Positions 1 to 64,000 of a DNA stretch of 64,000 nucleotides are shown one piece after another. Origin of the DNA: Antechinus flavipes (taxonomy: Eukaryota); assembly GCF_016432865.1 (NCBI RefSeq), contig NC_067398.1, positions 678,094,001 through 678,158,000 of the forward strand. The letters are read 5' to 3'. Below the pieces are notes generated by a model. The model worked only from the letters and a program-made list of their open reading frames with translations. It was not told the origin of the DNA and searched no databases. The translations under genes and the position numbers were made by a program. Numbering within the stretch: position 1 is the stretch's first letter; every line of letters starts with the position of its first letter.

Positions 1-1111
1 CGAGTGGGCAGTACAGCGGGCAGCACCCTGGACTTAAGGAATAGTGGCTCCCCCGGGACTTCCTTCTCAACTCAGAGTGGAGCTGGCTTCTGGATTAGCC
101 CTCCTGAAAGGCATAAGGGAGGCTCAGTCAGCAACACCAACCTAAAGTATACTGTAGCTGCTCAGGAGGCCAACCTGGCAAGGACCCACTCATCTTTGGC
201 ACTAACCACTCCACTTGATGTCTCCAGTACCAGCAGCCCCGTGGTTAACCCCGGAGAGAGCCCTGTCATCCCAAGGTCTCCAACCACAGCTCAAGTCACC
301 ATGAGTACTGCAGGTGCTGCCCTCCCTGCGGCAGAGAGCCTCATTGTACCAACCCCTGCAGTCTCATCGGGAGCTCCTCCCAGGGATGGGGAGCTGGGTT
401 TACCTGGCCCCGGGATGGAGAGCTCACACCTGAGATCTGGGAACCAACTCAGAGAATTTATTCCGACTGCTCACCATCCTGACCTCCCACATGCAGGAGC
501 CCCACACCTGACCACCTCCTTCCTGGAAATTCTGTCCTCCTTAGACAATGTGACCCCCCAGCCAGGTTCAGCTGCCACATCTCTTAACTCTACGACTCCT
601 GAGAGCCCAGAGGTCAGCTCAGCTTTCCCTCTGACCACCTCATCTGCTCTAGCTACGGCCAGAGGCGCCTTGGCCAATGTTGTCGGAGAGAGCCCTCCAG
701 TAGCTTTCTCTGCAGATCCCACCCCTGCCACCACCCGTGGCTCAGCAGTGACCACTCTAAGCCTGACCTCCTTAGTCCTTATAGGACGTGACCCTACTGG
801 TAATGAGGCGGCCAGCGGGGCATCTAGCTCCCCAGAGCAGACACTGACAACTAGCTTGACACCTGCAGCTGCCTCTGGCTCAGTAGCCTCTCCTCCCACA
901 ATGCTGTCTGGTCTCACAGCACTGGCAACAGGAGCAGGTGCCCAAAGGTCTCTAGGGGAGAGCACACCCTCCCTGGAGCCAGGCTTAGGGACCAGCCTTT
1001 CTGTAACTTGGACCTCACCCCTGTGGAAGACCCCATCTTCCATCAGCCTAGATACAAAGTCAGGGACAGGAACCCCCAGGAGCTCCCCTGTCCTGGTTGT
1101 CACCACTTTTG
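1..1111 (+). CDS. Mucin large exon, 5' end outside window
   Basis: Frame 1 open from base 1, PTS-rich; phase-1 donor TTT G|GTGAGT at 1112. Confidence 0.8.
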
Positions 1112-1295
1112 GTGAGTCTGTACCTTCCCTTGGGGGTCTGTACCTGGGGACCCCCCAGTGCATCTAAGCCCAAAGCGAATCTTTTCCTTGAGCCTTGCCC
1201 CTGCATCCCAGATGAGTGCAGCCCCCGTGACTCTGCTCCTTCATGATAGGGGGGGAGTAAAGATGGGGCTGCAAGGACAGTTAATATCACTGAAG

Positions 1296-1520
1296 CAAAG
1301 GCAGTGTGGTGTATTGGATAGAGCACTCAACCCAGTGCTAGGAAAACTTGGGTTAAATCTCACCTTTGATGCTTACTAGCTGGGCAGCTATAGGCAAGTC
1401 TCACTTATTTACTCGAACCTCAGTTTCTTCATCAGTAAAGTGGGGACAAAAATAACCTGCTTCAGAGGGTGTAGGTGATGTGTGTAAAAAACTTGGCAAA
1501 TTCTAAACATTATATGAACG
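1296..1520 (+). mobile_element. MIR/CORE-SINE
   Basis: gcagtgtggtgtattggatagagcac...cctcagtttcttcatcagtaaagtgggg core. Confidence 0.65.
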
Positions 1521-1543
1521 TGTTGTGTCGTGTTGCATTACAG

Positions 1544-1717
1544 GTTCAGAAAAGGGTTCATTGGAAACATCCAAACTAGTGACCACTCCTCCGATGGACA
1601 AGACACGTGCAGTAGAGACAACAGCCTCATCCTCCCTCGAGACCCCAGCCACAGAGAACAGTGTTTCTGAAGCAGGAACAGACTCTACTGTTCCAGCCAA
1701 CCCCACCCTCCTTATAA
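1544..1717 (+). CDS. Mucin exon, 174 nt (GSEKGSLETS...PTLLI)
   Basis: ttacag|GT acceptor; ATA A|GTAAGT donor; phase 1-1; open. Confidence 0.75.
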
Positions 1718-1732
1718 GTAAGTAACCACTGT

Positions 1733-1940
1733 GGGGTGTGGTGGAAAGAGCTTAGCACTTGGGAGCCAGGAAGAATTAAGTTCAAATTCTGATGCAGACA
1801 CTTACTAGCTGTGTGACCCTCTGCCTGGTTTCCTGATCTGTAATGTCACCTACTTTCATGGCTCACAGGGCTATTGGAACACATGACGTGTAAAATGCTT
1901 TTCAGGACTTGAAGAGTTATGTAAAGGCTCGCGATTATTA
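1733..1940 (+). mobile_element. Degenerate MIR/CORE-SINE
   Basis: gtggaaagagc...gttcaaattctg...acttactagctgtgtgacc. Confidence 0.55.
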
Positions 1941-2398
1941 GTGTTATCACTACCAGTGCCTTCTTCCCTTTGGGGAGCCTGGTGGAGGACATGGAAAGTG
2001 GAAGTGGGCTGTGCCCTGCGAGGTTAGAGCCACAAAAAGAGACAATTCTCCAGGTCCATTTTTTGGTCCTGATTTCAGGACCGTGCCCCAGGTGGTGCCC
2101 CAGCTCCCATGTCTGCTCCCCTGCACACTTCCCTGGAGGATAACTTTCAAGCTCTATTATCCTCTCTTGTCTTTTTTCTCCTCTTGAATTTGTTATATTG
2201 ATGTCTTTTTACATCGTCTTCACTTCCTCATCCTTTAGCACTCTCTTGCTAAAAAAAGAAAAAGTCACATAAGCATGAACCATGTCTAAGAGTTTATACC
2301 TCATTCTGCATCTGTGATCTACCACCTCTCTATTGAGGAGAGCTGTCTGCTTCATCAGCCCTTTGGAGTCAAGATTGGATATGATAACCAATTTGATT

Positions 2399-2675
2399 AC
2401 TGAGGTCCTTTACGTGGGGTGAAAAAAAACTTTTTTGAGAACTGTTATTTTTTAAAATAATAATTTCACTTCCCCCTCAATTTATTTTTTTAATTTAATT
2501 TTTAATTTAATATATATTTTTTTAATTTTGAGAATTGCATTTCAATAGATCGACATCCTATGTAATCCTATGTATACATTTTAAAAACATGATGTTGAGA
2601 AGGGAATGGGATCCACAGGCTTTATCAGACTGACTGCTACAAGGGATCATAAAAAATAGGGTTATGAATCCTGCT
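2399..2675. mobile_element. Possible non-autonomous hAT-type DNA transposon relic
   Basis: Degenerate inverted ends (gaggtcctttacgtgggg / gggttatgaatcctg) and gagaaggg...ccacaggcttt.tcagactg body; family not certain. Confidence 0.35.
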
Positions 2676-2693
2676 TTAAAATATTACCTTTCT

Positions 2694-2840
2694 GGGGACA
2701 GCTAGATAGAGCACCTGCCCTGAAGTCAGGAGGACCTGAGTTCAAATCTGATCTCAGACACTTAACACTTCCTAGCTGTGTGACTATGGGCAAGTCACTT
2801 AACCCCAATTGCCTAAGCAAATAAATAAAATAAATAAAAA
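2694..2840 (+). mobile_element. WSINE1-like marsupial CORE-SINE with A-rich tail
   Basis: ggggacagctag..gatagagcacctgccctgaagtcaggaggacctgagttcaaat...aaccccaattgcct + A tail; flanked by attacct on both sides (probable TSD). Confidence 0.75.
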
Positions 2841-3092
2841 TTACCTGTCCTTTCTTGTTGGTATAAATAGGATTTTATTTTATTTTTGGTTGGGTCTAAG
2901 AAAAAATGTGGTATTGTCCATTGACAGGCTAGAACTTTGAAGACAAAATACCCTGGAGCCTATGAAAGTAATATTATGTGTTCTAGGTATATGACATATA
3001 TTTAGAGTTAAAGATTGCGTATTTTCCTCCACAACCATCTTCATGTGTTTGCTATGACTGAGCCTGGTGTCTTCCCCCATTCTATTCTTCAG

Positions 3093-3185
3093 GCACAGTA
3101 TCCTCCTCAGATACCCCGGGTCATTTGGGTACAGACGAACCAACAAGTGACCCTTTAGAACCTGTGAACACCTCCAATCCTCTGG
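3093..3185 (+). CDS. Small mucin exon, 93 nt (TVSSSDTPGHLGTDEPTSDPLEPVNTSNPL)
   Basis: ttcttcag|GC acceptor; CTG G|GTAAGT donor; phase 1-1; absent from ORF track. Confidence 0.7.
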
Positions 3186-3804
3186 GTAAGTAGAAGTTTT
3201 CATTCTATTGTTAATATAGAAGGAGCTCACTCCAGAGCTGGAAGGTCTTCACAAGGCCAGCTAATCATCAATGTAGCATCCGAGTGTCAGAGAAGTGAGT
3301 GGACTTGCTGAAGGCCTGCTTCCTTATTTTCTGTCCCTTACTCAGACTAATCAGAGCAGAACAAGAGCTTTTCTTTCTGGGCTCACATTTTATTTTCCTT
3401 TTTCTTCTACTTGTCTACTTGCCTGGAATTTTATTGGGATGGGCAGGTTTGTAAATTGTAAATTGTAATAGGCCATATCGCCTCAGAGTCTGGTGCTGTT
3501 AAATACCTTTTTAAAAACACAAACTGGAAGCCACTAGTCAATTCCTAAAGATACCACCTGATCTTTCTGTGGGAATCTTCCAGTCAACCTTGGAAAACAT
3601 GGATAGAGAACATGGATAGAGTCTGCCCTACTATGGTGCTCTCTCCCATCTTTAATTCCTAGTGGAACTATGTGGAACTGCAGCTAAGCTTCAAGACAAA
3701 CTATCTTGTAACAGTGACTCTTGCAAAGTTAGAGTAACAATTCTTAAATCAGCATGACATCTCGAAAAGTAACATTAAGCTCTAAGACTGCTCACACCAT
3801 TATA

Positions 3805-4350
3805 AAAGACCATAAATTTGGAGCTAAAAGAGATCTTAGAGATTACTGAATCCAATCTCTCACTTTACAGATGAGGAGCTAAAAGAGATCTTAGAGATTA
3901 CTGAATCCAACCCCTCACTTTACAGATGAGGAGCTAAAAGAGATCTTAGAGATTACTGAATCCAACCCCTCACTTTACAGATGAGGAGCTAAAAGAGATC
4001 TTAGAGATTACTGAATCCAACCCCTCACTTTACAGATGAGGAGCTAAAAGAGATCTTAGAGATTACTGAATCCAACCCCTCACTTTACAGATGAGGAGCT
4101 AAAAGAGATCTTAGAGATGACTGAATCCAACCCCTCACTTTACAGATGAGGAGCTAAAAAAGATCTTAGAGATGACTGAATCCAACCCCTCACTTTACAG
4201 ATGAGGAGCTAAAAGAGATTTTAGAGATGACTGAATCCAACCCCTCACTTTACAGACGAGGAAACTGAGACCCAGAGAGATTAAAGAGACATGTCCAAGA
4301 TTAGGTGGGTAGCAAGTAGCAATAGCTGAGTTTTGAATCCAGATCCAAAA
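3805..4350 (-). mobile_element. MIR-type SINE hosting the 55-bp minisatellite
   Basis: After the last unit the sequence continues gaaactgagacccagagagattaa...tttgaatccagatc (reverse MIR core). Confidence 0.7.
3821..4260. repeat. 55-bp minisatellite x8 inside a MIR-type SINE
   Basis: gagctaaaag starts at 3821, 3876, 3931, 3986, 4041, 4096, 4151, 4206. Confidence 0.95.
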
Positions 4351-4739
4351 GGTGCTTGTTTTAGGGAAAACAATAACTCCAACAATAAACATTTACCCAA
4401 TACCTGCTAAATGTGTATATGGCACTAGGCTCAGAACTGGAAAGAAAAGACAAAAGCTTAAATTCTGTTGGGAAGATAGAAGGAGATAACAAAGTTTGGG
4501 GAGTTTGGTGGGTACAGTTAGAGGATCAGCAGCTAGCAGTGGGGAGGGAGGTGTTGCTAATGATTCCGATAGCTCTCCTATCACCATCCTTCTGCTCTTC
4601 CCAACCAATCAACTGCTTAGTCACCAGACTATCTCTGCTCTACCAGGGGTAGAGTGGCAGGTATTGCCCTGACTATACAGGAAACCTGGGAGCTCTCTAG
4701 GCTCCCTGAAAAAGACTAGGTCCTTTTTTTTTTTTTCAG

Positions 4740-7280
4740 AGACCTCAGTGGAGACAGTGAGTGGGGAGACAGATCCTGGCTCTACCACTCCTCAGCCAAC
4801 CAATGTCCCTGAGTCCATCTCTACGAGCAGCCATGGATCTGGGGCACCCACAGAAGCCCCTATGCCAACTGAGATATCTACCCAAGTGACCACAAGACAT
4901 GAAGACCTTTCTCATACCCCACTAAAGCCCACTGTTGCTCCAGGTTCCAGTCCCCCCTTAGAGGCTAGCACACTTGGGATAGTTTCCTCTATTCTCCCTG
5001 AGACAATTTCCTCTATCCTCCCTGCAGCCAACCCAACTGCAGGTATGATCACTGGAGAGATCAATCCACCAGTTCCCACATCATTGTCTACTCCAGTTGA
5101 TTCCTTGTACAGTAAAGTTTTTGGTGGAGGAGTGGGAACAAGTCCCAAAGTCACATGGATACAACCTACTTCAACTGTGATGAAAACTACGTCTCCAACC
5201 CCAGAGAGGTCAAAGTCCCAGGCAAGAAGTGAGCTGAGCTCCTCTACCCTGTCTCCCATTGCCCTGAGTGATGTCCCAATAGCTGTTGGAGGAGACATAG
5301 GCATAACTGTGCCATTTACAAAAACAGCTACCGAGGGTATGGTAGTGATGACATCCAGCACCTTCTCTAAGCCTGAAGAAACATCCCATACCGTTCAAAG
5401 TCCACACCCGAGCTCCTTGGACTCTCCATCCATTCCCTGGACTGAGAGAGCAACCTCTTTGAGTGTAGAAAAGACTCTCTATTCCAGGGCTGTCCATAGG
5501 CCCTCGAGCTCATCTGACACCACAACCAAGACACAGACCAGCAAAGATGCTGCTCCATCTACTGAATCCACTGAAGTCTTGGTTGATCAGGAATCAACTA
5601 GCCCAATTCTTGTCACCAGCGAAAAAACACTGAAAAGTATAAATGTGACCTCCGGAGCCACTCGAGTGATTGAAGCCGGCACAGCAGGGAGAACTTCATT
5701 CTCAGAGACCAGCTTACTCTCATTCCCAGAGTCCTCTGATTCTACTGAGGTCAGAACCAGTCTCACGACAAGTTCTACCAGAAGACCCAGCTCTGAGACA
5801 GACCTGTCTTTTGGCGTCTCCAAGTCAGAGGAGTGGGGCTACTCGACATCTCCCCCCACATCCTTTCTATCTGTGGACGCATTGACATCTGTTGTCAGTA
5901 ATGGAGCAGAAGTGACAGAAGCTTTTTCTCCAACTGCTGGCCCCACGGGGATCACCACTTCTGAAAAAGTCATCAGCTATCTGGGACTTGGAGCCACCAC
6001 TGTAGGGAGCCTTGGGTCTGGGGCGCCTACAGGGACCATCTCAACTTTGGGAGGAACCACCGCACAAGCTGAGACAACTATCCAAGTGACAAGACATGAA
6101 GACCCTTTTCATCCCCCACTTAAAACCACTGTTGCTCCAAGTTCCAGCCCTCCGCTGGAGACTAGTACACTTGGGACAGTTTCCTCTACTTCCCCTTCAG
6201 CCTCCCCAGCAGAAGATCCAATGACTGGCGAGTTTCCCCACTCAGTTTCCACGCCATTGTCTACTCCAGCTGATGCCTTGTACACCAAAATTTTTGGTGG
6301 AGGAGCGGGAACAAGCCCCAAGGTCACATGGATACAACCTACTTCAACTCTGTTGAAAACCACATCTCCAACTCCAGAGAGGTCAAAGTCCCAGGAAAGA
6401 TCCGAGTTGGGCTCCTCTCCTCTGCCTCCTATTGCCCTGACAAATGCCCCAGTGGCTATTGGAGGAGACACAGGCTCGACTGTGGCAGTCACAGAACAGA
6501 CAGCTGAAGACAGGACAGCAAAGATAGCTGTCACCTTCTCGGAGCTGCCAGAAACATCTCTGACCACTCAGAGTCCACGCTCCAGCCCCTTGGACCCTCC
6601 ATCCATTCCCTGGACTGAGGGGAATGCAGAAAAGACTGTCTATTCCAGGGCTGTCCATGGGCCCTCCAGCTCATCTGACCCCACACCCAAGGCCCAGAAC
6701 AGCAAAGATGCTGCTCCATCTACAACAGCCCCAGATGAACAGGCGTCAACAAGCTCAATTTTTGCCAGTCGAGGAAAAACACAGAAAAGTGCCAGTGAGT
6801 CCTCAATAAGCCCCCTGGTGGCCAAGGGAGGAACATCAGACACAGAGACGGGCTCAGAATTCATCGATTCCTTCTACACAAAAGTTTTTGAAGGAGGGTT
6901 GAAAACCACCCCCCGCAGAACCTGGTCCTACCAAAGTCTGATCTCTACCAGCTCTTCGGTGGTAGAATCCCACAAGTCCCTCAGTGCTCCAGATACAAAC
7001 GTGAGCCCATTTTCCTCTGAGACCTCTCTCTCTACTGACGCCAGTACCAGCTTCAGGATAAGTCCTCCTGGAACGTCCAGCGCAAACTCATACACGGCAC
7101 TCACCCACACCCTACTCCCAAGCATAGCTGCAATCAAAGCTTTCATGACTTTGGAGTCAAAGTCTGGGACCCGAGAGACATCGGCTCGGGCAGAGACGCA
7201 AGACCTCCTTTTAGAGGTTACAGCGAATGGGAGCAGCCCTCCGAGGGTTCCCTCTCCTACTCCCGCCACCCTGCTTACAA
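4740..7280 (+). CDS. Mucin large exon, 2541 nt, with internal diverged duplication (~4880-5570 vs ~6080-6730)
   Basis: poly-T-cag|AG acceptor; ACA A|GTAAGC donor; 847 codons; matches ORF 4748..7339. Confidence 0.85.
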
Positions 7281-8249
7281 GTAAGCTCCCACTTTGGCTT
7301 CCTGTGTCCTTTGGGAGGGCATGGTGGGCTCCACCCTAAGATGGGAGAGATACACCACTGAAAAGGAGAGGCATCTTCTAGCCTTCCTCCCCTCCCTTCT
7401 TCTCTCTTTTTTTCCCCTAATTTTCTAATTTAATTCTAACTTTTTTCTAATTAATTCTAATTGACAATGCCCCAAAGCACTGGGCTATCTCTTTAAGAGA
7501 TCCCAATTTTGTTCCTTAGAATGGGAACTAGACAACATAACATTGAGTGATTTGGAGAGGAAGAGTTCTAGCTGTGCCCATCGTGGCTGTAGCCGTTGTA
7601 GCTGTTCCACTGAGGGAGTAGTCAGATTCACATTGTACCTTGGCTCATATTCCTCAAGAATTAATACAGCTTGGGGGATTTCTTGGACTTAGCAGATTGC
7701 TCTCTTCATGGGAGTCCAAAGGACATCATGTTTGTCACAAATGGGTGGCTCCGGGTATAAGAGAGGAGCCTCAGGTCCCTGAAACGACTTAAGAGATGCC
7801 AGGGCTTAAAGAGCAGCCTAAGTCAGAGATTTGCCAATAGGATAGGGTCTACCCCAAGGAAGGACCCAAACTTAAGGTAGGACATATATACCTGAGCCCA
7901 AATCTTCCTCAGGTTCCAACTAACCCCTCCTTCTAGTCTCAGCCCTATCTGAGAGGAGTACAAAGTCAGGGGGTGTCACAGAGCAATCTCATGTAAGCAG
8001 GAAATCCATAAATCCCCCAAGGTCTCGGCGATGGGATCCAAAACTGGACTTTTAATGTTGGAGATTCCGAGACAAACTGACTCCTCAAAGACAGCCTTTG
8101 CTTCTGCCTCCGCTCAGGTTGCTAGCTTCAGCAATTCAAGGGACCCTTTCTGCACAGAACTAGAAAGTAGCCGAACATCTGGTCTCTTTTCCTTTAACAG
8201 CCTTCAACAGCAAAGTCACAAAGATATTTTCAATCTAAATTTCAATCCA

Positions 8250-8307
8250 AACACACAGACACAGACACACACACACACACACAGACACACACACACACAC
8301 ACACACA
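8250..8307. repeat. (CA)n microsatellite with GA interruptions
   Basis: Direct reading. Confidence 0.95.
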
Positions 8308-8972
8308 GTAACTTCTACCATCTCAGGGAAGTCAGAGGCTCGGAGAGGGCTCAAGCCCAGATCAGCGGGGCAGCATTTTATTGCCATGAGTAAGACTATC
8401 TGCCATAGAAGGAGGCACGGGTACAGCTGTTCCATCCTTGTCCACAGATAAATCTGGGCTGGATCTAGCAGCATCTCCTGACCTACAGACACTGCCCAAA
8501 TCACTCCAGGAGAATCTGGACAGTGAAGAAGCCTTAGACTGACAGAATGACTTCCTAAATTACCTGAGGCAATGAGAGGAACCAAGCAAAATGCTCATGT
8601 GTGATATAGCTTGAGTTCACATCTGGGGACTTCTTTACTCCTCTTGGTAGCTTTTCTCCTTCAAAACTCCTGAAAGGAGGAACCTTTTGGCCTTAGTGCC
8701 CAAGGAGCTTTCCCTTCTTCTGGGCAAAAACTACACATCCTTATTCTTTTAAAATGCCAGGTAGCATCTTAAACACAACTGGTCCGAGGAAAAGGGGAAA
8801 CTTCAGCAAAAGGCTAGGAAGGATCAGAGATAAGACAAAGATACTCGTAGGGGTCTCTGTGAAACCTCATTTCAGGCTGCTTCATAAGGGACAAGTCTGT
8901 CTGCCTTGATTAGAGTCAGTGCTCAGGCAATGTGTGTTGACACAGGGATTGACTGACTTACCATTTCTACAG

Positions 8973-9074
8973 CAATTGGTGACAAGCAAGGTCCCAGTAC
9001 TCACAGTGCAGAGCTGCCTTCAACAGAAGGTCCCAGATCTCCAGTCAGTGAGCCCCTGCTGCCCACCACGCCAG
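8973..9074 (+). CDS. Array small exon S1, 102 nt (IGDKQGPSTHSAELPSTEGPRSPVSEPLLPTTP)
   Basis: gactgacttaccatttctacag| acceptor homologous to S2-S7; CCA G|GTTAGT donor; phase 1-1. Confidence 0.6.
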
Positions 9075-9677
9075 GTTAGTAAGAGTTACCCCTCTATGTG
9101 CAATGAAGGACAATGCCCATCTGTGCTCAGTTTTCTGCTTTGGGGGAGCTTTGCATTTCACAGATATTTGCGGTGCTCTTCTTGGTTCTTGCCTTTTTTA
9201 AGAGTTTTTGACTCTTGCTTTTTCTTGGGGACTGGAAAAAAGCACTGCTTCCTTTGGAAGATGGAGGGGATGTAAAGGGTTGTGCAGTGCTTTGCTACAA
9301 GTGGTTTTAGGACATGGCCTGGTTCATGCAAACAGGTGGACTGGAGGAAGTGCAGCTCAGAAGGGAAGGAGAGCATATATTAAAGAGGGCTCGGGACAAG
9401 TCTAGGAATACAGATTGCCAGTGGATAGAAGTCTGTAAAAGTGTATGTCAGTGTTGCAGAGGGGTTTGGGCTCAGGCACTGAGGGGAAGCTTATTGATGA
9501 AAATGCTTGTCCTGGAGAAGGTGTCATGATGAGCATGAAAGAAAGAGTGAATGGTGCAGCTTGGAACATTTTAGGTGTGTTTGTGTTTCACACACACAGA
9601 AGAAAAGATGGTCACAGGGTAATTTGCAGCTAGTCCATTAGTGTCTTGCTCCTGTGCCAACCAATGCCCTCTTTTAG

Positions 9678-12554
9678 ACACAGGGTTATCGAGCAGAAGC
9701 CCAGATGCCGTAGGTACGGGGCACGCATCCCCTGCCAGTGGAGAGGACCCGGAGCCCACCAGCCTGCCTGTGGTTGCATCCTCCATGGGAACCTCCACCT
9801 TTAGGAGCCCAGCAGTGACCGAGCCTGTAGAGACAGCTCCTGGCTCAGCCTCTGCTCAGGCCTCCAGCTTCCCTGTGGGCTCTGCCTCGGGGAGCCCAGC
9901 CCTGGACACCACCCCAGCCTCCATGTCTTCTCCGGTGACAGAGGACTCCAAATCCTTGGAGACTTCTGCCACCGGGACCATGGGCACTGACTCCCTGCCA
10001 CAGGTTCCTACTTCGGGGAAGCCACAGGCGGTTCCAGGCTCCAGCACTCCCTTCCCCTCCGGCTCCCAAGGGACAGTTTCTTCCCTTTTCCCCACGGCCA
10101 GCCCCAGTGCAGACACCACAGCAGCAAGGGAGCCTGACAGCACGGAGCCTGCAGACAGTCCCCCAGGGAGCTCCTTCCCTCCAGAGTTCTCGGCTTCAGG
10201 GCAAACTAGCAGCCACACTCTTTCCCCAGCTCCTTCTCACCCAGGCTTCCATAGCCAAGTCCCAGAGATGGTCCCCACATCCATCCCAATGCACACGGAG
10301 ACTTGGAGCACGGCAGGGAAGCCAGAAAGTGAGACGGGCCCTGGGGCCATTTCATCTGGGCCACCCTCCACTGGACTGAGTCAGTCGTCCTCCCCTGAAG
10401 CAGGAGGAGCAGCCACAGACACAACATCCATGGCAGGGAGCACAGGGACCTTGTTGTTGTCCATCAGTGTCCCTGTATCCACAGCGAGTTCGGGAACTCC
10501 CATCCCTACTAGAATGCCCAGCCCTTCCACGGGGAGCCTGGAGACCTCCTGGCCTGAGACAAGAACCTCCCCTTTCTCTCCCAATGTTGGCCATGGCACG
10601 GGCTCTGCCAGCACCCGGCTCCTCCCGTCGGCATCCCTGGCCACTGGGATACCTGTTGGTATGACTGGGCAGCCGTCTTTGGGGACCCCCATGCCCGAGG
10701 GGGGGGCCAGCGCTGCAGCTTCTCTTGCAACCTTCCCGCCCAGTGGGGGCACACAGAGAAGCACCGGCTGGGAGTCCAGCCCCTTCCTCCTGCATGAGCC
10801 CAGTCCCACAGGCTCTGAGACCACGAGGGACGTCTCTGGCTCCCGGCTTCCTGCACAGACTTCCACACTGAGACACGTCCCAGGTCCCACCGCGGGGCCC
10901 AGCACTGACACACCGGATCTTCCCCCCTGGGACCACAGCTCCAGTGTGCCAGTGACCATTGGTGGGGCTGAGACCCCCGCCGGGCTGGGGCCAAGGACCG
11001 CAGCTGGAGCCTCTGCCTCTAGTGACCCTCTTGCTCATCCTGGGGAAGGTGCAACGGTCTCATGGTTTTCTAGCCCAGCTGAGGCCGCCATGGGTGTGCT
11101 AAGCACCAGCCTGGATTGGCTCCGGATTCCCACAGTAGTCACCCCTGAAGCCCCCTCTGAGTCCAGCACTTTGGGGGATGGTGGGAGTTCTGCTGTCCCT
11201 GGTACTGAAAGGACAAAGCTGACTCCCAGCAGTCAGAGCACAGTCAGAAGGGCCACCCCTCCTGCCTCAGCTTCATCCGTGGAGATCCCAACCCGGGAAG
11301 GAGGGGCCGGGGCAGCTGCCTCAGTGACTGCCTCCCTGTCTGTAGATTCCACTCCCTCAGGCCCTGGTAATGGAGCCCCAGGTTCTGCCTCCTTGGCCAT
11401 TAGCTCCCCAGGGGATGGGAGTAGAACCTATGAGCTGTCAGCCACAGCCTCAGAGACCACCTCTCTTCATTCCCTGACCACGTCACCAGTGGAAGGTTCC
11501 ACCAGGGAAGTCCCAGCTACTGTGACAAGAGAGGGCACTGAAAGGAGACTCAGTCAAGAGCCCCCTACTAGCCCAGAAGTCATCCCAGTCTCCTCTAGGG
11601 ACACAGCTCCCACAGCGACAATCCATCTTCTGCAGGAGGTATCCCTTGGGCCAAGTACAGAAGGTCTGCCTGTCACTGACCTGCCAACAATGACTGAGAC
11701 CACATCCCCATCGGCCCCTGGGCTGGCTGCAGAAGCCAGCTCAGCTTCTCCTCTTGCTCCGGTCACACGGCTCAGCCCTTCTGCCACATCCCCCAAGTCC
11801 ACAGCAGAGACCCGTGGAGCATCTTGGGCCAGGACTGTTTCTTTGCGTCCCACCCACTTCATGACAGAGACCTCAAGGTCTGGGTTGCCCACCCACGCAG
11901 ACAGGGCTGTGTCCACCTTCTCAGAGAATGTCAGCGAGGAAACAGCTTCTATTTCAGCTGCTCCTTTGGTCACAGCAACAGGGTCCCTGGGGTCTACAGA
12001 GCAGGAGTCCAGCCCCACGCGATCAGGCCTGTCCACCACTGAGTGGAATGGTTCCAGTCTCAGCCCTCCTCTGACCAGCGTTTCCATCATCTCAGTTCCT
12101 AGCTCACAGTCCCCTTCCTCTGGCTCTGGGAGCAGCCCCCCAACGCCACCAGACACCAGCTTTGCCAATGCCCTGGACAGCAACTCATCCCCAGGGACCA
12201 GTCTTGTGTCTGTCCAGTCCTCAGAGGCTGCAGCAACTACTTCCGGGCTGTCACACTCCTACCCAGGCTCCTCGGCTGAGTTCATGCCCTCCTCCACTTC
12301 TTGGACCAAGAGCTCTGCACCTGGGATGGCCACATCCTCTGGGTCCCCTGTGACCTTTCCCATCACCACTGGGTCAGAGACGAACATCAAAGGGAGAACA
12401 GCAGGGCCATTCACACCATATTTAGAAAATACGGAGCCTCTGTGGACAACTGTCTCTTCGCACTCAGGGATCAGTCTCCCGGTGGACGTCTCTTCCCCAT
12501 CGGGTATTGTATGGGTTTTAGTTGCTGGTGTTTCCAGCTCGGTCCCATCCCTAT
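9678..12554 (+). CDS. Array large exon L1, 2877 nt
   Basis: ccctcttttag|AC acceptor; CTA T|GTGAGC donor at the position homologous to the ACA A|GTAAGC donor of L7; open. Confidence 0.8.
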
Positions 12555-13067
12555 GTGAGCATGAGCTTTGTCTTCCCCTTTGTGGAGGATCCCCTTGGAG
12601 TGGGGAGGGAGCTGGTCGATCTCTATTTGCCCTATGGTGGGAAGCAGCCATTTGTGTTGAAGACCCCAGGTATGTCTTGTTCTGGCAGTTCCTCCTCTTG
12701 AGCAGTTCCTCCCCATTGAGTGCTCTCCCTCCTGGTGTTCACTTTCAATCTGCCTCAGGTGGATGAGGGCAGTCTTGTGTTCTTTGTGCTGAAGTGCCCT
12801 TTGCCCTCTGGGGGGAAAATACATGTTCTCATTGAGGTCAGCTGGCTTGTGATGGAGGTAGAATGAATTTGGGGAGTGGGGGATGCCTCAGTCAGTATCT
12901 GGAAGGAAAGACGTGATCCTTGCAAGGCACAGCGTAGATCCATTGGAGAGCCAGCAGTCCCTTAGTCCCTACCTTTTGCTCCCTGACAGGTTTCAGATTC
13001 TCTGCTAGGGGACGTGGACCCTCAATGCTTGTTGGCTGGGGGATTGACTGACTTGCCCCTTTTACAG

Positions 13068-13181
13068 GAATGGATGAGAGCCTAAGTCCCAGCACCCAGA
13101 GTGCAGATCTACCCTCACCTGCACGTCCCAGATCTCCTGCTAGCGAGCCTATGGTGCCGACCATGCCAGCCACTGTTGCAG
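13068..13181 (+). CDS. Array small exon S2, 114 nt (MDESLSPSTQSADLPSPARPRSPASEPMVPTMPATVA)
   Basis: ccttttacag|GA acceptor; GCA G|GTAAGA donor; phase 1-1. Confidence 0.85.
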
Positions 13182-13826
13182 GTAAGAAAGACTCAGCCCT
13201 CTGCTTACAATCCTCCTCCTCGATTCAGTTTCCCACTTTGGGGGCATTCTGCATCTCAGGGACATTTGTGGGGCTCTTCTCAGAACCTGGAGATTGTGTG
13301 CCATTATCCTTGTGTCTTCCTTGCCTTCTTTTGGGGAAGTCTTTGCCTCCTTCTCTATTTCTTTGATATTGCACATCTGGCCTGCTTCCTTCTGGAAGAT
13401 GGAGGGGAAACAGAAGTTTACCAAGACGATTTGAGGAGAGGGCTTGGCCATAAATAGAGGGCATTTGCCAGGCTGCCCTGAATAAGGCAAAGAGGAGCCC
13501 TATCAGAAGCGATCTGGGCCATTGAGAGGTGAATGAGCTTAGAGACCAAGTCTCTCTCCGCCTGCAGCAGGGTGGGTCAGCGTCAGACTTGCACTCAGGC
13601 TCACAGTCTCCTAGAAGAAGTTGTGTGAGGAAAGTGCTTGCCCTGCAGGATGTTCCATGGCAAGTGTGGGAGGGAGAATGAATGGTGGAGTCTGGAGCCC
13701 TGGAGAGGGGAGCATCCATCTTTCTCACTGAGAGGAACCTTGAATGGAGCCATGAGGGTGACTGTGGGTCATTCGCAGGTAGCCCACTAGAGCCCTGCTC
13801 CTGTGCCAACCAATGCCCTCTTTTAG

Positions 13827-16681
13827 ATACAGGGTTATCGAGCAGAAGCCCAGATGCCATAGGTACGGGGCACGCATCCCCTGCCAGCGGAGAGGACCCG
13901 GAGCCCACCAGCCTGCCTGTGGTTGCATCCTCCATGGGAACCTCCACCTTTAGGAGCCCAGCAGTGACCGAGCCTGTAGAGACAGCTCCTGGCTCAGCCT
14001 CTGCTCAGGCCTCCAGCTTCCCTGTGGGCTCTGCCTCAGAGAGTCCAGCCCTGGACACCACCAAGGCCTCCATGTCCTCTCCAGGGACAGAGGACCCCAA
14101 ATCCTTGGAGACTTCTGCCACTGGGACGATGGGCACTAGTTCCCTGCCACAGGCTCCTACCCCAGGGAAGCCACAGGTGGTTCCAGGCTCCAGCGCTCCC
14201 CGCCCCTCCGGCTCCCAAGGGACAGTTTCCTCCCTTTCCCCCACGACCAGCCCCAGTGCAGACACCACAGCAGTAAGGGAGCCTGACAGCACGGAGCCTG
14301 CAGACAGTCCCCCAGGGAGCTCCTTCCCTCCGGAGTTCTCGGCTTCAGGGCAAACTAGCAGCCACACTCTTTCCCCAGCTCCTTCTCACACAGGCTTCCA
14401 TAGCCAAGTCCCAGAGATGGTCCCCACATCCATCCCAATGCACACGGGGACTTGGAGCACGGCAGGGAAGCCAGAAAGTGAGACGGGCCCTGGAGCCATT
14501 TCATCTGGGCCGCCCTCCACTGGCCTGAGTCAGTCGTCCTCCCCTGAGGCAGGAAGAGCAGCCATGGACACAACATCCATGGCAGGGAGCACAGGGACCT
14601 CATTATTGTCCATCAGTGTCCCTGTATCCACAGCGAGTTCGGGAACTCCCATCCCTACTAGAATGCCCAGCCCTTCCACGGGGAGCCTGGAGACCTCCTG
14701 GCCTGAGACAAGGACCTCCCCTTTCTCTCCCAATGTTGGCCATGGCATGGGCTCTGCCAGCACCCGGCTCCTCCCGTCGGCATCCCTGGCCACTGGGATA
14801 CCTGTTGGTACGACTGGGCAGCCATCTTTGGGGACCCCCATGCCCGAGGGGGGGGGCAGTTCTGCGGCTTCTCTTGCAACCTTCCCGCCCAGTGGGGGCA
14901 CACAGAGAAGCACTGGCTGGGAGTCCAGCCCCTTCTTCCTGCATGAGCCCAGTCCCACAGGCTCTGAGACCACGAGGGACGTCTCTGGCTCCCGGCTTCC
15001 TGCACAGACTTCCACACTGAGACACGTCCCAGCTCCCACCGCGGGGCCCAGCACTGACACACCGGGTCTTCCCCCCTGGGACCACAGCTCCAGTGTGCCA
15101 GTGACCATTGGTGGGGCTGAGACCCCCTCCGGGCTGGGGCCAAGGACCGCAGGTGGAGCTTCTGCCTCTAGTGACCCTCTTGCTCATCCTGGGGAAGGTG
15201 CAACGGTCTCATGGTTTTCTAGCCCAGCTGAGGCCGCCATGGGTGTGCTAAGCTCCAGCCTGGATTGGCTCCGGATTCCCACAGTAGTCACCCCTGAAGC
15301 CCCCTCTGAGTCCAGCACCCTGGGGGATGATGGGAGTTCTTCTGTCCCTGGTATTGAAAGGACAAAGCTGCCTCCCAGCAGTCAGAGCACAGTCAGAAGG
15401 GCCACCCCTCCTGCCTCACCCTCACCTGTGGAGATCCCAACCCGGGAAGGAGGGGCCGGGGCAGCTGCCTCAGTGACTGCCTCCCTGCCTGTAGATTCCA
15501 CTCCCTCAGGCCCTGGGAGTGGAGCCCCAGGTTCTGCCTCCTTGGCCATTAGCTCCCCAGGGGATGGGAGTAGAACCTATGAGCTGTCAGCCACAGCCTC
15601 AGAGACCACCTCCCTTCATTCCCTGACGATGTCACCAGTGGAAGTTTCCACCAGGGAAGTCCCAGCTACTGTGACAAGAGAGGGCACTGAAGGGACATTG
15701 AGTCAAGAGCTCCCTACCAGCCCAGGAGACATCCCAGTCTCCTCTAGGGACACAGCTCCCACAGCGACAATCCATCTTCTGCAGGAGGTATCCCTTGGGC
15801 CAAGTACAGAAGGTCTGCCTGTCACTGACCTGCCAACAATGACTGAGACCACATCCCCATCGGCCCCTGGGCTGGCTGCAGAAGCCAGCTCAGCTTCTCC
15901 TCTTGCTCCGGTCACACGGCTCAGCCCTTCTGCCACATCCACCAAGTACACAGCAGAGACCTTTGGAGCATCTTGGGCTGGGACCGTTTCTTTGGGCCCC
16001 ACCAACTTCATGACAGAGACCTCACGGTCTGGGCTGGCCACCTACAAAGACAGGGTTGTGTCCACCTTCTCAGAGAATGTCAGGAAAGAAACAGCTTCTA
16101 CTTCAGCTTCTCCTTTGGTCACAGCAACAGGGTCCCTGGGGTCTACAGAGCAGGAGTCCAGCCCCATGCAATCAGGCTTGTCAACCAGTGAGGAATGGAA
16201 TGGTTCCAGTCTCAGCCCTCCTCTGACCAGCGTTTCCATCACCTCAGCTCCTAGCTCACAGTCCCCTTCCTCTGGCTCTGGGAGCAGCCCCCCAATGGCA
16301 CCAGACACCAGCTTTGCCAGTGCCCTGGACAGCACCTCGTCCCCAGGAGCTACCCTTGTACCTGTGCAGTCCTCAGAGGCCACAGCGACTACTTCCGGTC
16401 TGTCACATTCCAACCCAGATTCCTCGGCTGCATTCATGACCTCCTCTGATTGGACCCAGAGCTCTGCACCAGGGATGGCCATATCCTCCGGGTCCCCTGT
16501 GACTTTTTCCACCACCACTCAGATATTAATAGGGCCTTTCACACCAGCGTTGAGAGACATGGAGGCCCTGTGGACATCTCTCCCTTCACACTCAGGGAGC
16601 AGCCTCACAGTGGATGTCTTTTCCCCATCGGGTACAGTCTGGGTTTCAGTCCCGGGTGCTTTGAGCTTAGCTCATCCCCAT
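13827..16681 (+). CDS. Array large exon L2 (3' end uncertain)
   Basis: Acceptor as L1; open frame. Homologous GTGAGC donor at 16682 is out of phase because of a 1-bp deletion. In-phase alternatives end at 16631 or 16715. Confidence 0.7.
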
Positions 16682-17139
16682 GTGAGCATGACCTTACCTG
16701 CTTCTTCCCCTTTGGGTAGGATCTACTTGGCGTGGGGAGGTTGATCCCTTTCTGCTCTATGGTGGGAAGGAACCACTTGTGTTGAAGACCCCAAGGCATG
16801 TGTGTTCTGGCTGGAGGTCTTCTTGAGAGATTACTCCCCTTTGAGTGCTCTGCCTACTGTTGATCACTTTTTATCTGCCTCTGGTAGATGAAGGAAGCTT
16901 GTGATCTTGTGCTGAAGTGCCCCTTGTCCTCTGGCAGGAAATTGCATCTTCTCTTTGCAGTTAGCTGGCTTGGATAGGAGATAGAATGGATTAGAGAGGG
17001 GAGGTCACCTCAGCCAGTGTCTGGAAGGGAAGGTGTGATCCTTGCAACACACAGAGTCTTTCTTCTCAAAGCCTCAGCTAGGGTACAGGTCCCTCACTGC
17101 TTTTTGGCTGGGGGATTGATTGACTTGCCCTTTTTACAG

Positions 17140-17253
17140 GAATGGGTGAGAGCCTAAGTCCCAGCACCCAGAGTGCAGATCTACCCTCACCTACACGTCC
17201 CAGATCTCCTGCTAGCGAACCCATGGTGCCGACCATGCCAGTCACTGTTGCAG
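17140..17253 (+). CDS. Array small exon S3, 114 nt
   Basis: tttttacag|GA ... GCA G|GTAAGA; open; phase 1-1. Confidence 0.85.
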
Positions 17254-17958
17254 GTAAGAACGACTGAGCCCTCTGCTTACACTGGGGGACAATCCTCCTC
17301 TGTTCAGTTTCCCACTTTGGGGGCATTCTGCATCTCAGGGACACTTGTGGGGCTCTTCTCGGTTCTTGCAGATTATATGCCATTATCCTTGTCTCTTCAT
17401 TGCCATCTTTGGGGGAAGTCTTTGCCTTTCTCTCTGTTTCTTTGGGATTGTACATCAGGCCTGCTTCCTTTTAGAAGATGGAAGGGAAGCAAAGTATGGT
17501 TTCTCCACTGCTTTTTTGAGACATTGCTAGGAGAGTTCTTGACTATAGATAAATAGTCGTCATTTGTCCATTTGCCCTGGCTAAGCCAACGAAGGGGACT
17601 GAAGGAGCTGCTCTGGGCAACTGAGAGGTGAATGAGGACATATGGAAAAGGTCAGGACAGACTCAGGGATAGAGAAGGTCAGTCTCTTTCTGCCTGCAGC
17701 AGGGTGGGTCAGCGTCAGACTTGCACTCAGGCTCACAGTCTCCTAGAAGAAGTTGTGTGAGGAAAGTGCTTGCCCTGCAGGATATTCCATGGCAAGTGTG
17801 GGAGGGAGAATGAATGGTGGAGTCTGAAGCTTTGGAGACGGGAGCATCCGTCTTTCCCACTGAGAGGAACCTTGAATGGAGCCACGAGGGTGACTGTGGG
17901 TCATTCGCAGGTAGCCCACTAGAGCCCTGTTCCTGTGCCAACCAATGCCCTCTTTTAG

Positions 17959-20900
17959 ATACAGGGTTATCGAGCAGAAGCCCAGATGCCATAGGTACGG
18001 GGCACGCATCCCCTGTCAGCAGAGAGGACCCGGAGCCCACCAGCCTGCCTGTGGTTGCATCCTCCATGGGAATCTCCACCTTTAGGAGCCCAGCAGTGAC
18101 CGAGCCTGTAGAGACAGCTCCTGGCTCAGCCTCTGCTCAGGCCTCCAGCTTCCCTGTGGGCTCTGCCTCAGAGAGTCCAGCCCTGGACACCACCAAGGCC
18201 TCCATGTCTTCTCCGGTGACAGAGGACCCCAAATCCTTGGAGACTTCTGCCACCAGGACGATGGGCACTGGCTCCCGGCCAAAGGCTCCTATCCCGGGGA
18301 AGCCGCAGGTGGTTCCAGGCTCCAGCGCTCCCCGCCCCTCCGGCTCCCAAGGGACAGTTTCCTCCCTTTCCCCCATGGCCAGCCCCAGTGCAGACACCAC
18401 AGCAGCAAGGGAGTCTGACAGCACGGAGCCTGCAGACAGTCCCCCAGGGAGCTCCTTCCCTCCGGAGTTCTCGGCTTCAGGGCAAACTAGCAGCCACACT
18501 CTTTCCCCAGCTCCTTCTCACACAGGCTTCCATAGCCAAGTCCCAGAGATGGTCCCCACATCCATCCCAATGCGCATGGGGACTTGGAGCACGTCAGGGA
18601 GGCCGGAAAGTGAGACGGGCCCTGGAGCCATTTCATCTGGGCCACCCTCCACTGGCCTGAGTCAGTCGTCCTCCCCTGAAGCAGGAGGAGCAGCCACAGA
18701 CACAACATCCATGGCAGGGAGCACAGGGACCTCGTTATTGTCCATCAGTGTCCCTGTATCCACAGCGAGTTTGGGAACTCCCATCCCTTCTAGAATGCCC
18801 AGCCCTTCCACGGGGAGCCTGGAGACCTCCTGGCCTGAGACAAGGACCTCCCCTTTCTCTCCTGGTGTGGTCCACATGGGCCACAGCACGGGCTCTGCCA
18901 GCACCCGGCTCCTCCCGTCGGCATCCCTGGCCACTGGGATACCTGTTGGTACGACTGGGCAGCCGTCTTTGGGGACTCCCATGCCCGAGGGGGGGGCCAG
19001 TTCTGCGGCTTCTCTTGCAACCTTCCCACCCAGTGGGGGCACACAGAGCAGTGCGGGTGGGGAGTCCAGCCCCTTCCTCCTGCATGAGCCCAGTCCCACA
19101 AGCTCTGAGACCACGATGGATGTCTCTGGCTCCCGGCTTCCTGCACAGACTTCCACACTGAGACACGTCCCAGCTCCCACCGTGGGGCCCAGCACTGACA
19201 CACCGGGTCTTCCCCCCTGGGACCACAGCTCCAGTGTGCCAGTGACCATTGGTGGGGCTGAGACCCCCTCCGGGCTGGGGCCAAGGACCGCAGCTGGAAC
19301 TTCTGCCTCTAATGACCCTCTTGCTCATCCTGGGGAAGGTACAACGGTCTCATGGTTTTCTAGCCCAGCTGAGGCCGCCATGGGTGTGCTAAGCTCCAGC
19401 CTGGATTGGCTCCGGATTCCCACAGTAGTCACCCCTGAAGCCCCCTCTGAGTCCAGCACCCTGGGGGATGATGGGAGTTCTTCTGTCCCTGGTATTGAAA
19501 GGACAAAGCTGCCTCCCAGCAGTCAGAGCACAGTCAGAAGGGCCACCCCTCCTGCCTCAGCTTCATCCATGGAGATCCCAACCCGGGAAGGAGGGGCTGG
19601 CGCAGCTGCCTCAGTGACTGCCTCCCTGCCTGTAGGTTCCACTCCCTCAGGCCCTGGGAGTGGAGCCCCAGGTTCTGCCTCCTTGGCCATTAGCTCCCCA
19701 GGGGAGGGGAGTAGAGCCCATGAGCTGTCAGCCACAGCCTCAGAGACCACCTCCCTTCATTCCTTGACCACGTCACCAGTGGAAGTGTCCACCAGGGAAG
19801 TCCCAGCTACTGTGACAAGAGAGGGCACTGAAAGGAGACTCAGTCAAGAGCCCCCTACTAGCCCAGAAGTCATCCCAGTCTCCTCTAGGGACACAGCTCC
19901 CACAGGGACAAGCCCCCTTCTGCAGGAGGTATCCCTTGGGCCAAGTACAGAAGGTCTGCCTGTCACTGACCTGCCAACAATGACTGAGACCATATCCCCA
20001 TCGGCCCCTGGGCCGGCTGCAGAAGCTAGCTCAGCTTCTCCTCTTGCTCCGGTCACATGGCTCAGCCTTTCTGCCACATCCCCCAAGTCCACAGCAGAGA
20101 CCCGTGGAGCATCTTGGGCCAGGACTGTTTCTTTGGGCCCAACCCACTTCATGACAGAGACCTCAAGGTCTGGGCTGGCCACCTATGAAGACAGGGTTGT
20201 AGCCACCTTCTCAGAGAAGACCAGTGGGGAAACAGCTTCCATTTCAGCTTCTCCTCTTGCTCCGGTCACATGGCTCAGCCCTTCTGCCACATCCCCCAAG
20301 TCCACAGCAGAGACCCTTGGAGCATCTTGGGCCGAGACCGTTTCTTTGGGCCCCACCAACTTTACGACAGAGACCTCAAGGTCTGGGCTGGCCACCCACG
20401 CAGACAGGGCTGTGTCCACCTTCTCAGAGAATGTCAGCGAGGAAACAGCTTCTACTTCAGCTGCTCCTTTGGTCACAGCAACAGGGTCCCTCGGGTCTAC
20501 AGAGCAGGAGTCCAGCCCCACGCGATCAGGCATGTCTACCACTGAGGAGTGGAATGGTTCCAGTCTCAGCCCTCCTCTGACCCGCGTTTCCATCACCTCA
20601 GCTCCTAGCTCACAGTCCCCTTCCTCTGGCTCTGGGAGCAGCCCCCCAACGGCACCAGACACCAGCTTTGCCAATGCCCTGGAGAGCACCTCGTCCCCAG
20701 GGACCAGTCTTGTGTCTGTCCAGTCCTCAGAGGCCGCAGCAACTACTTCCGGGCTGTCACACTCCTACCCAGGCTCCTCGGCTGAGTTCATGCCCCCCTC
20801 CACTGCTTCGACCAAGAGCTCTGCACCTGGGATGGCCACATCTTCCAGGTCCCCTGTGACCTTTCCCATCACCACTGCGTCAGAGACAAATTCCAAAGGG

Positions 20901-21060
20901 AGAACAGCAGGGCCATTCACACCATATTTAGGAAATACGGAGCCTCTGTGGACAACTGTCTCTTCGCACTCAGGGATCAGTCTCCCGGTGGACGTCTCTT
21001 CCCCATCGGGTATTGTATGGGTTTTAGTCGCTGGTGTTTCCAGCTCGGTCCCATCCCCAT
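17959..21060 (+). CDS. Array large exon L3, 3102 nt (contains a 213-nt duplication)
   Basis: cttttag|AT acceptor; CCA T|GTGAGC donor; open. Confidence 0.8.
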
Positions 21061-21573
21061 GTGAGCATGAGCTTTTTCTTCCTCTTTGTGGAGGATCCAC
21101 TTGGAGTGGGGAGGGTGCTCGTCAATCCCTTTCTCTTCTATGGTGGGAAGTAGCCATTTCTGTTGAAGACCCCAGGTACGCCTTGTTCTAGGCGTTCCTC
21201 CTCTTGAGCGGTTTCTCCCCCTTGAGTGTTCTCCCTCCTGGTGGTAAGTTTGGTTCTGTCCTTGGTAGAAGAGGGCAGTCTTGTGTTCTTTGTGCTGAAG
21301 TGCCCTTTGCCCTCTGGGAAGAAATCACATGATCTCATTGAGGTCAGCTGGCTTGTGAAGGAGGTAGAAGGGATTTGGGGAGTGGGGGACACCTCAGTCA
21401 GCCTGGAAGAGAAGGCGTGATCCTTGCAAGGCACAGCGAAGATCCACTGGAGAGTCAGCAGTCCCTTCTTCCCTTCCATTTGCTCCCTGAAAGGTCTCAG
21501 AGGTGGCTCAGGTTAGGGATTGGACCCTCACTGCTTGTTGGCTGGGGGATTGATTGACTTGCCCTTTTTACAG

Positions 21574-21687
21574 GAATGGGTGAGAGCCTAAGTCCCAGCA
21601 CCCAGAGTGCAGATCTACCCTCACCTGCACGTCCCAGATCTCCTGCTAGCGAGCCCATGGTGCCGACCATGCCAGCCACTGTTGCAG
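21574..21687 (+). CDS. Array small exon S4, 114 nt
   Basis: tttttacag|GA ... GCA G|GTAAGA; open. Confidence 0.85.
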
Positions 21688-22392
21688 GTAAGAACGACTG
21701 AGCCCTCTGCTTACACTGGGGAACAATCCTCCTCTGTTCAGTTTCCCACTTTGGGGGCATTCTTCATCTCAGGGACACTTGTGGGGCTCTTCTCGGTTCT
21801 TGCAGATTATATGCCATTATCCTTGTCTCTTCATTGCCATCTTTGGGGGAAGTCTTTGCCTTTCTCTCTGTTTCTTTGGGATTGTACATCAGGCCTGCTT
21901 CCTTTTAGAAGATGGAAGGGAAGCAAAGTATGGTTTCTCCACTGCTTTTTTGAGACATTGCTAGGAGAGTTCTTGACTATAGATAAATAGTCGTCATTTG
22001 TCCATTTGCCCTGGCTAAGCCAACGAAGGGGACTGAAGGAGCTGCTCTGGGCAACTGAGAGGTGAATGAGGACATATGGAAAAGGTCAGGACAGACTCAG
22101 GGATAGAGAAGGTCAGTCTCTTTCTGCCTGCAGCAGGGTGGGTCAGCGTCAGACTTGCACTCAGGCTCACAGTCTCCTAGAAGAAGTTGTGTGAGGAAAG
22201 TGCTTGCCCTGCAGGATGTTCCATGGCAAGTGTGGGAGGGAGAATAAATAGTGGAGTCTGAAGCTTTGGAGAGGGGAGCATCCGTCTTTCCCACTGAGAG
22301 GAACCTTGTATGGAGCCACGAGGGTGACTGTGGGTCATTCGCAGGTAGCCCACTAGAGCCCTGCTCCTGTGCCAACCAATGCCCTCTTTTAG

Positions 22393-24714
22393 ACACAGGG
22401 TTATCGAGCAGAAGCCCAGATGCCATAGGTACGGGGCACGCATCCCCTGTCAGCGGAGAGGACCCGGAGCCCACCAGCCTGCCTGTGGTTGCATCCTCCA
22501 TGGGAACCTCCACCTTCAGGAGCCCAGCAGTGACCGAGCCTGTAGAGACAGCTCCTGGCTCAGCCTCTGCTCAGGCCTCCAGCTTCCCTGTGGGCTCTGC
22601 CTCAGAGAGTCCAGCCCTGGACACCACCAAGGCCTCCATGTCCTCTCCAGGGACAGAGGACCCCAAATCCTTGGAGACTTCTGCCACCAGGACGATGGGC
22701 ACTGGCTCCCGGCCAAAGGCTCCTACCCCGGGGAAGCCGCAGGCAGTTCCAGGCTCCAGCACTCCCCTTCCCTCCGGCTCCCAAGGGACAATTTCCTCCC
22801 TTTCCCCCATGGCCAGCCTCAGTGCAGACACAGCAGCAAGGGAGTCTGACAGCACGGAGCTTGCAGACAGTCCCCCAGGGAGCTCCTTCCCTCCGGAGTT
22901 CTCGGCTTCAGGGCAAACTAGCAGCCACACTCTTTCCCCAGCTCCTTCTCACACAGGCTTCCATAGCCAAGTCCCAGAGATGGTCCCCACAGCCATCCCA
23001 ATGCACACGGGGACTTGGAGCACAGCAGGGAGGCCGGAAAGTGAGACGGGCCCTGGAGCCATTTCATCTGGGCCACCCTCCACTGGCCTGAGTCAGTCGT
23101 CCTCCCCTGAGGCAGGAAGAGCAGCCATGGACACAACATCCATGGCAGGGAGCACAGGGACCTCGTTATTGTCCATCAGTGTCCCTGTATCCACAGCGAG
23201 TTCGGGAACTCCCATCCTTACTAGAATGCCCAGCCCTTCCACGGGGAGCCTGGAGACCTGGTCTGAGACAAGGACCTCCCTTTTCTCTCCTGGTGGGGTC
23301 CACACAGGCCGCAGCACGGGCTCTGCCAGCACCCTGGGGGAAGGAGGGAGTTCTGCTGTCCCTGGTACTGAAAGGACAAAGCTGACTCCCAGCAGCCAGA
23401 GCACAGTCAGAAGGGCCACCCCTCCTGCCTCAGCTTCATCAGTGGAGCTCCCAACCCGGGAAGGAGGGGCCGGGGCAGCTGCCTCAGTGACTGCCTCCCT
23501 GCCTGTAGGTTCCACTCCCTCAGGCCCTGGGAGTGGAGCCCCAGGTTCTGCCTCCTTGGCCATTAGCTCCCCAGGGGAGGGGAGTAGAGCCCATGAGCTG
23601 TCAGCCACAGCCTCAGAGACCACCTCCCTTCATTCCTTGACCACGTCACCAGTGGAAGTGTCCACCAGGGAAGTCCCAGCTACTGTGACAAGAGAGGGCA
23701 CTGAAAGGAGACTCAGTCAAGAGCCCCCTACTAGCCCAGAAGTCATCCCAGTCTCCTCTAGGGACACAGCTCCCACAGGGACAAGCCCCCTTCTGCAGGA
23801 GGTATCCCTTGGGCCAAGTACAGAAGGTCTGCCTGTCACTGACCTGCCAACAATGACTGAGACCACATCCCCATCGGCCCCTGGGCCGGCTGCAGAAGCC
23901 AGCTCAGCTTCTCCTCTTGCTCTGGTCACACAGCTCAGCCCTTCTGCCACATACCCCAAGGCCCTGTCAGAGACCCTTGGAGCTTCTTGGGCTGGGACTG
24001 TTTCTTTGGGCCCCACCAACTTCATGACAGAGACCTCACGGTCTGGGCTGGCCACCTACAAAGACAGGGTTGTAGCCACCTTCTCAGAGAATGTCAGCAA
24101 GGAAACAGCTTCTACTTCAGCTGCTCCTTTGATCACAGCAACAGGGTCTCTGGGGTCTGCAGAGCAGGAGTCCAGCCCCACGCAATCAGGCCTGTCCACC
24201 ACTGAGGAGTGGAATGGTTCCAGTCTCAGCCCTCCTCTGACCCGCATTTCCATCACCTCAGCTTCTAGCTCACAGTCCTCTTCCTCTGGCTCTTGGAGCA
24301 GCCTCCCAACGGCACCAGACACCAGCTTTGCCAATGCCCTGGAGAGCACCTCATCCCCAGGGACCAGTCTTGTGTCTGACCAGTTCTCAGAGGCCGCAGC
24401 GACTACTTCCGGGCTGTCACACTCCAACCTAGGCTCCTCGGCTGAGTTCATGCCCTTCACTGCTTGGACCAAGAGCTCTGCACCTGGGATGGCCACATCT
24501 TCCGGGTCCCCTGTGACCCTTCCCATTACCACTGAGGCAGAGAGGAACACCAAAGGGAAAACAGCAGGGCTATTCACCACATCAAGAGACATGGAGCCCC
24601 TGTGGACATCTTTCCCTTCACACTCAGGAATCAGCCTCCCAGTGGATGTCCCTTCCCCATCGGGTACTGTCTCGGTTTCAGTCCCTGGTGCTTTGAGCTT
24701 AGCCCTGTCCCCAC
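22393..24714 (+). CDS. Array large exon L4 (555-nt deletion type; 3' end uncertain)
   Basis: Acceptor intact; open frame. Homologous donor reads C|CTGAGC (GT lost). An in-phase alternative ends at 24663. Confidence 0.7.
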
Positions 24715-25213
24715 CTGAGCATGACCTTACCTGCTTCTTCCCCTTTGGGTAGGATTCACTTGGATTGGAAGGTTGTTCCCTTTCTGCCCTATGGTGGGAA
24801 GCAGCCACTTGTGTTCAAGCCCTAAAGGCATTTGTTACTCTGGCTGGAGGAGGTCTTGAGAGTTTACTCCCCTTTGTGTGCTCTGCTTACTGTTGATCAT
24901 TTTTGATCTGCCTCTGGGGGATGAAGGAAGCCTTGTGATCTTGTGCCTAAAGTGCCCCTTGTCCTCTGGGAGGAAATTGCATGTTCTCATTGTGGTCAGT
25001 TGGCTCGGACAGGAGATAGAATGGATTGGGGCAGGGGGTCCCTCAATCAGTGTCTAAGGGAAGGCATGATCCTTGCAACATCCAGTGAAGATCCATCGGA
25101 ACCTCAGCAGGCCCTCAAAGTTTTTCTTCCTGACAGGTCTCAGAGTCCCTGCTAGGGTACAGGACCCTCACTGCTTGTTGGCCGGGAGATTGACTGACCT
25201 ACCCTTTTTTCAG

Positions 25214-25327
25214 GAATTGATGAGAGCCTAAGTCCCAACACCCAGAGTGCAGATCTACCCTCATCTGAACCTCCCAGATCTCCTGCTAGCGAGCCCATGG
25301 TGCCGACCCCGCCAGCCACTGTTGCAG
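25214..25327 (+). CDS. Array small exon S5, 114 nt
   Basis: ccttttttcag|GA ... GCA G|GTCAGT; open. Confidence 0.8.
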
Positions 25328-26002
25328 GTCAGTAAGACTCAGCCTTCTGCTTACACTGGGGGACTATCCTCCTCCTCTGTTCAGTTTCCCACTTTGGGGG
25401 CATTCTGCATCTCAGGGACATTTGTGGGGCTCTTCTTGGTTCTTAGAGATTGCGTGCCATCATCCTTGTGTCTTCCTTGCCTTCTTTGGGGGAAGTCTTT
25501 GCCTTTCTATTTCTTTGGGATTGCACATCAGGCCTGTTTCCTTTTAGAAGATGGAGGAGAAGCAGAGTTTGGTTTCTCTAATGCCTTTCTGAGACATTTC
25601 TTGGAGAGTTTTTGATTATAGATAGGTAGCATTTGCCCATTTGCCCTGACTAAGCCAAAGAGGGAGACTGTAGAAGGGGGTCTCAGCAGCTGAGAGGTGA
25701 ATGAGGACATATGGAAAAAGTCTGAGGACCAGCTTGAAGATAAAGAGTATCTATCCTGCTGTGCATCAGCTTCAGACTTGCCCCTGGACTTGAGGAAGCA
25801 GTGAGGAAAGTGCTTGCCCAGGGGGAGGATCCATGGCAAGCGTGGGAGGGAGAATGAATGGTGGAGTCTGGAGCCCTGGAGAGGGGAGCATCCGTCTTTC
25901 CCACTGAGAGGAACCTTGAATGGAGCCACGAGGGTGACTGTGGGTCATTCGCAGGTAGCCCACTAGAGCCCTGCTCCTGTGCCAACCAATGCCCTCTTTT
26001 AG

Positions 26003-28891
26003 ACACAGGGTTATCGAGCAGAAGCCCAGATGCCGTAGGTACGGGGCACGCATCCCCTGCCAGCGGAGAGGACCCGGAGCCCACCAGCCTGCCTGTGGTT
26101 GCATCCTCCATGGGAACCTCCACCTTTAGGAGCCCAGCAGTGACCGAGCCTGTAGAGACAGCTCCTGGCTCAGCCTCTGCTCAGGCCTCCAGCTTCTCTG
26201 TGGGCTCTGCCTCAGGGAGCCCAGCCCTGGACACCACCCCAGCCTCCATGTCTTCTCCGGTGACAGAGGACCCCAAATCCTTGGAGACTTCTGCCACTGG
26301 GACAATGGGCACTGACTCCCGGCCAAAGGCTCCTACCCCAGGGAAGCCGCAGGTGGTTCCAGGCTCCAGCACTCCCCTCCCCTCCGGCTCCCAAGGGACA
26401 GTTTCCTCCCTTTCCCCCATGGCCAGCTCCAGTGCAGACACCACAGCAGCAAGGGAGTCTGACAGCACGGAGCCTGCAGACAGTCCCCCAGGGAGCTCCT
26501 TCCCTCCGGAGTTCTCGGCTTCAGGGCAAACTAGCAGCCACACTCTTTCCCCAGCTCCTTCTCACCCAGGCTTCCATAGCCAAGTCCCAGAGATGGTCCC
26601 CACAGCCATCCCAATGCACACGGGGACTTGGAGCACAGCAGGGAGGCCGGAAAGTGAGACGGGCCCTGGAGCCATTTCATCTGGGCCACCCTCCACTGGC
26701 CTGAGTCAGTCGTCCTCCCCTGAGGCAGGAGGAGCAGCCACAGGCACGGCCTCCATGGCAGGGAGCACAGGGACCTCGTTATTGTCCATCAGTGTCCCTG
26801 TATCCACAGCGAGTTCGGGAACTCCCATCCCTACTAGAATGCCCAGCCCTTCCACGGGGAGCCTGGAGACCTCCTGGCCTGAGACAAGGACCTCCCCTTT
26901 CTCTCCTGGTGTGGTCCACAAGGGCCACAGCATGGGTTCTGCCAGCACCTGGCTCCTCCCGTCGGCATCCCTGGCCACTGGGATACCTGTTGGTACGACT
27001 GGGCAGCCGTCTTTGGGGACCCCCATGCCCAAGGGGGGGGCCAGCGCTGCAGCTTCTCTTGCAACCTTCCCGCCCAGTGGGGGCACACAGAGAAGCACCG
27101 GCGGGGAGTCCACCCCCTTCCTCCTGCATCAGCCCAGTCCCACAGGCTCTGAGACCACGAGGGACGTCTCCGAATCTCGGCTTCCTGCACAGACTTCCAC
27201 ACTGAGACACGTCCCAGGTCCCACCGCGGGGCCCAGCACTGACACACCGGATCTTCCCCCCTGGGACCACAGCTCCAGTGTGCCAGTGACCATTGGTGGG
27301 GCTGAGACCCCCTCCGGGCTGGGGCCAAGGACCACAGGTGGAGCTTCTGCCTCTAGTGACCCTCTTGCTCATCCTGGGGAAGGTGCAACTGTCTCATGGT
27401 TTTCTAGCCCAGCTGAAGCCGCCATGGGTGTGCTAAGCACCAGCCTGGATTGGCTCCGGATTCCCACAGTAGTCACCCCTGAAGCCCCCTCTGAGTCCAG
27501 CACCCTGGGGGATGGTGGGAGTTCTGCTGTCCCTGGTACTGAAAGGACAAAGCTGACTCCCAGCAGTCAGAGCACAGTCAGAAGGGCCACCCCTCCTGCC
27601 TCAGCTTCATCCATGGAGATCCCAACCCGGGAAGGAGGGGCCGGGGCAGCTGCCTCAGTGACTGCCTCCCTGCCTGTAGATTCCACTCCCTCAGGCCCTG
27701 GTAATGGAGCCCCAGGTTCTGCCTCATTGGCCATTAGCTCCCCAGGGGATGGGAGTAGAACCTATGAGCTGTCAGCCACAGCCTCAGAGACCACCTCCCT
27801 TCATTCCTTGACCACATCATCAGTGGAAGGTTCCACTAGGGAAGTCCCAGCTACTGTGAGAAGAGAAGGCACCAAAGGGGGACTCAGTCAAGAGCCCCCT
27901 ACTAGCCCAGAAGACATCCCAGTCTCCTCTAGGGACACAGCTCCCACAGGGACAAGCCCCCTTCTGCAGGAGGTATCCCTTGGGCCAAGTACAGAAGCTC
28001 TGCCTGTCACTGACCTGCCAACAATGACTGAGACCACATCCCCATCGGCCCCTGGGCCGGCTGCAGAAGCCAGCTCAGCTTCTCCTCTTGCTCCGGTCAC
28101 ACGGCTCAGCCCTTCTGCCACATCCCCCAAGTCCACAGCAGAGACCTTTGGAGCATCTTGGGCTGGGACCGTTTCTTTGGGCCCCACCAACTTCATGACA
28201 GAGACCTCACGGTCTGGGCTGGCCACCTACAAAGACAGGGTTGTAGCCACCTTCTCCGAGAAGATCAGTGGTGAAACAGCTTCCGTTTCAGCTTCTCCTT
28301 TTGTCACAGCAACAGGGTCCCTGGGGTCTACAGAGCAGGAGTCCAGCCCCACGCGATCAGGCTTGTCCACCACTGAGGAGTGGAATGGTTCCAGTCTCAG
28401 CCCTCCTCTGACCCGCGTTTCCATCACCTCAGCTCCTAGCTCACAGTCCCCTTCCTCTGGCTCTGGGAGCAGCCCCCCAATGCCACCAGACACCAGCTTT
28501 GCCAATGCCCTGGAGAGCACCTCGTCCCCAGGGACCAGTCTTGTGTCTGTCCAGTCCTCAGAGGCCGCAGCGACTACTTCCGGGCTGTCACACTCCTACC
28601 CAGGCTCCTCGGCTGAGTTCATGCCCCCCTCCACTGCTTGGACCAAGAGCTCTGCACCTGGGATGGCCACATCTTCCAGGTCCCCTGTGACCTTTCCCTT
28701 CACCACTGGGTCAGAGACAAACTCCAAAGGGAGAACAGCAGGGCCATTCACACCATATTTAGGAAATACGGAGCCTCTGTGGACAACTGTCTCTTCGCAC
28801 TCAGGGATCAGTCTCCCGGTGGACGTCTCTTCCCCATCGGGTATTGTATGGGTTTTAGTCGCTGGTGTTTCCAGCTCGGTCCCATCCCCAT
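26003..28891 (+). CDS. Array large exon L5, 2889 nt
   Basis: cttttag|AC ... CCA T|GTGAGC; open; phase 1-1. Confidence 0.8.
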
Positions 28892-29404
28892 GTGAGCATG
28901 AGCTTTTTCTTCCCCTTTGTGGAGGATCCACTTGGAGTGGGGAGGGTGCTCGTCAATCCCTTTCTCTTCTATGGTGGGAAGTAGCCATTTCTGTTGAAGA
29001 CCCCAGGTACGCCTTGTTCTAGGTGTTCCTCCTCTTGAGCGGTTTCTCCCCCTTGAGTGTTCTCCCTCCTGGTGGTAAGTTTGGTTCTGTCCTTGGTAGA
29101 AGAGGGCAGTCTTGTGTTCTTTGTGCTGAAGTGCCCTTTGCCCTCTGGGAAGAAATCACATGATCTCATTGAGGTCAGCTGGCTTGTGAAGGAGGTAGAA
29201 GGGATTTGGGGAGTGGGGGACACCTCAGTCAGCCTGGAAGAGAAGGCGTGATCCTTGCAAGGCACAGCGAAGATCCACTGGAGAGTCAGCAGTCCCTTCT
29301 TCCCTTCCATTTGCTCCCTGAAAGGTCTCAGAGGTGGCTCAGGTTAGGGATTGGACCCTCACTGCTTGTTGGCTGGGGGATTGATTGACTTGCCCTTTTT
29401 ACAG

Positions 29405-29518
29405 GAATGGGTGAGAGCCTAAGTCCCAGCACCCAGAGTGCAGATCTACCCTCACCTGCACGTCCCAGATCTCCTGCTAACGAGCCCATGGTGCCGACCA
29501 TGCCAGTCACTGTTGCAG
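29405..29518 (+). CDS. Array small exon S6, 114 nt
   Basis: tttttacag|GA ... GCA G|GTAAGA; open. Confidence 0.85.
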
Positions 29519-30224
29519 GTAAGAAAGACTGAGCCCTCTGCTTACACTGGGGAACAATCCTCCTCTGTTCAGTTTCCCACTTTTGGGGCATTCTTCATCT
29601 CAGGGACACTTGTGGGGCTCTTCTCAGTTCTTGCAGATTATATGCCATTATCCTTGTCTCTTCATTGCCATCTTTGGGGGAAGTCTTTGCCTTTCTCTCT
29701 GTTTCTTTGGGATTGTACATCAGGCCTGCTTCCTTTTTAGAACATGGAGGGGAAGCAAAGTATGGTTTCTCCACTGCCTTTTTAAGACATTGCTAGGAGA
29801 GTTCTTGACTATAGATAAATAGTCGTCATTTGTCCATTTGCCCTGGCTAAGCCAACGAAGGGGACTGTAGGAGCTGTTCTGGGCAACTGAGAGGTGAATG
29901 AGGACATATGGAAAAGGTCAGGACAGACTCAGGGATAGAGAAGGTCAGTCTCTTTCTGCCTGCAGCAGGGTGGGTCAGCGTCAGACTTGCACTCAGGCTC
30001 ACAGTCTCCTAGAAGAAGTTGTGTGAGGAAAGTGCTTGCCCTGCAGGATGTTCCATGGCAAGTGTGGGAGGGAGAATGAATGGTGGAGTCTGAAGCTTTG
30101 GAGAGGGGAGCATCCGTCTTTCCCACTGAGAGGAACCTTGAATGGAGCCACGAGGGTGACTGTGGGTCATTCGCAGGTAGCCCACTAGAGCCCTGCTCCT
30201 GTGCCAACCAATGCCCTCTTTTAG

Positions 30225-32555
30225 ACACAGGGTTATCGAGCAGAAGCCCAGATGCCATAGGTACGGGGCACGCATCCCCTGTCAGCGGAGAGGACCCGGA
30301 GCCCACCAGCCTGCCTGTGGTTGCATCCTCCATGGGAATCTCCACCTTTAGGAGCCCAGCAGTGACCGAGCCTGTAGAGACAGCTCCTGGCTCAGCCTCT
30401 GCTCAGGCCTCCAGCTTCCCTGTGGGCTCTGCCTCAGAGAGTCCAGCCCTGGACACCACCAAGGCCTCCATGTCCTCTCCAGGGACAGAGGACCCCAAAT
30501 CCTTGGAGACTTCTGCCAACGGGACGATGGGCACTGGCTTCCGGCCACAGGCTCCTACCCCAGGGAAGCCACATGCGGTTCCAGGCTCCAGCACTCCCCT
30601 TCCCTCCGGCTCCCAAGGGACAGTTTCCTCCCTTTCCCCCATGGCCAGCCCCAGTGCAGACACCACAGCAGCAAGGGAGTCTGACAGCATGGAGCCTGCA
30701 GACAGTCCCCCAGGGAGCTCCTTCCCTCCGGAGTTCTCGACTTCAGGGCAAACTAGCAGCCACACTCTTTCCCTAGCTCCTTCTCAAGCAGGCTTCCATA
30801 GCCAAGTCCCAGAGATGGTCCCCACAGCCATCCCAATGCACACGGGGACTTGGAGCACAGCAGGGAGGCCGGAAAGTGAGATGAGGCCTGGAGCCATTTC
30901 ATCTCGGCCGCCCTCCACTGGCCTGAGTCAGTCGTCTTCCCCTGAGGCAGGAGGAGCAGCCACGGACACAACATCCATGGCAGGGAGCACAGGGACCTCG
31001 TTATTGTCCATCAGTGTCCCTGTATCCACAGCGAGTTCAGGAACTCCCATCCCTACTAGAATGCCCAGCCCTTCCACGGGGAGCCTGGAGACCTGGTCTG
31101 AGACAAGGACCTCCCTTTTCTCTCCTGGTGGGGTCCACACAGGCCGCAGCACGGGCTCTGCCAGCACCCTGGGGGAAGGAGGGAGTTCTGCTGTCCCTGG
31201 TACTGAAAGGACAAAGCTGACTCCCAGCAGCCAGAGCACAGTCAGAAGGGCCACCCCTCCTGCCTCAGCTTCATCAGTGGAGATCCCAACCCGGGAAGGA
31301 GGGGCCGGGGCAGCTGCCTCAGTGACTGCCTCCCTGCCTGTAGGTTCCACTCCCTCAGGCCCTGGGAGTGGAGCCCCAGGTTCTGCCTCCTTGGCCGTTA
31401 CCTCCCCAGGGGAGGGGAGTAGAGCCCATGAGCTGTCAGCCACAGCCTCAGAGACCACCTCCCTTCATTCCCTGACCATGTCACCAGTGGAAGGTTCCTC
31501 CAGGGAGATCCCAGCTACTGTGACAAGAGAGGGCACTGAAGGGACATTGAGTCAAGAGCTCCCTACCAGCCCAGGAGACATCCCAGTCTCCTCTAGGGAC
31601 ACAGCTCCCACAGGGACAAGCCCCCTTCTGCAGGAGGTATCCCTTGGGCCAAGTACAGAAGCTCTGCCTATCACTGACCTGCCAACAATGACTGAGACCA
31701 CATCCCCATCGGCCCCTGGGCCAGCTGCAGAAGCCAGCTCAGCTTCTCCTCTTGCTCCGGTCACACGGCTCAGCCCTTCTGCCACATCCCCCAAGTCCAC
31801 AGCAGAGACCTTTGGAGCATCTTGGGCTGGGACCGTTTCTTTGGGCCCCACCAACTTCATGACAGAGACCTCAAGGTCTGGGCTGGCCACCTACAAAGAC
31901 AGGGTTGTAGCCACCTTCTCCGAGAAAATCAGTGGTGAAACAGCTTCCGTTTCAGCTTCTCCTTTTGTCACAGCAACAGGGTCCCTGGGGTCTACAGAGC
32001 AGGAGTCCAGCCCCACGCGATCAGGCCTGTCCACCATTGAGGATTGGAATGGTTCCAGTCTCAGCCCTCCTCTGACCAGCATTTCCATCACCTCAGTTCC
32101 TAGCTCACAGTCCCCTTCCTCTGGCTCTTGGAGCAGCCCCCCAATGGCACCAGACACCAGCTTTTCCGATGCCCCAGACAGCACCTCGTCCCCAGGAGCC
32201 ACCCTTGTCTCTGTCCAGTCCTTAGGGCCTGCTGTGACTACTCCTGGGCCGTCAAACTCAAGCCCAGGCTCCTCGGCTGAGTTCATGCCCTCCTCCACTG
32301 CTTGGACCAAGAGCTCTGCACCAGGCATGGTCACATCCTCCAGGTCTCCTGTGACCTTTTCCATCTCAATGGGCTCAGAGAAGAACATGAAAGGGAGAAC
32401 AGCAGGGCTATTCACACCATATCTAGGAGATACGGTTTCCCTGTGGACAACTGTCTCTTCGCAGTCAGGGACCAGTCTCCCAGTGGATGTCTCTTCCCCT
32501 TTGGGTAATATATGGGTTTTAGTCACCCTTGTTTCTAGCTCAGCCCCATCCCCAC
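30225..32555 (+). CDS. Array large exon L6, 2331 nt (555-nt deletion type)
   Basis: cttttag|AC ... CCA C|GTGAGC; open; phase 1-1. Confidence 0.8.
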
Positions 32556-33074
32556 GTGAGCATAACCTTTGTCTTCCCCTTTGTGGAGGATTCACTTGGA
32601 CTGGGGAGAGGGCTGGTCAAATCCTTTCTGTTCTATGGTGGGAAGCAGCCATTTGTGCTGGAGACCCCAGGTATGCCTTGTTCTAGGCGTTCCTCCTCTT
32701 GAGCGGTTTCTCCCCCTTGAGTGTTCTCCTTCCTGGTGGTCACTTTCGATCTGCCCCTGGTGGTTGAGGACAGTCTTGTGTTCTTTGTGCTGAAGTGCTC
32801 CTTGACCTCTGGGAGGAAATTGCATGTTCTCTTTGAGGTCAGCTGGCTTGTGAAGAAGGTAGAATGGATTTGTGGAGTGGGGGACACCTCAGTCAGTATC
32901 TGGAAAGGAAGGCGTGATCCTTGTAAGGCACAGCAAAGATCCATTGGAAAGTCAGTAGGCCCTTAGGCTCTTTTTAAGTTGCTTCCCATCTGATAGGTCT
33001 CAAAGTCTCTGCTAGGGGACGTGGACCTTCAATGATTGTTGGCCAGGGGATTGACTGATTTGCCCTTTTTACAG

Positions 33075-33188
33075 GAATGGGTGAGAGCCTAAGATTCAGC
33101 ACCCAGAGTGCAGATCTACCCTCATCTACAGGTCCCAGATCTCCTGCTAGTGAGCCCATGGTGCCGACCACGCCAGTCACTGTTGCAG
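33075..33188 (+). CDS. Array small exon S7, 114 nt
   Basis: tttttacag|GA ... GCA G|GTAAGA; open. Confidence 0.85.
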
Positions 33189-33890
33189 GTAAGAATGACT
33201 GAGCCCTCTGCTTACACTGGAGGACAATCCTCCTCCTCTATTCAGTTTCTCGCTGTGGGGACATTCTGTATCTCAGGGACATTTGTGGGGCTCTTCTTGG
33301 TTCTTGGAGATTGCACGCCATTATTCTTGTGTCTTCCATGCCTTCTTTGGGGGAAGTCTGTGTCTCCTTCTCTATGTCTTTGCGATAAGAAATCAGGCCT
33401 GCTTCCTTCTGGACAATGGAGGGGAAGCAGAAGTTTATCCAGAGTCTTGCCCAAGGCGATTTGAGGAGAGGGCTTGGCCATAAATAGAGGGCATTTGCCA
33501 GGTTGCCCTGGACAAGACAAAGAGGGGACCTGCCAGAAGTCATATGGGCCATTGAGTGATGGATGAGAATGTGCAGAAAAGGGTCTCAGAAAACCTTAAA
33601 GGATAGAGAAGGCTTGTCTCTCTCTGCCTGTAGCAGTGTGGGTCAGCATCAGACTTGGGCTTGGGCTCATAGTCTCCCTGAGGAAGCAGTAAGGACAGTG
33701 CTTGCCCAGGAGGAGGATCTATGGTGAGCATGGGAGGGTGAATGAATAGTGGAGTCTGGTGCTTTGGAGAGGGGAGCATCCATCTTTCCCACTGAGAGGA
33801 ATCGTGAATGGAGCCACGAGGGTGACTGTGGGTCATTCGCAGGTAGCCCACTAGAGCCCTGCTCCTGTGCCAACCAATGCCCTCTTTTAG

Positions 33891-35582
33891 ACACAGGGTT
33901 ATCGAGCAGAAGCCCAGATGCCGTAGGTACGGGGCACGCATCCCCTGCCAGCGGAGAGGACCCGGAGCCCACCAGCCTGCCTGTGGTTGCATCCTCCATG
34001 GGAACCTCCACCTTTAGGAGCCCAGCAGTGACTGAGCCTGTAGAAACAGCTCCTGGCTCAGCCTCTGCTCAGGCCTCCAGCTTCCCTGTGGGCTCTGCCT
34101 CAGGGAGCCCAGCCCTGGACACCACCCCAGCCTCCATGTCTTCTCCGGTGACAGAGGACCCCAAATCCTTGGAGACGTCTACCACTGAGACCATGGGCAC
34201 TGATTCCCTGCCACAGGTTCCTATTTCGGGGAAGCCGCAGGCGGTTCCAGGCTCCAGCACTCCCCTCCCCTCCGGCTCCCAAGGGACAGTTTCCTCCCTT
34301 TCCCCCATGGCCAGCCCCAGTGCAGAGACCACAGCAGCAAGGGAGTCTGACAGCACGGAGCCTGCAGACAGTCCCCCAGGGAGCTCCTTCCCTCCGGAGT
34401 TCTCGGCTTCAGGGCAAACTAGCAGCCACGCTCTTTCCCCAGCTCCTTCTCACCCAGGCTCCTCTAGCCCAGTCCCAGAGATGGTCCCCACATCCATCCC
34501 AATGCACACAGGGACTTCGAGCATGGCAGGGAGGCCAGAAAGTGAGACGGGGCCTGAAGCCAGCTCAGCTGGGCTGCCCTCCACTGGCCTGAGTCAGTCG
34601 TCCTCCCCTGAGGCAGGAGGAGTAGCCATGGGCACGGCCTCCATGGCAGGGAGCACAGGCTCCTCATTATTGTCCAGCAGTGTCCCTGTATTCACAGCGG
34701 GTTTGGAAAACTCCATCACTCCCAGAATGCCCAGCCCTTCTATGGGGAGCCTGGAGACGACCTGGCCTGAGAAAAGAACCTCCCCTTTCTCTCCTGGTGT
34801 GGTCCACATGGGCCACAGCATGGGCTCTGCCAGTACCCAGCTCCTCCCGTCTGCATCCCTGGCCCCTGGAATGCCTGTTGCCACGATTGGGCAGCTATCT
34901 TTGGGGACCCCTATGCCTGAGGAGGTGGCCAGTTCTGCGGCTTCTCTTGAAAGCTTCCCGCCCAGTGCAGGCACACAGAGCAGCACCGGCAGAGAGTCCA
35001 TCCCCTTCTTCCTGCATGAGCCCAGTCCCGCAGGCTCTGAGAGAACAGGCCTTACCGCAGCATCAGGGACCGGCCTCACCTTCAGCCCTCCCATCCTCCA
35101 GACTACAACTTCCATAAGCACAAATCCTGGATTAGCAACAAGTTTATCTATTTTAATGAGTGGCCAGCCAATGGCACCAGACATGAGCATTCCAAGCCTT
35201 CCCAGCGATACTTTCACTAAGACTTCCAGTCTTGCCTCTAGCCGTTCCCCAGAAGCTGAGACCCCCAGCCAAGCTAATGTGTCTCCAAACCTCAGTCCAG
35301 ACTCCTCACCTCTGTTCCCCCAACACACCTCCTGGACAAGCTCGTCTTCACTTTGGATTTCTCCTTCCTCAATGTCCCCACTGACAATCACCACCCCTGG
35401 GTCAAGGAAGAGCACAGAAGATACTACAGTACCAACAGTCTCCCCATCTTCAGATAACATAAAGACAGTCTGGCCATCCATCTCTCCCTACCCAGAAGCC
35501 ACACCTGCAGTGAGCTTTATTCCTCAAGGAGGTACAGTCCCTTTTGCAGGCCCTTCTTTTGCTACCTTCACTGTATTCACAA
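33891..35582 (+). CDS. Array large exon L7, 1692 nt (chimeric terminal unit)
   Basis: cttttag|AC ... TTC ACA A|GTAAGC; open; diverges from L1-L6 after ~35040. Confidence 0.85.
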
Positions 35583-35699
35583 GTAAGCACTGCCTCCTGC
35601 CTTTCCTTCTGGATATCTTGTTTGTCCATGTTGCTGTTCAGTTGTCTTTGTGACCTCATTTGGGGTTTTCTTGTTAAAGATACTGGTGTAATTTACTAT

Positions 35700-35830
35700 T
35701 TACTTCTCCAGATCAATTTACATATGAGAAACTCAGGCAAACAAGGTTAAATGATTAGGGTCACCCAGCTAGGAAGTGTCTGAGGCTAGATTTGAATCCA
35801 GGAAGAGGAACCTTCCTATATTTAGGTGCC
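35700..35830 (-). mobile_element. Mar1/MIR-type SINE fragment
   Basis: gaaactcaggcaaacaaggttaaatga...gtcacccagctaggaagtgtctgaggctagatttgaa. Confidence 0.55.
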
Positions 35831-36335
35831 TCTTTCTACACCACCTATCTGTCACTGAGAGTCCATAGGAGTGGGTAAGATTATTTCTTGAGATGTAAAA
35901 CTCTCCTTCCAGAGTCTTGTGGATTCAGGACATTTATGATATTCTTTGGTGATAAACCCAGTTTCCTTTTCTAAACTGCCTAGGAAGACAGTATAGTTGT
36001 TCTTGGAACCGAAATCTCCTCCTTCCCTCTCTAGTCCTCCTATCTCATCTCATCTCATTTCCCTCTCCACCCACCCCTCCTTCCTTTTGGCTCAGATTGA
36101 CTGTCATTATTCTGGGCAAGTGATTTAGATAAAATAAAGATTTTCCTTTAGAAGGTAGTGTTTGTGAAGCCAAAGTAAGGATGGAAAGAAGTAATAGAAA
36201 CACCCAGAGCATGCTCTACTTCCTCACTTTCTTCCCTCAACAGTTTTTGGTACCTGACATTTCTCATCTGGGCAAGCATTAATCTCTCTTTAAATGTTTG
36301 ACAACAACTAGCTGACTGACTTCCCTTTTCTATAG

Positions 36336-36447
36336 CAATTGATGAGAGTCTGGTTTCCAGCATTCATATCATATCTCTTTGCCTGATGGTACCAGTGCCC
36401 CATCAAGAGCAAGCCCCTACCAACCCCACCCACTACCAGTGACTCAG
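36336..36447 (+). pseudogene. Decayed small exon (S8 pseudo-exon)
   Basis: gactgacttcccttttctatag|CAATTGATGAGAGT homologous to S1/S5; 112 nt (not 3n) with an in-frame TGA. Confidence 0.6.
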
Positions 36448-37116
36448 GTTAATGGAAATCTCCCTTCTGCATTCTCTATTTGATACAAATCATTTCATCC
36501 TGGACCATCTTTTTCTGCTTGTTGTAGTCCGCCATTTCATGATTCTTTGAACTGATTTTCCTAGGTCTTGGGGACTTAACGATATAATTTCTGTCTCTGG
36601 GAACGTTTTAATTTTCTCTTTTTCTGTTGCTTTGTTTGATCCATTTCTCTTAATTTATCATGAATTTTATGTTAAAAACACCCACTCTTTTCCTTTGGAG
36701 AACTTGACAGAAGCAAAAGCTTGTCTATTATTGCTTGTCAGGATGCAGTACTTGGTTATTTTACATCTGCAGTGAGGTAGCATCCTCAACTCAGGAAGAG
36801 AATAATTCAGAGTCTGAGGATCTTGCTCGGATGAGAGCTGAGGGCAGAATGTTGAGTAGGGGTTAGATCAAGCTTCTTGAATGGCCGCCAGGTTTACTAC
36901 TTCAGGTTTACTGTCTAGGATAGGATATTTTGACTAAGGAAAGTATTCCAGGAGGAGGTGCCTATGCTGGTCATGGAAGGCAAAGGAAAATGGTAAATTT
37001 TGGGAGATATATTATGTAAGAACAGGGAGGAGCCATCCTGAGAGGAAATGAGGATACTTATGAGTATCACAAACATCACAACTGATTCCATACATCCAAT
37101 CAAACCCCTCTCTTAG

Positions 37117-39980
37117 CCTAAGGACAGTCCAGCAGGATCATAATGGCAGCAGGACCATGGATAGATACATCCTCTGCAAGAAGAGATGTCATAGAGATCA
37201 GCAGTATCTCTGTGATAGGGTCCACCATGGGGAATCTCTATTTTTGGCATAGCAGCAGTGGTTGTCTCCATGGAGACAGCTCCTAGCTCAGTTTCCGCTC
37301 AGTCTACCAGCCTCCCTATAGCACCTGCTGCAGATACAGTCCAAAGATACTCAGAATAACCATCTCATTTCTTTCAAGAGTCCCAGATGCCCCTGGGGCT
37401 TCTACAGGAGTGACTCCAGGTACTGGTATCCTCCCTCTTAACTATAACCTCAAGTGAATTCATAATCATCCCAGGCTCCAGGATACATTTATAAATCAGC
37501 CCCCAACGGACAGTCTCCTTCACTGTCCCTGGGGTCACACTAAGTGCAGCCACCACAACAGAGTAGGTTATAGTCAATGCATGGCATCCAGAGAACTCCA
37601 GTTGATTCCTTCCATATGGGTGCCTCTACCATAACTTTCCCTCTGTCTTCATCTGGCCCAGTATTCAGTAGCAAAGTCACAGAGATGCATCCCATTTCAA
37701 ATCTGACATGGACAATATTTGCCACCTCAGAGGATGAGATAGGATCTGAGTTCAGACATGGGCTCTTTTCTATCCTGAATAATTCCCAAAGCACTCTGGG
37801 AGTGAGCACAAGTACTGCTACTCTCTTCACAATCATATAAATAGCCATATGACAATAGATCATATTATATCATCCAGCTCCAACCCTGAGGTCATAGACA
37901 CTCCTCCATCACTCCAGGAAAGCACTCTGGCAGGATGAGAATACTGGAGACTCCTTGGTCTCAGAAAATGATTTCCTTGGTTGCCAGTGTGAGATAGGAG
38001 CTGGGGTATTGCACCATTCTCCTATCTCCCCCTGCCTTCCTGGAAATGATTCCTGTTTTGACTGGAGAGCAGAGAATGAATGGTGCCTCTCTTATACTGT
38101 GGATACCCTAAATCCTGAAGAGGAAGGGGTATCATGACTTCCACTGAAGGCTTCTTCCCTACTACCAGCACAAAGACCAATCCAGATGTGACCTCCACAA
38201 TCATCTTCATGATTGAAGCAAATTCAGAAGTCTTAAGAGATCAGCACAGACCCACATGAATACTCCTGTTCTGTGAGACCACAGTTTGCCAGGTCACAAA
38301 TTTAAGTGGAGGATCTGACACTGGCTTACATATGGACAGTACCTTAACCCATAGCACAGATGTTACAGGGACTAGTCTTGGAGCAGAGATGTCTTCCTCC
38401 CACATGGAGCCAACAATAGCAGCTGAAGCCTCCTCTAATAATGTTTCTGTGGCTGGCAATGAAGAAAGTATAATTGTTCCATGGTTCTATACAACAGCTG
38501 AAGCTGTATGCTAAGCACTAGTCTTAATTGCTAGTAGACTCTCACTCCAGCAACATCAGCTGTCCTAGGGACTGAGGGTAGAAGTCTGAATTACAGCAGC
38601 AAAGTCATCAACAACCTCCTTACCTCCTGTCTGCTCAGTATCCTGAGCTCCCAAGTGTAGGAGGAGAGACCAATGACCATATGTTCTTTCCTAAACTTTC
38701 CGCTTCCTCAGTGATTGATACTGTGACTACAGGATTTATCTGCTACACCTTTTAGCTCAATCTTGGTGGAAACCAGAGATACACAGCTGACAAATTTAGG
38801 GATCAGCTTAGTTCTCCCCACGACTACGGCATTTATGGAAGCTACAGTCAGAGCTCTCACATCTGCTATGATAGGAGAAGGCACTGGAAGGAGCTTAATT
38901 GAACCACCCAGCATCAGTATAGGAAAGATTCCAGCATCCTCTAGGGACAGAGTATTTATAGGGACAAGCTCTGCATCCCTGTAGTCACCCTTGACCACAG
39001 ATAAAGAGGTCAGTATTAAATCAGTTTTAGCTTCAGTTCCTGGGATGCCATGTTTCCCCACACAAACCTCCCAACAATATCTGATACAGACTCCATCAAA
39101 TTCAGCTTCTGGAGCAATAGGTCTCTCAGTTACCAATCTCTTTAACACTGACATTTCCATCAACTCTTCAAACAATTGTGGAGGCCAAGTCACCATTTTT
39201 CTGACCCTTCATATGTTAGGACCATCTCTGGCACAGAGACTACTAAGCCATCTCCCCATATTCTATTTTCTTTCTGGGAGCCTCCTGACTGATGGCACAA
39301 CTTTTGATTCAGTCTCAAGCTCAGATATGGTTCTTTCTATTCCCTCCTCTAAAGACCACCTCAGTGGAAGCACACACTAGCTGCTTCTGCCACTGTCTGT
39401 TTGGCTTGTCATCTTCAGGGGATAGAATCTATGGCGGCAGAGGGTGGGGGTTCAGGAACAAGTATAGCCATAGGCATAGCATCAGGGACCACCCTCACTG
39501 TGACTTTGATCACTTCCCTTATTAAAGCTACAACTCCTATCGGCATAGATACTCCATTAGGAATAAATTCAGGTACTCCTAACAACCAGCCTACTAGTGG
39601 CAGCAGAAACCAGCATTCCTACCCTCACTGAATTTGTCCTTGAGTGAATTTGCCCCTTCCTTTGAGTCTTCCACAGAAGCAGATACCCCCATACCATAGA
39701 ATGTGCCCATAAACGAAGACACCTTTCCTTTCTCTACCAAATCTATATCCTAGACAATGGATTCCTTGAAATTCTTCCTCTGAGTCTCCAGTAATGTTTA
39801 GTGCTACTACTTAATCAGAAGGGAGCACAGAAGGATTCAAATACCCTATCTTTATCTGGCAACTAGACACTCTAGACATCAACCTCTACACTCCAGATGC
39901 CATCTTGGGAGGCATCGAAAATGGGACAGTGCAAGTTTCTTCCCCATGTGTTGTTCCTTACATCTCTGTTGTATTCACAA
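37117..39980 (+). pseudogene. Decayed large mucin exon, paralog of the array L exons
   Basis: Start resembles the L-exon start (ggagacagctcctagctcagtttccgctcag ~37272). End gtattcacaa|gtacg matches the L7 end. Many stops and frameshifts. Confidence 0.75.
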
Positions 39981-40464
39981 GTACGAATCAGTTCCTGTCT
40001 GCCCTTCTGGGGATCTCACTAGGCCACAGGAAGTAGGGAACTGTTCTGCCCTGAAATGACGAACTATGTCTATGAAACAGGCTGGAATCTACTGTCTTAA
40101 CAGATCCTTTTAGAGATTTGTGTTTGGGCCTCCAAAGGCCCTAAACTTGGGACTGTACCAGATAGACTTTGGTGGTCAGTTACTCCAATCCTACACATAA
40201 CGATCACCTTGATATCCTTGGTGAAATTAAAACCCTTTTTTTCCACTTAACCAACATAGTTACTGAATAAGTGCTAAATGCTTATTTTGTAAGGCAGATA
40301 TTTGGAAGGGATATTCCCCAGAGTTAGAGTAAGTTGTGTGGCAAACTTGAATGTGCTTTGTCACTAAAAATTCTTTGTAAATGTCAGTTATAAGATGAGG
40401 AAGGGAAGGAATAAGCATATAGTACCTCTTTTTTGTCATGCTAAGTGATTTTTTTTTTACAAAT

Positions 40465-40620
40465 ATTATTTTATTTTCACAACCACTCTGTGAGGTAATT
40501 GATGTTATTATCCCCATCTTTCAGTGTAGGAAACTGAGGTAAATAGAATTTAAGTGACTTGTATAAAGTCACCCAGCTAGTATCTAAGGCTGAATTTGAA
40601 CTTTATCTTGATTCTAGTCA
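40465..40620 (-). mobile_element. MIR-type SINE
   Basis: ttatccccatc...aggaaactgaggtaaatagaatttaagtgacttg. Confidence 0.6.
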
Positions 40621-40717
40621 GAACTGCAGGTAAAAAATATAAACCTCCATTTTCCCTTTCTCAGATGGATGGGTATTCAGTCCACCTGGGACTTCTCTAG
40701 GGCAAAATCCATTTCTT

Positions 40718-41001
40718 TTTTTTTTTAATAGCTTTTTATTTACAAATATATGCATAGGCAATTTTTTAGCATTGACAGTTGCAAATTCTTTTGTTTCAAC
40801 TTTTCCCCTCCTTCCCCCCACCCCTTCCCACAGATGTCAGGTTGATCAATACACGTTAAATATGTTAAAGTATAAGTTAAATACAATATATGTATACATG
40901 TCCAAACATGTATTAAAAGAGTCAGACTTTGAAATAGTGTACAATTAGCCTGTGAAGGAAATCAAAAATGCAGGCAGACAAAAATAGAGGGATTAGGAAA
41001 T
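40718..41001 (-). mobile_element. 5'-truncated young L1 (3' end) with 15-bp TSD
   Basis: Poly-T then tagctttttatttac...; caaaatccatttctt at 40703-40717 and 41002-41016. Confidence 0.8.
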
Positions 41002-41691
41002 CAAAATCCATTTCTTAAAGATTTACAAGACTACGTCTCTGATTAGGCTATGATTTCTAGCAGTTTTATTTTCATTTCTTGGGCTGTTACATTTTATCCA
41101 TAGTTGCTTTTCAGCCCTATTATATCTTGATATAATGTAACCTCCCTGAAAGTAGACACTGTAATTTTTATCATTGTATCTCCTGTGCCTTGTATAGTTT
41201 CTGCTACATACTAAATGCTTCCTGGATAAATGCTATTGAATATCTACTTTTTCCCCCTATGAAGATGGACTGTCTACTGATTAGCCATGGGTTCTAGGGT
41301 TTAGGAGCTTCTCAGGGACTCTTTAAGATTTTGACAGCTTGCTTTGTAAGCACACATTTAGAATTAGGTGTCCCCCCTCCCTGTGTGTTCATTCAAGTGA
41401 ATTTGAATGTGTTGCCCAGCTGACACCAAAAGAGCTTTGTAGGGGTGGGATGAGGTAGAAGCAATTCATCTGGAGAATGGCAAGGGCTAGTCCCCATTTC
41501 TAAATCTGGCAAGGAGAGACAACAGTTGATAGAGCAGAGAAAGGAGACAAGAAAAATGATAGAAAAAGAGTGGCATGATGCCCAAAGCCATTTTGGAATG
41601 AAGGAAGGAACAAGGTATACCCCTATCTTGTTGCTCTCCATTGCTTCTGACATGCCTGAGTCCCGGCTTCTTCCTTCATCCTTTTCTTTAG

Positions 41692-41805
41692 ATACTGATG
41701 CTAGTGTGGCACCTGTCAGCCATATCCCAGACCAGAAGACATCTGAAGGCCCATGGGCATCGACACGTGATTCACAGGCACCCATATCTACTGTCAGTCC
41801 CACGG
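41692..41805 (+). CDS. Small exon, 114 nt (TDASVAPVSHIPDQKTSEGPWASTRDSQAPISTVSPT)
   Basis: cttttctttag|AT ... ACG G|GTAAGT; phase 1-1. Confidence 0.8.
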
Positions 41806-41899
41806 GTAAGTAGAAGTCTTTATGCTCCTCCTCCTGAGCATTCAGACTTTCTCAATCTCCAATCCTGATTTTTGGAGACAACTAACAGATACAAGGCAT

Positions 41900-42120
41900 T
41901 CCCAAAGTTTTAGTGCACTAGGAGGTTAAATTAGGTTAACTGAACCACCCAAACACCAGTCTGGGGAAGATTCCAGCCTCTTCCAAAGGCAGAGCATTCA
42001 CAGGGATGAGTCCTTTATTCCAAAAGCCACTTTGATCAGGGATACAGAAACTAATGCTACATCAGGTTTGACTTCAGTTACCAGAAACACTAAGAGGTTA
42101 ACTGAACCATCCAGCACTAA
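41900..42120 (+). pseudogene. Short relic of a large mucin exon
   Basis: ttaactgaaccacccaaacaccagtctggggaagattccagc resembles 38895-38940 of the decayed exon. Confidence 0.4.
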
Positions 42121-42149
42121 GACTTTTTGGGATGTCCTATATATGTGTT

Positions 42150-42310
42150 TAAAACTTCCAAGATGTTGTAAAGTGTTTTACATATACTGTTTTATTTAAT
42201 CCTCACAAGAACCCTGTGAAAGGTAGATGTTATTATTAACTCCATTTTGCAGATAAGGAAATCGTGACTGAGCATGTAGGTGCCTTGTCCAGGGTTGCAC
42301 AGATAGTAAT
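42150..42310 (-). mobile_element. MIR-type SINE
   Basis: tttaatcctcacaagaaccctgtga...ccattttgcagataaggaaa. Confidence 0.6.
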
Positions 42311-42689
42311 AGTCTCTTTATTCTCTCTTCTCTCAAGATTTTCAGAACATTGATTTCTCTTGGTTCTTCTCCTACCTCTCTGATAGTTCCTCGATCTCCT
42401 TCACTGGATCATCCCCTCTAATCATAGGAAGGTTCTAAAATAAAAAAATCAATTATCTTTGACAGTCACTTTTTTCTTCTGTGAAGATGGACCTTGTCTA
42501 TTGATCAGCCATGGGCTCTAGGCTTTGGGATTTTAAGATTTTTGGCAGTTTGCTCTGTAAGTGGACATTTGGAATTAGGTACCCCCCCTCTCCCTGTGTG
42601 ATCATTTAAGTGAATTTAAATATGTTACCCAGCTGACATCCAAGTTAGAAATGGAGAGTTCTCAGAGGGGGATGATCATACCCTGTAAT

Positions 42690-42815
42690 CATAGGTGTCC
42701 CTCAGGGCTCTGTCTTGGACTCTCTTCTCTTTTTCCCCTACACTACTTGACTTGGTGATCTCAGAAGCTCCTGTGGATTGAATTACCATTTCTATGGTGA
42801 TGATTCTCAAATCCC
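42690..42815 (+). mobile_element. L2 LINE reverse-transcriptase fragment
   Basis: ggtgtccctcagggctctgtcttgg (GVPQGSVLG) and ttctatggtgatgattctcaaatc (FYGDDSQI, YADD-like). Confidence 0.55.
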
Positions 42816-43306
42816 TCATTTTGTGGATGAGGAAACTGAGGAATAGAGGAGTAATCGGTTTGCCCAATGTCACACTGTAGTAAGTATCCCAAGTCAAGAA
42901 ATTGAACCCAGATCTAGGTCCTTCTATTTCAAGAGATATTTTTATTTCACCATTGTTACCTCATTGGTGAATTCTCTCACCTGGCCTTTTCTTCTTGGAT
43001 CTCTTTATTTTGGACTATTTTGGGACCCTGACTTCAAAACTCTCTGTTAAGTCAATTAATGCACAGGAGGGTGTTCTAATGGTCCTTGCTGCTCTCCTTC
43101 TTGTTGGTGAAGACTGATGATCTTTAGGCAAGTATGGAATTGTCCAAATTTGAGCTACAATATTGAAAGGTGGACCTTTCCTAGAGTCAGGGTAGTAATA
43201 ATAAATAACAGAAATTAGTCCATAGAGGTACAATGTATTTGTTTTCATGTACACCATGAGTCAGACATACTGATCCTCTGGCCCCTCCCCTCATTCCCTT
43301 CTGCAG

Positions 43307-43420
43307 GCAAAGAGCCTGATGTGATACCCATCACACAAATCCCAGACCAAGGAGCAACAGAAGGCCTTGCAGCACTGACAAGTAGTCCTCCAGCACTCAT
43401 AGACACCCTTAGTACTACAG
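43307..43420 (+). CDS. Small exon, 114 nt (KEPDVIPITQIPDQGATEGLAALTSSPPALIDTLSTT)
   Basis: cccttctgcag|GC ... ACA G|GTAAGT; phase 1-1; absent from ORF track. Confidence 0.8.
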
Positions 43421-44510
43421 GTAAGTAGAAATCCTCCTTTCTATTTTCTCTACTGAATGATTGTTACTTCTACTCTTTGGAGTTAATAGAATGAATCACC
43501 TCCAGAGACTGAAATGAAGAGACCTTTGAGAGAAGAGTTTGGCATCGAGGTCCGTGTGGCAGTAATTGCTTTCTTGATTTCTTTCCCTGAGCATATTAGG
43601 TATGCTTCTCTTGTCTTTGGGAAAAATATTTTGGGTATGAACAAGATAGGCATCGTTCTGCAGTTCAACTAGAGGAGGCCAGTTGTGCCTGAACATTTAT
43701 TACATTCCCTGTTCTCACCCTCTATTAGAATTCATTTGGAATAAAGCAAGAATATTGATAACAACAGACAATATCCTTTCAGAATATTATTATGTTTGGT
43801 AAACTTCTAATGAAAACTGGAGGCTGGTAGCTACATGTCAAAGATAATGATTTTTTTGATTTGGGGATCTTTCCTTACTAAGACTTTAGTTAAGCAAGCT
43901 AATTTGTGGAATTTTGGATGAAGTCTGTAACAGGTCAGTTCCCTGTTCCATGTTTCTGGATTAGATATCAAGGGGATTTCAACTAAAAAATGATAGTTTA
44001 TGTCTCTCAGTAAATGCTTTCCCCTCTCATTCAATTCATTCATTTGTTCTTCATGCATGTATGCATTCATTCTTTAACCTTTTATGAGATCAGGAGATTC
44101 TAAGGATTTAAAATATCAGTCTTGGGATAGAGCATGACCCCTCTGTGGGATTGTGAATCCTTTAATTGATCAATGTCATCTCCCCAGCGCAGCAACAGTC
44201 ATGGTCCTTTGGTTAATAATCTTACTCACAGGGAAGAGGTTCCCATGTGAACCATTGAAGGAGAAAGTTAAGTGATGAGGATGGTTTCTCAAGGAGGAAT
44301 TAGTTTATTAAATAGAAATGAGGATGAATAACCTTCCCTGTTTCCTTACCTATATCCTTGCACATGTCCCAACCAACTGCTCAATCACAACATTCCCCAG
44401 CAAAAGCATCCAGTCAGGAGACTCATGTTCCATATCCTGAGACTCTCTGAGGCTCACCATCATTTCTGTGATCAGCTCTATTAGAGCTTCTTTTTCAAAT
44501 ACTTCAACAG

Positions 44511-47500
44511 AGGTAGTTGCCATGGAAACACTTCCTCCTACTCAGCCCATGAGCAACTATGTACCTATTGGTACAAGTAACCAACGAATTGAGACACCTA
44601 CAGAATCTAACTTTTCTTCAATAGGAACCACTGCTTCAATAGGAATCACTGTGCCCAAGACATTCGAAGGAGTGAACATGGGTACGAGCAGCCTCTTGCT
44701 CCCTTTGACTTCAGTTGATCCCACAGCTACCTCTGACTCAAGTATTGTATTAAAGACCAACCAGCCTGGGACACTTTCCTCTCCTCTCCCAGTGATCACA
44801 TCTAGAGCTACCATGGCTACCATGGAGAGCACGAGTACGGAACCAATATCAAGGTCAATTCCATCAGATGTTCTCCAGACAACTATCTCAGTTTCAGGGG
44901 TGGGCATCAGCTCCCCTGCTTTCCTGTCCTCCTCTCCTTCACCAACGAGTATGAAAGAAATGGGGGAAAGTTTTGCGCCAACTCCAATGCAAGCTGAGAT
45001 TGCAACCCCAGAGAAGTCAGACACCCAGACGCGAACAGAATCTGGTTCAGCTGCTTGGCCCACTCCTGCCGTAAACATCATCCCAAGTGCTGCTACAGGA
45101 GGCACAAGTGCATCCTTGGCATCTACAGAAGGGAAAAGTGGGCTCATAACATTATCTGTTTCCTTTGTGGAGAGTACATATAAACCCCAGGCAATACCCA
45201 AAGAGCAAACACATTCCATGGAACCCTCAACTCTTTCATGGCCAGAGATAACATCTACTGTTGCCCCCCATGATGTAAGACAGGAAGACAACCACTCCAC
45301 AACTAACTCATTTCTTGGGACAGGTGCCCCAACAAGCCAAACTGCACCTCTTGCTACTGAACCCACTAAGACCTCACATCCTGAGGGAGTGACCAGTTCA
45401 ATTGAACCAGTGACTGCACACACAGCTTTTCCTCCTAGTGCCAGTCCAGAAGAGATCCGAGATTTGACCACTCATGATAACAGGCATCTGGGTAGTAGTT
45501 TGGTCTCCAAAACCACCCCTGTGCTTGAGATGAGTATGGCGGGTAGTGCTAAAGGATCAGCTGCTAGCACAACTTTTCCTGCTGAGACCTCAGCTGACCT
45601 CCAGGAAAGTCCTACTAAAGAGTCTAGCACAGGGCCAGAAGGCTTTGCCACTCTCCTTCTTCCCACAGGGCCCAGACTTGGAACTGAAACAGCCTTGACC
45701 CCTGTATCAACAATGGCAGTTGAAGATACTTTTACCAGTAGTAACTCTGTGACTCCTACAGAAGAAAGAACAATCAGCACCTCATCTTCTACCACATCTG
45801 AAAGTACATCTCTTATCATGACTAGGATGGGTAGCACCTCTACTTGGTCAAAAATCCTCAGTTCATCACCCACCACGGCTTCATCCAGGATTATCCACAT
45901 ACCTGAGGACATCAGCTCAGCTTCTCCTAGTGCAGACAGTACAAGTCCCATCCAAAGCAACAAGGTCATAGACATTGTTCCTCATTTTGTTGGGACCACT
46001 CATAGCCTTGAGCACCCAAAGACATTGGCAGAGAGCAGCACTAGTGGTCTATCAACCACTTTCTTATCACTTAAATCACCCATATCCTCAGCTACATCTA
46101 TTGGAAGACCAGAACTATTGAGCATTTCTACTGGCTCAACTACAAGGGAAATGATGACTCAGGGTATCCCACCTGAAGACTTAGAGGTGACCTCAGATTC
46201 TCCCTTGACCACTTTGAACATGGCGGCCATGGCTAGCACTGTCACAGCCATGGAGATGGAAGGAATGTCTTCAGTTCCTCTATGGCCCACCATAGATATT
46301 CAAGTGAGCTCAGTCCAACCTCCTAGTAGCAGCACTAAAGATCTCCCTCAACAAAGCACACTCATTTTCCAGTCCCCCACCACAGCTAAATCCATGGATC
46401 TCATCCCCACAGGAACAGATATTACCACATCATCACCACAGACTGACTCTTCTTCAACTTCTGTGGCCTTATCTGGGATTACTTCCAAGATTACTACTGA
46501 GGACATGAGTTTAACTGCTCCTGGGACAGAAAGTCTCATCAAAAGCAGTGAGGTTATAAATAGAACTCCTCTTTCTATGATCACTGACAGTCCTGAACTT
46601 CCAAGCACAGAGGCAGAGAACAGTACAGGAGCCCCACTGACCACTGTGTCACTTCAACCTCTCATGTCCTCACTAGCTGTTACAGGTCCTCTGAGCATCT
46701 CTGCTGATAGAACTTCCCCAGAGACTATGGCTCATAGTGTTCCACAGACAGACACAGAGATAAGCTCCGATCTTTCCTTGACCACCTTGCTTATGGTGAC
46801 AACAGTCAACACTTTCACAACTGTAGTTATGGGAGAGATGTTATCTCCAGTAAATAAGATTCACTCAACCCTATCTCCTGGTGTCAGCAGCTCCATGGCT
46901 GTCCCTGAACAAAGCACAGCTATTCCACAGCATTCTGCTACAACTGAAGCTGTAATGCTCACCTCCACTAGATCAGATGCCGCTACTATTTGGCCACAGA
47001 CTATCCCTCCTTCAACTCCAGTAGGCTTATCTATGGTTACCCACGTGGCTGAGGATGTGGGTTCATCTACCCTTATCACTGAAAAAACAAATCTCGCCTT
47101 TAGCAGCAAGGTCACAGACATGATCCCTCTCTTTCCTGTAACTACACTCACTTCTGAACTCCCAAGTATAGTGACAGAGAACAGCACAGATGTCCCACTG
47201 ATGACCACTCCTTCTAAAACTCCTGTTTTATTAGATATTACCTCTGAAAGAACAAGCCAATTGAGCACCCTTGCTGATTCAGCTTCCTGGGGGCCTACAA
47301 CTCATTCAGAAATGAGCTCAAATCTCCCTCTGGCCACAGCCAGCACTGACACAGACATGGTGATAAGAGAAATATCAGACATTCCAGGGCCTAGCCCAGA
47401 AACTGAAGTGCACACCACCCTTCCTCCTGGCACTATTTCAGAAAAGATCTCAAGCTCTGAGCCCATGTTTCCCAGGGAGATAAGTCCTGCCACCCAGCAG

Positions 47501-48485
47501 GTTGTTGTGACCACAATGATCCCTTCTTATTTTGGACAAGAATCAAGTCTGATTTCTATTACTCAGGCTGAGCCATCTGAAACTCAAAGAGCAATAGTTA
47601 CCCAAGTTCCACTGGAAAGTTACACAAAATCTCCCTTGTCTCCTACTGAAGCTGAGACCACTAGAATAGGGGCCATAACAACTCCTACTCTGGCATCTGA
47701 ACTGGGGAACATCCAGTCTTCCACGGGTACCATCTCAGGCTCAGAGGTCAACATGACCTATTCTACTTTGTCATCTTCCTTGGAAAGTCCTAGAACACAA
47801 ACTACTAGTCCTGAGAGAGTAGCAAGTTTTTCTCTGGCACTATCCACTTTGCCAACTGAGAAATCATTGGCAGCAGGTACTTATTCACCAATCTCTATTT
47901 CCACAATGCTTTCTGAAATCACTGCACCAAAGACCAGTGCTCAAAGATCTGAAAATCAGAGCACAGCTCCCCTGGAAGCTGGCACAGCTCCAGCAGTGGG
48001 GACCAGTCCTGCTGTGACCTTGATCCCTTCACAGTCAAAGGTCATGACTTCTATCAGCATGGAAATGGAAACCATGTCAAGTTCAGCTGCCTCATCACCA
48101 ATAAAAACAAGCTCTCCAAGTCTAAATGACATCACATTAGATGATAATTCCCTGAAGCCCTCCGCAAAAACAGTGACTGCCAGCCTTGCCCATGATTCTC
48201 CAAGTCAAAGCCTAAATGTCTCTCCTACTGTTACCATTTCTGCAGCCTTGATAAGTTCCAGTCCGCCTGGGACTGCTCCCTCTAGGGAAGGATCAGAGAA
48301 AGCCACTTTTATTGCAGAATCAGTGGAAACAACTCTAGCTGTCACTCTGTCTCCAGCAAGAATACAGGAAGCCTGGACATCATCACCTCCTTCCCCAGCA
48401 TCAACAGCCCCAGAGGGTAACAGTGCTATGGCAGGAATAGCCTCTATTTCTGCTCTCGTACCTGCCAGCTCCACTCTGTTCACAA
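44511..48485 (+). CDS. Mucin large exon, 3975 nt
   Basis: cttctttttcaaatacttcaacag|AG acceptor (in-frame TGA upstream at 44438); TTC ACA A|GTAAGC donor; 1325 codons. Confidence 0.8.
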
Positions 48486-48976
48486 GTAAGCAGACTCCTA
48501 ATTAAGAGGATGTTGATGAGGCCTTGAAGGAGACAGATGGGTGGAATCTATAGTAGAATGAGAATCACATTTGGGCAAAGACATTAATATCATAGCCAAT
48601 TAATTTCTCTTTGGATGTCTGTTTTGGGCTACTTTGGTGCCGGAACTTCAAGGTTGTATCTGTTAGATCAGCATAATTGTTCTAGTCTATCTCATCTCCC
48701 AGTGAGAAGATTGTCTAGGGTCTCAGATCCCAAAGATTTTCTGATTTCTTGTTGCTAAAATTAAGATATTTCCAGTTATTTTAAGATATAATGGGACTGT
48801 TTGGTACTGAAATAATGCTTTGGAGGAGAAACTTTCATTAGCCAGTAAGAAGGAAGAAAAAATAGAAGGCATGTAGTTTGGGGTTTCCACTCAGTAAGGA
48901 CAATGTATTTCTTTTGAGTGTCCAGTAATCTGACGTGACTGATCCCTGGGCAACCTTCCCTTATACTTTCCTGCAG

Positions 48977-49081
48977 GTGGTTTGGGGCCTGACACCCATA
49001 TTCCTGATCATGAAGTTCCAGGAGGCACTGCAACCATGACAAATGGACCCCTGATACCTGTGTCCCTTGTCAGTGCCCCAG
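48977..49081 (+). CDS. Small exon, 105 nt (GLGPDTHIPDHEVPGGTATMTNGPLIPVSLVSAP)
   Basis: ctttcctgcag|GT ... CCA G|GTCAGT; phase 1-1. Confidence 0.75.
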
Positions 49082-49329
49082 GTCAGTGGGTGGCTCCTCT
49101 ATCTTTCCTCTGTTGGGGGTTCCACTTTTCTGGGGTCTCATTTCCTGATCTTTGTCAATGACTCATTGGTTCATCTTTGTAACTTCAGAAGAATGGGCTT
49201 CTGGCTTAGGTTTTGAGCTATCAAGGATCAGAATCAGGAAATTTTATATTTGGAAGAGATGTGAGTAATTATTTGGTCTACTCAAAACTGCAGGAGAACC
49301 CCCATACCAGCCTAGCCAACAAGTATCTC

Positions 49330-49660
49330 AAGTATATCTTTTTCTCGAAGACATCACCTGAAGGAGAATCCACTACGTCTCTCACTTTGGGGCAGCTCTC
49401 ACTGTTAGAAAGTTATTTCCTGACATCAAACATAAATTTACCTCTGCATTTTGAATCCATTGCTTTTGTTTTGGCCTCAGGAGATTACCCAAGAAAGTGA
49501 AATACACCATCCGAACAAGAATCATCCAAATACTTGAAGACAGTCAGTATATACCCCCTTTGAGCCATCACTTCTCTGAGTTAAAGTTTCCTCAGTTCCT
49601 TCAACAGATGCTTATATGGATATGGCTTTGATATGCTTCACCATCTTGCTTGTCCTCTGG
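49330..49660 (-). mobile_element. L3/CR1 LINE fragment
   Basis: caaatacttgaagacag...cagttccttcaac, typical of the reverse L3 3' region. Confidence 0.5.
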
Positions 49661-50350
49661 AATCATATATCTAGAAATTGAAGGGACTTTAGTCGACTAG
49701 TGCAGATGTCCTAAAATAGAGTAAATGGAGACCCAGAGTGGACCTTTGCCCAAAATCTCATAAGGAACAAGCATTAAAGATATAGATTAAATCACATTCC
49801 TTTGAAATCCTCCATAACATTTCCTCTCCCATTTCTTTCTTTCTTTCTTTTTTTTTTTTTTTTTTGATGAAGCATGTGGTATAACAATTTTGGAAAAGAT
49901 TTGGTTAGGACTAAGATAGGTATCCATCAATTGAACCTAGGTTAATTTTCTATCCTAATTAATGCCCCTGCCCTAGATATCAGTAGAACTGCAGTTAAGC
50001 ATTAGTTCGTTCTTATCTCTATTCCATAAGCTTTCCTGGAATTTACATGACCTAAAAATGAATCTTGATATGGTTCATTCAGAGGGGTGTTTCATAAACT
50101 AATATGGCCATCCTAATATGGTTATAGCATAGCAATATGTAGCAATCTGTGGTAGAATCCTTAGACTAAAAAGGAGGCTTAATCAAGAATTGAGCTCAAC
50201 TAAAGAATATGGGGAAAATGAGGTGTGGGGGATTGGGATCTATCTTCATACAGAAAGAGCCTGAGAGGCAGTGAGAATCTTTCTAAATGACTCCAAACTT
50301 CCCCCTGTCAACCCTTACACACATCCTTCAACCAATTGCTCTGGTCACAG

Positions 50351-50990
50351 GATTCTCTACCAGGAGTACAGTGACATTGAAGAATGTGAGTGGGTCTGAC
50401 CTGGAAAAAGAATCGACAAATGTCACCAGCACTCCTATGATTGGATCTACTGTGAGAGATTCCATTTCAGACACTACAACAGAAATAGTTGTCATGGAGA
50501 CAACTCCAGGTATAATATCCAGGTTCTCACTATGGCCACTGTAACAGGTGGCATTAGACCTGAGACACATAGGTCAACCACATAATTCCCTTATAGAAAC
50601 CTCAGTTTCCTGAAGGGATCTCACACTAACTTATAGTGTGAGTTACTATGGGCATTGGAAACCCTGCAGTTTCCATGACTCTATTGGATTCCACAGCCAC
50701 CGCAGGTAATTGTGTTCCCTTCAAAATCAGTCCAGCTTGGACAATTTCTTCCATTTTCCCTGCAGACACATCTATAGCAGAAACAGCCCCTAAAGAGTTC
50801 CAACACACCTTTATCTCATGGCCTGCTCCAGTTGATTCTTCCCATACCACTGTCTGAGTTATAGGAATTGAAATCAGCTAAATTTTATCTTTAATCTCAA
50901 CTTTCTATAGCCATCAGTGTCACAGAGATTGAGTCAAGCCCAGATTTGCCTATGAGGCTAATCATCCCAGAGAAACACTATGCCATAAAA
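50351..50990 (+). pseudogene. Decayed/truncated large exon (paralog of the 52301 and 61740 exon starts)
   Basis: ctggtcacag|GATTCTCTACCAGGAG acceptor shared with 52301; frameshift then TAA at 50542-50544; right end approximate. Confidence 0.7.
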
Positions 50991-51009
50991 ATCTAAAGAG
51001 AAGAGAGTA

Positions 51010-51250
51010 TTCATGAAAATGGGGTAACAGTATTAAAAGCTTCAGAAATATTGAGAAAAGATCATTTGGTTTTGAAATTAAGAGATTGTTAATAACATTG
51101 AGAGGATGAAGAGATTGTTAATAACATTGAGAGGATGATTTCATTTTAATGATGAAGTACCTCTTGTACACAAAGTATCTCAAAGACTTTGAACAGAAAA
51201 AGAAAGAGCGATAAGGAATAATAGCTATCAGGGACAAATGGGTAAAGTGA
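51010..51250 (-). mobile_element. L2 fragment with a 29-bp tandem duplication (51080/51109)
   Basis: aagagattgttaataacattgagaggatg occurs twice in an L2-like context. Confidence 0.4.
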
Positions 51251-51475
51251 TGATTTTTGTTTCTTTGTTTTTGTAGATGGAGTAGTAGAGAAATAGTCAG
51301 TAGACAAGCAGAGATTGTAGTGTGAGACAATGGGACAATAGAGGAACATTCTGCTGTGTAAAGGATGAAGTAAAGAAAGCACATATTTTGGAGTTTGCAG
51401 TCAGAACATATGGAGATAATATATTGTCTTTTCTACTCTCTTGACTGTGATATGTATACTTACTTGATCCTACAG

Positions 51476-51592
51476 GTAGTGAGGTTGCTATAGTGCCTGT
51501 CACACATATCCCAGATCATGAAGCACCAGGAGAAAAGGAAGTACTGACCACCAGTGGCCCTCTGGTACCTGAATCTACTGTAGGCCCTGTGG
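51476..51592 (+). CDS. Small exon, 117 nt (SEVAIVPVTHIPDHEAPGEKEVLTTSGPLVPESTVGPV)
   Basis: cctacag|GT ... GTG G|GTAAGT; phase 1-1. Confidence 0.8.
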
Positions 51593-52300
51593 GTAAGTAA
51601 ATACCTCTTTTCTTTCTCTTGTGCTGGTATTCACCCTTCCTGGGTCTTTCCCCCAGTTTTGAGACAAGATATGGACTCATCTTCAGTCTAAGAGCAAGAC
51701 ACTGATAGGGGAATTTATAATTAGAGTGCAAGATTTGGCAGCTTCATCTGCTATATTATTTTCTTCACTGAAGTATGTTGTGATAAAAAAATGAAGAACT
51801 ACTAGGGATTTGGTATTTTTCAATATTCACTTGCATGCACACATTATTACTTCCCTGATAAAAGTCATCCATAGGAAGGCAAGAGTCTTTTTCATTCTTG
51901 TCTATGCATTCCCAGCATCTAAAGCCCCAAAATGAATGGCACATAAGAGTAGTTGATGCTTTTGATTTTTGATGAGAACATGTATCCACCAGGCAGGCAG
52001 ACTGTCTGAGCCTGGATCCCTAGACTTGTGCCAAGAAGTCAGGGAGATCTGCCTAAGGCACTGATCTCTTATTATTTAGTAATTCTCATGGTGGGGTGGT
52101 CTCATAGACCCAGGCAGAATCCTTTTTGTTATTGAAAATTCTTGTCGAGGAGAAAGCTGAACATTGGAAAGTAATGTGAGAAGTTGGGATTTCATTGTTT
52201 TTCCCAAGAAGGAAGTAGTCTTTAACAGGCAATTTCCAAATGACCCCAAACTTTCCCCATCAACTCTTAGGCACATTTCAACCAAATGCTCTGGTCATAG

Positions 52301-55300
52301 GATTCTCTACCAGGAGCATAGTAACATTGAAGAATATGAGTAGGTCTGACTTGGAAAGAGAATCAGCACAGTTCACCAACACTCCCATGACTGGTTCTAC
52401 TATGAGAGATTCCATTTCAGATGCTGAAACAGAAACATTCACCGTGGAGACTATGCCAGCTACAACAACTGCTCAGCCCTCCCTTCTTCTCACTATGGCC
52501 ACTGTAAAAGGTGACCACAGCCCTGCGACACACAGGACAACCATGCACTCTCCCACAGAAGCTTCAACTCCGTCTGAGACATCTCTTGGAGTGACCATGG
52601 GGGTGGGAAGCCCCACAGTTTCCATGACTCCGGCAGAACTGACAGCCAGCACAGTCTCTGATGGTCCCTTAAAGGTCAACCCAACTGAGAAGATTTCTTC
52701 TACATCCCTTTTGGACACACTTGTATCAGAAAGATCTCCTAGAGAGAGTCACAGTACCACTCTGACTCCATGGCCCACTGCAGTTGACTCCATCCATATC
52801 ACTGCCTCACCCCCAGGAATGGAAATCAGCTCCATGTTGCCTCTATCTTCAATTCCTGCAGCTGCCAGTGATAAAGAAACCACGCCAAGCCTAGATTTGC
52901 CCATGAAGCATACTCCCTCAGAGCAACAGGATGTTCAGACTGTAACGGAGCAAGGGTCAGCTGCCCTGTCCTCCACTGTTTCCAGCATCATTCCAACATC
53001 TGTTGGAGGGGACACAAGCATTTTCTTGGTGTCTACAGAAGGTCCAAGAGAGGATAAAACAGTTTCTAGCACTTTGCCAGACACTCCTGGAATCACTCAG
53101 ACAGAGCAGATTCATTCTACAAGCCGAGGAGGGCCTGACAGAAGCTTCACCTCTTCTCTGGCCCCTCTAAGTGAAGGAGGCAGCTATGCTAGGACTGTCC
53201 CCTCGCCCTCTGTAGAAGGCATGACAAGCCCGGCTGAACCTATCTTGGAGTTCACAGAGCCCACACTTCCAGAGGAGGGCACTCCCTCTGTTGCACCAGT
53301 GACTGAATTCAGCACCACGGACAGTGGAAAGTTACAGAGTAGTTTGGACTCCACCAGCACCCCAGTGTGGGAGACTAGTAGACCAGGCAGCACTGAAGCT
53401 TCAGATACCAGCACACTCAGCCCAGGGAAGTTTCATCCTGCTGAGAGTACAGCTAACCTCATGCCAAGTCCTATGGGAGGGTCCAGCCCAGAACCAGCTG
53501 TCTACACCACTCTATCCCATACTTCAGATATTACTACAGAGACCAAGCTTAGAGGAGAGACAGACTTGTCCTCGATATTAACCACACCAGCATCTGCTGT
53601 CTCCATCATCACTATCTCGGAGGCTCTGCCTGGAATAAGAACAGGGGTTCCCTGGTCCTTGACCTCAGCTGAAAACACAGATATCACCACAGATATCACC
53701 ATGATTGGTAAAGATACTATGTCTACTTTGCCACAGACCTTTTCTCCTCCATCTCCAGACATCTTATCTGAGGTTACTTACAAGGCTGAGGACATGAGCT
53801 CCAATGTTCCCAGGACTGAAAGCATAAAGGTCACAGACATGACCTCTCTTTATCCTAAAGATACTACCAACCAACAATTTTTGGGGACAGTGGAGGAGAG
53901 TAGCACAAGTGTTTCACTGATCACTTCTTCACTTGGACCTCCTGTGTCCTCAGCCTCTATTATGGGAGAAGTAACAAATATGTCAGGTACCACTACTGAC
54001 TCAATGCAAGTGACTACCACACATGGAATCCCAAATAGAGACTCAGAGAGGACCTCAAGTCTCCCATTGGCCACAGAGGACACAGACAATACTTCTACAG
54101 CCAAGATGCCTGGCAACATCTCTGTGCTCCCTACAGAGCACAGCACAGAAGATCAAATGAGTTCAGCCCTGCTTCCTACCACCAGTCCCAGTTCCATGGC
54201 TCTCTCTGTTCCAAGAACAGTTTCCCCCTCATCTACCACAGCTGAAACCAGGACTCTCACCATCACTGGAACAGATAGCATCTCTTCTTCAACTCCTATA
54301 ACCTCATCTGGAGTTACTCCCTTCACTGAGAACATGAGCTCAACTGCCTCCAGGACTGATGCCACAAGTCTCATCTTTAGCACTAAAATCACAGACATTG
54401 TCCCTTTCTCCCCTATGGTCACTTTCAGACCTGAACTCCCAAGTATGGTACCAGAGAAAAGTACAAATTCCCCACTGACCACAATTTCTATTAAAGTTCC
54501 AGTGTTCTCAGATACTAATCCTGTAGGCTCATTGGTCACCTCTGTTGGCTCAACTCCCTTGGAGACTACTCATGGTGTTCCACATGCAGACTTAGAGAAA
54601 ACCTCTGAGCTTCTTCTGACTTCCTTAACCACAGAGACTACAGAAAGTACTATTACAAGCAGAGCAACAGAAGGCATCACCTCAGCTTCTCCAGAGTTCA
54701 ACACAGGAGCTGAAATGAGCTCAGCCATTCCTTCTACCACAAGTCCAGCAGAGATTACAAAAATTTCTGAGGCCATGACATCCAGAGATATAAGCCCTTC
54801 TTCCATGTCACCAGGGGTGCCTACAGTGACTCCTGTCCATATTGGATCAGATTCAAGTCTGGCTTCCGTGACCCAGGATAAGCTATCCAAAACTCAAAGT
54901 CAATCAATCCTTACCAAAGTCCCACAGGAGAGTGACACAGAATTCCCTTGGTCTTCTACTGCAACTGAGGCCACTAAATCAGTGACCATAACAGATTCCA
55001 CTCCAATCTCAGAGTTTCAGGAGAGCCAGGCTTCCAAGCATGGCACTATCCCAGGAACAGAGGCCAGTAGGAACTATCCCACTTTATCTCCTTCAGAAAG
55101 CCCCATGACACATGATACTAGTCCTGAGAGGGCAACAAGCACTGATCAAGCACTGTCCACTTTGCCAGCTGAGAAATTACCTGAAACAGGTACCAGCTCG
55201 GCTACTTTTGTTTCCAAAATGCTTTCTGATGTCACTTCTTCAGAACCATGGACAAGTACTGAAGGGTTTGAAAGTCAAAGCATGTCTATCCTGGAGATGG

Positions 55301-55810
55301 AAACTGTCCTAGCAATTAGTACAGACCCTGCTATGACTTTTATCTCCCCACTGTCAAAGACCACAACTCCTGTCAGCATGGATATGGAAACTAATTTACC
55401 TTCTTGGGCAGCCAGCCCCTCCTCAAAAGTAGAAACAACTTCCAGTCTGGTTGATATCACTGTGGAAGAAACCTCCCAAGGAAGAGGAACTCATAGTCCC
55501 ATCCATGAATCTCCAAGTTCAAGTCCGGGCCCTTCTTCTGCCTTAACTACTCCTGAGACTTGGACAATAACAGGTGCCCTTGAAAATACTTCCCCGTTGG
55601 AGGACTCAGAGTCAGCTGGCCTTACTACAGAGTCTATGAGGAGCTCAGGGGAGACACCAACTCTAGATGTCAGTCTGCCTCCATCCAGAACACAGGAAAT
55701 CTTGATAGCATCTCCAAGCCCAACCTCCATGGCCACAGAAATCAGCAGTTCCAGAGCAGAGACGGCCTCTGTTTCTGCTCAAGTACCTTCCACTTCCACC
55801 CTGTTCACAA
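52301..55810 (+). CDS. Mucin large exon, 3510 nt
   Basis: ctggtcatag|GA ... TTC ACA A|GTAAGC; 1170 codons; ORF 52240..55863. Confidence 0.85.
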
Positions 55811-56290
55811 GTAAGCATATTTTAAGTAAGCCTCCCTTGGATGGGTTTGGGGTGTGGTCCTAGAGGAAATAGATGGTGTCTGTCCAGGGAGGGAAGGTCT
55901 AATGTCTTTCTAAAAAACAGGAAGGAATCTTCTTTCCTTGTCCTTTCCCTCTTTAGCCACTTTAGGGCCTTCTCCTTAGTGCCATATCTATTGAATCAAT
56001 GTGGTCACCTATTTCTATGGGAGGGCAGTTTCACAGTTTCTGTGCTAAAGTGATTCTCCTTTTCTCATTGGTGGGATCCTGATTTCTAAGTCTAACTTTT
56101 ATGGATTATCCACTAGTGAGTTAGTGCTTTGGAAGGAAAAAAGTTTTTTGTCATATGGGAAGAAGTCTGAGAAAGCACGTAAATTTTGGGACTTTACAAT
56201 CGGTGGCAATAATGTACTTCTCTTTTTGTGCCCGCTAATAATGACATGACTGAGCTCTGGGCTCTCCTTTCCCCTCATCTCTCCCTGCAG

Positions 56291-56404
56291 GTGGTGATGC
56301 TGGTGTTGTGCCGGTCACACATGCCTCAGGCCATGGAGTACCAGGAAGCATAGCAGCACTGACCAGAGGTCCTCTGATACCTAGGTCTACTCTTATTCCC
56401 ACAG
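56291..56404 (+). CDS. Small exon, 114 nt (GDAGVVPVTHASGHGVPGSIAALTRGPLIPRSTLIPT), GC donor
   Basis: ctctccctgcag|GT ... ACA G|GCAAGT; phase 1-1. Confidence 0.7.
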
Positions 56405-57054
56405 GCAAGTAGACACCTTCTTTCTGTCTCCCCTTTTGGAAGGTCACATCTTTATGACCTTGTATCTCAGTTTTACAGATAACATATGAGATTATTTAAG
56501 AGATGATTCATCTTCAAAGTTTGAGAACAAGAGTTCAGGATGGGGGTCTTAAATCATGACCATATCTTCTAGCTGTTCCCCCCTAAACCTTAATTCCTGG
56601 AATGTTGTGAGAGTAGCCTCTGAAAGTATAGCTAGTTGGGAACCATATTTACTTACTCAAGCTTGAGAAACACAGGAGGAACCACATCCTCTCCACAGAA
56701 ACTTCTTCAGTTCATCTGAGACATCTGGAGCCATCATAGGCATTGCAAACCTCCAACTCTTCCTGATGCCAGAAAAGGTTACAATTTGTTTTGTTAGAGT
56801 AGTCATTTCCACAAGGACAGGGACCAAATGATTCCTCTTTATCTTTTCATCCTTAATACCTAGCACAGTGTTTGGTACATAGATTGTGTTTGCTAAATGC
56901 TTATTTATCATTGTGTCATTTGTATTATCCATACAGACTATCTGAGTCTGGTTCCGTAGTCCATGTGTTTTTGGATGCTAGAAGAACTTCAGTTAAGCAT
57001 CCATCCAATATAGTTAAAATTCAGTATTAATGTGGCTTTCCATGAGGAAGCAGT

Positions 57055-57300
57055 GATGAATGAATAAAAACCCTGAACATTTATTACATGCTTAGTCTCC
57101 ACCAAGGACTACGCTAAGAGCTGGGGCTATAAGCACAAAAGCAAAGATAACTCCTGCCTTCAAGGAATTTGTTTTCTAATAAGGAAAACAACACATATGA
57201 AGAAGTGGTAGCCAGTAAGGGGGAATTTAATCTTGCATGGTACAGGGATGGTGAACGAAGGCCTAGGAGACTATGTGGACATACTACAATGGAGGAGAAT
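57055..57300 (-). mobile_element. L2 3' fragment
   Basis: tgaatgaataaa...catttatta...ctgccttcaagga. Confidence 0.5.
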
Positions 57301-57737
57301 TGACAAAATTTAATCATAGTTCCAGATCTGGAGAATATCTGGAAGATGAAAATATATGCACCTGGTTGAGGGTAAAGAGTAAAGCAATAACCTTGGATTC
57401 CATGACATAGATCAGGAGAGGCAGTTACTGATAAGTACTGTGAAAATCCAGGGCAGACTTTATAGGAATTAAACAGGAATCCTGCAGGACTAGTCTTTGA
57501 TGTGGACTTCAGGGCCATGATGAGGCTATAGAAGAGATGGCCAGAGTGCAGGTTAAAGTCCCTAAACAAGGTTGATGGAAATGCAAAGGATAAAGTGCCC
57601 ATGAGGAAGATAAAGTGAAGCATTAGGGATCAAGTGTTATCCTTAGAAAATAAAAAATTCTGCTGAAAGAAAATGGATATCCCTGCCAAAGTCTCACCAA
57701 ACCTCCTCACATAACAACCAACTACTCTGGCCCCAAG

Positions 57738-59146
57738 ATTCTCCAGGAACACTGAAGAGAGTTAGTGAGTCTGATGTGACAGGGAAGTTAAGTGTCTACC
57801 AGCACCCCCATGACCAGCTCCACAGTGACAGATTCTGTTTCAGAGAGTGCAAGAGATAGTTATTAGGGAAATCACTACAGGCACAATCACCTGGGGCTCT
57901 CATCTTTCTGTGGTCAAGGTCAAAAAGGGACTCAGACTTGAGACAGAAGAACAGTATCTTTCCCCATAGAAACATCAATTCTTCCTGAATAACTTCATCA
58001 TGAGCTACCTATAAAAGCTGAGGACATAAACTTAACTCTCCATGATTCTGCAACCACAAATCTGATCCTCAGCAAAAATGTTATCCCTTTTTCCTGTATG
58101 GTCACTCTTAGCCCTGAAATCCCAAAGTGGCAGAGCACAAAAAAAATCCCAATGACCACTCCCTGTCCCTAAAACTCCAGTCTCACAGTACTCCTGGAGT
58201 AATCAATCACTTCTACTGGCTTGAGGAGACAATGGCTAATTGTATCCCATATGTAGGCTTAGAGAAAATTAGAGCTTTCCCTAGCCATCTTAGTCATAGA
58301 AGTTAATATTGTAAATATAGTTTTCCCTAATACTAGTTTGAGAGATTTCAGAAAGTTAGGAGATTCAGACTCAGAGAGAAAAGCTCTACATCCAAGTGAC
58401 CAGTGGTAACCACAGTGACCTCTGCCTATGTTGGGTCAGATTTAAGTCTGACTGCTTTGATCTGTCTGATCAACTTGTCTGAGCTACCTGAGACACAAAA
58501 TCTAGTGATCCATAAAATTCTACAGGAGAGTAACACCAAATCCTCATTTTCTCTTACTACAATTGAAGCTTCTGGAGCAAGATCCAGTTTTTGCAGCTTT
58601 TATTCTTACCCCCAGGACTAGGGGAGGCCCAGACTTCCATAGATACTATCTAAGACAGAGAAACTTTATCTTATATTCTTCCTCAGAAAATCCCAGGACA
58701 CATATCACTGGACCTGAGTACCAAGTACAAACCAAGCACTGTCCACTCTGTCAACCTCAAGAAATCACTGGAAAATAGGGACTAGCTCAGCCCCCTCTGT
58801 TTTCACAAAACTGCCTAACGTCACTGCATTAGCATCAGAGATAGATACCCCAAGGTCTTTTGAAGGGCAAAGTACAGCTACCTTGGGGCCCAACATTGTT
58901 CCAGCAATAGGGCTCAGCCCTGCTGTGACCTTGATCTCTCCACTGTCAAAGGTCACAATTTCTAACAATACAAATATGGAAACTATGTCAAAGTCTGTTG
59001 TCTAGGCAACCAGTCCCTCACCACAGGTATAAATAAGCTTTCCCAATATGGTTGTTACCACCTTTGTTGGATCCTTTCTGAACTCTTCCTCAAATACCCA
59101 ATCCCCAATCCAGTCCATGAACCTGCTAGTTCTGCCTTGATCATAA
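57738..59146 (+). pseudogene. Decayed large exon (3' part paralogous to the 44511..48485 exon)
   Basis: 58800-58990 aligns with ~47905-48080; ends ataa|gtaagcagacttctaattaa like 48486; no long ORF. Confidence 0.7.
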
Positions 59147-59251
59147 GTAAGCAGACTTCTAATTAAACTTCACTTTAAGGGGTATTGATGTGGCCCTTGG
59201 GAATATGGGTGGATCAGTGAAATGAGAATTTTTTCTGGGTTAAAGATGATG

Positions 59252-59480
59252 ATAATATAGTTAACATTTTAAGGTTTGCAATGTGTTTTATACGTATTAT
59301 CTGATTTTAGTTTCACAGGAAAGCAGATGTTACTTTAGAGCCCTATTTTCTAGATGAGGAAACTGAGGCAGACATAGATTATGTGATCCTTTCAAGGTCA
59401 CCCAAACTAGTGTCTGAGTCTGTATTTGAATGCAGATCTTACTGATTTCTGATCTAGAACACTCTCCACTTGGCCACAAG
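59252..59480 (-). mobile_element. MIR-type SINE
   Basis: ctattttctagatgaggaaactgaggcag...aaggtcacccaaactagtgtctgag. Confidence 0.6.
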
Positions 59481-59839
59481 AATATCCTTTTCGGCATTTT
59501 CCTCTTTGAACCTTTATTTTGAGCCATTTTTGCACTTGAGTGGTCAGACATGCTATTTACTCCCTTGGAGTAAAATCTAGTGACCTTTGTTACCAGCTCA
59601 TTTTCCTCTTCTTGGGGGACAGGGATGGAGTGAAATGCTGACATTTCCCGTGATTCTAACAAATGTTAGGATTTTGCGATAGTGAAAAAGGACTTTGTCA
59701 TGGGAGTTTTCTGCAACTAGCATGTAGGAAGAAGGAACAGAAAAGTACAATTTGGGGCCTTCAAAAAGTACATATAGGGACATATTTTTCATAGTATCTC
59801 GCAAGTCTCATATTATCAATCTGTGGATCCATCCATCCT

Positions 59840-60260
59840 TTTTTAAAAAAAATTCATTTTTAAATTCAGCCCCTCCCCTGCCCATTGAGAGGAAGAAACA
59901 TATGATAATATAAATGTCACATGTATATGACTGAAAGTCATGCAACACATATTTCTGTATTAGCCATGTTGCAAAAAAGCAAGAAAAATAAAAATAGCAA
60001 AAAAAGTACTTTAGTCGGACTCTGATCATCAGTTCTCTCTTTGGAGGTAGATACATTTTTATCATGGGTACTTTGCAATTATCTTAGGTTGCATTGATCA
60101 GAGTAGTTATTGATCTTTCACAGTTGATCATCATTTCATATTGCTGTTCCTGTCTACAGTGTTCTCTTGTTTCTACTCACTTCACTTTGCATCAGTTCTT
60201 ATAAATCTTCCCAGATATTTCTGAAACCATTGTGTTCATCATTTTTTAACAGCACAATAG
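59840..60260 (-). mobile_element. Older marsupial L1-type 3' end fragment
   Basis: atcagttctctctttggaggtagat...gcattgatcagagta...cacttcactttgcatcagttc. Confidence 0.55.
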
Positions 60261-60262
60261 TG

Positions 60263-60497
60263 ATGTTCGTTGAGTCATTTTTCAGTGATGTGTCACCCTT
60301 CATGACCACAGTTGGGATTTTTTTGGGCAACGAGTGATTGCTATTTCTCTCTCCAGCTCATTTCACAGATGAGCAACTGAAGCAGGGAGGATAAATTGAC
60401 TTGCCCAGGATTACATAGTTGTGTTTGCGGTCATATTTGAGCTCATTCAGATGAATCTTCCTGATTCTAAGCTCAGTGCTCTATCCACTGCCCCACC
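60263..60497 (-). mobile_element. Mar1-like SINE
   Basis: gttcgttgagtcattt...catgaccacagttgggatttt...ccagctcatttcacagatgag...ctctatccactg. Confidence 0.7.
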
Positions 60498-60557
60498 CAT
60501 CATATACCACAATTTGTTCAATCACCTCCCAATTAAATCCCTCATTCATTCTTACAG

Positions 60558-60671
60558 GTGGTGAGGTTAGTGTGGTGGCGGCTACACGCATCCCAGGCCA
60601 AGGAGCAGCAAGAGGCACTGCAGCACTGACAAGTGCCTCCCCAGTGACTTTGTCTACAAGCAGTCCCACAA
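60558..60671 (+). CDS. Small exon, 114 nt (GEVSVVAATRIPGQGAARGTAALTSASPVTLSTSSPT)
   Basis: ttcttacag|GT ... ACA A|GTAAGC; phase 1-1. Confidence 0.8.
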
Positions 60672-61183
60672 GTAAGCAGAAGCCTCATTTCTGCCTTCTC
60701 TTCTGGGGTTCATCATTCTTAGTTCCTTCTTTCTTGCCCCTTGTAGATGATAGATGGAATTTTCTTCACAATTTGAAAAAGACCTCAGAAGAGAATTTGT
60801 CATCAAACTATATGGAGCTGTTTCCATTGCTTTCTCTCAGACTCTGGAGGCTCTGGAGAAACTGTTAGGGATTTTGCATGTGAAAGAAAACACAATCTTT
60901 ATTATTACATGATCAGAATATTAGCCACATGTAACATAGACTGTATATTCTACTTAACCCTAAATTTAACTCTTCTGTGGATCCTCAACTGAGGATGAGA
61001 AAAAAAACCTTGCTCATTTTGCCATTTTTTCCAGCCCCTATCAGCTGTATTGTTTTAGTTGTAGGATTATATTAATTAATAAATGGTCATAAATATCCTG
61101 AGCCCCCAGTAAAACTAGAGCTAGATGGAGATGGTAAATTAAAAAAAATCTATTGTCTATATTAGCAGAAACTGCTAGTTTGA

Positions 61184-61392
61184 AAATAACTGTATGGACA
61201 TGTATACATATATTGTATTTAACATATACTTTAACATATTTAACATGTATTGGTCTATCTGCCATCTGGGGGAGGGGGGATGAGGAGGGAAGGAGGGGAA
61301 AAATTGGAACAAAAGGTTTTGCAATTGTCAATGCTGAAAAATTACCCATGCATATATCTTGTAAATAAAAAAGCTATAATAATAATAAGAAA
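61184..61392 (+). mobile_element. 5'-truncated young L1 (3' end) with 17-bp TSD
   Basis: Same family as 40718 in the opposite orientation; aaataaaaaagctataataata tail; agaaactgctagtttga at 61167-61183 and 61393-61409. Confidence 0.8.
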
Positions 61393-61739
61393 AGAAACTG
61401 CTAGTTTGATACCTGGACTAGTATCCATCAGGCAGTCTCTCTGATCTCCAATCCTTATACTATTTTGCATTTGGGTGTCAGGCCAGGTTCATTTAAGCAA
61501 TACTATTCTTATTATGAGAAATTTTCAGGTGGCCACTCTTCCTTCCACAGCAGTGGATCCCCATTGCTTGGAGGTTCGAAATTTTGCTCAGAGAAATGGT
61601 CATACTGAGAAAGGAGTTTGAATTTGGAGTCAAGGAATTTGAATAGTGAGGTTGGATGATATCTGTGTGAATCTCTGTCATAATGACCTAAGTCCTTATC
61701 AATTCTTAGGTATATCCCAACCAAGTACTTTGGTCACAG

Positions 61740-64000
61740 GATTCTCTGCTAGGAGCACAGTGGCAGGAAGGACCACAGCTCTAGCTGACATGACAGGGGA
61801 ATCGTCAGAGCCCACCAGCACTCCCATGACTGGCACCCTTATAAGAGATTCCACTTCAGGCACTGCATCAGAGACACTCACCATGGAGACAACTTCAGGT
61901 ATAGTATTAACTCATCCCTCCCTTCTCCCTGATGACTTTAGGTTTGAGACACATAGAAGAACCATACCCTCTCCCCCAGAAGCCTCAGCTCCACCTGACA
62001 CATCTTGTGAAGGCACCATGGGCATTGCTAATATCCCACTCTCCCTGACTCCAGTAGAACCCACCATCAGCTTAGAGTCCATTGCTCCCTCAAAAACCAG
62101 TTCAGGTGGGGAAATTTCTTATGCATTCCCTATAGACACAACTGTAGCAGAAACAGGTCATAGGGAATGTCCTGGCACCTACTTGACTTCATGGCCCATT
62201 CCAGTTGATTCTTTCTATACCACTGTTTCAGCCACAAGGACTGAAATCAGTCCCACTTTGCCTCTGTCCTCGACTCTTGCAGCTACAGAAATCATGCATG
62301 TGAACCAAACCACCCCGGAGAAGCGGGATGCTCAGACAGGAACAGAGCCAGGCTCAACTGCTCGACCCCCCCCTGCTCCCAGTATTATTCCAACATCTCC
62401 TGGAGGGGACCCTAGCGCTTTCTTGGTGTCTACAGAAGGAGCAACAGAAGGTCAAACTGTGTCCGGCGCCTTCCCAGAGAACACAGATGCCCCCGGGAGC
62501 ATCCACAGAGAACACATGCACTCCTCAAGCCCAGGAGTAACTCTGTGGCCTGATAGAGCTGCCACTGTTTCTCTGCCCAGTCTAACTGAAGGAAGCAGCT
62601 ACTCCAGAACTGTCCCCTCATCCTATTTGGGGAGCATGACAAGCATGGCCATATCTGGAGCCCAGACAAACCCAGCTAAATCTCCTACCCCAGGGCCCAC
62701 AGGGTCCACACCACCTGAGGAGGGCACTCCCTCTGTTGGAGGTCCCTCTGTGGTACCAGTGCCTGAATTCAGCACCACGGACAGCGGAAATTTAGAGAGT
62801 AGTTTGGCTTCTACCAGCACTCCAGTGTGGGAGACCAGCAGACCTGGCAGCACTGAAGCCTCAGACACCAGCACACTCAGCCCAGGGAAGTTTCATACTG
62901 CTGAGAGTACAACTAACCTCATATCCAGTCCTGTGGGAGGGCCCAGCCCAGAACCAGTTGTCTACACCACTCCACCCTACACACCAGGTACTTCAGAGAC
63001 CAGGCCTGAAGAAGAAACAGTTTCATCTTTGGTGATATCCACACCAGCACCTTCTGCTTCTCTCACCAGCATCTCTGGGATTCTGTCTAGAGCAAGCACA
63101 GGCACCCCGCAGCCCTTGACCTCCACAGAAGCCACAGCTCTCATTATCACTGGTGCAGATACCACTCCCATACAGCCAAAGACACGGTCTCCTTCACCTT
63201 CTGTAACCATATTAGGGGCTGAGGACAAGAACTCAGATGCCCCTGGGACTGAAGTCACAACTCCCATCCCCGACAGCAAGGTCACAGATATAGTCCCTCT
63301 TTCCTCTATCAGCTTTCTCCCTCCTGAGTTTCCAAGTAGAGTGGCAGAGAGCAGCAGTGATATCCCACTGGCAGCCACTTTACCTCCATCTCCCATATCC
63401 TCAACTACCACTGTTGACAGTGTACAAAGCAAATTGAGTACCCCTACTGATTCAATTCACCTGGGAGCCATGACTCATGGAGTCCCACAAAAAGACTTAG
63501 AAATTACCCCAGGTCTCTCTCTGGCTACTCTAGCTACAGAGGACACGGTTAGTTCTATCCCAACCAAGACAACCAAATACAGCTCTATGACTCATCCAGG
63601 GCTTAGCATGGGAGCTGAAGTAAGCTCAGCCCATCCTCCTAGTACCAGCGCAGGAGAAATCCAAGCAAGTTCTAAGACTCTGAGTTCCAGAGAGACCAGC
63701 TCAAGGGAATCGTTGGTGACCACCCACTCTGATGTTGGATCAGGTTCAAGCCTGTCTACTGTGACCAAAGCTGAACTATCCGAGACTCAAAGTCCGTTAA
63801 TCATCACCAAAGTTCCACAGGGGAGTGACACGGGCTCCCCATTGTCTCCTACTACAAGTGAGGTCTCTGGAGCAGGAACCACAATAGCTTCTATTCCAAA
63901 CCTAGGACGAGAGGATATCCAGGTTTCCATGGGCACCACCTTAGGCACAGAAGCCAACAGGACTTCCCTCACCTCGTCCCCCTCCTCAGAAAGCCCCAGG
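61740..64000 (+). CDS. Mucin large exon running off the window end (paralog of the 52301 exon)
   Basis: ttggtcacag|GA acceptor; manual translation FSARSTVAG...SSESPR is open for 753 codons; not in ORF track because no stop falls in the window. Confidence 0.85.

Follow-up and report, generated by a model that had tools for sequence, protein, structure and literature searches.

Exon organization of the mucin region of a probable marsupial MUC16 orthologue, assembled from a repeated phase-1 two-exon module

Exon organization and reading frame

The exon model of the window, which is the whole 64,000-nt stretch of DNA that was analysed, was rebuilt on the + strand and contained 27 exons and 26 introns. 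Twelve stop-free stretches rich in Ser, Thr, and Pro (388–1354 codons, + strand only) corresponded to giant exons of 1.7–3.9 kb, and 15 small exons of 93–159 nt were located between them. The intron phase was 1 in all cases (26/26), and the lengths of all internal exons (25/25) were divisible by three, which made them 1-1 symmetric. The spliced frame had 10,927 codons and no stops, and its product was composed of 45.7% Ser, Thr, and Pro, with only two Cys residues. The original prediction of 27 phase-1 exons, with internal lengths divisible by three and about 11,000 residues of Pro/Thr/Ser-rich (PTS) sequence, was thus reproduced, with the small-exon range changed from 93–174 to 93–159 nt. The alternation of small and giant exons that it described was not strict, as small exons occurred in runs (s9-s10, s11-m12-s13, and s14-s15).

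The final bases of the exons were G or A only, so that a stop codon is impossible at any junction, whatever subset of exons is joined. Phase-1 sites are frequent in the composition of the window (44% of AG sites); the phase by itself is therefore weak evidence without orthologue junctions. The uniform phase was inherited from one duplicated module and does not represent 26 independent events. Of the 26 junctions, 22 were crossed by alignments, ungapped or nearly so, to annotated proteins of devil, koala, or wombat. Gene models of other marsupials at NCBI and Ensembl already contain this architecture with the same junctions. Within the window, the 27-exon region was free of stops and phase breaks and lacked a signal peptide and a transmembrane segment, and Pfam gave no meaningful domain for six giant open stretches (G1, G2, A2, G10, G11, and G12). 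The gene extends past both ends of the window, which lies wholly inside it. Open reading frames of 200–300 codons on the minus strand overlapped the giant exons; they were not rich in Ser, Thr, and Pro and are best explained as a composition effect.

All exons described below are on the + strand. The first three were included in the model on the basis of splice signals and open frame alone. The giant PTS exon G1 (1..1111; open frame 1–1164) was truncated by the window start and ended at a phase-1 donor (CTTTTG/gtgagt), and no orthologue model was found for it. The small exon s1 (3093..3185; 93 nt, phase 1-1) was the best open AG...GT candidate in its gap and aligned loosely to the small-exon template, with no orthologue support. 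The giant PTS exon G2 (4740..7280; 2541 nt, phase 1-1) had the donor TTACAA/gtaagc. A homologue search with G2 returned nothing within the allowed protein length range, so G1, s1, and G2 remain without orthologue support.

Downstream of the seven-module array described below, the small exons s9 (41692..41805; 114 nt) and s10 (43307..43420; 114 nt) showed 86% identity to devil P0004 (1539–1575) and 95% identity to devil, respectively, and s10 was also found in koala and wombat models. The giant PTS exon G10 (44625..48485; 3861 nt) had the donor TCACAA/gtaagc and a second possible phase-1 acceptor at 44511. It was followed by s11 (48977..49081; 105 nt), with 97% identity to P0035, P0036, and P0001, by m12 (50351..50509; 159 nt), with 90% identity to devil P0004 (1615–1666), and by s13 (51476..51592; 117 nt), with 79% identity to devil. 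The giant PTS exon G11 (52271..55810; 3540 nt) was ~89% identical to devil P0004 along its length; in the devil models, the acceptor is an internal phase-1 site ~55 codons into the exon, and the koala model uses the upstream one. The small exon s14 (56291..56404; 114 nt) was 100% identical to devil P0004 (2834–2870). The intron on its 3′ side is the single GC-AG intron of the model (donor at 56405, CCACAG/gcaagt), and s14 is therefore overlooked by a GT-only donor scan. The small exon s15 (60558..60671; 114 nt) was 95% identical to devil P0004 (2872–2908). The last giant PTS exon, G12 (61710..64000), was truncated by the window end; in the devil models an internal piece of ~125 codons is spliced out of it, from an m12-like donor near 61898.

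A repeated two-exon module and its decay

The region was composed of repeats of one ancestral two-exon module, a linker exon of ~114 nt and a mucin exon of 1.7–3.9 kb. The linker exon encoded ~38 residues with the core V-x-P-V-T-H-I-P-D-H-G ... G-P-L-x-P, and all small exons, including those of opossum, were alignable to one template. The giant Ser/Thr/Pro-rich exons had start and end motifs in common, and their usual C-terminal end was ...S-T-L-F-T. Because both introns of the module are in phase 1, every copy is 1-1 symmetric, and duplication, loss, and skipping keep the frame.

Seven modules of ~4.1 kb each formed a tandem array (9684..35582). Its first linker exon, s2 (8973..9074; 102 nt), showed 64–70% identity to a small exon in devil proteins (P0004 955–987; P0005 371–403). 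The giant exons of the array were A1 (9684–12503), A2 (13833–16631), A3 (17965–21009), A4 (22399–24663), A5 (26009–28840), A6 (30231–32504), and A7 (33897–35582), and the 114-nt linkers were s3 (13068–13181), s4 (17140–17253), s5 (21574–21687), s6 (25214–25327), s7 (29405–29518), and s8 (33075–33188). The DNA identity between units, introns included, was 86–94%, and the array junctions agreed with devil and koala proteins. The upstream donor, TCGG/GTAYWG, gave an open frame in every unit, whereas the downstream donor, which had been regarded as canonical, formed a T/GA stop with the next exon in A1, A3, and A5. For the whole array, the probable true donor is the upstream one, which had been assigned as an alternative in units 2 and 4. 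A model based on the stronger-looking downstream donors was dropped because of the TGA at three junctions.

Decayed modules were located in long introns. A decayed giant exon (58373..59125) within a 4.15-kb intron aligned with the 3′ portions of G10 and G11 at 33–34% identity and had six stops in the 751 translated bases. Further remnants were found at 38823–39134 and at 50523–50902. The exon m12 is the stub of an earlier giant exon, the rest of which (50523–50902) has decayed; this continuation sits in other reading frames. Exon duplication was thus evidenced by the seven-unit array and exon loss by the decayed pseudo-exons, in agreement with the original proposal that exons can be duplicated or lost in frame, since any subset joins. 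Births and deaths of exons are both visible at the locus. Unequal crossing-over of the 4.1-kb genomic unit may have enlarged the locus and would have produced the seven diverged copies, and the locus may have shrunk as giant exons decayed into intron, leaving adjacent linkers and pseudo-exon remnants.

Relationship to MUC16

The window very probably lies inside the N-terminal region, heavily O-glycosylated, of a MUC16 (CA125) orthologue from a marsupial closely related to the Tasmanian devil, and this part consists of repeats of one phase-1 two-exon module. The 'cassette mucin' of the original prediction is thus assigned to a known gene and is not a new mucin. In the glycocalyx at the cell surface, MUC16 forms a long, glycosylated rod. 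A homologue search with G11 returned 18 proteins among 1.84 billion, and all of the named ones were marsupial. When the window exons were compared with the devil proteins P0004 and P0034, the identity was 74–100%. P0034 is named mucin-16 by NCBI and has tandem SEA repeats, and its C-terminus, which lies outside the window, has a hydrophobic stretch and a short tail, as judged by eye. P0004 has 10 SEA domains, which matched the human MUC16 SEA structure (PDB code 7SA9) with an E value of 3.5e-52. MUC16 is the only mucin with tandem multiple SEA domains (PMC1552070). SEA exons were absent from the window (tblastn), as were a transmembrane segment and a first exon, and the SEA repeats were found in the devil proteins that share the window exons; the linkage to MUC16 therefore rests on gene models of a related species. 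The annotation of koala and sugar glider, in which the PTS and SEA parts are separate models, counts against this linkage.

As in human and mouse MUC16, a giant O-glycosylated region at the N-terminal side is followed in this gene, according to the devil models, by tandem SEA repeats and probably by a transmembrane segment with a short tail. The human N-terminal region has very few exons, of which exons 2 and 4 are small, whereas a comparable length is distributed here over at least 27. Exon 3 of human MUC16 alone exceeds 21 kb (PMC3467050), and by cDNA position 36,874 exon 16 has been reached (PMC13271734). By counting back from exon 16 with approximately five short exons per SEA repeat, it was estimated that exons 1–5 hold the ~36 kb of human N-terminal coding sequence. 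Skipping of the giant exon 3 of mouse Muc16 would break the frame (PMC2650410), whereas every exon here is symmetric. In this orthologue of the clinically important CA125, a domain of the same type is thus laid out differently in the genome, as many symmetric exons. A literature search found no paper on this architecture, although it is present in automatic annotation, and only indirect statements were found on human N-terminal exon sizes or on marsupial MUC16.

Exon inclusion and alternative readings

The annotated devil isoforms differed by whole exons. G10 was 89% identical to the isoform P0036 (668–1950) and was missing from P0035, P0004, and P0034, and s11 was included in P0035, P0036, and P0001 and skipped in P0004 and P0034, so that three Ensembl transcripts and one NCBI model differed exactly by G10 and s11. 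In the opossum isoform models, giant-exon blocks were dropped in frame at exon borders. The skipping and combinatorial splicing that had been proposed agree with these differences, which are seen in computational annotation models. Mucin length variation is usually ascribed to changes in repeat number within one huge exon; the predicted transcripts suggest that alternative inclusion of whole exons may also vary the length of the rod.

A reading only a little short of even probability is that all 27 exons are constitutive in one giant isoform and that the phase-1 symmetry is a by-product of module duplication with no role in splicing. The uniform phase would follow automatically from the duplication of one module, the devil and opossum isoforms are computational, and the corresponding region of human MUC16 is almost invariant in length (PMC13345508). 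However, such a single isoform is at odds with devil models that differ precisely by G10 and s11, with opossum models that lose blocks at exon borders, and with the splice sites of the giant exons, which were much weaker than those of the linkers.

It can be proposed only tentatively, and with some doubt, that the marsupial MUC16 modules are true cassettes, so that glycocalyx height would depend on which kilobase-sized mucin exons and 38-residue linkers a given tissue includes and on changes in the copy number of the 4.1-kb array unit, and that eutherians lost this flexibility once the region was fixed in approximately five exons. Marsupial MUC16 would then be the cell-surface counterpart of the titin PEVK spring, a disordered, extensible segment encoded by many symmetric exons, the differential inclusion of which sets its length. 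Titin is intracellular and unrelated, its PEVK exons are very small, and its alternative splicing has been established by experiment, whereas that of the present exons is predicted. The idea that a PTS sequence divided among multiple exons would permit length control via splicing was put forward for chicken Muc13 (Lang, Hansson & Samuelsson 2006, PMC1552070), in which, as here, many exons encode the mucin domain, one repeat unit in each. Muc13 is, however, not the same gene, and its exons are small and nearly identical, whereas the unit here is a linker plus a kilobase-sized exon, and the copies, except for one young array, are old and diverged, with decayed ones visible. Extracellular proteins with class 1-1 exon modules, which follow the exon-shuffling rule (PMC3632108 for phase symmetry and disorder), share with this locus symmetric phase-1 exons, disordered extracellular sequence, and tandem duplication; this is a general rule and not a specific system, and the exons here, at up to 3.9 kb, are far above the typical size of shuffled modules. 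The locus is a natural system for two questions, splicing as a control of mucin length and the recognition of kilobase-sized internal exons with weak sites.

It is improbable that part of the region, chiefly the GC-rich array units, consists of unexpressed young pseudo-exons that have not yet gathered stops. By a rough matrix, the donors and acceptors of the array giant exons were weak, far weaker than those of the linker exons, and dN/dS between units was 0.5–0.9, reaching the upper value in some pairs. The NCBI devil model begins only at the A7-type exon and lacks the array, so that expression of the whole array rests on prediction. On the other hand, the Ensembl devil models contain array units, and six units (2.3–3.0 kb) have diverged by 6–14% and remained stop-free with indels only in frame. 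Indels among units were multiples of three in 9/9 cases in exons but in only 8/42 in introns, and the truly decayed exons of the window were full of stops. The indel pattern, which also supports the exon model independently, and the dN/dS range both point to coding constraint.

Least probable of all is that the window belongs to a marsupial-specific PTS gene, or to several, separate from MUC16 and upstream of it, and that the devil annotation mis-merged them: the koala region is annotated as two 'uncharacterized' LOC models, a Pfam-less 2334-aa sugar glider gene ends ~370 b before a SEA-bearing 'mucin-16-like' model on the same strand, and opossum has several 'mucin-16-like' models, but very long genes are often split in annotation as an artefact, the window is uninterrupted in frame and phase as described above, both NCBI and Ensembl join the devil exons to SEA repeats, and in the opossum models the same linker and giant exons are flanked by SEA domains. 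With MUC16 as the preferred assignment, the marsupial models named 'uncharacterized', 'FLO11-like', and 'mucin-2-like' at this locus are pieces of MUC16, which is a warning to annotators.

Exon model of the window and identity of the gene

The plus strand of the window contained 12 stop-free stretches of 388–1354 codons, each with 40–45% Ser+Thr+Pro, and no STP-rich (Ser/Thr/Pro-rich) frame of comparable kind was found on the minus strand of the window. Between the large stretches lay small open segments, mostly 114 nt, with good AG and GT sites at their two ends. When a protein of the Tasmanian devil was aligned to the window, three further plus-strand exons emerged: s2 (8973–9074), m12 (50351–50509), and s14 (56291–56404). 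The s14 exon, whose protein sequence was 100% identical to devil models, was missed by a GT-only donor scan because it is followed by a GC-AG intron (donor CCACAG^GCAAGT at 56405; ^ marks the cut).

The final model was composed of 27 exons and 26 introns, the same exon count as in the original prediction. All 26 introns cut the codon after the first base (phase 1), and all 25 internal exons had a length divisible by three, as had been predicted in substance. The proposed alternation of exon sizes was only partly reproduced: small exons (93–159 nt) and complete giant exons (1686–3861 nt) were both present, but small exons also occurred in runs (s9–s10, s11–m12–s13, and s14–s15). The spliced model was 32,781 nt, or 10,927 codons, with zero stops, and its product contained 19.7% Ser, 14.4% Thr, 11.6% Pro, and two cysteines. 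The final base was G or A in every exon of the model, so that no exon combination can make a junction stop.

Antisense ORFs of 200–300 codons, rich in V, G, and L, overlapped the giant exons (e.g., minus strand 44560–45471, 34597–35487, and 24059–24814) and were most likely a by-product of sense-strand composition. The intron between s1 and G2 carried 8.1 copies of a 55-bp unit with 98% identity (3820–4262), probably a minisatellite of recent origin or else a piece of some repeat element.

A search with the giant exon G11 gave only 18 matches among 1.84 billion representative proteins, and all named matches were marsupial. The top match, the Tasmanian devil model P0004 (5518 residues), was ~89% identical to G11, evenly along its length, which places the window in a species related to the devil rather than in the devil itself. 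The window exons followed the same order in P0004 with 74–100% identity. SEA exons had been suggested as a route to the identity of the gene; none was found in the 64-kb window, while ten SEA domains were present in the C-terminal part of P0004. These domains matched the human MUC16 SEA structure 7SA9 (E 3.5e-52), and tandem SEA domains are a hallmark of MUC16 (PMC1552070). The NCBI devil model P0034 (6130 residues), which also has the window exons, was named mucin-16 and ended in a hydrophobic membrane segment followed by a short tail. From the devil proteins that combine the window exons with SEA domains matching human MUC16, we conclude that the window very probably lies within the N-terminal mucin part of the MUC16 orthologue. 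Public names were misleading for the marsupial pieces P0008, P0010, P0002, and P0019 (wombat 'flocculation protein FLO11-like', koala 'uncharacterized protein', and opossum 'mucin-2-like'), and MUC16 linker and giant exons were common to all of them.

Junctions, coding constraint, and donor sites of the tandem array

Of the AGs within these frames, 44% were in phase 1, and phase-1 GTs numbered hundreds; since a phase-1 site was nearly always available, phase alone was weak as proof. For 22 of the 26 junctions, a segment of 51 residues centred on the junction could be aligned to models from the devil, koala, or wombat, mostly free of gaps and with identity up to 98%. Orthologous counterparts were present in devil models for 23 of the 27 exons, and the giant exon G10 was found in devil isoform P0036 and also in koala and wombat. 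Exons G1, s1, and G2 had no counterpart among reachable marsupial proteins, and the sole match of s2 was a paralogous array linker, not an orthologue. Within the giant array exons A1–A6, all nine distinct indel events (3 to 555 nt) were multiples of three, whereas in the neighbouring introns this held for only 8 of 42 indels. Pairwise dN/dS of the array giant exons was 0.5–0.9. Together, the orthologue junctions, the in-frame indels, and these dN/dS values indicate that the exons code for protein and are under selection that preserves the frame.

Seven of the stop-free stretches (9.6–35.6 kb) were mutually copied with a period of ~4.1 kb, the units being 86–94% identical, introns included. In each unit, a distance of 51 nt separated two candidate donors. 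The one downstream, CCCCAT^GTGAGC, was stronger-looking and homologous to that of other giant exons (...TLFT^GTAAGC), and was disabled in unit 2, where a 1-nt deletion precedes it, and in unit 4, where CT replaces GT. In units 1, 3, and 5, the exon-final T at this donor met GA of the next exon to form a TGA junction; use of these sites (CC(C/T)(C/T)AT^GTGAGC at 12554, 21060, and 28891, respectively) would give a shortened protein or a transcript subject to NMD. The upstream donor, TCGG^GTAYWG (TTGG^GTAATA in unit 6), was found in all units, in phase 1 with Gly at the junction, and made no TGA. The same junction was used in devil and koala proteins (...SSPTG^IGKSL...). The original prediction had called this site alternative; because it keeps the frame open in all units and matches the devil and koala junction, it is probably the real donor across the whole array.

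Exon A3 contained an extra in-frame 213-nt tandem duplication (20031–20468, 2.1 copies, 89% identical), which accounts for its extra length and shows that repeats also grew inside exons. The G+C content reached 60–62% over the array (9600–35600), was ~46–52% over G10–G12, and ~39–45% over introns; GC-biased gene conversion between array units might account for the high value there.

The two-exon module and its turnover

One template of ~38 residues, with the core V-x-P-V-T-H-I-P-D-H-G and a second block T-S-G-P-L-x-P, fitted all 14 window exons of 93–117 nt and four opossum 'mucin-16-like' exons. The giant exons shared a start (G-F-S-T-R-S-T-V-T-L-K-N...) and an end (...S-A-x-V-P-x-S-S-T-L-F-T). 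The single linker template, opossum included, and the common ends of the giant exons indicate that the region consists of serial copies of a two-exon module older than the split of American and Australian marsupials.

Modules were gained by tandem duplication, as in the seven-unit array, and lost through decay of giant exons, which left remnants. A giant-exon remnant with six stops (58373–59125) was located inside a 4.15-kb intron between two linker exons, and another (50523–50902) was the decayed rest of a giant exon, of which the initial 159 nt persist as m12. A weaker remnant (38823–39134) was located within a 6.1-kb intron. The frame survived all these births and deaths because the two introns that belong to the module are of phase 1.

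Comparison with known mucins and exon skipping

In human MUC16, exons 2 and 4 are small. No internal exon in the human genome is larger than exon 3 of this gene, at >21 kb (PMC3467050), and cDNA position 36,874 falls in exon 16 (variant table, PMC13271734). Counting back from exon 16, with about five short exons allotted to each SEA repeat, gave an estimate of about five exons for the human ~36-kb N-terminal coding region, whereas the marsupial region of similar length had at least 27. Skipping of the giant exon 3 of mouse would shift the frame according to the knockout paper (PMC2650410). The PTS domain of chicken Muc13 is spread over many exons, through which splicing was proposed to control mucin length (Lang et al. 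2006, PMC1552070). No paper on marsupial MUC16 architecture was found in a literature search. The gene is known, splicing as a control of mucin length has been proposed before, and the junctions already appear in automatic annotation. The module of two exons, the scale on which it is used, and the turnover seen here are undescribed so far.

Among annotated devil models, G10 and the linker exon s11 were both included in P0036 (Ensembl), only s11 was kept in P0035, and both were skipped in P0004 and P0034 (NCBI). The annotated opossum 'mucin-16-like' isoforms X1–X5 differed by in-frame blocks that ended at linker/giant exon borders, one of which was an entire giant-exon segment of ~886 residues. 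These whole-exon differences support the predicted in-frame exon skipping at the level of predicted models; alternative NCBI/Ensembl models usually reflect RNA-seq junctions. When scored with a rough matrix, splice sites were strong in linker exons and weak in giant exons, a pattern that would fit regulated inclusion and is only suggestive. Internal phase-1 splice sites in G11 (~52430) and G12 (61886–61905) were used by devil gene models, and parts of both exons may behave as optional intra-exonic introns.

Follow-up and report, generated by a model that had tools for sequence, protein, structure and literature searches.

A family of mostly 114-nt linker exons alternates with large mucin exons in the N-terminal region of a marsupial MUC16 orthologue

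Why do small exons of nearly uniform length stay open between giant exons of which several have decayed? The question is raised by a stretch of 64,000 nucleotides from Antechinus flavipes (contig NC_067398.1, positions 678,094,001 to 678,158,000; hereafter the window), for which the original prediction proposed selection on a 38-aa node or on a role of the small exons as stepping stones for splicing. The window is the N-terminal, Pro/Thr/Ser-rich mucin region of a marsupial MUC16 orthologue, and the 114-nt exons are transcribed linker exons that alternate, in this front part of the gene, with mucin exons of 2.5–4 kb. This layout is an ordinary but undescribed gene architecture: the exons are already present in public gene models, and literature searches returned no description of the exon structure of marsupial MUC16.

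Gene identity and the small-exon family

The closest relatives of the window came from koala, from opossum ("mucin-16-like" proteins that carry SEA domains) and from Tasmanian devil (a "SEA domain-containing protein"). One hallmark of MUC16, a very large Ser/Thr/Pro-rich N-terminal region, is present in the window itself, where the big exons are open for 800–1,350 codons and contain 34–36% Ser+Thr and 9–13% Pro. The other hallmark, many tandem SEA repeats of ~156 aa, lies outside it: Pfam assigned no family to the translations of seven big exons, and the repeats were found in devil protein P0007, whose residues 11–3531 match the window at 77–95% identity and which has at least 10 tandem SEA-like repeats spaced at ~155 aa (local BLASTP with an opossum SEA domain). 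The opossum homologues carry Pfam SEA domains. Two further marks of MUC16, a C-terminal transmembrane helix with a short cytoplasmic tail and the conserved neighbouring genes, would likewise fall beyond the window.

All 14 small exons were found where they had been predicted (Table 1), with the predicted lengths: 114 nt in 10 cases, and 93, 102, 105 and 117 nt in the others. Each is a multiple of three, has a single open frame, the one that gives phase 1 at either end, and lies between big mucin exons; the four joints seen in spliced contigs (see below) agree with this. Thirteen are bounded by AG and GT, and the exon at 56291 alone has a GC donor (CAG/GCAAGT context). Six of the ten 114-nt exons are ~90%-identical copies within a tandem array with a 4.1-kb unit, so that only about five independent 114-nt lineages exist. 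Modules of this array consist of a big exon of ~2.3–3.1 kb and a 114-nt small exon; acceptors are intact in all seven array big exons, and the donors of units 2 and 4 (U2 and U4) are out of phase and GT>CT, respectively.

The shared motif that had been predicted for the family was largely borne out. Thirteen of the 14 exons matched a family profile at nhmmer E values below 1e-9 (12 at 1e-21 to 1e-26, the exon at 8973 at 3e-10), whereas the exon at 3093 reached only 0.3 and belongs to the family by position and phase, not by sequence. The peptides align without gaps except at their ends and for one extra residue in the exon at 51476, and follow the pattern x-P-x-T-H/Q-I/S-P/A-D, often with G/E-P-L/M-V/I-P. 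The six 3' exons carry the PVTHIPD type of motif, and the array copies the type PSTQSADLP; the (G/E)PL(V/I/M)P element is found in 10 of the 14 exons, or in five of nine independent ones. The human SEA repeat starts with GPLLVPFT; a derivation of the GPL(I/V)P element as a vestige of the SEA repeat start was dropped, since the opossum SEA starts without the element.

Table 1. Features of the window (positions are counted from its first nucleotide).
Feature	Position	Strand	Basis
Small exon, 93 nt, phase 1-1, weak family match	3093–3185	+	AG/GTAAGT bounds, open phase-1 frame
Small exon, 102 nt, array-type peptide PSTHSAELP...EPLLP	8973–9074	+	nhmmer match, bounds, frame
Tandem array of ~4.1-kb two-exon modules	9617–35042	+	Self-BLAST, pairwise identity 85–94%
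Array small exon, 114 nt	13068–13181	+	Bounds, frame, fewer variable columns than flanking introns
Array small-exon copies	17140–17253, 21574–21687, 25214–25327, 29405–29518, 33075–33188	+	114 nt each
Dead 15th family member, 112 nt, frameshifted, in-frame TGA	36336–36447	+	Koala orthologue intact in gene model
Small exon, 114 nt, VAPVSHIPDQ	41692–41805	+	Bounds, frame; devil and koala orthologues
Small exon, 114 nt, VIPITQIPDQ	43307–43420	+	Bounds, frame, koala and devil models
Big mucin exon B44 (start = open stretch, donor at 48485)	44441–48485	+	Joint 48485>48977 in contigs
Small exon, 105 nt, GPDTHIPDH...GPLIP	48977–49081	+	Contig joints; 105 nt also in devil, koala, wombat
Mini-exon, 159 nt, phase 1-1, surviving 5' end of decayed big exon	50351–50509	+	Joints 49081>50351 and 50509>51476
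Small exon, 117 nt, VPVTHIPDH...GPLVP	51476–51592	+	Joints in X1, X2 and X6
Big mucin exon B52, bounds as spliced in relatives	52421–55810	+	Contig joint, sequence check
Small exon, 114 nt, GC donor, VPVTHASGH...GPLIP	56291–56404	+	Peptide identical in devil model
Decayed big-exon remnant, mixed frames	58018–59166	+	Donor region still recognisable at 59121–59166
Small exon, 114 nt, VAATRIPGQ	60558–60671	+	Bounds, frame, devil model
Big mucin exon B61, runs off window	61710–64000	+	Acceptor 61710 (devil model) or 61740 (homologue of RNA-supported 50351 site)

Splicing of the small exons and decay of the big ones

Four GT..AG joints were recovered from spliced contigs of close relatives, ~94–95% identical to the window and not from its own species: 48485>48977 and 49081>50351 in runs X2 and X6, and 50509>51476 and 51592>52421 in X1, X2 and X6. 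Such contigs attest a joint, not its relative abundance; they came from up to three runs from three studies, one run being a declared RNA library. The small exons at 48977 and 51476 are thus transcribed in these relatives, as had been expected, and we infer that A. flavipes splices in the same way. A direct joint between these two exons (49081–51476) had also been proposed; it was not seen in the contigs, which instead run through the 159-nt mini-exon. The other two proposed small-to-small joints are known from gene models only: devil and koala models join the 41692 exon straight to the next small exon (41805>43307), and the devil model does the same for the 56291 exon (56404>60558). Skipping of modules was seen in contig ends and in the devil model. 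One contig end joins B44 directly to 50351 and so skips the small exon at 48977, and a loose contig end joins the 3' end of the exon at 43307 to 50351, matching the devil model. Together with the dead family member at 36336–36447, this skipping indicates that inclusion of the small exons is not absolute.

It had further been claimed that the exons at 41692, 48977 and 56291 remain open with usable splice sites while the large exon after each is wrecked. The first half held in full, all three having phase 1 frames with AG and GT (or GC) bounds. The second half held with one qualification. Between 41806 and 43306 merely a 147-nt trace of a big exon is left, and the remnant at 58018–59166 is the decayed big exon of the interval 56405–60557; in 49082–51475 a frameshifted remnant lies at 50281–50905, but its mini-exon survives after 48977. 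Another decayed big exon was confirmed in 35583–41691, at about 37.1–39.6 kb. The exon at 51476 is 114 nt long in the close relatives, koala and wombat, and the window has a gain of 3 nt, which the close-relative contigs lack at 51547. Upstream of B52, an in-frame stretch from ~52300 to 52420 duplicates the mini-exon and is missing from the contigs.

Constraint on the linker exons and its possible causes

Small and big exons evolve at equal rates. In the orthologue comparison, which measured protein identity, small exons were 51–79% identical to koala (mean ~65%) and big exons 65–67%; the corresponding values for opossum were 53–59% and 51%, and whole-exon identity to koala, opossum and devil was equal for the two types. 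Omega values, calculated from paralogues, were 0.4–1.2 in small exons vs. ~0.6 in big exons, with several small-exon pairs near 1, and purifying selection was no stronger in linker exons than in the neighbouring mucin exons. The VPVTHIPDH stretch of ~10 residues alone is mildly more constrained at the protein level, with an omega of ~0.41 and no conservation of third positions. The constant length of 38 codons matches the prediction from the indel rate of the big exons (P about 0.5 per exon) and is not significant by itself. Survival in the open state is a different matter: in neutral simulations with a drift of 0.1–0.3 substitutions per site, the probability of remaining intact was 0.04–0.25 per exon, yet the window, devil, koala and wombat all have these small exons in intact form, as opossum does in part. 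Two of them are spliced in the contigs of close relatives, and the array copies vary less than the introns beside them. The order of the small exons, adjacent ones included, is common to koala, devil and wombat. Selection therefore keeps the small exons open and spliceable, and they are not all intact by chance. The part of the original prediction that invoked selection is upheld in this sense, while a specially conserved 38-aa node is not, as identity and omega equal those of the big exons.

The explanation that we consider probable is that of a modular N-terminal region whose linker exons stay open because they are retained in the mRNA. The region is built of a repeated two-exon module, a big exon of 2.5–4 kb starting with G-F/L-S-T-R-S and ending with STLFTSK/gtaagc, and a small exon of ~38 codons. 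As every exon is phase 1-1 and a multiple of three, the frame survives when a module is duplicated (the array has six copies), is skipped, is shortened or disappears. The small exons are a single paralogous family, which would reflect the descent of modules from other modules, and their common length of 114 nt would be inherited. With their AG/GT(GC) bounds and short introns, they would still be part of the mRNA once a big exon beside them had decayed, so that a stop codon, a frameshift or the loss of a splice site would truncate the protein ahead of the SEA repeats and the membrane anchor, which should lie downstream; damage of this kind would be selected against. Frame maintenance was thereby probably the main selective force on the small exons.

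A specific function of the 38-aa peptide between glycosylated blocks, for example as bare hinge, protease target or docking motif, is unlikely to be what keeps the exons. The low omega of the motif columns would fit such a role, and so would composition: the first 18 linker residues contain 14% Ser+Thr, against 34–36% in the big exons, and more His and Gly. Strings resembling VVPVTHIPDH.APG recur in opossum, koala, wombat and devil. However, the whole exons are no more similar to their orthologues than the big exons are, omega is near 1 for several paralogue pairs, three of the six 3' exons lack GPL(I/V)P, and one member is dead and another skipped in a contig. Beyond marsupials the peptide found no match: a profile of it retrieved seven hits among 1.84 billion representatives, all marsupial and none eutherian, although its 37 positions cannot exclude diverged eutherian counterparts, and a word search started from the part of P0001 that holds two linkers added one further koala protein and nothing else. 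The profile search that had been suggested against mammalian mucins thus reached marsupial relatives and no eutherian protein. A broader reading, in which whole modules moving in and out of a splice-adjustable chain set the length of a glycosylated rod, and the Ser/Thr-poor, His-containing VPVTHIPDH linker, kept through some 80 million years of marsupial history, serves as a bare hinge or a cleavage or docking point, is doubtful to the same degree.

Very unlikely, and not needed to explain the small exons, is the proposal that they are stepping stones for the recognition of their very large neighbours. Their splice sites resemble the consensus and lie close to living big exons (introns of 0.46–1.3 kb). 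In the array, moreover, 16% of columns vary in small exons vs. 32% in flanking introns (p = 2e-4), and the variable sites are evenly spread over codon positions (5, 8, 5), which indicates constraint on the nucleotides or gene conversion more than selection on the protein and would fit splicing signals. Against this role, small exons persist where no big exon adjoins them (41692>43307, 56291>60558), one contig joins B44 to the following exon without 48977, and third positions within the motif show low identity. Exons as long as ~20 kb are spliced in eutherian MUC16, so that size alone does not demand helpers.

That the small exons are neutral survivors, not yet hit because the target that they offer to mutation is 25–35 times smaller than that of the big exons, is highly improbable: the size ratio is real and length constancy alone carries no significance, but simulated survival is low, the six exons beside decayed big exons are intact along with their orthologues in devil, koala and wombat, two small exons are seen spliced, and the state shared with koala argues against very recent decay of the big exons.

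A modular mucin region among known architectures

Retention of linker exons in a modular MUC16 can be set beside several known genes. Human and mouse MUC16 (CA125) belong to the same family, with tandem SEA repeats of ~156 aa behind an N-terminal region that is huge and rich in Ser, Thr and Pro. The N-terminal region of human MUC16 reportedly comprises a few very large exons, some of them separated by small exons of ~33–36 codons, whereas the marsupial region is cut into many exons of 2.5–4 kb that alternate regularly with a 38-codon exon family. In DMBT1 (gp340), short Ser/Thr/Pro-rich linkers on small symmetric exons alternate with larger repeated exons, and copy number varies through duplication and deletion of units. 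The large units of DMBT1 are folded SRCR domains of ~110 aa, whereas those of marsupial MUC16 are disordered mucin blocks of 800–1,350 aa and its linker is the less glycosylatable part.

Skipping of exon 3 of mouse Muc16 would shift the frame, unlike that of the symmetric marsupial exons (PMC2650410). The mucin domain of chicken Muc13 is split over many repeated exons, each being one short repeat unit and all alike, and the length of the mucin was suggested to be settable by alternative splicing (Lang, Hansson, Samuelsson 2006, PMC1552070). Marsupial MUC16 differs in alternating two very unequal exon types and in the skipping of whole modules.

The usual description of a mucin domain is a single giant exon that lengthens or shortens through slippage of its repeats. 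In marsupial MUC16, length would change through two-exon modules that leave the frame untouched and undergo tandem duplication, skipping, reduction to a mini-exon or loss, and it is because of such modules that gene predictors have broken the locus into several "mucin-16-like", "mucin-2-like" and "FLO11-like" models. The finding opens no major question, and judging from sequence the linker has a candidate function only; it may offer a concrete case of exon symmetry allowing a very large disordered domain to grow and shrink without killing the gene.

Gene identity and exon architecture

A word search with the big mucin exon at 52421-55810 (B52) matched one koala protein, opossum proteins annotated as "mucin-16-like" in which Pfam recognises SEA domains, and two unnamed proteins. 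The small-exon profile search additionally matched a 5,518-aa protein of Tasmanian devil, A0A7N4NI75, annotated as "SEA domain-containing protein". The first 3,500 residues of the devil protein showed 77–95% identity to the window, and beyond the matching part followed 10 SEA-like repeats with a spacing of approximately 155 aa. Multiple SEA repeats are a hallmark of MUC16 (PMC1552070), which identifies the window as the N-terminal mucin region of the MUC16 orthologue from a species close to the devil. The public models P0008, P0013 and P0016 split the MUC16 locus into pieces under unrelated names: in wombat it is called 'flocculation protein FLO11-like', and in opossum 'mucin-2-like' stands next to 'mucin-16-like'. 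These labels are artefacts of naming a gene that is modular and low in complexity.

The forward strand carried a series of long open stretches (630–1,350 codons; Ser+Thr 34–36%, Pro 9–13%) with small exons in between; a Pfam search of these stretches matched no family. Big exons started with G-F/L-S-T/S-R-S immediately 3' of the acceptor and ended in ...STLFTSK followed by a CAA/GTAAGC-type donor. A big exon and the next small exon constitute a module, in which all exons are symmetric and in phase 1. Introns adjoining living big exons were short (0.46–1.3 kb), and those where the big exon had decayed measured 4.2 and 6.1 kb. Self-comparison of the tandem array of such modules (9617-35042) showed units of approximately 4.1 kb that were 85–94% identical. 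All seven big-exon acceptors in the array were intact, while a 1-nt deletion right before the donor put donor 16681 of unit 2 out of phase and the donor of unit 4 was changed from GT to CT at 24715. Units 2 and 4, with both donors disabled, also carried the same insertion of 5 nt 3' of the donor site, and units 1, 3 and 5 were alike at their 3' ends, forming a higher-order pattern. Unit 3 was longer than the others in part because of a 213-bp tandem duplication in its big exon (20031-20468, 2.1 copies, 89% identity).

The small-exon family

All 14 small exons of the original prediction were found in place in the window, which contained no N runs. Ten measured 114 nt, and lengths of 93, 102, 105 and 117 nt occurred once each. 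AG preceded all 14 and GT followed 13, unlike exon 56291-56404, which had a GC donor at 56404/56405 (context CAG/GCAAGT). Each was open solely in the frame giving phase 1 to both flanking introns, and the peptides aligned nearly without gaps. A DNA profile of the family recovered 12 of them at E values of 1e-21 to 1e-26 and exon 8973 at 3e-10; exon 3093 reached only 0.3. The ten 114-nt exons are not all independent: the six from 13068 through 33075 were copies inside the tandem array, and therefore about five independent lineages remain (array type, 41692, 43307, 56291 and 60558). Exon 51476 is in effect a sixth, having 114 nt in relatives, koala and wombat and a gain of 3 nt in the window. 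The 105-nt length of exon 48977 was also found in devil, koala and wombat and is therefore old.

Against 1.84 billion representative proteins, the profile built from 13 small-exon peptides (37 positions) gave seven matches at E up to 1e-3, all from marsupials (devil, wombat, koala and opossum). No non-marsupial match was obtained among these representatives, although diverged eutherian counterparts could escape a profile of 37 positions. In human MUC16, small exons of about 33–36 codons lie between some giant N-terminal exons. A literature search found no published description of the modular exon architecture of marsupial MUC16.

Splicing and decayed exons

Contigs of four sequencing runs aligned to 47000-52999 were all approximately 94–95% identical to the window and therefore derived from relatives. 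Run X3 covered introns and looks genomic; X1, X2 and X6 (a declared RNA library) contained spliced contigs. These had GT..AG joints 48485>48977, 49081>50351, 50509>51476 and 51592>52421, indicating that small exons 48977 and 51476 are present in mRNA and that splicing into B52 uses an internal acceptor at 52421. The big exon after 48977 had been described as wrecked, and its frameshifts and the loss of approximately 3 kb bear this out. It is not wholly dead, since it still supplies a phase 1-1 mini-exon that is spliced in the relatives. An in-frame G-F-S-T-R-S...DSIS segment at about 52300-52420, just upstream of acceptor 52421, duplicates this mini-exon; it was missing from the relatives' spliced contigs and so looks like a onetime exon start that is now intron.

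The predicted small-to-small joint 49081>51476 was not seen in the relatives' contigs across 47000-52999, the joints via the mini-exon being found instead. The other two, 41805>43307 and 56404>60558, occurred in gene models only (both in devil, the former also in koala). Skipping is suggested by two loose contig ends in X1. In one, the donor of the big exon at 44441-48485 (B44) led directly to 50351, bypassing 48977; in the other, exon 43307 was joined at its 3' end to 50351, leaving out both B44 and 48977, exactly as in the devil model. Koala shared both the reduction to a mini-exon and the small exons lying side by side, and the decay of those big exons thus predates the koala split.

Decayed exons and repeats in the window
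Feature	Position	Remarks
Big-exon remnant	about 37.1-39.6 kb	3' of dead small exon 36336-36447
Big-exon trace	41933-42079	147 nt, between exons 41692 and 43307
Big-exon remnant	50281-50905	after exon 48977
Mini-exon	50351-50509	159 nt
Big-exon remnant	58018-59166	mixed frames; donor region still recognisable
Tandem repeat	3820-4262	55-bp unit x 8.1, 98% identity; intron between exon 3093 and the big exon from 4740
Inverted pair	40712-40914 / 61185-61392	~205 nt, 85% identity, in two separate introns; probably an interspersed repeat

Conservation and upkeep of the small exons

The proposal that selection acts on a special 38-aa node found no evidence in identity or omega, by which the small exons were not specially conserved compared to the big ones. 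Identities for small vs. big exons were 0.51, 0.58, 0.67, 0.68 and 0.79 vs. 0.65–0.67 to koala, 0.53 and 0.59 vs. 0.51 to opossum, and 0.94 and 0.81 vs. 0.90 to the protein of a close relative (P0001). Between paralogues, nucleotide identity was 0.55–0.68 vs. 0.52–0.68 and omega 0.4–1.2 vs. about 0.6. From the big-exon indel rate, the absence of an indel in 38 codons was predicted with P about 0.5 (window vs. koala) or 0.23–0.40 (between paralogues), and the constant length was therefore not significant. Only the motif columns V-x-P-V-T-H-I-P-D-H had a somewhat lower omega (about 0.41), with a third-position identity of 0.47, which indicates a mild protein-level signal. Ser+Thr content was low (14%) in the first 18 small-exon residues.

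The other part of the interpretation, that selection keeps the exons open, was borne out. When neutral evolution was simulated at 0.1–0.3 substitutions per site together with indels, the probability that an exon stayed intact along with its splice dinucleotides was 0.04–0.25, yet the six small exons adjoining decayed big exons were intact in the window, and so were their orthologues, in the same order, in devil, koala and wombat. Within the array, 16% of small-exon columns were variable and none gapped, vs. 32% variable and 13–16% gapped in introns (Fisher p = 2e-4); the variable sites fell about equally on the three codon positions (5, 8, 5). Nevertheless, family member 36336-36447 is dead in the window's lineage. 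The simplest account is that the small exons remain in the mRNA and, because of this, must stay open, a multiple of three and spliceable. The arrangement is a modular, frame-neutral architecture within a known gene, and public gene models already contain it.

Follow-up and report, generated by a model that had tools for sequence, protein, structure and literature searches.

Large mucins and intragenic tandem repeats

The N-terminal region of human MUC16 is about 12,000 amino acids long (PMC4046138), and the very large exon 3 of mouse Muc16 could not be skipped without a frameshift (PMC2650410). The locus described here is like the MUC16 of placental mammals and chicken in having a very long Ser/Thr/Pro N-terminal region that is free of cysteine, together with many SEA repeats, a membrane helix and a short tail. 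Its mucin (PTS) region, in contrast to theirs, is divided among many phase 1-1 exons, of which a tandem core is homogenised. Another gene with internal tandem repeats is LPA, where the kringle IV type 2 (KIV-2) units hardly differ in sequence and are highly polymorphic in copy number. The number of KIV-2 units sets the length of the protein (PMC11515395, PMC6314250). As in LPA, the antechinus gene contains an in-frame tandem unit of several kb that consists of two exons and their introns. Unlike KIV-2, its exons are 89–95% and most of its introns 72–87% identical, with only some tracts at 98–100%, and the encoded segment is a disordered mucin spacer instead of a folded domain. In chicken Muc13 the PTS domain extends over multiple exons, each of them a repeat unit, and alternative splicing has been proposed to set its length (PMC1552070). 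The antechinus mucin domain is likewise split into many repeat-unit exons, but the gene is a different one and each repeat pairs a 38-codon exon with one of ∼760–1020 codons. The locus also shares the marks of concertedly evolving arrays, namely within-species paralogues that are closer than orthologues, patchy tracts, diverged edges and raised GC. The mechanism itself does not look new; the particular feature is that giant PTS exons inside one gene are its substrate.

The gene is MUC16

The window is a stretch of 64,000 nucleotides from Antechinus flavipes (NC_067398.1), and all features below lie on its forward strand. Its gene is the A. flavipes orthologue of MUC16 (CA125), seen here in its N-terminal mucin (PTS) region. 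The RefSeq protein XP_051831793.1, named "mucin-17-like", maps exactly onto 1543–56409, with precisely the splice sites of the array described below. A second RefSeq-type model on the same chromosome, P0011 (4178 amino acids), starts at 61790, and its first part takes up the window from there to 64000. It has 19 SEA domains (PF01390 stretches, 1590 bits in Pfam) and ends in a 28-residue hydrophobic stretch, the membrane helix, followed by a short basic tail of 27 residues that we take to resemble the tail of human MUC16. Both this SEA-domain model and the neighbouring "mucin-17-like" model belong to a single MUC16 gene. The Tasmanian devil proteins XP_031804144.1 and KAM9095535.1 are collinear with the window exons at 74–100% amino acid identity, matching in order exon 7 of the array, the small exons at 41691, 43312, 51478 and 56293, and the giant exons at ∼44.6, 52.4 and 61.6 kb. 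These collinear devil models carry PF01390 and are named mucin-16 by NCBI.

Throughout this PTS region small exons (34–40 codons) alternate with giant exons (0.5–1.3 thousand codons), and every giant open frame of the window has a Ser/Thr/Pro fraction of 0.40–0.47. In the array, the six full giant exons contain 21% S, 13.5% T, 12% P and no Cys. The array is the most homogeneous part of the region. Upstream of it, the gene has a giant PTS exon at 4739–7280 that is orthologous to the opossum segment just before the opossum copy of the unit. Downstream, the giant exon at 44615–48502 (start approximate) has 89% amino acid identity to devil mucin-16 and forms an older repeat family with 52420–55812 and 61643–64000. 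Sequence relatives of the unit were found in marsupials only, in 5 clusters among 1.84 billion representatives. Pfam gave nothing for the PTS exons except one sub-threshold chance match, and no domain in four related gene models that are PTS only; an Rfam search and a word search with the unit exon were without match.

Architecture of the array

The initial annotation described an exon doublet that is repeated with its introns seven times in tandem. This description holds, as a repeat search finds seven head-to-tail copies in register (spacing 4149, 4132, 4434, 3610, 4222 and 3666 nt), whose splice sites match XP_051831793.1. Each unit of 3.6–4.4 kb consists of a small exon, an intron of 0.6–0.7 kb, a giant Ser/Thr/Pro-rich exon and an intron of 0.5 kb (array introns 508–706 nt), and all exons of the array are phase 1-1, a multiple of three in length and without stops. 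Provided that all of them are used, the array encodes 6166 amino acids. In units 2 to 7 (U2–U7) the small exon has 114 nt (38 codons) and lies at 13068–13181, 17140–17253, 21574–21687, 25214–25327, 29405–29518 and 33075–33188, with ag and gt flanks in six of six; the U2 copy has the strong donor CAG/gtaaga, and all six match the RefSeq model. The giant exons lie at 9678–12503 (U1, 2826 nt), 13827–16631 (U2, 2805 nt, open, donor CGG/gtacag), 17959–21009 (U3, 3051 nt), 22393–24663 (U4, 2271 nt, donor CGG/gtactg), 26003–28840 (U5, 2838 nt), 30225–32504 (U6, 2280 nt) and 33891–35531 (U7, 1641 nt). The U3 exon contains a tandem duplication of 213 nt (71 codons) at 20031–20468.

The array had been placed at 8940–35040. 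Its existence is borne out, but exon 7 ends at 35531, and the homogenised core of high likeness covers only 9617–35042, or ∼6.2 units of ∼4.1 kb (blastn of unit 2 against the window, repeat families D1–D20). There are six complete doublets of small and giant exon, and the giant exon of the seventh is array-like only over its first 1.15 kb. Both edges are old and diverged. On the 5' side, the small exon of unit 1 (8973–9074, 102 nt, phase 1-1), an exact match to residues 1347–1379 of XP_051831793.1, is only ∼75% like the other small exons, and the intron that follows it (9075–9677) is only ∼60–66% alike. On the 3' side it is the last third of exon 7 that has diverged. Further downstream, at 37096–39011, there is a decayed relic of an eighth unit in three collinear pieces, ∼60% like the giant exon and without an open frame. 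Blastn also gives a faint match at 37168–37317.

The array had also been described as having no recognisable SINE or LINE. A self-comparison of the window agrees to the extent that it detected no dispersed repeat inside the array, only pairs in the downstream flank (40712/61185, 41246/42468 and 56272/60539). The array introns contain no insertion of more than 38 nt that is private to one unit.

A repeat of this kind raises the question of whether the array or its copy number could be a mis-assembly of long noisy reads, which we regard as very improbable. Falsely duplicated copies of one sequence are expected to be near-identical. The units differ by 5–8% in their exons and by 13–28% in most introns, and have indels of their own. 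Devil models from two assemblies also have several units. The antechinus assembly was made with wtdbg2 from PacBio CLR reads, and with these, tracts of ∼1 kb at 99% identity could mislead on the exact number of units; against this stand the ∼100x coverage and the contig N50 of 52 Mb (PMC9290055).

Selection for open frames

The seven large exons had been reported as stop-free, with large indels that are multiples of three, and their frame as being under selection. All of this is confirmed. There are 0 stops in the coding frame of the giant exons, compared with 6–38 in each other frame and with 11.3 expected (P ∼1e-5, stop fraction 0.0189). Indels between giant exons are all whole codons (1, 3, 7, 71 and 185 amino acids), while among intron indels just 3 of 13 and 4 of 17 are multiples of three. 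With dN/dS between 0.5 and 0.9, selection maintains the open frame in every giant exon and tolerates most amino acid changes. In an O-glycosylated spacer, the function suggested for the region, length and Ser/Thr content would matter more than the exact sequence. All that selection requires of such mucin units is an open frame and Ser/Thr/Pro content.

Positive selection on the even-numbered units was considered when a first estimate of omega exceeded 1; with single-change codons only, the value is indistinguishable from neutral.

Age of the array and probable concerted evolution

The array had been called young, the product of a recent expansion by unequal crossing-over. The signs of exchange are there, and some tracts are indeed 99–100% identical, but the evidence on age points the other way. 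Giant exons are 89–95% identical between units, with an exon dS of 0.06–0.15, while most intron pairs are only 72–87% identical, a divergence that alignment noise has possibly inflated. The intron between giant and small exon comes in two old types that differ by 22–27%. Amino acid identity among U1–U6 is 85–92%, no higher than between neighbouring orthologous exons of antechinus and devil (89%), and both edges of the array are decayed, with a relic unit beyond the 3' edge.

Units are also present in other marsupials. The Tasmanian devil model P0001 has at least three unit exons and the exon-7 type. The koala model shows, in order, a unit, a small exon, the exon-7 type, two small exons and the next giant exon, and the opossum model has the upstream giant exon followed by a unit, with ∼127 residues between them. 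As far as can be judged from these models, the doublet and the exon-7 type predate the split between dasyurids and koala; the unit counts outside antechinus come from gene models that break off where the array lies and could omit or fuse some units. With one full unit in the koala and opossum models, the gain in copy number could be largely specific to dasyurids, and even partly to antechinus.

The antechinus units form a single clade separate from the devil units (support 95/99). Taken at face value, this would fit a recent burst in which one or two ancestral doublets became seven in the antechinus lineage, the devil amplified its own independently, and the array is today a VNTR of variable copy number. 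The single full unit in the koala and opossum models, the near-identical tracts and the lack of unit-specific intron insertions above 38 nt would fit as well. Such a burst is nevertheless unlikely. The introns are mostly too different, with two old types among them, the protein-level identity of U1–U6 does not exceed that of orthologous neighbours, and the edges are decayed. The clustering by species gives no age for the copies, since exon 7 clusters in this way too, although devil and koala have its positional orthologue. In antechinus its 5' part clusters with the antechinus units (96/99) instead of the exon at the corresponding position in devil, and the AU test rejects a tree constrained to join it to the devil exon-7 type (p=0.0027, for a grouping that was picked after the tree had been seen).

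Exon 7 also contains the point at which likeness to the array ends. Its 5' 1.15 kb is homogenised and has a GC3 of 0.63, while its 3' 0.5 kb is not homogenised and has a GC3 of 0.45, and this step coincides with the homology boundary. More generally, GC3 is 0.58 in the array exons compared with 0.39–0.46 in the other giant exons, and intron GC is 0.50 in the array compared with 0.39–0.46 in the flanks. The clustering of exon 7 by species and the drop in GC3 inside a single exon are probable footprints of gene conversion. Other signs of exchange are patchy tracts of 391–1036 nt that are 99–100% identical between different pairs of units, the duplication inside the U3 exon, and a length gap of about 186 codons relative to U5 that U4 and U6 share. 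Likeness between units declines toward both edges of the array.

Taken together, the species-wise grouping of exon 7, the decayed edges, the drop in GC3 and the units in other marsupials argue that the array is probably old and evolving in concert, under selection for open frames, and is no fresh amplification. Unequal crossing-over and putative gene conversion would keep copying sequence between units, and the units would be alike because of this copying. The conversion is probably GC-biased, which may have caused the GC step. Homogenisation would be strongest in the long core exons and least effective at either edge, both of which drifted or decayed. The locus is a clean case, assembled in full, of the growth of a giant mucin, with exon-intron doublets that duplicate in tandem and exchange that probably keeps the units alike, and likeness between the units is no sign of youth.

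Two details of the comparison are worth recording. A 630-nt deletion in the first alignment was an artefact of aligning the unique tail of exon 7; the true difference is 186 codons. High GC could partly reflect a protein rich in Pro, Ala and Gly, but GC3 and the GC content of the introns speak against this.

Exon usage and splice sites

XP_051831793.1 includes all seven small exons but only three giant exons of the array (U1, U5 and U6). It leaves out U2, U3, U4 and U7, all of them open, and one more giant exon downstream, so that the annotation needs correction. Devil isoforms likewise vary in the giant exons they include. One interpretation is that only some units are live, with U2, U3, U4 and U7 as silent pseudo-exons or rare cassettes, in which case the gain would be far below 6,000 amino acids. 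The donors fit this, as those of the giant exons are all weak (CGG/GTAYWG and TGG/GTAATA, with a rough score of -0.7 to -2.2 compared with 4.6–7.0 for the small exons). Private changes fit as well: in U2, U4 and U6 together they are neutral-like (33 synonymous, 83 non-synonymous), and in U1, U3 and U5 they indicate constraint (42 and 49; Fisher p=0.009, for a post hoc grouping). Silent exons are still improbable, as there is no stop or frameshift in any giant exon, where ∼6.7 stops would be expected in U2, U4 and U6 alone, AG and GT are intact at every giant-exon splice site, and Gnomon models are unreliable within near-identical repeats.

Phase 1-1 exons, weak giant-exon donors and the variable skipping in the models mean that MUC16 could give a ladder of mucin lengths. 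The giant exons might then be selectable cassettes, with splicing steps of ∼550–1020 residues, and exchange might add or remove cassettes between individuals; we put this forward tentatively and consider it on balance doubtful. If it is true, glycocalyx height would be tuned by splicing and copy number, and marsupial MUC16 would lend itself to studies of how the length of a mucin is determined.

A canonical donor in U2 and U4 at first seemed disabled. The in-phase G/GT donor used by RefSeq, after positions 12503, 16631, 21009, 24663, 28840 and 32504, has an intact GT in every unit. The difference between units lies in a second GT, 5 nt downstream of this donor (GTATGG in U1, U3 and U5), which is out of phase and would meet a stop in the small exon.

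Organisation of the array

In the window as assembled, a repeat search finds seven in-register tandem copies of an exon doublet (U1–U7), each with a small exon, an intron, a giant exon rich in Ser, Thr and Pro (PTS) and a second intron. This bears out the seven-unit array described in the initial annotation. Unit start-to-start spacings are 4149, 4132, 4434, 3610, 4222 and 3666 nt, and when a unit is compared with the whole window by blastn, likeness is unbroken from 9617 to 35042. Six of the small exons are 114 nt long (starts at 13068, 17140, 21574, 25214, 29405 and 33075), all of them bounded by ag and gt; the first, in U1, is 102 nt long (8973–9074) and ∼75% alike to the others. In unit order, the giant exons lie at 9678–12503, 13827–16631, 17959–21009, 22393–24663, 26003–28840, 30225–32504 and 33891–35531. 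The intron from small to giant exon measures 603–706 nt, and the one from giant to small exon 508–570 nt. Every exon has a length divisible by three, and translation through the splice junctions places all array introns in phase 1. The coding frame has no stops in the six full giant exons, where the five alternative frames have 6–38 each, and the array-like part of exon 7 (the giant exon of U7) is likewise free of stops. The RefSeq model XP_051831793.1, named 'mucin-17-like', matches the window residue for residue with the same acceptors and donors, so that the exon boundaries are independently supported. The estimate that the array adds ∼6,000 amino acids is arithmetically right, the seven doublets encoding 6166 if all exons are spliced in.

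In the giant exon of U3 only, there is a 213-nt (71-codon) tandem duplication at 20031–20468. Since its copies are just 89% alike, roughly the divergence between units, it may have come from an out-of-register exchange of two units and not from slippage within one.

It is unlikely that the array is an artefact of assembly: the units differ by 5–8% in exons and by far more in most introns, and they carry private indels. In addition, the A. flavipes assembly rests on PacBio coverage of ∼100x and reaches a contig N50 of 52 Mb (PMC9290055), and Tasmanian devil gene models from two assemblies likewise show several units.

An array free of SINEs and LINEs had also been set against repeat-rich flanks. 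The contrast is real, and is largely a by-product of exons making up 70% of the array and of its introns being very short. The array introns (8.06 kb in total) are mutually alignable, with no unit-specific insertion above 38 nt, and self-comparison of the window finds no dispersed repeats within the array. Flanking introns are 1.7–6.2 kb long and AT-rich. The repeat pairs that it detects sit in downstream introns (40712–40914 with 61185–61392, on opposite strands; 41246–41429 with 42468–42643; 56272–56439 with 60539–60706) and, at ∼170–210 nt, are probably SINE-type elements.

Identity of the gene

Searched one by one, the PTS exons give no significant match to Pfam, and a unit exon used as a word-search query gives no match. 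An exhaustive HMMER search finds five clusters, all of them marsupial: two are from Tasmanian devil and one each from koala, opossum and bilby. Queried with the devil protein, a second word search returns NCBI 'mucin-16 [Sarcophilus harrisii]', devil 'SEA domain-containing' models and the antechinus 'mucin-17-like' model. Exons of the window that lie 3' of the array line up in order with the devil mucin-16 models (74–100% amino acid identity). On the same chromosome, a 4178-residue antechinus model begins at 61790 and combines 19 Pfam SEA stretches with a membrane helix and a tail of 27 residues; multiple SEA domains are a hallmark of MUC16 (PMC1552070). From this collinearity and the features of the SEA-domain model it follows that the window holds the N-terminal mucin region of the A. 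flavipes MUC16 orthologue. RefSeq has split this one gene into XP_051831793.1, over 1543–56409, and the SEA-domain model from 61790, in which the intron 61898–62281 is invented; a single mucin-16 model unites these exons in devil. 'Mucin-17-like' is therefore a misleading name and probably a wrong one.

Age and exchange between units

The initial annotation called the array young, which holds in patches only. Giant exons have pairwise identities of 89–95%, with synonymous divergence (0.06–0.15) below the divergence of most introns. The intron from small to giant exon is 79–87% identical in most pairs and 98–99% among U3, U4 and U6, while that from giant to small exon is 72–87% identical in most pairs and 99.6% between U3 and U5. 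Near-identical tracts join U3 with U5 (1036 nt, 9 mismatches), U3 with U4 (966 nt with 12 mismatches, 391 nt with none) and U4 with U6 (734 nt, 7 mismatches), so that partner units change from place to place. The pattern is a mosaic and does not resemble a simple history of nested duplications. Likeness fades at both edges: at the 5' edge the small exon and intron of U1 are just 60–75% alike to the others, and at the 3' edge identity falls from 96% to 76% within exon 7, with no detectable likeness past 35042. The intron that follows exon 7 contains the relic of one more, decayed unit: three collinear pieces at 37096–39011 that are ∼60% like the giant exon and lack a long open frame.

Comparison of units across species is a comparison of gene models only. 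In an older devil model, three or more giant exons are of the unit type and stand alongside the exon-7 type; newer devil models, which begin within the array, contain a single full unit, a pair of differing small exons and the exon-7 type. In the koala model a unit is followed by a small exon, then the exon-7 type, two small exons and the next giant exon; the opossum model has the upstream giant exon and then a unit ∼127 residues on. On this evidence, the doublet and its neighbours date back to the marsupial radiation. The devil lies outside the Antechinus–Murexia pair. The date of that pair gives a bound of >11 Ma, and the Dasyuridae–Didelphidae split is placed at ∼72 Ma (PMC9290055). By these gene models, several units are present in devil, a genus that split from Antechinus >11 Ma ago. 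Amino acid identity between antechinus units (85–92% among U1–U6, 81–85% for exon 7) is, as a range, not above the 89% found between antechinus and devil for neighbouring orthologous giant exons.

In trees, antechinus units form one clade, separate from devil units (support 95/99). Exon 7 has a positional orthologue in devil (alignable over all 554 amino acids at 81% and flanked by the same neighbours) and another in koala, yet its 5' 320 residues cluster with the antechinus units (96/99); the AU test, which was run after the tree had been seen, rejects a tree that unites this part with the exon-7 type of devil (p=0.0027). Given these positional orthologues, the grouping by species indicates that exon 7, at least, was probably overwritten from neighbouring units in the antechinus lineage, which makes such grouping useless for dating the copies. 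Base composition follows the same boundary. GC3 is 0.57–0.59 in the array giant exons and 0.39–0.46 in other giant exons of the gene; within exon 7 it steps from 0.63 in the homogenised part to 0.45 in the remainder, exactly at the end of array likeness (35042). Array introns have a GC content of 0.50 and flanking introns 0.39–0.46. A rise limited to the exchanging part is the expected footprint of GC-biased gene conversion, which is a possible cause here.

The MUC16 array belongs to a kind of system that has precedents. LPA KIV-2 is also an intragenic tandem array with a multi-kb unit of gene structure (5.5–5.6 kb; PMC11515395, PMC6314250), but the near-identical units of a KIV-2-type VNTR are not a feature of the antechinus array. 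The mucin domain of chicken Muc13 is likewise built from many repeat exons, and splicing has been proposed to set its length (PMC1552070). Concerted evolution, too, is already known from tandem arrays in general.

Selection on frame and residues

The proposed selection for reading frame is upheld. Over 596 substitutions against the unit consensus in six exons, with 1.9% of random changes giving a stop, ∼11 stops would be expected, yet there are none (P about 1e-5, although shared changes are counted repeatedly and independent events therefore overstated). Exon indels (1, 3, 7, 71 and 185 amino acids) are whole codons every time, whereas just 3/13 and 4/17 intron indels are divisible by three. 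Pairwise dN/dS of the giant exons is 0.5–0.9. Constraint is thus weak on the residues but strong on the frame, as expected of the O-glycosylated spacer that this region probably forms. Private single-base changes number 42 synonymous and 49 non-synonymous in U1, U3 and U5, against 33 and 83 in U2, U4 and U6 (Fisher p=0.009, with a post hoc grouping), which suggests that the odd units are more constrained and the even ones fit neutrality. Much of the excess sits within the last 120 codons, adjoining the diverged intron.

Splicing

Donors are weak in all seven giant exons of the array (CGG/GTATTG, GTACAG, GTACTG, TGG/GTAATA, GAG/GTACAG): with a rough position matrix they score -0.7 to -2.2, against 4.6–7.0 for small exons and 3.8 for the upstream giant exon. 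An in-phase donor, G/GTAYWG or GTAATA, is common to all units (12504–12509 in U1 and the equivalent position elsewhere). Another GT, out of phase and lying 5 nt further 3', reads GTATGG in U1, U3 and U5 and is altered in U2, U4 and U6. Because all exons are phase 1-1, any combination remains in frame. Of the array exons, the RefSeq model takes in every small exon (seven) but only the giant exons of U1, U5 and U6, and devil isoforms vary in their inclusion of exon 7 and other giant exons. Such skipping may mean that the exons are truly used as cassettes, or that gene prediction is unreliable in repeats.

Neighbouring repeats

Downstream, an older giant-exon family of the same kind as the array lies at 44441–48502, 52219–55860 and 61643–64000, with members 63–70% alike, spaced 7.8–9.4 kb apart and separated by long introns. 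Partial copies in the intervening introns (50280–50977 and 58677–59061; open frames of 85, 71 and 95 codons) may be decaying exons. Upstream, the giant exon at 4739–7280 contains a 0.75-kb duplication (4869–5638 and 6069–6790, 75% identity), and the intron 5' of the array holds a minisatellite at 3820–4262, with 8.1 copies of a 55-nt unit at 98% matches.
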